Part shown: piece by piece, positions 1 to 27,545 of the stretch
How the letters are laid out: every line of letters begins with the position of its first letter
Position numbering within the stretch: position 1 is the first letter of the stretch
Virus record (IMG/VR): IMGVR_UViG_3300021408_000050
Location: 1-27,545 of that record
Direction: 5' to 3' (one strand)
Source of the DNA: a virus
Lineage: Duplodnaviria > Caudoviricetes
DNA length: 27,545 nucleotides
Notes under the pieces: model-generated
Seen by the model: the letters and a program-made list of their open reading frames with translations, nothing else
Database searches by the model: none
What the model was told of the DNA's origin: nothing
Position numbers and translations under genes: made by a program

Positions 1-4
1 GGCT

Positions 5-508
5 ATGCTACACGACGCGGGAGACCGAGAGCGAGAACTTCCCTGCATCGAGCACGCGACACGTCATGTGTTCCGTGACGAATGCTGGTCAGAAATGATG
101 AGGTGGCGTCTCCATCATGGATCGCCTCTTCACTCCGGGGAAAACTGGGTAGCCTACGAGAAAGCGGTAACGGAAAAAATCGTGGATGGAACAGCAGACA
201 CTCAGGACATGGCACAGAAAACAGAAATGTTTCAGCGTCTGCTTGACCATGACCACAATAAGTTCAAGCAGGAGGGGCAGATTTTCTACGATGACACCAC
301 TGGAAACTTTCTTGTCCCTCTGGAAAATGCGGCGGGAGAGAAGTTTTCCTTCCTCCTATCACTAGAGGAAGTCAGTAAGTTCCTCGGCAGACTGTCAGAT
401 CTGGTGCGTAGGTCGGTAGAGGACAACGAAGAAAATAAGAAGCGTAACGCCGGACTGCTTGAAGGCGTTAGTAACCAAGAGCTTGAAGGGGAAATCTACG
501 GCAGGTGA
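5..508 (+). CDS. Hypothetical phage protein (start may lie upstream of window)
   Basis: 167-aa ORF; its stop overlaps the next start (GTGA); no recognisable motif. Confidence 0.7.
   Translation: MLHDAGDRERELPCIEHATRHVFRDECWSEMMRWRLHHGSPLHSGENWVAYEKAVTEKIVDGTADTQDMAQKTEMFQRLLDHDHNKFKQEGQIFYDDTTGNFLVPLENAAGEKFSFLLSLEEVSKFLGRLSDLVRRSVEDNEENKKRNAGLLEGVSNQELEGEIYGR
331..350 (+). repeat. 20-bp direct repeat GGCGGGAGAGAAGTTTTCCT, copy 1
   Basis: Identical to 1051-1070. Confidence 0.9.
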
Positions 509-699
509 GAGGTGGAAGAAATATGTTCTACCACAGGAAGAAGTTTTCTTTGTGGGAGCAGGCTGTAATATTCATTCGTGATGTCAGGCGGATGAGTGAG
601 TGCAGCTTCAACTGTCCTGGATGCGGAAGCAGCAACACGCATGGTGAGTATCCTACGAACTGGGGATGCCACAATTGTGGATCAGCAGGACAGAGTTAG
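505..699 (+). CDS. Small zinc-ribbon protein
   Basis: CPGC...CHNC motif pair; GTGA coupling to the upstream gene (alternative ATG at 523). Confidence 0.65.
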   Translation: MRGGRNMFYHRKKFSLWEQAVIFIRDVRRMSECSFNCPGCGSSNTHGEYPTNWGCHNCGSAGQS

Positions 700-724
700 C
701 AGAAAAAAAAGACAGGGAGAAAAA

Positions 725-1045
725 GTGAGTAGCCAGGGACCTGAGGAATTCAGCGTGGAGCTGATGGAAAATCCTCTGATCTTTCTTCAGACAGAAGACA
801 AGCCGGACAAGAAAACTTTCATCAACCCATACCAGATCACGGGGTACGAATATTCCTGCTTGAAGCTGGAATCTGTACCGCAGTACGAGGACGAGGAAGA
901 CAAAGTTGAGTGGGCGGTGAAAATTTTCTTCCCTGGAATGGTGATTCTGTACCGCTGCCAGGTCGATGGAGAATACTGGCCCACATACGATGCGGCAGAA
1001 AAAGACTTCAAGAAGTTTCTGAACCCGAGGTACTACGGAGACTGA
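725..1045 (+). CDS. Hypothetical protein
   Basis: GTG at 725 after a GGGAG RBS; 3' part of the 596..1045 ORF. Confidence 0.65.
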   Translation: MSSQGPEEFSVELMENPLIFLQTEDKPDKKTFINPYQITGYEYSCLKLESVPQYEDEEDKVEWAVKIFFPGMVILYRCQVDGEYWPTYDAAEKDFKKFLNPRYYGD

Positions 1046-1050
1046 ACCTA

Positions 1051-1070
1051 GGCGGGAGAGAAGTTTTCCT
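1051..1070 (+). repeat. 20-bp direct repeat, copy 2
   Basis: Identical to 331-350. Confidence 0.9.
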
Positions 1071-1423
1071 GTAACGTCAGTCCTCAAGGGACCTAGCAAC
1101 CTCTGCCGCATAAGGTCTCTGTCGAGAAGCCTTCCTTCGCCCCTGCCATTGGGTTAACCCGAAGGGAGGTTTTCTCATGCTCAGAAGTAGGAAGAATGTG
1201 TACGACACGCCATAGCAGAAATCGAAAGAATGGCGGGAGAGACAAGCACCAGCTACTCTCGGTATAGACAGAGAGACCAGCAGGACAGAGGGACTGTATC
1301 CGGATGGGCAGAACTTCTGAGAAGCAGAAGCAGGAAAGAATAAAAAAAAAGATAAAGTAAAACAAAAGTTTCTCTCTGTGCCTGGTGCCGAGGAGAGACT
1401 AGAACGAGAAAGACTGCTAGGCT

Positions 1424-1434
1424 GATATACACCC
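1424..1434 (+). promoter_or_regulatory. GATATACACCC motif upstream of terS (candidate operator)
   Basis: Same 11-mer at 6472-6482 and 25182-25192; inverted core at 25141-25149. Confidence 0.5.
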
Positions 1435-1512
1435 AGTTCTAGTAGAAAAATTTCTACAATAGAAAACGAACATGGATGTGCTAGATGCCATCCACATAGT
1501 CAGGAGTGCCAG

Positions 1513-2157
1513 ATGCCTTCTGTCACGAAGAAAAAGATTGTTGTACGGCGCTCCAAGAAAAATGTTGAGCAGCAGGAAGAGAATTACTCAGAGAAGTTGG
1601 CAGAGATTCCAGGTGTAATCGCTGACCTGGACAAGAAAGTTTTTCTTGCTCTGACACGTGGTGATAAAATTCCTCTGCCCAGGTTGCCGCGCGGTCGTCC
1701 TAAGAAGGATTCGACCCGGCAGACGATTCTTGCTGAGCAGAAAAAAGTTATCTACGCCTTGCATGTTCGCGGGATGACAGTTCGCAGAATCGAAGAATGC
1801 ACAGGGCTCCCTATCGCCACGATCCATGACAGGATTTCTTCGGCGATCCAGGAACAGATCAAGCCTCTGGCAAGTGAAGTTCTTCAGGTCCGTCTTTCAC
1901 AACTTGAGACACTTATTCAGGACCTGACTCCTCGTGCCATTGCAGGGGATGAAAAGGCCATCCGTGCCATTCTTGCAATCCACGACCGGGAAGCAAAATA
2001 TCTTGGTCTGGATTCTGCGGATAAGCTTGATGTCAATGTCACTCCTCAGGATGAAGCTACACGAAATCTCATCCTTGCTGCTCGCCAGAAAAATAATGCA
2101 GAGCTGAAGAAAATTCAGGATGCTGCATCTGAGGGTGAGGAGTCGAACGATGAGTGA
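1513..2157 (+). CDS. terS: Terminase small subunit (HTH type)
   Basis: AGGAG RBS; RGRPKK motif then HTH (GMTVRRIEECTGLPIATIHDRI); C-terminal 'GD.KAI...L.I.DR.AKYLGLD' typical of actinophage TerS; upstream of terL. Confidence 0.8.
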   Translation: MPSVTKKKIVVRRSKKNVEQQEENYSEKLAEIPGVIADLDKKVFLALTRGDKIPLPRLPRGRPKKDSTRQTILAEQKKVIYALHVRGMTVRRIEECTGLPIATIHDRISSAIQEQIKPLASEVLQVRLSQLETLIQDLTPRAIAGDEKAIRAILAIHDREAKYLGLDSADKLDVNVTPQDEATRNLILAARQKNNAELKKIQDAASEGEESNDE

Positions 2158-2413
2158 CACCAGGAAAGCTGAAGAAGAATCCACTTACTACATTGAAAGT
2201 CTTGTCCCATCTTTTCTCGCCAGTGATGGTGGGTACATTGCAGTCCTGAAGAAGTACCTCTTCGATATTGTTTCGTCGCAGGAGTGGACTGTGATGGATG
2301 GGCCTCGTCGTACGTGGAAGTCTGCCGGACAGATTCTCGTGGAACCTCCGACAGGATTTGTGGAAGTTCACATCGAAGTTACTGTTCGTGAGTTTGATAC
2401 GTGGGTGGATTAG
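2150..2413 (+). CDS. Hypothetical protein between terS and terL
   Basis: ATG at 2150 after GAGGAG, overlaps terS end; 87 aa. Confidence 0.65.
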   Translation: MSDTRKAEEESTYYIESLVPSFLASDGGYIAVLKKYLFDIVSSQEWTVMDGPRRTWKSAGQILVEPPTGFVEVHIEVTVREFDTWVD

Positions 2414-2415
2414 TC

Positions 2416-3921
2416 ATGTCTACCAACGCAGAACTTTTCGACTTCGAGAAATATCTTGCGGGAATTGATCCTGATCTCCTCCTCTCGGTAGGGGGAAGGA
2501 TCGAAGCCACGAAGTATGACCCGCTTCTCTTCGCTGTTCTTTACTGCCAGAAACATATTCAGTCGGAGCAGACTGGAGAAATTTCTTTTGCAGATCTTCA
2601 CCTCGAACTTATCGAGCAGGCGAAGCAATGGATTGTTCAGTCAACCAGGCCACGGCAGCACAGAGATATTTATGTGGCTCCTCGTGAGACAGGAAAGTCT
2701 ACGTGGCTATTTCTGATCCTTCCTCTGTGGGCTGCTGCTCATGGACACAGGAAGTTCATCATTGCATTCGCCCATTCTGCAACGCAGTCACAGGATCATC
2801 TGAAAAACTTCAAGCATGAACTGGAAACCAACGCAAGTTTGCGTAGAGATTTTCCTCTGTTGTGTCAGCCTGCTACAAGGAATCGTGGGACAACTTTTTC
2901 TGACACGCAACAGGATTATCGTTCCAAGTCTGGGTTTGCTTTCAAGGCCCGAGGGATGGACACGCAAACTCTTGGTGTGAAAGTAGAGAATAAAAGGCCA
3001 GACCTTATTATTCTTGATGACATCGAGCCAGACGAAAGTTCTTACTCTGCGTATCTGAAGCAGAAAAGATTGCAGACTATTCTTGATGCAATTCTTCCGC
3101 TGAATGAATTTGCCAGAGTCGTGATGTCAGGTACAGTCACGATGGTTGGAAGTATTATTCATGACGCTGTGAAGTCTGTGACTAGGAAAGAAAATATTCC
3201 TTGGTTGCGGGAACAGAACTTCAAGGTTCATTACTTCCCTCCCCTCATCTCTCGGGGAGACGGTACGGAACGTAGTATCTGGCCTAAGAAGTGGACGGTG
3301 AAATATCTTCTTTCTATCCGCCACACCAGGGAGTACAAGAAAAACTTTGCCAATGATCCGATGGGTTCTGGTGGTGGCTTCTGGCTAGAAGAAGTTTTCC
3401 GCTATGAAGAACTTGACGGACCGCTGCGCACTGGACTTTTTATTGATCCTGCTACTAAGACAAAAACTTCTTCAGACTTCACCGGGCTAGGAGTGTGCAG
3501 CTTCAACCCCACCAAGAAAAGAATGATGGTGGAGCACGCCGAAGAAGTAAAACTTGTGGGAGAAAAACTTAGGGCAAGAGTTCTCAAGCTCCTAGAAATC
3601 TTTCCACATATCGGCAGGATCTTTGTTGAGGACAACCAGGGCGGAGAACACTGGCATTCGATCCTGCATCACATGCCGGTAAAAGTTGTGCTGTTCACTT
3701 CCACTGTGAAAAAAGAAGTTCGGGCAGGAAGAGCACACACACAGTATGAGCGAGGGAGGATCGTGCACCAGAAAAAACTTCCTGCTCTGGAAGAACAGAT
3801 GGTCGGATTTCCCAGGGCTCCGCATGATGACATGGTCGATACAGTTTCAGCAGCTGTAGAAACTTTCTTCAATCCAGTGAAAAAGAAGAAGCTAGAAGTT
3901 TCCTCGGCAAGCTACGTCTAA
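2416..3921 (+). CDS. terL: Terminase large subunit
   Basis: Walker A (APRETGKST), Walker B (LIILDDIE), RNase H-like nuclease acidic motifs (FIDPA, VEDNQGG, PHDDMVD). Confidence 0.95.
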   Translation: MSTNAELFDFEKYLAGIDPDLLLSVGGRIEATKYDPLLFAVLYCQKHIQSEQTGEISFADLHLELIEQAKQWIVQSTRPRQHRDIYVAPRETGKSTWLFLILPLWAAAHGHRKFIIAFAHSATQSQDHLKNFKHELETNASLRRDFPLLCQPATRNRGTTFSDTQQDYRSKSGFAFKARGMDTQTLGVKVENKRPDLIILDDIEPDESSYSAYLKQKRLQTILDAILPLNEFARVVMSGTVTMVGSIIHDAVKSVTRKENIPWLREQNFKVHYFPPLISRGDGTERSIWPKKWTVKYLLSIRHTREYKKNFANDPMGSGGGFWLEEVFRYEELDGPLRTGLFIDPATKTKTSSDFTGLGVCSFNPTKKRMMVEHAEEVKLVGEKLRARVLKLLEIFPHIGRIFVEDNQGGEHWHSILHHMPVKVVLFTSTVKKEVRAGRAHTQYERGRIVHQKKLPALEEQMVGFPRAPHDDMVDTVSAAVETFFNPVKKKKLEVSSASYV

Positions 3922-3939
3922 GAAAGTGAGAAACACATC

Positions 3940-5496
3940 ATGGCTACAGTAGTAGATCCAGTGCAAGATGTTCGGGTCAGTATCGCAACAGATGATCTGA
4001 TGGAAGCTGTTCGGGAAATTCAGGAGCACTACGACGACTACGAAATTGCAGAGCAGTATTACAAGGGTGACGTTCCAGAAATTATCTGTAACCCGAAGCT
4101 GCGCCGAATCATGGAGCAGTATGGGGAGGCTTACAAGTTCAATCTTGCCAAGACTCCTGTGAACGCAGTTGCCGACCGGCTGACTATTCAGTCTCTCCAG
4201 GTGCGTGGAGAAAACGAAACTGCAAATAATGTTCTGCGTGAAATCTGGGATGGCAACCGGATGAAGCGTCAGTCTGCGGAAGTAAATCTCAAGTCATGTG
4301 AGTTCGGAGATTTCTATCTATTCGCATGGGCGGGAGAAGAAGAGGGCTCAGTACAGGTAACACAGAACTACCCGCAGACCACCAGGATTTTCTACGATGA
4401 AGAAACTGGACTTCCTAAGTTCGGCGCCAAGATCTGGAAGTCGAAGAATTCTTTCGGACAGACTTACTGGAGGTCAACACTTTATTACAAGGATCATTTC
4501 GAAAAGTACGTGACGGTTGCTGGTATGGATCCTACAGCTCCCACGTCCTGGAAGTTTTTCTATGACTCATACGACGAGGACGAGAACGGAGTATGGCCAG
4601 AGAACCCGTACGGCCGTCTCCCGCTCTTCCACTTCCGCACTGGCACACCTTATGGGACTCCGGTCCACAAGGACGCGTACGGACCGCAGAACGCCGTCAC
4701 GAAGCAAATTGTGACGCAGATGTCCACCACAGATTTCATGGGATTTCCGCAGCGTTATTTTCTGATGGATCCGCAAATCGCAGGTTCCGAAGAAGATGAC
4801 ACCATGTCTGAGTGGGACGATGACGATTCTGAATCTCAGAAAACTTCTGGGGAAGAATCCAAGCTGACCGGTGGTCCTGGTCGAGTCTGGATGCTGAAAG
4901 GGCTGAAGGCTGCTGGAGAATTTTCTACGGCCAACCCGGAAAACTTTCTGAAGCCAGCAGAGTTTTATGTGCGGATGATGGCGCAGACAACCACAACGCC
5001 TCTGCATTATTTCGACCCTTCAGGAGACGCACCGTCGGGAGAAAGCCTCAAGACAGCAGATGCACCATTGGTGAAGAAAACTGAGGACATGCAAGATTCT
5101 CTCGGATCCTCGTGGGAAGAGTGGGCAGAGTTTTGTCTTCTCGTTGCGGGTGTAGAAGATGTACGGGTAGACGTTCGTTGGAAGCCTGCTGAGTCCACAC
5201 AGAGCAAGGATGGATGGGATGTCATCCAAGCAAAGATTGAGGCAGGCGTACCGCCACGTCAGGCTTTCTTGGAAGCCGGATACACAAGTGAAGAAGTAAC
5301 TTCATGGGGCATCCCGACCTTTGAAGAAAACAACGAGACTCAGAATCTAGTTCGTCGTGTAGGAATCCTCAACACAATTGGGGAGGCAGTACAGAAGTTG
5401 GCCGCAGGAGTTGGGACAGGAATTCTCTCCGAAGAAACTACGGCTGCTCTGGTGACTCGTGTTCTTGGGGAAACAAATACTGAGACGGAACTCTGA
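3940..5496 (+). CDS. Portal protein (SPP1 gp6-like)
   Basis: Follows terL; 518 aa; YYKGD, NPYGRLPLFHF, GFPQRY and PSGESLK motifs typical of SPP1-type portals. Confidence 0.92.
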   Translation: MATVVDPVQDVRVSIATDDLMEAVREIQEHYDDYEIAEQYYKGDVPEIICNPKLRRIMEQYGEAYKFNLAKTPVNAVADRLTIQSLQVRGENETANNVLREIWDGNRMKRQSAEVNLKSCEFGDFYLFAWAGEEEGSVQVTQNYPQTTRIFYDEETGLPKFGAKIWKSKNSFGQTYWRSTLYYKDHFEKYVTVAGMDPTAPTSWKFFYDSYDEDENGVWPENPYGRLPLFHFRTGTPYGTPVHKDAYGPQNAVTKQIVTQMSTTDFMGFPQRYFLMDPQIAGSEEDDTMSEWDDDDSESQKTSGEESKLTGGPGRVWMLKGLKAAGEFSTANPENFLKPAEFYVRMMAQTTTTPLHYFDPSGDAPSGESLKTADAPLVKKTEDMQDSLGSSWEEWAEFCLLVAGVEDVRVDVRWKPAESTQSKDGWDVIQAKIEAGVPPRQAFLEAGYTSEEVTSWGIPTFEENNETQNLVRRVGILNTIGEAVQKLAAGVGTGILSEETTAALVTRVLGETNTETEL

Positions 5497-6473
5497 TGGG
5501 TACCCCTGCACAAATTCTTCCAGAGACGATGCAGTCTTACGCACAGCAGGTATTGGCCCTGGAAGAAAAGTCTGCGGAACTCGCCTCAAAAAATATGGAC
5601 GAGGACTTCAAGAAGATTTTCCAGAAGGCCATCAGTTTGTGGGTGAAGGTATCTGGAAGTGTGCAGGGGGTTCCGTCAGACAATGCACGGACTGCAATTC
5701 TCGTCGTGCTCACAAAAATGTTGAACAAGATTGATCTCACCATTGCACCGGAATTTCTCATGGGTGCTGTGGGTATGGGTCTCGAAATGGGATTCGCACA
5801 AGCCCTGGAAGAAACTGGCGGGAAAGAAAAAGTCAAGAAGCCAGTCATCTCTCCCTCGGTGAAGGAAGCCCTGGATGAGATGCCTGGAAAACTTGAGCAG
5901 CAAATGAAAGATGGAAAAAAGTTGCTGGCTCGGGCACAGACTTTTTCTCAGGTAATCAACGCATTGAGCCAGGCAAGAAAAGTTGTGACCACTACAGAAC
6001 GAACTGCACGGTGGGCCACAAATGAAAGTGTGAATCACAGCGTAAGATCTGTAGCTGATCAGAAAAAAGTTCCACTGCTATGGATCCCGGAACGCAACGC
6101 CTGTGTTCACTGTCTCGCCTATGCAGGAAAAGTTTCCAAGCCTGGTCAGGATTTTCCCGCAGGACTCACGTTCGGTGACAAACCTCTGACGACAGAAAAA
6201 GTGAAGAACCCACCTTTGCATCCAAACTGTCGGTGTCGTGTTTTTCCGTGGCGAGGAAGCAAACGAGGAGTCGGGGCGGTAGATCTGCCTGCTGCTCTGG
6301 AGCGTGAGGCACAACGTTCTGTCCTGAAGGGATGGAGTGAGAGCACCAGCAATGCAGAAAGATTGCGTGCAGCAGACCGGCTATTGCAGGCGGGAACGAA
6401 TCTTCCCAAGACAGTACAGAGCGAAGCCAAGCGCGCGGTGAATACCGGAACCTTCCCAAATCCGCTACCCTGA
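5496..6473 (+). CDS. MuF-like minor head / head morphogenesis protein
   Basis: CVHC...PPLHPNCRC signature; directly after portal with TGATG coupling. Confidence 0.85.
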   Translation: MGTPAQILPETMQSYAQQVLALEEKSAELASKNMDEDFKKIFQKAISLWVKVSGSVQGVPSDNARTAILVVLTKMLNKIDLTIAPEFLMGAVGMGLEMGFAQALEETGGKEKVKKPVISPSVKEALDEMPGKLEQQMKDGKKLLARAQTFSQVINALSQARKVVTTTERTARWATNESVNHSVRSVADQKKVPLLWIPERNACVHCLAYAGKVSKPGQDFPAGLTFGDKPLTTEKVKNPPLHPNCRCRVFPWRGSKRGVGAVDLPAALEREAQRSVLKGWSESTSNAERLRAADRLLQAGTNLPKTVQSEAKRAVNTGTFPNPLP

Positions 6474-6482
6474 TATACACCC
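6472..6482 (+). promoter_or_regulatory. GATATACACCC motif upstream of scaffold gene
   Basis: Repeated intergenic motif (see 1424 and 25182). Confidence 0.5.
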
Positions 6483-6501
6483 GAAGAAAACGGAGCGCAT
6501 C

Positions 6502-7209
6502 ATGAACAACACTCGTGAAAACTTTCTTGAGAACTCTTTCGGAAAGAAGGAAACTTCTGGAACTTCTGGATGGTCTCACCCCTACCCGCGAGGAAATTTC
6601 TCTCCGTTCTGGTACGCGGATGGGGATGATGACGGAACGGACATCGACGGAGACGACGACGATGGGGACCAGGATGATGACGATGATGACTCGGATGGGG
6701 GAAAGGATGACGACGGAACAGACGACAAGTTCACCCCTCCTTCTGAGGTTGAATGGAAGAAGGTACAGCGGAAGCTGAAGCGTGCAAATACTCAGGCACA
6801 AAATCTGCGTACTGAACTTGACAGTAAGGAAAAGTCTGGAAAGGAAGTAGACGCAGATACAGAAAAGAAGTTCCGCGATGAAGGACGTAGTGAAGCAGAA
6901 AAGGTATGGAAGCCACGGTTTGTTAAGCAGGCTGCAAAGGCTGCATTCTCGCAGGCAGGGGCCAAGAGCGTGGACCGGCTGATCCGCATGCTGGACCTTG
7001 AAGAAATTGACGTTGATGAGGACGGAGACATCGACGGATTGGATGAACAAATCAGGGATCTGAAGAAGGAAGTTCCTGAACTCTTTGGCCCCAAGGTTGC
7101 TCGCAATGTTGATGCGGGAGACAAGACGAAAAATGGTGGGGGCGGGGGAGGAAAGAAGAGTGACTCTGCCACTGCTGAAGCGCTCCGCCGACTCGGTATC
7201 AGTAGTTGA
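6502..7209 (+). CDS. Capsid scaffolding protein
   Basis: Asp-rich N-terminal tract, coiled-coil middle, 'GLDEQI..LK...PELF' motif; immediately before capsid gene. Confidence 0.85.
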   Translation: MNNTRENFLENSFGKKETSGTSGWSHPYPRGNFSPFWYADGDDDGTDIDGDDDDGDQDDDDDDSDGGKDDDGTDDKFTPPSEVEWKKVQRKLKRANTQAQNLRTELDSKEKSGKEVDADTEKKFRDEGRSEAEKVWKPRFVKQAAKAAFSQAGAKSVDRLIRMLDLEEIDVDEDGDIDGLDEQIRDLKKEVPELFGPKVARNVDAGDKTKNGGGGGGKKSDSATAEALRRLGISS

Positions 7210-7238
7210 GTTATAGCGACCTGTTCGGAACTTGGTCC

Positions 7239-7266
7239 TTGCAGAAGTAGCGGGTATCGGTACTAT
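7239..7266 (+). promoter_or_regulatory. Candidate sigma70/HrdB-type promoter for the capsid gene
   Basis: TTGCAG-N16-TACTAT in a 175-nt intergenic gap. Confidence 0.4.
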
Positions 7267-7384
7267 GACAATAAGCGGTGTTCGGTACCCGCACTCTTCT
7301 CGTGATATCCGGATGGGTCCGAGAGACAGATCAACAAGAAGTATTCTCGAAAGACTTTTCGTTCTCGATGAGGAGGGTAATCCC

Positions 7385-8344
7385 ATGGCTCGTAACACCA
7401 TGGAAGCGTGGATCCCGGAAGAGTGGGGCGGGAAGGTTGTCTCAAAGGTTCAGCAATCTTCCGCAGTGGAGAAGCTGGCCCGTCCGGAACCGATGGCTAC
7501 TGATGTAAAGAACATTCCTCGTGACGCCGGTGTGGACACTGAGTCGGTTTCCAAGGGTGCTGCGTATGGTGAAGACACTTCCACGAACGATGTAGTCACA
7601 CTCACTGCGCGGAAGCTGGGCAAGGCGATTCGTCTTGCTGAGGAAGACCTCCAGGACACCAAGAATGTTGCGAACGTTCTGGACAACAAAAAGACTTCGT
7701 GGGCCACGTCTTACGCCAAGTTCCTGGACAACGCAACGCTTGGTGTTTCTGCGGCGGAGAATGGAACCACCATTCCCTTCACGTCGCTATACCGGGCGCT
7801 CAACACCACGAACGCAGCGACTGGATACACGGCTGATGACAATGTCGTTGTCACTGTCACGGGAGACACTTTCCTGGTGACGTACGACAAGCTCTCTGCG
7901 GCGTTCGGTCTGTACGAGGCGGGTGATTATTTCGATGACGAAAACACTGTTGTCATCGCTCACCCTTATTTCAAGACTGCTTTCCGTGGAATCAAGGACA
8001 CGACCGGCCAGCCTGTTTTTGTGCAGGGTCTCGCCGGAACTCCTGACAGTCTCTTCGGTGCTCCTGTTTCCTGGACGAATGGAGCGAAGGTTACGGCCAC
8101 TGCAACTTCTTCCCCGTCCGGTGCGGGTGGCGCTTCTGGTGTCGCAGGAAACCCGCTTCTTTTTGTAGGCAACAAGGATTACATCGTTCTTGGAATTCGT
8201 TCCGGTCCGGAATCCATGGTTGCTCCCGCTGATTCTGGTGTCGGTTTCCTGACTGACGAGACCATTATCAAGATGCGTGCTCGTCGTGGATTCGGTGTGG
8301 CACACGAGAAGGCTTGGGCGGTTCTGGAGAAGGTTGCTGCCTGA
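7385..8344 (+). CDS. Major capsid protein (HK97 fold)
   Basis: ATG at 7385 with GAGGAGG RBS; WIPEEW, IKDTTGQPVF and 'RARRGF' motifs; position after scaffold. Confidence 0.93.
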   Translation: MARNTMEAWIPEEWGGKVVSKVQQSSAVEKLARPEPMATDVKNIPRDAGVDTESVSKGAAYGEDTSTNDVVTLTARKLGKAIRLAEEDLQDTKNVANVLDNKKTSWATSYAKFLDNATLGVSAAENGTTIPFTSLYRALNTTNAATGYTADDNVVVTVTGDTFLVTYDKLSAAFGLYEAGDYFDDENTVVIAHPYFKTAFRGIKDTTGQPVFVQGLAGTPDSLFGAPVSWTNGAKVTATATSSPSGAGGASGVAGNPLLFVGNKDYIVLGIRSGPESMVAPADSGVGFLTDETIIKMRARRGFGVAHEKAWAVLEKVAA

Positions 8345-8382
8345 TCCAGAGCAGTACACTGGAAGTGGTGTTCACACATCAT

Positions 8383-8422
8383 GAGGGGAGGGGCGGCCCA
8401 AGTGGTCGTCCCTTCTTTCGTT
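8383..8422 (+). terminator. Hairpin terminator/attenuator after capsid gene
   Basis: 16-bp stem GAGGGGAGGGGCGGCC / GGTCGTCCCTTCTTTC with G-U pairs on the + strand. Confidence 0.65.
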
Positions 8423-8436
8423 CGGGAGGAAAAGAA

Positions 8437-8922
8437 ATGACTGAACCCAAGAAGCGGACAGTGAAACGAACAGCATCGAAGGAAACTTCTGAGGACATGA
8501 TTGTTACTACGGATCCTCTGCCTGAAAAGGAAACCGCAGAGCAGTCTCAGTTTCCTTCTCTCCGTGGTCTCCAGAATCTCGAAGTTGAGAAGCGCGGGGC
8601 AGACAACGACGGATCAGAAGACGGACGCTGGAGGAAGACCTACGTTCTTCTCGGGGATCTGGAATCTCTGGAAGACGAAGAGAATGAAGTTCACAGGAAG
8701 AACAGGATTGACGTTCTTCAGCAGGCCATCATGAACGGTCTGCATCCGCAGGAGGAAGCAAGTTTTGACGGGGCAGAAATTCATGAGGATGGTGTGAGTG
8801 TGAATCTCCATTATTCTGTGAATGTCATTCCGTCGATTGTGGATGAGGATCCAGAATCCGCTGTGACTCCGGCTGACGTTCTGGAGAAGGAAGAGAACGA
8901 GCCCGCCTCTGCGTCTGCCTGA
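8437..8922 (+). CDS. Acidic hypothetical protein of the head module
   Basis: ATG at 8437 after GGGAGG; 161 aa. Confidence 0.75.
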   Translation: MTEPKKRTVKRTASKETSEDMIVTTDPLPEKETAEQSQFPSLRGLQNLEVEKRGADNDGSEDGRWRKTYVLLGDLESLEDEENEVHRKNRIDVLQQAIMNGLHPQEEASFDGAEIHEDGVSVNLHYSVNVIPSIVDEDPESAVTPADVLEKEENEPASASA

Positions 8923-8939
8923 CTGCTGTAGGGCCGCTC

Positions 8940-8998
8940 AGGGCCACAGGGTTCCCGAGGTACCTACGAGGTGTCTTAGGCGCTCTGTGGCCCTTTTG
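8940..8998 (+). terminator. Long hairpin terminator
   Basis: AGGGCCACAG...CTGTGGCCCT outer stem with an inner stem, followed by a T run. Confidence 0.6.
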
Positions 8999-9024
8999 TG
9001 TACTCAGAGAAAGAGGTAATAAAA

Positions 9025-10977
9025 ATGACTGCCACTGGATATACAAGTGGTGACCCCAACAAGGTAGATGTTTCCAACGAAACTTCTCCGGTCGGGTTCG
9101 GTATGGCAGCATCCGCAAGCTACAAGATTTCTGTAGGGGTCGGGACAGATATTCCTTCTGTCTATTCCCTGAACTCAACCGGTGGTGGAAATCTCAACTC
9201 TCCTCATTTCCGGGCGGACTCAGCCGCTGCCTCTTCTCTCCTCGTAACGTCGAGGGTCACCGGAGATTCTTCTTCCCGATTCGCTGCGACAATCAGCGGA
9301 GATCTTTCTTGGGGTGGAGGAAGTGGGTCGCGGGATGTAAATCTCAAGCGAGAAGCTGCGGACATTCTTCGGACCGATGACAGGTTCGTGATCGGTAGTG
9401 CATACGGGGCAGCTACTTACGCAGCTCTGCCGAAGGGAATCACAAACCGCAGTGAGACTGCCGGTCTTATTGTGGGAAGTTCATATTCTGGTGGAGATGA
9501 TGACGGGACAGGAACTGACTCCACAGGACGTATCAACCTGTACGCCTACCAGCGTGCGAACGTAGGAAGTTTCGGAGAGACCATCAGGAATTTTCTGATG
9601 CGGTCTGATGCAAAAGCCATGACAGTTTGGTACGGCCCAGAAGATGGGTTGAAGAAATCAAACTACAACGCAACAACTCGTGATCCGGAAAGTGGTTCCA
9701 CCTGGAAGCCGTGGACGTGGACAGGTTCACACTTTGAGGCGAACAATCATGCAAGTGTTCACGGTCACTGGGAAGTGGAAGTTCCAGATTCTACCGGTGC
9801 ACTTCAGGGACGCTTGGAAATTCCGTTCATCGATCAGTCCAAGTTGGGTGGACTCGGCGGGACGATTGATGACACCACCATCGGTGTGGACTGGACGAAC
9901 ATCCGGACCAACCTTGCAGACTTTTCTGTCCGTGCTCAGAACATCACGAGTGGAGATTTCACCGGGCAGAATACTGCACTAAGGGTCGGGGGAAATAACG
10001 CTGTCAACAAGGATATTGTTCTGGCGATTTCCTCGGACATGCAGACTGCTGGCCGACGGTGGATTATCCGAGGAAACATCGATACGGAAGCCGGAAGTAA
10101 TGCAGGAACAAACTTCCAGATTTCTCGTTGTGCGGATGATGGGTCAATTATTGGAACGCCATTCTTCATTCAGCGTTCTGATGGACAGATCACGAACGGT
10201 GCTGCGTCGGCAAAGGGTTCTCGTTTTGCTGCGGTGTGGGCTACGTCTGCAATCCATGGATTCTCTGCTCAGCCGTCCGCAACGATCGGTTCTGCTGCGG
10301 CATTCGATGCACAGATGTCCGCCACGACAGAACGTGTTTTCCAGTCGACTGTCACCGGAGATGCGAACCGTCGTCATGTAATTTACACAGATGGAAAGTA
10401 TGAGTGGGGAGATGGAACCGCAACGCGAGATGTAAATATTTACCGTTCTGCTGCTGGTGTTCTGAAGACAGATAACTCCTTCATTATTGGAGCGTCCCTG
10501 TCTGTCACGACTGCGATCAATGGTGGAAGTTCTTCAAGTGGAAACCTCACTCTGAATTCCACTACGCACGCCACGAAGGGAAAGATTTTTCTTGGTGCAA
10601 ACTCTGCATACGACGAAGTAAATTCTCGTCTTGGTGTAGGCACCACTTCCCCTTCCATGAACATTGATTCACAGAGGGCGGTGGCTGGTAACTCTGCATA
10701 CGGTGCTCGTGTAATCGGGGATGCCGGTGCGCGGTTCGTCATCAATGCTGATGGAGGAATGGTGTGGGGTTCTGGTGCCGGTTCTACAGACGTAAGCCTC
10801 TTCCGTTCTGCTGCGGACAAGTTGAAGACTGATGACATGTTCATCGCTGCTCTGGGAATCGGGGTAGGAAATTCTGCTGCTGCAACTACGCCGGGAACGG
10901 TAGCCCGAAAGATTCAGGTATTCGATGCGGCTGGTGCTTCTCTCGGCTTCATCCCGGTGTACGACGCAATTTCGTAA
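9025..10977 (+). CDS. Virion fibre/appendage protein with three internal repeats
   Basis: G/S/T/A-rich 650 aa; three repeats ending 'DV.L.R.AA..LKTDD'; GAGG RBS. Confidence 0.7.
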   Translation: MTATGYTSGDPNKVDVSNETSPVGFGMAASASYKISVGVGTDIPSVYSLNSTGGGNLNSPHFRADSAAASSLLVTSRVTGDSSSRFAATISGDLSWGGGSGSRDVNLKREAADILRTDDRFVIGSAYGAATYAALPKGITNRSETAGLIVGSSYSGGDDDGTGTDSTGRINLYAYQRANVGSFGETIRNFLMRSDAKAMTVWYGPEDGLKKSNYNATTRDPESGSTWKPWTWTGSHFEANNHASVHGHWEVEVPDSTGALQGRLEIPFIDQSKLGGLGGTIDDTTIGVDWTNIRTNLADFSVRAQNITSGDFTGQNTALRVGGNNAVNKDIVLAISSDMQTAGRRWIIRGNIDTEAGSNAGTNFQISRCADDGSIIGTPFFIQRSDGQITNGAASAKGSRFAAVWATSAIHGFSAQPSATIGSAAAFDAQMSATTERVFQSTVTGDANRRHVIYTDGKYEWGDGTATRDVNIYRSAAGVLKTDNSFIIGASLSVTTAINGGSSSSGNLTLNSTTHATKGKIFLGANSAYDEVNSRLGVGTTSPSMNIDSQRAVAGNSAYGARVIGDAGARFVINADGGMVWGSGAGSTDVSLFRSAADKLKTDDMFIAALGIGVGNSAAATTPGTVARKIQVFDAAGASLGFIPVYDAIS

Positions 10978-10988
10978 AGGGGAAAATC

Positions 10989-11357
10989 ATGGTTGCTGTA
11001 CGAACCACGATGCGACCTTTTGAGACCATCGAGGTAACAGAAACTGAGTTCACAGATCTGGAAATTCAAGGTCTGATCTACACAGACTGGAATGTTCTGT
11101 GGGTTAATTTCTACATGTACGTAGCCGGTCCACTGGCAACAGTTACCGGAGTACAAATCAGGATCCAAGATTCTGAAGATGTATATGTAATTTCCACAAC
11201 CAGTACAGGAGTTCTTAACGAGGACATCGGAACTTATTTTTACCGATGGCTCGAAGAAGATCAGCCTGGACCTGGTGATTACACAGTGACATGGACAGCG
11301 ACTGACGGACAGGGAAATCCTGTGACTGCCGTCGAGACTGTCACGATCGAAGAATAG
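10989..11357 (+). CDS. Putative virion decoration protein (N-terminal peptide plus Ig-like domain)
   Basis: C-terminal beta-rich domain 'G.Y...W...GDYTVTWTATDG'; N-terminus homologous to 13554..13742. Confidence 0.7.
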   Translation: MVAVRTTMRPFETIEVTETEFTDLEIQGLIYTDWNVLWVNFYMYVAGPLATVTGVQIRIQDSEDVYVISTTSTGVLNEDIGTYFYRWLEEDQPGPGDYTVTWTATDGQGNPVTAVETVTIEE

Positions 11358-11364
11358 GAGTGAA

Positions 11365-12129
11365 GTGGTGAGTACATTTCTTCAGGGAGACGACGGAACT
11401 TTTACCGCTCAGTTCTACGAGTACGCGGGAGGACCGGCAACAAATCTCACTGGCGTAACCGTAGAAATTACAAAGGTGGGAGAAGTTGTTCCTGCTGTTC
11501 CTGCCACAGCATCGGGAGTAACGAACCCGGCAACAGGTTTCTACACGTTCGTATGGGCCGTTCCGCTAGGGCAGGACACCGGAGACTACACAATCGTCTG
11601 GGAGGGCACAGACGGACAGTCAGAGATTATTCAGGCTAGTGAAGTCTTCACTGTAGGCGCTGCTGTTTCTGGAACGTGGGCGACAGTAGCTGATGTTCTG
11701 GAAATCACAGGCGAGACTGTCACCTCTGCAAAACTTCGTCAGGCACAATATGTCATTGACATGAAGTCTGGCCGTAGTTACGAAATTCACGACATGCTCG
11801 TTGCAAATAGTCGCCGAAGGGATCTGCATTATCTGAAGCTGGCAACGGCGTATCAGGCAGCGTGGATGAAATCTCAGCCTGATATGTTCGGGCGTATGAA
11901 TCTCACAAACGTGAATGCAGATTCTTCTTCTGCAACATTCGGTGTAGATGCCATGTCGCTTGGACCCCTGGCACGGGGAGCACTGAAACGGGTTTCTTGG
12001 CAGGGCACTCGTTCTTTGCGGGTGAAGAAAGATCCTGCATCTGTCATCCCGTACATGAGCGGCCAGAGGATTCCTCCTGCCGGTTCCCCCATCTATGACC
12101 AGCCCTATGACGGATGGAGCCAGATGTGA
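11365..12129 (+). CDS. Head-to-tail adaptor with N-terminal Ig-like domain
   Basis: C-terminal part begins 'WATVADVLEITG', with 'LKLATAYQAAWM' typical of actinophage adaptors; GGAG RBS. Confidence 0.75.
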   Translation: MVSTFLQGDDGTFTAQFYEYAGGPATNLTGVTVEITKVGEVVPAVPATASGVTNPATGFYTFVWAVPLGQDTGDYTIVWEGTDGQSEIIQASEVFTVGAAVSGTWATVADVLEITGETVTSAKLRQAQYVIDMKSGRSYEIHDMLVANSRRRDLHYLKLATAYQAAWMKSQPDMFGRMNLTNVNADSSSATFGVDAMSLGPLARGALKRVSWQGTRSLRVKKDPASVIPYMSGQRIPPAGSPIYDQPYDGWSQM

Positions 12130-12455
12130 GAGCCATCGCTAACACGACGATTTCTATTCTCGGCGGGACAGCAGAAGATGAGTTCGGAGAACAGACAGAT
12201 TCAGGAACCGTTCTATCTTCGGAAATTCCCGCTGCTGTGACCGAACAGACCAGGCAGATGTCTACTCAGGAAAACCCCACGCCACACGTGGTGAGGTTTA
12301 CGGTGTGCCGGGTAGGTTCAGACACGCAGGTAGAAGAAACAAATATCGTGCTTGACGAAGGTACAGGAAACAAGTACACCATCCAGGGAAAGTCTCAGAC
12401 CGGAGGATTCGGAATGAAGAATGATCTGAGGCTGGACCTCCGGCGCATCACGTGA
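12126..12455 (+). CDS. Head-to-tail stopper / head closure protein
   Basis: GTGA coupling; 109-aa beta-rich protein; 'DEFGE' early motif; synteny. Confidence 0.7.
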   Translation: MRAIANTTISILGGTAEDEFGEQTDSGTVLSSEIPAAVTEQTRQMSTQENPTPHVVRFTVCRVGSDTQVEETNIVLDEGTGNKYTIQGKSQTGGFGMKNDLRLDLRRIT

Positions 12456-12554
12456 CAACCGGGGAAACTCGGTGCACACTGATTCCTGACGGCCCCCTAA
12501 GCGGGAAAACTGCACGGGTTGTCAACCGACCACCATCCGAAAAGGAGGGCGGCC
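12453..12554 (+). ncRNA. Candidate multi-stem cis-regulatory RNA element
   Basis: TGACAACC/GGTTGTCA closing stem, GAAA tetraloop hairpin, GTGCA/TGCAC and TTCCTG/CGGGAA stems, SD-occluding hairpin. Confidence 0.4.
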
Positions 12555-12842
12555 ATGGCAGACTATGAATTCACCATGAGCAGCGGAGCCGACCAACATA
12601 TTAAACAAGCGACAGAAGAATTCCTGAACATGATCGGTGGAGAAATTCTTTCCGACATGCAGCGTGCTGTTCCGGTGGACAGCGGCGACCTGAAGGATTC
12701 TCTGATCGCAGAAGTTTCGAACCAGGAACTTCGAGTCGGTTCCAAGGATGTCGATTATTCTGTCGATGTTGAAATGGGAACTTCACGCTCTCCTGCGCAG
12801 CCCTACATGAGGCCATCACTTTTCCGCAGGAGGACACCGTGA
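12555..12842 (+). CDS. HK97 gp10-like neck protein
   Basis: 'PVDSGDLKDS', 'Y...VEMGTS...AQPYMRP' signature; AGGAGG RBS. Confidence 0.9.
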   Translation: MADYEFTMSSGADQHIKQATEEFLNMIGGEILSDMQRAVPVDSGDLKDSLIAEVSNQELRVGSKDVDYSVDVEMGTSRSPAQPYMRPSLFRRRTP

Positions 12843-13303
12843 CTACGACGCTGCGTCCCACCACAGAACTTGTTGCCGTCGCCTGGCTTCAGTCTCTTTT
12901 TTCTGATCCGATGGTGGCAACGACACTTCCTAAGCCTGGAGCTGATGGAAGTATTTCTTGGCAGTCCACGGGATTTGTGGTTCCTACTGTCGTGGGTGGA
13001 TCTCCGGATCTTTACATCCCGACGAGGAATCCTGTTATCGGCGTGGACACCTGGGCAGCGAAACTTAATTCCCAGAAAGTTCCGTGGGATCTGGCCAACA
13101 ACATTGCTGAAGAAATCTGGGCGAGCTTTAGCGTCAAGGAAAACTTCAACAGTGAACTCACCATCACAAAGGGAGCAGTCACCTATCCCAGCGTGAAGGT
13201 TCTTGAGGCGTGGTCGCACACAGAAATCCGAAGGATCTCCAATGATCCTGCGGGATATGCCCACTACAGTTTCGACATGGGTTTCTCCTGGGTGGAAATC
13301 TGA
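12839..13303 (+). CDS. Tail terminator protein
   Basis: Follows gp10-like gene, precedes major tail; 154 aa; GTGA coupling. Confidence 0.75.
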   Translation: MTTTLRPTTELVAVAWLQSLFSDPMVATTLPKPGADGSISWQSTGFVVPTVVGGSPDLYIPTRNPVIGVDTWAAKLNSQKVPWDLANNIAEEIWASFSVKENFNSELTITKGAVTYPSVKVLEAWSHTEIRRISNDPAGYAHYSFDMGFSWVEI

Positions 13304-13566
13304 TGCCCGAGAAGCGATGGGCCATGCGAGGAAATATCTCAGGGGAACTTCTTTCTCTCGGTGGAAAAATTATTGTGCACGATAGCCGAGAGGAACTTCT
13401 CTGGGGGATGGATCCTAGCGGAGTTACCATCATGGAATGTCCGGTAAGTATCCGGAATGAAGAAACCTTGGAACTGATTTTCCATCCGCAAGTGGTCAAC
13501 CAGCCGTGGGCTAAGAAAAGGCTTGCGGAACGTCTGAAGAAGGAGAACATCTCATGCGAAAGGTGA
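13303..13566 (+). CDS. Hypothetical protein
   Basis: TGATG coupling; 87 aa. Confidence 0.65.
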   Translation: MPEKRWAMRGNISGELLSLGGKIIVHDSREELLWGMDPSGVTIMECPVSIRNEETLELIFHPQVVNQPWAKKRLAERLKKENISCER

Positions 13567-13742
13567 AGACTACACTTCGCCCTGACGAGACGATCGATGT
13601 AGGAGAGGCAGAGTTTCTGGATCTGGATCGTCAGGGACTCATCTCCGAAGAGGTCTCCGATGGTGAAGAAGAGGCACCGGCCAAGGAGAGTGGAAAGAAC
13701 ATCTCCGCACCCTCCAAGGTTCAGGAAAAGAAGGAGGCGTAA
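13554..13742 (+). CDS. Small protein with conserved TT.RP.E.I.V...EF.DL..QGLI peptide
   Basis: AAGGAG RBS; homologous to the N-terminus of 10989..11357. Confidence 0.75.
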   Translation: MRKVKTTLRPDETIDVGEAEFLDLDRQGLISEEVSDGEEEAPAKESGKNISAPSKVQEKKEA

Positions 13743-13745
13743 GTC

Positions 13746-14306
13746 ATGGCTGTAACTACGACCAACTTTATTCAGGGCCCGGCAACTATTTACACCGGAG
13801 CGTTCGGTGTTGCTGAGCCGGTGGATACTGCGGTTGCCACTCCTCCGAGCACTGGATGGACGGACAGTGGCGGTACGCAGGATGGTCTGAAGATGACATT
13901 CGACCAGAAGTATTCTGCGATGGAATGTGACCAGATTGTGGACAACCCTGGTTCTCGTCTGGTGGAGCGAACCACTACCGCAGAAACCAACATGGCTGAA
14001 GCGACTCTCGAAAATCTGAAGGTTGCGCTTAACGGTGGAACCATCACTACGGGAACAGGCTTCAAGAAGTATGAGCCTGCTTACGCCACGTCGGCAACTC
14101 AGCCCACGTACTCCGCTCTCTGCATTGACGGATACGCACCGGGACTTTCCTTCGCCCGACGTGTCATTGTCCGCAAGGTTCTCAACACGGACAAGGTGGA
14201 ATACGCATACACGAAGGACAAGCAATCGGTGTGGAGTGTGAAGTTCGAATCACACTTTGTTTCTACCTCGATCGCTCCATTCATCGTGGTTGACGCAACC
14301 GCCTGA
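13746..14306 (+). CDS. Major tail (tube) protein
   Basis: 'GPATIYTG', 'GGTQDG', 'EATLENL' motifs; AGGAGG RBS; before chaperone and tape measure. Confidence 0.9.
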   Translation: MAVTTTNFIQGPATIYTGAFGVAEPVDTAVATPPSTGWTDSGGTQDGLKMTFDQKYSAMECDQIVDNPGSRLVERTTTAETNMAEATLENLKVALNGGTITTGTGFKKYEPAYATSATQPTYSALCIDGYAPGLSFARRVIVRKVLNTDKVEYAYTKDKQSVWSVKFESHFVSTSIAPFIVVDATA

Positions 14307-14329
14307 TCCCACAAGAAAAAAAAAGAAGC

Positions 14330-14380
14330 GGGCGGGTGGATCTGTTCGCACATTCCATGTAGCGGTCCACCCGTTCTCTT
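14330..14380 (+). terminator. Hairpin after major tail gene
   Basis: GGGCGGGTGGATC / GGTCCACCCGTTC stem; A run upstream, TCTT downstream. Confidence 0.55.
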
Positions 14381-14418
14381 CGGTCAACAAAAACTTCTAG
14401 AAAAGTTAAGAGCGCATC

Positions 14419-14766
14419 ATGACGAACATCGAAGACATCAAGCCGGTAGAACTCAAGACTGACACGACTCCTGACGCAAAGAAGCGGGTAACTATTTTCA
14501 CGATTGCTGATGCGGAGGGGAAGAAGACTGAGTACACCATTCCTGCTAAGCCCCGTCCGAACATCGCACTGAAGTACATGTGGACTCTGAAAACCACAGG
14601 AAACGGTGACACTGCCGCTGCTCAACTTCTGGAAGACATGTTGGGAGAAGAGGGCTACATGGCTCTCATGGCTTGGGACGATCTGGAAGTTGAACAGTTC
14701 AAGAATATTCTGGACATCTGCAAGGATGTTTCTATGGGTGGGATGGAAGAGGCAATGGGAAACTGA
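14419..14766 (+). CDS. Tail assembly chaperone (G-like)
   Basis: Between major tail and tape measure; ends in slippery G GGA AAC. Confidence 0.88.
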   Translation: MTNIEDIKPVELKTDTTPDAKKRVTIFTIADAEGKKTEYTIPAKPRPNIALKYMWTLKTTGNGDTAAAQLLEDMLGEEGYMALMAWDDLEVEQFKNILDICKDVSMGGMEEAMGN

Positions 14767-15146
14767 TTGCGCGGGCCGAGCAAATTGTATGGGTCCTCGA
14801 TCACCTCGCAGATCTGGAAGCTGATTTCCTGGTCTTCTACCGGATCGAGGACCCATTTTCTTTGGACGGTCCGCGCTTCTTCCGACTGGCTTGGAGAGCA
14901 TCGGCGTATCAGGGTTCGATGCGTGCCGTGGCTGAGGCTCAGGAGAACAGACGACAGGGATATGGACAGCGAGAGCCAGGCAGTTACAACAGGCCCTCAG
15001 AAGCCCGTACAGAGCCTCAGCAAGAAGTTACAAAACCAGCTATAGAAAAAACTCAACAGCAGTGGTTGCGAGAAAACTACAATCCTAACGCCACAGATTT
15101 CAACGGAGAAACCTTCGACTGGAATCCACTGATGCAACAGATCTGA
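14419..15146 (+). CDS. Tail assembly chaperone, -1 frameshift product (GT-like)
   Basis: GGGAAAC at 14757-14763; -1 frame is open (KLIARAEQIVWVLDHLADLEADF...FFRLAWR...) to the stop at 15146. Confidence 0.85.
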
Positions 15147-15167
15147 AAATTTAAGGAGGTGTGATTC

Positions 15168-17474
15168 ATGGCTGAAGGTGGATCGTTCCAGATCGCTTCA
15201 GGATTTGTGCGAGTGACTGCACAGCCTGATGCAGATGGTGCTGAGAATGCCATGCAAGCTATGGGCGGCCGGATGGCTGCTGTGGCTGGTGGTCTCGGGT
15301 TGGGTGCGCTGGTTACCAAGGGGCTCGTAGATAATCTCAATGCAGGTGCTGCCACTGCAAAACTTCAAGCGCAGATGGGTCTTACCAAGGGCGTCGCTGC
15401 CGACATGGGAAAAGCTTCTGGAGAAATTTACCGAGATGGATTCGGTGGATCAATCTCAGAAGTTAATGATTCCATCAAGGCTGTAGGAACCAACATTGGT
15501 GACCTCAGTTCTATGTCCAAGACCGAAATCAAGAGCATGTCTTCGGCTGCTCTAGGTCTTTCAGAAGTCTTCGGAGTGGATGTTAATGATTCCACTAAGG
15601 CTGCTGGACAGATGATGAAAAATGGACTTGCCAAGGACGGCAAGGAAGCCATGGACATCATCACCAAGGGAATGCAGATGGGTCTTGACTCGTCTGGAGA
15701 TTTCTTGGACACCATGACGGAGTACAGCCCTCAGTTCACCAAGCTTGGAATTGATGGTCCACAAGCACTAGGACTTCTTTCTCAGGGTCTAAAGGCAGGT
15801 GCGAAAGACACAGACGTTATTGCAGACGCCTTTAAGGAATTTTCGCTGCGGGCAATCGACGGTTCCAAACAAACTTCTGATGCCTACAAGGGCATTGGAC
15901 TGGACGCAGATAAAACTTCTGCTGCCATCGCAAAGGGTGGACCTTCCGCACAGAAGGCAACAGCTCAGGTAATTGAAGGTCTGAAGAAAGTTAAGGATCC
16001 TCAAGAACAGAACAGGATCGGTGTTGCTCTCTTCGGAACGCAGTGGGAAGACACTCTTAGGACAATTATTCCGAAGATGGATATGTCTGCCGCCGCTACA
16101 ACCAAGGTAAAAGATTCCACCAAGACCATGAATGACACCATGGCAGCTACACCCCAAGCAAAAATTGAGGGTGTGAAGCGGGCTATGGAAGGCTGGCTGA
16201 TGTCAGCTACACAACTTCCTGGTCCGTTGGGAACTATCGGCGCAGGAATGATTGCGATGGGTCCTGGCGCGATTACTGCCGCTGCTGGTATTTCTGTCAT
16301 CGCAGCAAATATGGGTTTGACAGTTGCATCAATCGGCACTGCTATCAAGGCTGCTGCTGCGTGGGCTCTCCAGACGGTTAAGTCTGCTGCTACCGCTACG
16401 GCTTCTGTCGTCGCCACAGTGGCCCGTCAGGTGGCTGCATGGGTTGTTCTTGGTGTGCAATCGATGCTTGCTGCTGCGCGGGTTGCTGCGGCATGGCTTA
16501 TTTCTCTCGGACCTATTGCAATCGTGATTGCTGCTGTCGTAGGACTTGTAGCTCTCATTATTGCAAACTGGGACACCATTAAAAGTGCAATCGGAAAGGC
16601 TTGGGACTGGATCAAGGAAAAGACTGTTGCTATCTGGAATGGACTCAAGGAGTTCATGAAGAAAGCATTCGAGTTCTTGAAGAATATTTTCCTGAACTTC
16701 ACAGGTCCCGGCCTCATTATCAAGCACTGGGAAACTATCAAGAAAGCAACCGGTGCAGCCTGGAAGTGGGTTAAGGATTCTGTATCCAGCGCATTTAATT
16801 TCTTGAAGGATATTTTCTTCAAGTTCACTGGTCCTGGAATTGTAATCAAGCACTGGGCTCAGATCAAGAACTTCATCACCAACTCCATTAATTCAGCTAA
16901 AAAAGCTGTTACAGATGCTGTTGGAAAAATTGTTTCTAGCGTCACAGGAATTAAAGACAGGGTGATGAGTGCCCTGAGTGGTGCTGGAAAATGGCTTGTT
17001 GAGTCCGGGAAGAAAATCATCCAGGGCCTCATCGACGGTATCAAGAACATGGCAGGAAATGTTAAGGACGCAATCGGCGGTGTGCTCAGCGATGCACGAG
17101 ACTTGCTGCCGTTCTCGCCTGCCAAGGAAGGTCCGTTCTCTGGCAAGGGATGGACTACTTATTCCGGTGCCTCCATTGTTGACGGCATGATCGAGGGTGT
17201 GGATTCTCGCATTCCTAGCCTTGCTGCAAAAATGGGAAGCATGGTTAAGACAGCTTCTGTTCCGGTTCATACCATCAACAGCCCGACAGTTCCTGTCCGT
17301 GGAAATCTTGCAGTTCCCAGCATGGCAGGAACACAGCAGCGGGTACAGAAAATCCAGAACTTGAATGTTCACATCAAGGGAATTCTTGACCCGAAGAATC
17401 CGCAGGCGACTCGTGAGCTGATCGCAGAACTACACGAGCGGCTGGACGACTACGCCAAAGAATATGCTAGGTGA
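15168..17474 (+). CDS. Tape measure protein
   Basis: 768 aa, Ala/Gly-rich helical; 'DAFKEF' and 'ALFGTQWED' core, hydrophobic stretch, Trp-periodic repeats, 'PFSPAKEGPFSG'; AAGGAGG RBS. Confidence 0.95.
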   Translation: MAEGGSFQIASGFVRVTAQPDADGAENAMQAMGGRMAAVAGGLGLGALVTKGLVDNLNAGAATAKLQAQMGLTKGVAADMGKASGEIYRDGFGGSISEVNDSIKAVGTNIGDLSSMSKTEIKSMSSAALGLSEVFGVDVNDSTKAAGQMMKNGLAKDGKEAMDIITKGMQMGLDSSGDFLDTMTEYSPQFTKLGIDGPQALGLLSQGLKAGAKDTDVIADAFKEFSLRAIDGSKQTSDAYKGIGLDADKTSAAIAKGGPSAQKATAQVIEGLKKVKDPQEQNRIGVALFGTQWEDTLRTIIPKMDMSAAATTKVKDSTKTMNDTMAATPQAKIEGVKRAMEGWLMSATQLPGPLGTIGAGMIAMGPGAITAAAGISVIAANMGLTVASIGTAIKAAAAWALQTVKSAATATASVVATVARQVAAWVVLGVQSMLAAARVAAAWLISLGPIAIVIAAVVGLVALIIANWDTIKSAIGKAWDWIKEKTVAIWNGLKEFMKKAFEFLKNIFLNFTGPGLIIKHWETIKKATGAAWKWVKDSVSSAFNFLKDIFFKFTGPGIVIKHWAQIKNFITNSINSAKKAVTDAVGKIVSSVTGIKDRVMSALSGAGKWLVESGKKIIQGLIDGIKNMAGNVKDAIGGVLSDARDLLPFSPAKEGPFSGKGWTTYSGASIVDGMIEGVDSRIPSLAAKMGSMVKTASVPVHTINSPTVPVRGNLAVPSMAGTQQRVQKIQNLNVHIKGILDPKNPQATRELIAELHERLDDYAKEYAR

Positions 17475-17481
17475 GTAAATA

Positions 17482-18705
17482 ATGACTGATGCATCATTCG
17501 GTACCGTGACAATTGGCCGTCTGGTACTCCGAGAAGATTTCATTGCATCCACTGGAAATGAAGCAGGAGGAAAAAGGACACTGTCACTATCGGGGCAGGA
17601 AAGTTCTCCGCCTCTTACAGCGGCTGTTCTGAAGCAGCGTCGGGAGGATATTAACTCTCTTGGTGCTTGCCTCGTACCTGTGTACTTCACCAACAAGTCA
17701 GACCTGAACGGGTATTACTGGGTCGATAGTTCTTCGGCAGACATCACCAACTGGACTGGAGAAGTTATCCGGTTCGACTGGAAGATTACTCTGGAATTTG
17801 TTGGTCCAGAAAATGCAGTAGACATCGAGTCTCGTCTTACCGGAATTTCACGGCTGAACGATTTCGGTTTCTCAGGCAACCGGTGGCACGCCCCTAGCAT
17901 CGGACACTATGCCTACTCCACAGGCTCTACGTTGCCGACAGGGGTTCTTACCCGCACTGGGGAAGAGGGAGCCATGACGGTCTACACAACGGTTCCGGCG
18001 GATGTAGATCCTCGCTGGGGATGTGACGTTGTGGATTACATGACTGGTTCCTCGCGGGTAAAAGAAAGTTCTCTCGTGCGTACTGGAGTGAACATCACAC
18101 TTGGTGCTGCAACTTGGGAACTAAATAATGCTCTCGTGAAAGTAACTCCCCTCACATCCAGTGGAGTGTTCCGGGTTTCTTCTTACCGGGCTGGATCGTG
18201 GCGAGACAAGGACTGGAACTTTTCTGTAGGAGGAACTACCGGGGCTGAGAGTGTCGGAACATTCGATGCCTGCACCGTCCTCCGCAACGATCCAGAAATG
18301 GTGACTCTGCGCCTGGTAAAAAACAGGACTCCTTCTGGACGAGTAACAGTGGATCTGTCACTTCGTAGGGGTAGCAGATTCGTAGAAGTTTATGCACAGA
18401 GTGACATCTCAACAACTATGTCTGTGTGGCTTCAGACTCTGGAAACCACAACTGACAACAGTGTCATCGGGTACATCACTGCTACGGCTGATGACGCGGG
18501 CGGGAATAAGTTCTCTGCTGGCTCTGCACGGACGTTCACAGTGCACGCCAATGGAGGAGTAACGAAGACTGCCACAGTAGTTCTGGACGCGTTCCTAGGG
18601 GCTCAAGTAGCCGGAAGTTCAGCAGTGTCCGGAGACCAATCAGTAGATCTGAGGAATCAATATCTTCGGACCATGGCTGAGGAAACGAATGGAGTACGAC
18701 GATGA
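17482..18705 (+). CDS. Minor tail protein (distal tail-like)
   Basis: First gene after tape measure; 407 aa, beta-rich. Confidence 0.75.
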   Translation: MTDASFGTVTIGRLVLREDFIASTGNEAGGKRTLSLSGQESSPPLTAAVLKQRREDINSLGACLVPVYFTNKSDLNGYYWVDSSSADITNWTGEVIRFDWKITLEFVGPENAVDIESRLTGISRLNDFGFSGNRWHAPSIGHYAYSTGSTLPTGVLTRTGEEGAMTVYTTVPADVDPRWGCDVVDYMTGSSRVKESSLVRTGVNITLGAATWELNNALVKVTPLTSSGVFRVSSYRAGSWRDKDWNFSVGGTTGAESVGTFDACTVLRNDPEMVTLRLVKNRTPSGRVTVDLSLRRGSRFVEVYAQSDISTTMSVWLQTLETTTDNSVIGYITATADDAGGNKFSAGSARTFTVHANGGVTKTATVVLDAFLGAQVAGSSAVSGDQSVDLRNQYLRTMAEETNGVRR

Positions 18706-21700
18706 GTGTCGTAGAAGTCAAGCAATCACTCGGTTCATGGAATCTAAAGCTGAGTGATAAAACTCCTCGTCGTCTTCTCGATGCACTCACATACTTCGGG
18801 CACGTAGTTTTCATTCCTGGCAAGGTAAATCCTGTCCAGTATGGGGACAACGTTCTTGCACAGGCTCGATACGTAGGTGTGTACCGAGGACGCTCCTCAA
18901 AGAATCAGTTCGAACTGAAGGGATGCGGACTTTCTTTCTGGCTAGGAGATGAAGATAACAAGGGTGACATTCTCCAGACTCCGCACACTTTTCTCAGTGA
19001 GACTTTCGCGAACACCATTCGTGATTTGCTGCCCCCTCATGGAGCTATCACGGAGGGGACACTTCATTCTGTCGCGGGAACGTATAACGGACAGCATCAG
19101 TGGCAGACTTCTCGTGAAGCCATCACGTATGTAACTGACACTTTCAGCGCAGAATGGAAAGTCAACAACACAGGAACTCTTGACGCGGGAGCAATCGCAG
19201 ATCTTTTTGTGACAACTCCTGTAGCTCTTATTTCCCGAAAGATGCCGGGCAAGGATCCTCACATCCTCGGACTGCCCGGACAGATGGGAAGTGAAAGGGA
19301 TGTGGAGGACTACAGCACGCGAGTAGTTCTTTTGGCAGAAGGAGACGGAGCAAGTATTTACACGGGCTCTGCGGATGCTCCTTCAGTTCCCTTCAAAGAT
19401 CTGCATGGAAACACTATGTGGATGACTCGCATGGTTTCTGAATCCGGAACGGTGGCTGACAATGCTGATGCTCGTGCAGCGATGCAGCTTGGCAGGTTCT
19501 CCGGCACAAGAAATTCTGTAACTCTTTCTACCGATGCTTACGACGTGAAGGGAGATTTTGTTGTAGGAGATTATGTCTGGGTTTTTGATCCTGACAATGA
19601 GTTCGTAGATACTTCGAACCAAATTTCCTACCGGGGAGAACTTCTTTCACCACTAAAGATTCGTGTGGTGGAAATGACATGGCCTATCCAGGCTGGCTAT
19701 ACCGTTGCATTCCGAGACACGGATGGAAACTGGTTCGATCTCACGGACTACTATGTTCCGGAAGAAGGATCTACCAGTATTACCGTGGGAGAATTTTCTC
19801 GCTCGCTTACGTCTGCGGGATCTGAACCTACAACTCCCCGTGTAAATTACGACACGTCTACCCCTGCTGCTCCGACACTTAACACCCCATTCTCTACGTC
19901 CAGTTACATCAATGGCCGAGGAGAAAATAAAGCGCGGGTAGTGGTGTCCTGGAGCCAGCCACTGAACGTGGACGGCAGCACCATCACGGACGGAGACCAT
20001 TACGAAATCCAGTTCAAGACTTCTTTCGGCGCTACGTGGGGAACCAGGTATCAAAGTTTTGACAGTACAACGCTGACGGTTGAAGAACTTTCTCCGGCAA
20101 CTTCGTATGACTTCAAGGTTCGTTGTGTAGATCAGAACGCCAACATCGGTGCGTTCTCCGCAACGTCTACGATTGTTGCGAGTGTAGATGTAACTGCTCC
20201 GTCAACTCCTGCGGCTGCAACGGTGGCAGGAAACCCTATCCAGATTCAGGTTCTTCATGAGCTAGGAAAAGCTAGCGGAGGAACTTTCAATCTGGAAAAT
20301 GACCTGGACCATCTCGACGTTTTTGTGGGAATTTCGGCAGGGTTCACGCCTGGGGCAGGGAATTTCGTAGGTTCGATCTCTGCTACTTCATCGAATCTCG
20401 ATACAGGTTCTGCGGTCATCGCAAACTTTCCGATCCCAGATGACACCACAAGATATGTAAAAGTTATTGCTGTAGACCGCAGTGGCAACCAGTCTGCTGC
20501 TTCATCTTCTGCGTCTGTTTCTGCGCTGCTCATCGACACCATCAACATTGCAGACGCAGCAATCACCAACGCAAAAATTGATAGTCTTTCTGCCAGTAAA
20601 ATCACGGCAGGAACTATCACTGGTGAAGAAATTATTATTGCTGGTGGAACTTCTGGAATCCTTCGCAGTGATAATTTTGATGACACAGGTACGGGTGCTG
20701 GATGGAGTATTAATGGTGATGGTGAAGCTGTAATAACCAGTCTCCGAACTGGCCCTACAGGTTCTGCCCGTGTAGCCATCGGAGACAGTACGGGTGCGCC
20801 TTCTGGAATTCCCATTCAGTCGATGGTCTGGCTCTACACCGGAGACGGGTCGGAGAACACCGGAGGATACGTATACGGGGCTGTGGAGCCTGCTTCCGGT
20901 ACGACTCGGCGCGCTGGTCTTACGCTGCGTTCTCCGCGCTTCACATCGTCTCTGAACGGTTCTTCGTTCGTTCAGATCCAGTCGCAACCGGCAGATGCTT
21001 CAAGCAGTCCCACAATCACGATCCAGACAAGTGATGGCACAGCAGGAACTGTAAACTTCAATACTGCTCGTGTAAAAATGCTGGACTCTTACTTGGACCT
21101 GGACGACAACGGGCGGTTGTATTTCTCCGAGACAAATGGAGATTACATCAGTCATACCGGCAACGGGTTCGAGATGCGGGACAACAGTGCTCTGACAGGA
21201 TCAAGTCTTTCTGTCGGCAAGGTATATCTGGAAGACAGGCGTATCCATTTCCAGGGTGTTGCTAACTCTCTAATCAATGTTGATTACATTGACTTCGATG
21301 AGACGGATAATAGGTTTGACTTTGTAGCTGACTCGGACCAGAACTTTTCCAAGGTTCATGCCGGGGCTGCAATTGTCGGATCGTTCGGGAACGCAGACTC
21401 TGCATACTTCGGGCATGACCAGAACTTCACGTCTGGTGCGTGGGCTCTGCGACAGACAGACTCCAACGGAAAGACAAACCTGAATGCTCCGAGTGGTGGA
21501 ATCGTCGCCATCTCTGTTCAGGATGATGATCTGGTGACATTCGAAGATGGTGGATCCACTACCATCATGACGATGAATAATCCTCTTCCTACGGGAACAG
21601 GAACTCCGGTTGTCAGTAATGCCTCACAACTTTACCGGGATACTTCTTCCAGGAGATTCAAGGAAAACATTCAGCCGATAGAATATACAGGGGATGTTCC

Positions 21701-21926
21701 TCCGGTATTTTTCCTGTCCCCTCGTTCCTTCGATTGGAAGGCGGGAGTAGGAACTTACGTCCCAAGGATGGATGGCCTGATTGCTGAGGAAGTCCAAGAG
21801 TTTATTTCTTCGGCAGTAGTGACAAGCGAAGACGGAACAGTGGAAGGTTTGAACAACAATGTTCTTGTAGGAAACATCATCGCAGGATTGAAATATCTGA
21901 AGGATCGTCTCGATAGCATGCAGTGA
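18702..21926 (+). CDS. Minor tail protein: hub + FN3 domains + fibre with C-terminal S74-type chaperone
   Basis: FN3 pattern (VSW...YEIQ...L.PATSYDFKVR); 'I.DAAITNAKI..LSASKITAGTI' stalk; 'SSRRFKENI...GLIAEEV' autocleaving chaperone motif. Confidence 0.85.
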   Translation: MSVVEVKQSLGSWNLKLSDKTPRRLLDALTYFGHVVFIPGKVNPVQYGDNVLAQARYVGVYRGRSSKNQFELKGCGLSFWLGDEDNKGDILQTPHTFLSETFANTIRDLLPPHGAITEGTLHSVAGTYNGQHQWQTSREAITYVTDTFSAEWKVNNTGTLDAGAIADLFVTTPVALISRKMPGKDPHILGLPGQMGSERDVEDYSTRVVLLAEGDGASIYTGSADAPSVPFKDLHGNTMWMTRMVSESGTVADNADARAAMQLGRFSGTRNSVTLSTDAYDVKGDFVVGDYVWVFDPDNEFVDTSNQISYRGELLSPLKIRVVEMTWPIQAGYTVAFRDTDGNWFDLTDYYVPEEGSTSITVGEFSRSLTSAGSEPTTPRVNYDTSTPAAPTLNTPFSTSSYINGRGENKARVVVSWSQPLNVDGSTITDGDHYEIQFKTSFGATWGTRYQSFDSTTLTVEELSPATSYDFKVRCVDQNANIGAFSATSTIVASVDVTAPSTPAAATVAGNPIQIQVLHELGKASGGTFNLENDLDHLDVFVGISAGFTPGAGNFVGSISATSSNLDTGSAVIANFPIPDDTTRYVKVIAVDRSGNQSAASSSASVSALLIDTINIADAAITNAKIDSLSASKITAGTITGEEIIIAGGTSGILRSDNFDDTGTGAGWSINGDGEAVITSLRTGPTGSARVAIGDSTGAPSGIPIQSMVWLYTGDGSENTGGYVYGAVEPASGTTRRAGLTLRSPRFTSSLNGSSFVQIQSQPADASSSPTITIQTSDGTAGTVNFNTARVKMLDSYLDLDDNGRLYFSETNGDYISHTGNGFEMRDNSALTGSSLSVGKVYLEDRRIHFQGVANSLINVDYIDFDETDNRFDFVADSDQNFSKVHAGAAIVGSFGNADSAYFGHDQNFTSGAWALRQTDSNGKTNLNAPSGGIVAISVQDDDLVTFEDGGSTTIMTMNNPLPTGTGTPVVSNASQLYRDTSSRRFKENIQPIEYTGDVPPVFFLSPRSFDWKAGVGTYVPRMDGLIAEEVQEFISSAVVTSEDGTVEGLNNNVLVGNIIAGLKYLKDRLDSMQ

Positions 21927-21944
21927 GAAAAAAAATGTAGAAAG

Positions 21945-21998
21945 AAAAAAAAGAGGCCCCGTCATCCCGGAGAAAATTTCCAGGAGCGGGGCTCTCTT
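21945..21998. terminator. Bidirectional terminator between convergent operons
   Basis: AAGAGGCCCCG...CGGGGCTCTCTT hairpin preceded by A runs; lies between convergent genes. Confidence 0.75.
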
Positions 21999-22008
21999 CG
22001 TGTGCAAG

Positions 22009-22416
22009 CTACAGAGTGCTGCATGCCTTCTGCATGGCAGCTACCCGCTTGCTCCAGTCAGCCACTACTTCACCGTCTCGCAGATCTTCTGAACCACGAG
22101 CCAGGTTCATAGCTGCGTTGTAGATCTTTTTATTCTTGGCGAACATTGCTCCAGGATTCTTTTCAGAACCTGAGAGAAGTTCCGTAGTGATCTCAGTGGA
22201 CTTCAGTTCCTTCTCAGACTTTCCCGAGAAGAACTTACAGGACCACTTTTCTGCACCTGGAATTATTGTCCTCTGCTGAACGCTGGGCTTGCTGGAAACC
22301 TTGGGAGCTTCTGGCTTTTCTTCTGACCCAGAACTTCCACAACCAGAAATTACAGTGAGGGCTATGGTGGCAGCTAACGCCACTATGAATTTCTTATCCA
22401 TGCTCTTGTTCATCAT
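22009..22416 (-). CDS. Lipoprotein
   Basis: KK + hydrophobic core + ISG-C lipobox, then S/P/K-rich linker; two further Cys. Confidence 0.8.
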   Translation of the reverse strand: MMNKSMDKKFIVALAATIALTVISGCGSSGSEEKPEAPKVSSKPSVQQRTIIPGAEKWSCKFFSGKSEKELKSTEITTELLSGSEKNPGAMFAKNKKIYNAAMNLARGSEDLRDGEVVADWSKRVAAMQKACSTL

Positions 22417-22769
22417 ACGTGCTTTCCCTTTGCATCATGCTTGTGCGGCTTGCCGTCGTGGTCAGAAAACTTGGGCTTGTCTTCCTGGTTGTTGTCCGGA
22501 GTTTCCACACCAGGACCATGCGGGGTGATGGCATCCGCATAAGTGGAAGATTCATCTTCTGCATCAGTCTTTACCTGGAACTCCTGAAGCTGAGAACGAA
22601 GCCCGCCGTTCTCTTCCACCAGACCAACAATCTCTTCCTGCGCCTGCTCCAGTGCAGCGTTCAGGATGGCATTCTGAGTCTCTACCTGTCCTACTCGTGC
22701 GGAGATCTCATTGACCTTTGCTTCGAGATGCTTAGCAACTCGCATCGGGTCTACAGACATTTCTACCAT
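22413..22769 (-). CDS. Coiled-coil hypothetical protein
   Basis: Heptad pattern over about residues 10-65; ATGA coupling to the lipoprotein gene. Confidence 0.75.
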   Translation of the reverse strand: MVEMSVDPMRVAKHLEAKVNEISARVGQVETQNAILNAALEQAQEEIVGLVEENGGLRSQLQEFQVKTDAEDESSTYADAITPHGPGVETPDNNQEDKPKFSDHDGKPHKHDAKGKHV

Positions 22770-22838
22770 GGTGACTTCACTTTCTCTAGAAATAAAACTT
22801 GCTACTGAGACAGCGCCAGATAAGTCTTGAAGTTTTCC

Positions 22839-23522
22839 TTATCCGGTACATCCTGGAGTATGTTTTCCATTGAATCTGCCGCAGGTTCCACAGGGGGCAG
22901 ACTTCACTTCTTCAGGAGCTTCCGGAATTTCTTCCTCTGTCTCAGCTTCTACAAGGGAAGAATCGAAATCTTCTGTGGGAGAAACTTCCATGTCTTCCGA
23001 AGAAGAGTCCTCATCCTCCCACGAGTCGGGCTCAACAATCTCCTCAGCCTGCTCAGTGGCCTCCTCCTGGGCTTCCTGCGGTTCCTCTTCGTGGTTCTGC
23101 ACCAGGGTCAGTACAGCCCCGTCAGAAACGTTCTCAGGAGTTTCTGCGACTACGTCAGTAACGGGAGAAGACTTCTTACTCTTGACGATCCGATACTTCT
23201 TCTTGGGAGGCATGTCAGGAGTCTCACTCTCTTCGGATTTCCAGAACTGGAAAACGATGATGGTCTTCCACCGGTTGTTCTTACCGCGACGAGTCTTGAG
23301 CTTCAATCCAGTCTCCGCACCCTTGGCACGAAGGATGGCAATGAAGGAAGCAGGAGCACAAGTAAAATCTGTGCCTTCCTTAACTTCCCATGCTTCAAGA
23401 TTTGTCCATCGCTTCCATGGATACTTCGAGTTCGGATGTTTGATGTTCTTTCCAGCTTCCCGGAAGTTACGAACCCTCCTGGCCACTGTCTTCCTCCTTC
23501 CTTCCAAAGATGTTTTCCGCAT
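22839..23522 (-). CDS. Hypothetical protein: basic N-domain, acidic linker, C-terminal CxxC-H-C
   Basis: 227 aa; ends CGTCGRFNGKHTPGC. Confidence 0.75.
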   Translation of the reverse strand: MRKTSLEGRRKTVARRVRNFREAGKNIKHPNSKYPWKRWTNLEAWEVKEGTDFTCAPASFIAILRAKGAETGLKLKTRRGKNNRWKTIIVFQFWKSEESETPDMPPKKKYRIVKSKKSSPVTDVVAETPENVSDGAVLTLVQNHEEEPQEAQEEATEQAEEIVEPDSWEDEDSSSEDMEVSPTEDFDSSLVEAETEEEIPEAPEEVKSAPCGTCGRFNGKHTPGCTG

Positions 23523-23985
23523 CGGTGATCAGAAGATTTTCCACTGGAGGAAGAAGCCATACCTCTAGCCTCAAAGACTCTGTGAGCTGAGGGTTATCAC
23601 TCAAGAACTTTTCTAGGAGGATCTTGTTTTCTGAGTAGAAAATCAGTTCGTTCTGTGAAAGGAACTGACGCTTCTTCTGAGAGAACCAGCCCCACCTGTC
23701 GAGATCGGAATACTCTGGCACTTCACGAGACTCAAGATTTTCCCCAGACAGATCCTTGCTGCCGACTAGGGGAGAACCACCATGAGTGACCTTGTACCAG
23801 CCTTGTCCGTCCTCGTCATCCAGAAGAGAAACGTACTTACCATACTTGACGAGAACGACCTTCCTACGCTGCCCCACCAGACCCCTTGCCCAGTACTGCG
23901 GGAACTCAAGAGTGTCTGTCACAGTACAGATGACGCGCATAGCGAAGCAGTTTTCACCGTTCCACTGCGTACGAACTTTGTTCAT
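23467..23985 (-). CDS. Hypothetical protein
   Basis: 172 aa; GGAG RBS; protein-like core 'LDDEDGQGWYKVTHGGSP'. Confidence 0.7.
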   Translation of the reverse strand: MNKVRTQWNGENCFAMRVICTVTDTLEFPQYWARGLVGQRRKVVLVKYGKYVSLLDDEDGQGWYKVTHGGSPLVGSKDLSGENLESREVPEYSDLDRWGWFSQKKRQFLSQNELIFYSENKILLEKFLSDNPQLTESLRLEVWLLPPVENLLITDAENIFGRKEEDSGQEGS

Positions 23986-24206
23986 GTTTTCTCTCCAGTT
24001 TCTTCGGTTAGCCAGCTTGCAGGTTGTAGAGAAAGCTTCTTGGTCTCTGGATTTCTTTCCCAGTAATAAGGCTTTCTGAAAAACCAGATGACTTCTAGTT
24101 TCTGTGGATGAAGTTGTTTTTCGTATGCGTTATCGATGATGTTAATTCCATCATCAAGATTGTTAGGACCTGAAGTAATCGTAATCTCCCCGAGGTACAG
24201 CCACAA
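23982..24206 (-). CDS. Hypothetical protein (start uncertain)
   Basis: Fills the gap; its stop is coupled by ATGA to the next gene. Confidence 0.45.
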   Translation of the reverse strand: MWLYLGEITITSGPNNLDDGINIIDNAYEKQLHPQKLEVIWFFRKPYYWERNPETKKLSLQPASWLTEETGEKT

Positions 24207-24378
24207 TGATGTGATGTGGATTTACTAGCACAGGATGTTTGAAGGTACTGTCATCTGCTACTAGCAGCAAGTCTTGGTCAGAAGAATTTGAGATGATCTT
24301 TCCTTCAACCATGCGACCTGAAGTCAGAAAGAAAATATATTCTTCCCCGACAGAAAAGTTCTTCTGAATAGTAGCCAT
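24163..24378 (-). CDS. Small Sm/Hfq-like fold protein (putative)
   Basis: TGATG-coupled start with GGGGAG RBS; 'YIFFLTSGRMVEGKI...LLLV...LVNPHHIIVAVP' parallels Sm1/Sm2 motifs. Confidence 0.55.
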   Translation of the reverse strand: MATIQKNFSVGEEYIFFLTSGRMVEGKIISNSSDQDLLLVADDSTFKHPVLVNPHHIIVAVPRGDYDYFRS

Positions 24379-24701
24379 CAGTTCTCCCCGCCATAATCGT
24401 GAGTGATAGTTTCTCCAAGCTTTCCGATCCACTTTTCTGCTGAAATAGCGAACTCTACTTCTTGCTTGAAGTATCCGGCCATCTCACCCATCACTTTTGC
24501 GGCCGAAGAAATCTGCTCCAGAACTTCTACTGGCAGGTCTCGCAGTAGGTCCATCGTCTTGGCAGACTCCCCACGGTATGCCCATTCAAAGGCACGCACA
24601 GTGCGGGAGACAGAATCAGAATCCATGATTACTTCATGGTTCTCTCGAAACTTCTGCTGAACTTCTGCCCACGAAACTTCTTCGGTGCCAGGTTCAATCA
24701 T
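24378..24701 (-). CDS. Hypothetical helical protein
   Basis: 107 aa; ATGA coupling; AAGGA RBS. Confidence 0.75.
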   Translation of the reverse strand: MIEPGTEEVSWAEVQQKFRENHEVIMDSDSVSRTVRAFEWAYRGESAKTMDLLRDLPVEVLEQISSAAKVMGEMAGYFKQEVEFAISAEKWIGKLGETITHDYGGEN

Positions 24702-24898
24702 CGTCGGTTGTCCTTACTCCAGTAGAAAGCGGCGAAGGCAGTAACACAGAAGACTAGCAGGAAGACCGGATGAAAACCTGAATCCTGCGGTACGAAGAAG
24801 ATAGCTACACCCGAACAGGTGCAGAGTCCCACGGTGACCAGCGGAAAGGTTGCTATGGCCCTTCTCTTCCACCGGACGATTCTGCGGTGAAGCTCCAT
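24698..24898 (-). CDS. Small two-TM membrane protein
   Basis: Basic N-terminus and two hydrophobic segments; TGATG coupling. Confidence 0.7.
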   Translation of the reverse strand: MELHRRIVRWKRRAIATFPLVTVGLCTCSGVAIFFVPQDSGFHPVFLLVFCVTAFAAFYWSKDNRR

Positions 24899-25083
24899 CA
24901 GAAGAACCTCTGTACCTCATACGTGACGAGCCAGAAGATTGCTCCGGAAATCCAGCCTGCTGCCCAGTTGTTGAATTTCTTCGAGCAGTAGGTTCGTGCT
25001 CGTGAGTGTGAAATTTTCACCTTCAAAAACATCTTGCGAGGAGAAGAAAACTTCTTAACTTCTGCTGCTTCCTGTACGGCCAT
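24898..25083 (-). CDS. Small protein with C-terminal TM segment
   Basis: ATG at 25083 after AAGGGA; hydrophobic WAAGWISGAIFWLV. Confidence 0.6.
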   Translation of the reverse strand: MAVQEAAEVKKFSSPRKMFLKVKISHSRARTYCSKKFNNWAAGWISGAIFWLVTYEVQRFF

Positions 25084-25139
25084 TATTTCTTGTCCCTTCC
25101 TAGCTACCTTCGTTCTGTTCCTTCTTGTCTCCAAGGTAG

Positions 25140-25192
25140 AGGGTGTATACGCACCCTGTCCAGCACTAGACTGGGCCGAGAGATATACACCC
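25140..25192. promoter_or_regulatory. Divergent control region with inverted TATACACCC sites
   Basis: AGGGTG-TATACG-CACCCT quasi-palindrome (25140-25157) and GATATACACCC (25182-25192) between divergent genes. Confidence 0.6.
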
Positions 25193-25217
25193 TGATCAGA
25201 CAGGCAGGAGAGGGGCT

Positions 25218-25409
25218 GTGCCGACCAAGGGAACGCCCAACCATCCGGTGAGGTACCCCAACGACAGATGGGAGGAGTTCGGCAGGATCGCAGGAAAGCG
25301 GGGAGAAGTACGTTCAGTGATTCTGCAAACTTTTATGGACCGCTACATCGAGACAGGAGGTGAGCCATACATCATCAAGAAAATTATCCGTCGTAGAAAG
25401 AAGAAGTGA
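25218..25409 (+). CDS. Ribbon-helix-helix DNA-binding protein
   Basis: 'TPNHPVRYPNDRWEEF...RSVILQTFMDRYI' strand-helix-helix pattern; AGGAG RBS. Confidence 0.7.
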   Translation: MPTKGTPNHPVRYPNDRWEEFGRIAGKRGEVRSVILQTFMDRYIETGGEPYIIKKIIRRRKKK

Positions 25410-25420
25410 AAGTTTCTACT

Positions 25421-25475
25421 ACTCCCTGGTTCTTGAGGAAGAAAGTTTTCTTCAGGAGCTGGGGAGTTTTTTTTT
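25421..25475 (+). terminator. Intrinsic terminator after RHH gene
   Basis: About 20-bp stem ACTCCC...GGGAGT followed by a T run. Confidence 0.8.
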
Positions 25476-25487
25476 GTGTCTATGCTC

Positions 25488-25613
25488 CGGACACCTCATG
25501 TCCGCAAGTAAGTTCCTTAAGAATATTCTGAGTGGACAGTATGTGTCCGGAGGTCCTTCGTTAGAAACAACCTCCGGACGTCTGGTGTCCGCCTAACCGG
25601 ACAGATCTGTCCG
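25488..25613. repeat. Array 1: four CGGAC(A/G)-N4-5-TGTCCG palindromes
   Basis: Units at 25488-25504, 25533-25549, 25575-25591, 25598-25613. Confidence 0.85.
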
Positions 25614-25630
25614 CAAAAACTTGCATAACC

Positions 25631-25802
25631 GCAGGTCAGAACGCCGCGCCCTTTATTCCCTTCTTAGTATTAACCGAGAGAAAGAGATAAAGAAGAAACA
25701 CGTGTGCGTGTGTACATGTAAGAACAAGTTCTAGACTAGTAAATAAAGTTAGAGAAAGTTATAAAGACATACTTTTACTAAGATAGATACCTTCTGACCT
25801 GC
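25631..25802. other. AT-rich tract bounded by 11-bp inverted repeat (candidate origin unwinding element)
   Basis: GCAGGTCAGAA (25631-25641) and TTCTGACCTGC (25792-25802) flank a markedly AT-rich non-coding stretch. Confidence 0.6.
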
Positions 25803-25807
25803 ACTAG

Positions 25808-25836
25808 TTGACCTATGCACCACGCTGAGGCATACT
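25808..25836 (+). promoter_or_regulatory. Candidate sigma70/HrdB-type promoter
   Basis: TTGACC-N17-CATACT, 30 nt upstream of the ATG at 25866. Confidence 0.55.
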
Positions 25837-25865
25837 GGAACCACGAACGATCCAGGAGGTTCAAA

Positions 25866-26165
25866 ATGCCGTACAAGCCGAATCATGGCTACCGAGGATG
25901 CCGGGAACGAATTGTTGAAGTGCTGGCTGACGGAGAAGGAAAAACTCTGAAGGACATCTCTTCGGCGCTACCGGAATATGTCTACGGTTACATTTCCAAG
26001 ATCATGAAAAGTCTTGTTGATGATGGAAAAGTTAACAGGATTTATCTCGGGGTGTACCAGCTTCCTCCGAAGCCGAAGAAGCGAAAGATCCGTATCATCC
26101 GAAAGAAGAAGACTTCAGATGTTGTTCACATGGATGAGTTTCGTTCTCGTCCTAAGAAGAAGTGA
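25866..26165 (+). CDS. Winged helix-turn-helix DNA-binding protein
   Basis: AGGAGG RBS; 'RIVEVLADG...TLKDISSAL...ISKIMKSLVDDGKVNRIYLGVYQL'. Confidence 0.8.
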   Translation: MPYKPNHGYRGCRERIVEVLADGEGKTLKDISSALPEYVYGYISKIMKSLVDDGKVNRIYLGVYQLPPKPKKRKIRIIRKKKTSDVVHMDEFRSRPKKK

Positions 26166-26194
26166 AGACTTAACTTCTAGGGAGGTGCCGTGCG

Positions 26195-27193
26195 ATGAAC
26201 AGCAATTCAAGAGTCCGCACAGAACGCGGTGCCGGGAACCGTGTGGTTGGGTATTCCTCGACGAAGCATGCATACTCAGACAAAATTATCTCTGACAAAA
26301 GTCTTCCGATGCGGTGCCGGGTGGAACACGCAGTCCGTCGTTACGTGAAAGAAAACCGGCACTGCCCTCTCTTCGGCAAGAAAAGTCTTTACCAACTGCT
26401 CGGGGCTACGACTCCAGCAGAGCAGCGGGCAGTGCGTCGAGCGATCGATGAGCTTAAGAAAGAAAACTTTCTTGCTACAGAATCTAGTGCCCGTTGTCTC
26501 GTTGCGATGTCTGGTGCCTGTGATTCTCATCTTGATGTAGAGCCGTGCTTCCACGACAATCCGTCTGAGGTCAGGAAGGCGGAGCAGGAATACGCACGCG
26601 AGAACAAGCTTGCGCCTGCCTCTGAGAAGCTGTCTGCCTCCAGGACACTCAGGCGTACCAGGACGCATCCTCAGGCTGTTACAGAGCTTCCTGTGGCTTC
26701 TGCTGCTCTGGCAGAAAACAAGCCTGTAATGGTTCATGAAAAAATCTCTGAGGCTCCGGACATTATCCGTCCGGAAGCTAAGCCTGTCCGTCGAGTGAAA
26801 CGTAAGAAGCCTGCGGACATCTCACGTCCGGAAGTACGTGCGGACAATAAGTGTCCGGACCCTGAGAAGAAAAAGAAGTTCCGTATCGTTAGGAAGGCTG
26901 CGGACGTTATCAGTCCGGAGGTAGTAGCACGCAGGGAATCTTTCAGGGCCCTGACAACGGAAGAAAAGTTTGCTTCTCTGTCAGCAAGTATTAATTCTTC
27001 ACTTCCTCCAGGCATGAGTAAGACTCGCGAAATAGAGCGGGAAGAGAAAAAGAGGCAGCTAACGAAAGACAGGCAGGAGTTTCTTCGGATCTACGACGAC
27101 ACCACGGCACAATGGATGGTCGGACACTGGGACGAACACCAGGTTCAAGAAGATTTTTACAACTGGAAGATCAAGAAAATGGGAGCTGCATAA
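26195..27193 (+). CDS. wHTH-containing protein, putative replication initiator
   Basis: GGGAGG RBS; 'KKSLYQLLG...RAVRRAIDELKKENFL' wHTH-like; carries internal palindrome array; next to candidate origin. Confidence 0.6.
   Translation: MNSNSRVRTERGAGNRVVGYSSTKHAYSDKIISDKSLPMRCRVEHAVRRYVKENRHCPLFGKKSLYQLLGATTPAEQRAVRRAIDELKKENFLATESSARCLVAMSGACDSHLDVEPCFHDNPSEVRKAEQEYARENKLAPASEKLSASRTLRRTRTHPQAVTELPVASAALAENKPVMVHEKISEAPDIIRPEAKPVRRVKRKKPADISRPEVRADNKCPDPEKKKKFRIVRKAADVISPEVVARRESFRALTTEEKFASLSASINSSLPPGMSKTREIEREEKKRQLTKDRQEFLRIYDDTTAQWMVGHWDEHQVQEDFYNWKIKKMGAA
26757..26917. repeat. Array 2: four CGGAC(A/G)-N5-(C/T/A)GTCCG palindromes inside the CDS
   Basis: Units at 26757-26773, 26814-26830, 26841-26857, 26901-26917. 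Confidence 0.85.
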
Positions 27194-27372
27194 TGCCAAA
27201 GCGAATCGTTCGTAAGAAGAAAGCTCAAGTTGATGATCGAAAAGTACACGCTATTTATGAGATCTTTCGCGGTGTCATGTGGGAAGCGATAAATGATACG
27301 TTCCCGGAAATTATTTCTGACCACAAGAAATTTACCGTAGAAGAAATCAAGCGGCTAATTATTGAATGTTAA
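27193..27372 (+). CDS. Small hypothetical protein, possibly truncated by a premature TAA (frame stays open to 27459)
   Basis: TAATG coupling, GGGAG RBS; readthrough completes a CxxH...CxxC motif. Confidence 0.6.
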   Translation: MPKRIVRKKKAQVDDRKVHAIYEIFRGVMWEAINDTFPEIISDHKKFTVEEIKRLIIEC

Positions 27373-27457
27373 GTTCACAACACTACAAATAAAAACTGTG
27401 CAGTGTGTGCACGGGCTGACTCTTTCAAAATCTCTATTGAGATTCTGTCGCAACAAT

Positions 27458-27519
27458 AAAAAAAAAGATGGTCCTCCTGATTCCCAGAGCGCATCAGCTA
27501 AGGAACCAGAAGGACCACC
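27458..27519 (-). terminator. Intrinsic terminator of a leftward transcript entering from beyond the window
   Basis: Hairpin 27467-27519 whose + strand C/A mismatches become G-U pairs on the - strand; followed by a 9-U run on the - strand. Confidence 0.75.
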
Positions 27520-27545
27520 ACTCACCGGGTGAACGGGAGTAGGGT

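Follow-up and report, generated by a model that had tools for sequence, protein, structure and literature searches.

A candidate hairpin-loop antisense RNA complementary to the scaffold and tail assembly chaperone start regions of an uncultured soil phage

How tailed phages adjust the amounts of scaffold and tail chaperone relative to structural subunits when all come from one long late message is poorly understood; the usual example is P22, whose scaffold is autoregulated. The genome segment of an uncultured soil phage considered here (27,545 nucleotides, the whole of which is referred to as the window) raises the question of whether one RNA could address both chaperones, as an earlier note on this DNA had claimed that the genes for the head scaffolding protein and the tail assembly chaperone (TAC) share a 13-nt start region whose complement is displayed by a minus-strand hairpin. 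On the sequence evidence described below, we regard it as probable that the loop of this hairpin acts as an antisense RNA blocking translation initiation of both chaperones. The relevant features are collected in Table 1. The TAC was identified by tblastn matches to the annotated TACs of KimJongPhill, Zuko, Wyvern, Isperia, and OscarSo, and beyond its slippery site the -1 frame is open to 15146 (GT form).

Table 1. Coordinates of the genes, start-region tags and hairpin elements in the window.
Feature	Position	Strand	Description
Promoter-like repeat TATACACCC	6474..6482	+	20 nt before scaffold start
Target tag, scaffold	6493..6505	+	spans SD (GGAG) and start codon; pairs with apex over 6491-6502
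Head scaffolding protein gene	6502..7209	+	PHROG 194 (E 9e-13), PHROG 4708
Target tag, TAC	14410..14422	+	spans ribosome-binding region and start codon; pairs with apex over 14409-14419
TAC gene, tail assembly chaperone G	14419..14766	+	tblastn matches; slippery GGGAAAC at 14757-14763
71-aa protein	24163..24378	-	predicted Sm/Hfq-like fold
U9 tail	27458..27466	-	intrinsic-terminator anatomy, by sequence
Hairpin	27467..27519	-	19-bp stem, 15-nt apex (6-nt loop and weak 3-bp helix)
Seed UGAUGCGCUCU	27486..27496	-	first 6 nt predicted unpaired (0.92-1.0), next 3 paired (0.07-0.1)

The common start region could be confirmed: GAGCGCATCATGA occurs at both genes (ATG at 6502 and 14419), and a third site, AGAGCGCATCA, lies at the apex of the strong minus-strand hairpin. 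The exact 10-mer within these sites, GAGCGCATCA, has three copies in the window vs 0.04 expected, all in the same DNA orientation, and none of 100 shuffles reached three. When two mismatches are allowed there is no excess of copies (18 vs 25.4 expected), and the 10-mer is therefore not a dispersed family. Of 3000 column shuffles, 56 gave a word of at least 13 nt common to any two of the 33 start regions; part of the shared word is SD plus ATG. The promoter-like repeat TATACACCC, which may serve as a promoter, is present in four copies vs 0.05 expected in count. The spread over many non-structural starts seen with the SAS repeats of cluster K is absent, the two start-site copies both being in the structural operon. 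DNA contigs from three runs (two samples, of which one may be the source) carry the three sites without any variant, and those from the two runs of one sample both end at 27539. A shorter copy, GCGCATCA at 12443, which had been listed as a further member, is an 8-mer at chance level and was discarded; it falls in the final codons of the stopper gene, with the next start ∼100 nt away. Also rejected was GCGCTCTG in an arm of the 8940-8995 hairpin, which is base-paired and near chance by a rough estimate.

The proposal that the hairpin folds best on the minus strand and ends in a U run is borne out, with a predicted energy of -36.6 kcal/mol for 27519-27467 (z -7.1, 0/200 shuffles) vs -23.7 for the plus strand. 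Four G-U pairs favor the minus strand and, together with the U run, select the antisense strand. The predicted terminator (19-bp stem and U9) would provide the defined 3′ end of a trans-acting sRNA, and the hairpin is a candidate antisense RNA or the terminal part of an RNA transcribed leftward. Only 26 nt of contig lie upstream of it; no sigma-70-like site was found in this interval, no TATACACCC upstream of the hairpin within the contig and no overlap between the contig ends, and the 5′ end of the RNA probably lies off the contig. Rfam covariance models (4227 families, including C4, CI, and 6C) gave no match at gathering score.

The apex was found to be complementary to both initiation regions, as had been claimed, with 12 bp including one G-U at the scaffold start (-21.6 kcal/mol) and 11 Watson-Crick bp at the TAC start (-20.3 kcal/mol). 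These rank first and second among 34 starts, the next being -14.2, and the two genes rank 1 of 231 late-gene pairs; a few starts in these rankings are offset by 1-3 nt, inside the scored windows. Among the 24 strong hairpins this one comes first, and the post-capsid hairpin of the window itself offers just 4 nt of pairing with either start. When 13-mers were drawn at random, a complement of at least 10 nt in any of the 24 apexes turned up 135 times in 200000 draws (∼7e-4), which for the apex match alone largely removes the reservation in the earlier note that the third copy could be chance. The hairpin is encoded apart from its targets, on the opposite strand and 13-21 kb away, with a predicted exposed seed. 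Full pairing of 11-12 bp from a closed loop would be topologically strained, and no seed pairing was predicted by RNAcofold, which is unable to model closed-loop pairing.

These observations can be accommodated in a mechanism in which the hairpin forms the likely 3′ end of a phage RNA, transcribed leftward from a promoter or operon probably located past the contig end. In the scaffold and TAC mRNAs, the exposed loop would pair with the tags lying across the ribosome-binding site and start codon, beginning with 6-8 nt and growing to 11-12 bp upon opening of the weak 3-bp helix. As a result, translation of the two non-virion chaperones would fall jointly, and such repression might hold reusable chaperones under capsid and tail-tube levels or keep assembly off until late.

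Three distant actinophage groups (clades A, A′, and B) repeat the arrangement of a tag and a hairpin-apex complement with other letters, the scaffold and TAC tags being CCGCCTG, CGTCCC, and GGCATCCA, respectively. The late mRNA itself carries the mirror in these relatives; the window alone has it at a distance, on the other strand. Since each clade represents one lineage, loci within a clade are not independent. In clade A, which includes an Actinocrinis MAG prophage, the hairpin is directly behind the capsid gene and ranks first genome-wide in three of three whole genomes; its loop YCAGGCGG is kept while 6 of 11 stem pairs are changed on both sides. CCGCCTG is present at the scaffold start in 10/10 loci and before TAC in 7/8, at distances varying from -6 to -26 within windows just 68-70% identical, although one locus (L130) is without the TAC tag, another (L140) without an exact scaffold tag, and the scaffold tag doubles as common codons for Arg-Leu. 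In L041 the loop is altered to TTAGGCGG, and CCGCCTA is found before the tail-tube gene and the gene following it. In the sister clade A′, the loop is switched to CTGGG(G)ACGG and CGTCCC occurs in 4/4 scaffold and 3/3 TAC leaders, two of the scaffold matches being just 6 nt (p ∼0.25). A swap control gave 7.0-11 nt of pairing with a clade's own targets vs 3.7-5.7 nt with those of other clades.

Clade B consists of Streptomyces prophages in which GGCATCCA follows the start codon, in differing reading frames, at 24/25 scaffold and 23/23 TAC starts examined. Its complement, TGGATGCCA, is invariant in all 29 adaptor genes having the site, where it uses GAT, a codon that accounts for just 19 of the 602 Asp codons of the capsid; the adaptor site reads GAC in two loci without the tag. 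TGGATGCCA is at a hairpin apex in 7/8 folds. A genome-wide scan for strong hairpins gave no candidate in 7/7 clade B records, and the post-capsid loops of this clade pair instead with the start of the next gene.

No tag-and-mirror circuit was seen in seven other genomes or regions, among them the nearest whole genomes. KimJongPhill and G001, which are nearest in the capsid tree, have no hairpin of this kind (the best reach 6 and 5 nt); the Zuko, Wentworth, and Yara regions were likewise negative, and so were the post-capsid hairpins of six other loci (L001, L002, L015, L053, L029, and L056). The word shared in G001 is a genome-wide SD-like repeat found at ∼15 genes. Three Microbacterium phages (OscarSo, Wyvern, and Isperia) have a hairpin, with TTCGGGGG as its apex, that came first for CCCCCGA(A) of both leaders; the match was rejected as evidence since 107/496, 208/406, and 234/351 gene pairs, respectively, score equally well and the apex loop is an ordinary cUUCGg tetraloop. 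A further 48 sequence-pattern matches were taken as chance without one-by-one inspection. Scaffold, tail-tube, and TAC queries detected no close relatives in viral contigs, although one TAC relative (57% identity) is found on a 31,235-nt contig, and no real homolog of the 332-aa protein or of the Sm-fold protein was found. Searches of relatives gave no ortholog of the window hairpin, and there is consequently no covariation for the three sites of the window, seed-target covariation being at the motif level in clades A, A′, and B.

It is conceivable, though unlikely, that the pairing is real but promotes translation, or governs how the mRNA is processed or how stable it is, rather than blocking initiation: clade A′ tags are located 24-32 nt upstream of the start and off the SD, and in clade A the gene for the major tail protein, an abundant product, also carries a tag ∼38 nt upstream. 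However, the window duplex would cover the SD and the A of the AUG in both genes, that of clade B would lie over the start codon region, and in the window no strong inhibitory fold that pairing could open is present in either leader (z -0.8 for the scaffold region).

Slightly less likely is that the tag is a real cis signal and the hairpin merely the terminator of a leftward, off-contig operon, with an accidental loop match. Its anatomy is that of a classic terminator and is shared in the window by three further long hairpins that have U runs, it lies close to the contig end, and no ortholog was found; yet the frequency of apex matches in random draws, a complement that fills the apex up to the 3′ stem, and the same design in three relative clades all argue against an accident.

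We consider it improbable that the 10-mer is the site of a phage protein, either a DNA operator or the target of an RNA-binding repressor, for which the Sm-fold protein and the scaffold would be candidates, with the third copy an operator or sense decoy. The common DNA orientation of the three copies, the position of the scaffold copy 11 nt behind the promoter-like repeat, the ability of the plus strand to fold as well and the presence of an Sm-fold protein gene would all suit such a site, whereas degenerate extra copies are absent and in clades A and A′ the hairpin copy is reversed relative to the tags, the better-folding strand still being the complement in 12 of 14 cases. The orientation of tag and hairpin is constant only at the level of RNA pairing. 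Of the two forms of joint control put forward in the earlier note, an antisense RNA or an RNA-binding protein, the former gains from the statistics, the strand asymmetry and the independent sequences of relatives, and the latter is disfavored because the strand that folds or is transcribed shows, in every case, the complement and not a sense mimic. That all three copies are coincidental is very improbable, even for a match noticed after the fact while a great number of windows were scanned, and with a word that is partly SD plus ATG, given ∼0.02 for the shared word times ∼7e-4 for the apex and the targeting of the same gene pair in relatives.

Assistance of the antisense RNA by the Sm-like protein had also been suggested. 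An Sm/Hfq-like fold is predicted: a single-sequence model of the 71-aa protein (pLDDT 67) has Hfq as its top Foldseek matches (E 3.8e-3 or weaker, TM ∼0.59), and atlas matches include LSM12, Hfq, YolD, and RimP-like proteins (TM 0.67-0.75). There was no match to Pfam Hfq/LSM at E 0.05, and the stretch corresponding to the Sm2 motif of Hfq, YKHAI, reads VNPHHI. Nothing ties the protein to the circuit, and none of five circuit-bearing relative genomes gave a match to it, a null of limited weight.

More tentatively, a group of actinobacterial siphophages may possess a tag-and-mirror RNA circuit that jointly meters two recyclable chaperones, the mirror having been relocated (capsid 3′ UTR, inside the adaptor gene, or here a free opposite-strand sRNA locus) and the seed rewritten with both targets each time, here perhaps with a phage-borne Sm protein in a host lineage without Hfq. 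If true, a base-pairing RNA addressing exactly the head and tail chaperones would represent a new layer of assembly control, and a function would be offered for one class of actinophage start-associated repeats. The circuit is directly testable because clade B prophages are present in cultured Streptomyces strains. No paper on RNA pairing with scaffold and TAC starts was found in a literature search whose coverage excludes most subscription journals, and the seeds are absent from the searched part of the PMC10690425 supplements, of which files 1, 2, and 4 may contain these hairpins.

The phage antisense RNAs CI of P4 and C4 of P1 and P7 serve immunity control near their own locus, via transcription termination or anti-repressor expression, and C4 is a structured RNA with two complementary sites. 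CI is likewise a phage-made, structured antisense RNA with two complementary sites (PMC4825925). Unlike these, the window hairpin has virion-assembly chaperones as its targets, and no Rfam match. The SAS of cluster K mycobacteriophages is a 13-bp asymmetric repeat at the translation starts of many non-structural genes, for which the accessible portion of that work leaves undecided whether the partner is RNA or protein and describes no complementary hairpin (PMC3203893), whereas here two assembly genes and a mirror hairpin are involved.

Bacterial systems offer mechanistic parallels. In Staphylococcus aureus icaR, a 3′-UTR motif pairs with the SD of its own mRNA and blocks initiation, a model for the clade A scaffold-capsid mRNA, although icaR regulation concerns one gene in cis (PMC3868564) and differs from the distal, opposite-strand hairpin of the window. 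OppZ and CarZ of Vibrio cholerae are 3′-end RNAs that pair with start regions of their own operon and inhibit translation, a position that fits the clade A and A′ hairpins behind the capsid gene; they are bacterial, 3′-UTR-derived, autoregulatory, and RNase E-processed (PMC7398697), and the window hairpin, by contrast, lies outside its target operon and is not derived from its 3′ UTR. The actinobacterial 6C sRNA of Mycobacterium tuberculosis acts in trans through hairpin loops that pair with ribosome-binding sites and represses without Hfq or ProQ; it is chromosomal, with C-rich anti-SD loops and many targets (PMC6486639), whereas the phage tag is private and clade-specific, marking two or three phage genes.

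The 13-nt word (tag) that spans the start codons of the scaffold and tail assembly chaperone (TAC) genes, and its complement (mirror) at the apex of a hairpin, lie in the window where the earlier note had placed them, and its view that the hairpin folds best on the minus strand was borne out, the stem G-U pairs forming on that strand only. The apex complement UGAUGCGCUCU runs from the first base of the loop up to the 3′ stem. It pairs with the scaffold start over 12 bp, one of them G-U, and with the TAC start over 11 bp, the predicted duplex at both genes spanning the ribosome-binding region and the A of AUG. When 34 starts were compared, the scaffold came first (-21.6) and the TAC second (-20.3), ahead of the next start at -14.2, and the two form the top pair of 231 late-gene pairs for apex match. 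Sharing of 13 nt between start regions arose in 56 of 3000 shuffles (33 start regions), and a 10-nt apex match in 135 of 200000 random draws. A scan of all 20-nt windows returned one site better than both targets, a minus-strand coding site (-24.0 at 7190) that is not at a start. The mirror-hairpin feature itself is regarded as real.

Sequence features located in the window
Feature	Position	Strand	Description
Mirror hairpin	27519-27467	minus	19-bp stem with four G-U pairs, 15-nt apex, then U9
TATACACCC	1426, 6474, 25184	plus	upstream of terminase small subunit, upstream of scaffold, one of a divergent pair
TATACACCC	25149	minus	other member of the divergent pair
GGCGGGAGAGAAGTTTTCCT	331-350, 1051-1070		left end; two exact copies, shorter third copy at 1232
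Late-strand hairpin	8940-8995		~630 nt 3′ of capsid stop; GCGCTCTG (8980-8987) in paired arm
A9 run, then long hairpin	14316-14380		between tail tube and TAC; minus-strand terminator shape inside late operon
TAC slippery site GGGAAAC, then hairpin	14757-14876		108-nt hairpin (-63 kcal/mol), candidate frameshift stimulator
CGGACA-N-GTCCG repeats	26751-26921, 25482-25610		inside and upstream of a 332-aa orphan gene

The four copies of TATACACCC (0.05 expected) likely represent a phage promoter element, the A9 hairpin may stop antisense transcription, and the CGGACA-N-GTCCG repeats may be iterons of a replication origin embedded in an initiator gene.

The window is an entire contig of 27,545 nt from a siphophage akin to actinophages, its capsid protein sharing 53-54% identity with the capsid proteins of Streptomyces phages KimJongPhill and Zuko. 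GenBank matches were all Streptomyces or Microbacterium phages or satellites (19/19) and genome matches all Streptomyces or Actinocrinis (8/8), from which we infer an actinobacterial host. From terminase to tail the late genes point rightward; beyond them come genes of unknown function read leftward, a divergent region and a short group of rightward genes. Since no lysin was identified and the two contig ends do not overlap, the genome is probably incomplete at the right, where sequence upstream of the hairpin would lie. Contigs from two runs of one sample both stop at 27539, a point where the genome may physically end or the assembly may branch; positions 23270-23271 read AC in the window and CA in 3/3 runs, probably an assembly error.

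No close genome was found in the collections searched, and distant relatives (capsids 45-58% identical) were therefore asked for the same design, each clade weighing as a single lineage. In clade A, which includes an Actinocrinis MAG prophage, a hairpin lies directly 3′ of the capsid stop, with its late-strand loop YCAGGCGG conserved; its stem covaries at 6 of 11 pairs, reached in 0/500 shuffles, and in three whole genomes it ranks first of 154, 194 and 199 hairpins. The matching CCGCCTG lies 8-11 nt inside the scaffold gene (10/10 loci), 6-26 nt upstream of the TAC (7/8) and ∼38 nt upstream of the major tail gene in most loci reaching it. Only 1-7 among 12-20 starts per locus, as called heuristically with some TAC starts missed, carry a 7-nt match, the scaffold being included in 8/8. 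In the sister clade A′ the loop is CTGGG(G)ACGG, and CGTCCC occurs in scaffold (4/4) and TAC (3/3) leaders; in one locus (L204) the loop is longer by a G and each tag by a C, and two others (L206, L207) also have four Cs, yet a three-G loop. When loops were set against the targets of other clades, the mean match fell from 7-11 nt to 3.7-5.7 nt.

The scaffold ATGGGCATCC and TAC ATGGCATCC of clade B (Streptomyces prophages) have GGCATCCA in common, in different frames, at 24/25 scaffold and 23/23 TAC starts covered by sequence. Its complement lies inside the adaptor gene, ∼670 nt 3′ of the capsid stop, and is unchanged, with a rare GAT codon, in 29/29 loci having the site; two loci without tags read GAC. 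In 7/8 loci its fold is a 5-nt loop closed by a 3-bp helix, resembling the window apex, with which it has a GAUGC core in common. This element is a post hoc pick from a motif search once the tags were known, and a genome-wide strong-hairpin scan did not pick it up. The late-strand hairpin of the window at the corresponding position is possibly a vestige, near chance. Separately, the loop (NNGGCTC) of a post-capsid hairpin pairs with the next gene's start (GAGCC-RTG) in clade B (for example L014:2255-2330, L017:7977-8050, L024, L055) and in phage Wyvern (L058:9990-10080); the two co-vary, and likely form a pseudoknot over that start codon.

Neither KimJongPhill nor G001, the complete genomes closest in the capsid tree, shows such a mirror hairpin, and Zuko, Wentworth, Yara and clades D and E were negative within the regions examined. 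G001 (L138, L139) carries GAGAGGAC, a SAS-like start repeat, upstream of ∼15 genes on both strands. In another relative (L001:8021 and 14279), the 14-nt GAGAGGACACGTCA is common to scaffold and TAC and occurs nowhere else in the 15-kb fragment, which holds no mirror of it; a mirror may sit in the missing part. A Microbacterium phage case failed its control and was dropped.

A mirror at a distant site on the opposite strand is peculiar to the window, unlike all relatives. Across the four versions its DNA orientation differs, yet in each of them the tag's complement is what the better-folding or transcribed strand displays, a pattern that RNA-RNA pairing explains better than a DNA operator or a decoy would. 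The 71-aa protein that the earlier note called Sm-like is predicted to adopt an Sm fold, its best structural match being Hfq; having no Pfam match, no homologue found and no match in five circuit-carrying relative genomes, it is regarded as an optional extra. Scaffold and TAC each serve repeatedly and neither is part of the virion, so holding the two down during mass production of capsid and tube would be a coherent purpose.

The RNA loop of the window would pair over the Shine-Dalgarno sequence and start codon of both genes, so repression is the likely sign of the effect, as in the loop-mediated repression by 6C RNA, which does not require Hfq (PMC6486639). Loop-seed antisense RNAs are an already known kind; the literature searches returned no phage RNA aimed jointly at head and tail chaperones whose seed changes from clade to clade along with both of its targets. 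The late message of clades A, A′ and B would regulate itself by feedback, in the manner of OppZ and CarZ (PMC7398697). A separately made RNA in the window could set the timing as well.

Follow-up and report, generated by a model that had tools for sequence, protein, structure and literature searches.

The closest cellular parallel to the locus described here is the bldA/TTA regulon of Streptomyces, exemplified by adpA, actII-ORF4, redZ and, from the tail-like particle cluster, SCO4263/slpR, whose known functional targets are regulators with a conserved TTA leucine codon and a dependence on bldA that has been tested. According to the account in PMC10732093, TTA codons in the hosts are biased towards the 5'-ends of genes and lie mostly in horizontally acquired genes. 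Among Streptomyces phages, the UUA codon of the phiHau3 / StrepC.1 terminase bypass has been proposed as a sensor of host stage and, as described in the same source, it precedes a non-coding gap of 7–10 nt in an essential gene and is accompanied by flanking structure (PMC10732093). Phage CW39 carries TTA in 9 of its 208 ORFs, two encoding HNH and seven hypothetical proteins, and its authors already speculate on a bldA-linked infection (PMC13350457).

The locus analysed here lies in a stretch of 27,545 nucleotides, referred to below as the window, which constitutes the whole of the linear IMG/VR record IMGVR_UViG_3300021408_000050 (50% GC), and its subject is a predicted lipoprotein gene with one in-frame TTA codon. 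In having TTA-free virion genes and few residual TTA codons, confined to small accessory or HNH genes, this uncultured phage from soil resembles Jay2Jay (BE), BillNye (BK), CW39 and Yara (BN), which have GC contents of about 48–53%, or 64% for Yara. It differs from them in lineage, its virion genes being 45–54% identical to those of the BN, Zuko and KimJongPhill phages and of actinomycete prophages, in having no tRNA genes in the window and in carrying its residual TTA in a lipoprotein signal peptide. The likeness to the bldA regulon consists of an in-frame TTA near the 5'-end of a non-essential gene, whereas the window gene is a structural accessory gene, known from sequence alone, and the codon is absent from the one homologue that could be read as DNA. 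A bypass element of the phiHau3 type was ruled out because the ORF stays in frame throughout, continuing without a gap into the lipobox and a conserved domain, and the RNA fold at the UUA is unremarkable. The superinfection-exclusion lipoproteins Ltp of TP-J34, Llp of T5 and Cor are likewise small and phage-encoded and lie outside the virion module, but the window protein shows no sequence or profile match to them, its low-confidence model gave no fold match and the host phylum differs.

Gene organisation of the window

The genome completeness of the record was estimated at about 38% (CheckV), so that statements about an only TTA codon are valid for this fragment. Within it no tRNA gene, and thus no tRNA-Leu(UAA), was found, nor was anything recognised as a lysis, integrase or replication gene. 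The features considered below are as follows.

1513..21926, + strand: siphovirus packaging, head and tail block of 22 genes (PHROG hits, codon count)
21940..21999, - strand: predicted intrinsic terminator, a hairpin with a U-run (terminator scan, folding)
22009..25134, - strand: leftward block of nine small accessory genes (codon counts, probable starts)
22009..22416, - strand: accessory gene for a predicted 135-aa lipoprotein, last in the leftward operon (ORF; homologues P0002 and P0003; AF2)
22339..22416, - strand: predicted lipoprotein signal peptide with lipobox I23-S24-G25-C26 (sequence; lipobox consensus from established knowledge)
22375..22377, - strand: the one TTA read in frame (Leu14), within the h-region of the signal peptide and with G as the next base (counts; identical in contigs X1, X2 and X3)
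22413..22769, - strand: upstream coiled-coil gene whose stop overlaps the lipoprotein start (ATGA) (ORF list)

PHROG matches in the rightward block included terminase, portal, scaffold, capsid, tail tube, tape measure and minor tail proteins. Four further rightward genes lie to the right of the leftward block.

TTA codons in the window

The first-pass annotation had reported, from manual frame checking, that the lipoprotein gene carries the sole in-frame TTA codon, and a full count bears this out: with probable starts, TTA accounts for 1 of 550 leucine codons over 38 genes, the remainder being TTG (50), CTT (161), CTC (117), CTA (41) and CTG (180). The other eight genes of the leftward block, read from their probable starts, have none. 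When the longest possible starts are used the count becomes 4 of 577 for the same 38 genes, and the three extra codons (terL codon 4 when read from GTG2401, codon 13 of 24163–24432 and codon 16 of 27112–27372) all lie 5' of ATG codons with a better Shine-Dalgarno-like site or with an overlap to the stop of the gene before. The terL gene would carry TTA at codon 4 only if GTG2401 were its start; ATG2416 is the probable one, since it is preceded by an SD-like GGTGG site and GTG2401 by none, and the N-terminal lengths of homologues fit both. In this region (2401–2418, + strand) the in-frame TTA lies two codons before the probable ATG and overlaps the TAG stop of the upstream gene. Six low-credibility ORFs in the gaps between genes also contain TTA.

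The depletion is codon-specific, because these 38 genes contain 162 TTA triplets that are not in frame. In the virion block it is complete (0 of 435 leucine codons) and production of virions would therefore not need bldA, in agreement with the earlier proposal that the lytic core is bldA-independent.

The codon itself is secure. The lipoprotein gene, with TTA at codon 14, was also retained by an automatic caller for which TTA counted neither for nor against a gene, and the plausible starts M1, M2 and M6 all lie 5' of the codon. Sequencing error was ruled out as its source since the contigs of the sequencing runs X1, X2 (possibly the source sample) and X3 (labelled as a second study) are identical at the codon; X3 and X4 are near-identical to the window and carry no evolutionary information. 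No RNA run was listed as containing the sequence, which bears neither way on expression. A role for TTA as a stop codon was also ruled out for the window, all 38 genes ending in TAA, TAG or TGA and none in TTA.

The lipoprotein gene and its homologues

The signal peptide consists of a basic n-region (MMNKSMDKK), a hydrophobic h-region of 13 residues (FIVALAATIALTV) and the sequence ISG-C26, with a lipobox that fits [LVI][ASTVI][GAS]C, as expected for a substrate of Lgt and Lsp by sequence criteria. Codon 14 stands in the context ATA GTG GCG TTA GCT. In NCBIfam the N-terminus weakly matched models of lipoproteins without reaching the cut-offs. A low-complexity linker rich in Ser, Pro and Lys follows, and then a small helical domain in the AF2 model (pLDDT 64); the product is thus predicted to be a surface protein lipidated at Cys26.

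The ATGA overlap suggests translational coupling of the lipoprotein gene to the upstream coiled-coil gene, for which no Pfam or NCBIfam match above cut-off was found. Directly 3' of the lipoprotein gene, between it and the convergent tail gene, lies the predicted terminator, whose hairpin (−35.5 kcal/mol, z −5.5) was equalled by none of 200 shuffles. By comparison, the RNA fold around the UUA is no better than chance (z 0.20) and was matched by 32% of synonymous randomisations and by 49% of leucine-centred windows, so that an apparent location of the UUA in a hairpin loop, lying within chance expectation, was dropped.

A search of 1.84 billion representatives produced two relatives. P0002, from Streptomyces griseoaurantiacus, is labelled a lipoprotein, shows 33% identity (E 8e-10) and has the lipobox LTA-C, while P0003 (28% identity, E 7e-4) has a hydrophobic N-terminus without the lipobox Cys. 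All three proteins have in common W58, C60, a TEL-SG-PGAMF core, RDG and C132, and these shared core residues indicate that the gene is real and under constraint at the protein level. C60 and C132 may form a disulfide bond. Judged by sequence comparison, the protein belongs to a small uncharacterised family with three known members.

Other searches were negative or marginal. A single-sequence word search with the window protein gave the self-match alone, a profile search found no relatives beyond P0002 and P0003, tblastn of the window protein against phages gave no match below E 0.6, and P0002 used as query found none in phages, plasmids or IMG/VR. The A2 profile yielded one marginal N-terminal match among 401 genomes from the genus to which G001 (Streptomyces) belongs, and P0002 yielded four marginal matches, in frames of 385–405 aa, among 401 genomes of the family of G002; none was counted as a homologue. 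Scanning metagenomes recovered the contig of the window itself (L204) and a fortuitous match in a purine-synthesis gene (L205). For the lipoprotein, no Pfam family was found at E<=0.1, NCBIfam gave the sub-cut-off signal-peptide match alone, PADLOC gave none and no PDB sequence scored below E 0.18. With the low-confidence AF2 model (pLDDT 64), a BFVD fold search gave no match at E<=0.001 and the best fold-search hits (Z 6.1) were generic helical bundles. ESM Atlas neighbours were actinobacterial hypothetical or lipoprotein clusters (0.90–0.91, TM <=0.49).

The P0003 gene belongs to a provirus of this lineage with 67% GC (L084/L005, G003), where it sits with other small accessory genes that follow the tail and holin genes. 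Conservation of the TTA codon in homologues, which had been put forward as a check, did not hold: the P0003 gene has no TTA among 15 leucine codons, all of which are CTG or CTC, and the called genes of its provirus lack TTA as well, although this comparison draws on a single distant homologue read as DNA, 28% identical, of 67% GC and without a lipobox.

The single TTA as a tolerated leftover

Cultured Streptomyces phages are cleared of TTA to a similar degree but not entirely. TTA genes per annotated CDS number 4/201 in Jay2Jay (1–120 kb of 133), 1/178 in BillNye (20–120 kb of 127) and 2/105 in Yara, where CDS cut by the ends of the stretches are excluded. All of these genes are hypothetical or HNH, of small accessory type, and four of their eight TTA codons fall in the first 11 codons. 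At this rate 0.7 TTA would be expected in the window, the probability of at least one being 0.52, and one TTA gene in 38 is thus to be expected given that cultured phages retain 1–4 per 105–201 CDS. Jay2Jay has 43 tRNA and tmRNA genes in 70–120 kb, including Leu(tag), Leu(gag) and Leu(caa), and it also has tRNA-Ile(tat). No tRNA-Leu(UAA) was found in the examined stretches of Jay2Jay (L209, L213, L214) or BillNye (L210, L215); both are rich in tRNA genes and carry other leucine tRNAs.

We consider it probable, at roughly 0.65, that TTA has been purged from this phage on a likely Streptomyces host and that the lone codon in an accessory gene is a tolerated leftover rather than a selected switch. 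In such a scheme bldA tRNA would be scarce in vegetative hyphae and selection would remove UUA from the genes needed there, acting strongly on virion genes and weakly on a gene that is dispensable and poorly adapted in its codons. Stalling at codon 14 would waste little and, with the terminator next and no gene behind, should have no polar cost. In S. coelicolor a TTA codon can exert polarity on the genes that follow it (PMC2000904), and for this reason one may cost least at the end of an operon. Expression in vegetative hyphae is probably reduced by the codon, and a de facto bldA dependence of the predicted lipoprotein, perhaps leaky, is plausible; the likely outcome would be a smaller amount of the protein in vegetative cells that serves no regulatory purpose. 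The overall pattern is already known, that of another low-GC Streptomyces-type phage cleared of TTA and, as it stands, the codon matters little.

Some observations weigh against this reading. The purge elsewhere is strong, and retention of this one codon could reflect selection. A single TTA placed at random would fall in the lipoprotein gene with a probability of 8/550 (1.5%), rising to 7% among non-virion leucine codons and to 12.5% among those within the first 25 codons of non-virion genes, although whichever gene had received the codon would invite a story. The TTA also stands with two ATA codons within eight codons of the signal peptide, which also fits selected slowing.

Possible selection for the TTA codon

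Selection for slow codons in the signal peptide, where TTA and the two ATA codons (11 and 18) would aid Sec export or cap the protein level and bldA dependence would be a side effect, seems to us rather unlikely. The clustering of three rare codons within codons 11–18 speaks for it, as does the bias of Sec signal-peptide regions towards non-optimal codons, which helps export in E. coli (PMC5875014). Against this, TTA and ATA are both absent from five genes for signal-peptide proteins or lipoproteins in Jay2Jay and BillNye, in a streptomycete the UUA would probably cause a stall rather than a mild pause, and the gene has another ATA at codon 51, beyond the signal peptide. Overall ATA accounts for 3 of 7 isoleucine codons in the gene versus 8 of 426 in the other genes (Fisher p 4e-4, a post hoc comparison among 38 genes), and codon adaptation of the gene, with TTA excluded, is the eighth lowest of 38. 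ATA is not read by bldA, and this excess, unrelated to bldA, indicates that the gene is rich in rare codons in general.

The first-pass annotation had favoured an adaptive bldA gate, which would restrict synthesis of the lipoprotein to differentiating hyphae and leave the lytic core ungated; the protein might then serve in exclusion or in masking a receptor. If true, the surface protein would appear once the host turns bldA on while virion production ignores the stage, and the gene would be a straightforward, testable example of a single surface protein that a phage times to the development of its host. The purge in all other genes is strong and a Streptomyces host is likely. The position near the 5'-end is like that of host bldA targets, including SCO4263/slpR (as described in PMC8505568), and a phage precedent for UUA sensing exists in the phiHau3 terminase (in the account of PMC10732093).

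We nevertheless regard the gate as unlikely, and give a similarly small chance to its variant wording, in which one UUA is deliberately kept in the signal peptide of a new small surface lipoprotein family. One TTA is the baseline residue calculated above, and the excess of ATA in the same gene argues in the same direction. The codon is absent from the P0003 gene and from 16 other phage lipoprotein-like genes, namely 11 lipobox genes called in 160 related viral loci and the five of Jay2Jay and BillNye. UUA followed by a purine, here TTA-G, may be a leaky context that favours bldA-independent reading. Single UUA codons in hyg, aad and ccaR are decoded without bldA (PMC10732093), and when 21 TTA genes of S. 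coelicolor were mutated no clear phenotype resulted, according to work cited in PMC2000904. A selected developmental gate therefore finds no support here.

A role in superinfection exclusion, raised earlier, fared no better, being a guess from protein class alone; searches of Pfam, NCBIfam, PADLOC and PDB sequences, and fold searches with the low-confidence model, gave no match to exclusion proteins. Exclusion would presumably be most useful in vegetative mycelium and, since a bldA gate would be shut there, gated exclusion would run against its purpose.

Host of the phage

A streptomycete host, proposed earlier from the codon pattern, is likely. The nearest matches of TerL and MCP are Streptomyces phages, at 45–54% identity, followed by Microbacterium phages. 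All 16 organism-named Dit homologues among the 120 matches listed come from Streptomyces, as do the phages behind 80 of 82 tail-protein matches, and P0002 from S. griseoaurantiacus is the sole organism-named homologue of the lipoprotein.

The codon purge matches this assignment. In a GC-matched control, using one 50-kb stretch per phage, ORFs of at least 100 aa and codons beyond 25, TTA was absent from 487 leucine codons of the window, 939 of Streptomyces phage Jay2Jay and 842 of Streptomyces phage BillNye, whereas Mycobacterium phage Patience (21/943), Gordonia phage GordTnk2 (10/1052) and Arthrobacter phage CapnMurica (24/1030) use it at 1–2.3%. The pooled non-Streptomyces rate gives a probability of 5e-4 for at most one TTA in 550 leucine codons.

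Another actinomycete host (e.g. Streptosporangium, Nonomuraea or Saccharothrix), in which TTA would be generally disfavoured without control of the bldA type, is by this comparison quite improbable, although the GordTnk2 rate alone gives P(<=1) = 0.033 and Microbacterium phages also share TerL and MCP. Such genera account for 17 of the 38 genome loci with a Dit gene, the others being from Streptomyces (20) and Kitasatospora (1), with one stray hit of 24 residues omitted, and it is this distribution, together with the TTA-rich S. prunicolor relative described below, that tempers the assignment to Streptomyces. Of the Streptomyces Dit loci 19 of 20 have no TTA in called genes, whereas the 18 from other actinomycetes (Kitasatospora included) have 23 TTA among 10,098 leucine codons, even at about 70% GC.

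Among related loci below 60% GC, all 20 have TTA in core genes (217/3723, or 182/3245 when de-duplicated) versus 0/435 in the window, so the purge in the window is not a default of the lineage. These counts come from a self-trained caller and cover called genes only, the caller having missed terL and a minor head gene in the window, and the p-values are descriptive since the related loci overlap and share kinship. Relatives by TerL or Dit with 50–58% GC (L051, L052, L053, L057, L061, L063–L065, L069, L070, L073 and L157) use TTA at 3–12% of leucine codons in core genes. Pooled over the low-GC loci, TTA makes up 72/541 leucine codons in the first 50 codons versus 110/2704 beyond, and the non-core rate (95/1984) is similar overall to that of core genes.

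One of the relatives is an element of about 34 kb and 55% GC in S. prunicolor NBRC 13075 (L098 / G406:C172:178364-212824, NZ_BARF01000031.1; also L055 and L146), of the same lineage and flanked by chromosome of about 70% GC, with a probable serine recombinase at one end, recognised by eye from its N-terminal sequence. TTA occurs in its terS, terL, portal, capsid, tail tube, tape measure (15), Dit, tail and non-virion genes, amounting to about 10% of leucine codons in core genes, and no tRNA was found in the scanned loci. Residence in Streptomyces therefore does not force the purge. Either the element arrived recently from another host or its whole lytic module needs bldA, and it constitutes a better test case for bldA dependence than the lipoprotein. 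With this known exception, near-zero TTA at about 50% GC suggests itself as a useful host marker for uncultured actinophages.

Finally, that the TTA is a recent knock-down silencing a costly gene, an incipient pseudogene, would suit its early position and the low codon adaptation (eighth lowest of 38) but is very improbable for an intact ORF with a lipobox, conserved core residues, a coupled start and a terminator.

Other features of the window

Within ORF 22839–23522 the window differs at 23270–23271 from the contigs of X1, X2 and X4 (AC versus CA), possibly because the record was misassembled there. Divergent from the leftward operon is a small gene (25218–25409, + strand) that appears by eye to be ribbon-helix-helix-like, followed by a terminator-like hairpin of 20 pairs (25421–25467, + strand) and, downstream of it, by two DNA-binding- or Rep-like ORFs (25815–27193, + strand); small genes resembling these flank the P0003 gene in L084. 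A fibre-like gene of 650 aa (8998–10977, + strand) lies between the capsid and head-tail adaptor genes, while its partial homologues in relatives sit after the tail-tip gene; the tail-tip protein of the window ends in a C-terminal Peptidase_S74-like chaperone domain. The tail assembly chaperone pair (14720–14870, + strand) resembles the usual −1 frameshift arrangement, with GGGAAAC immediately 5' of the first stop and the second frame open.
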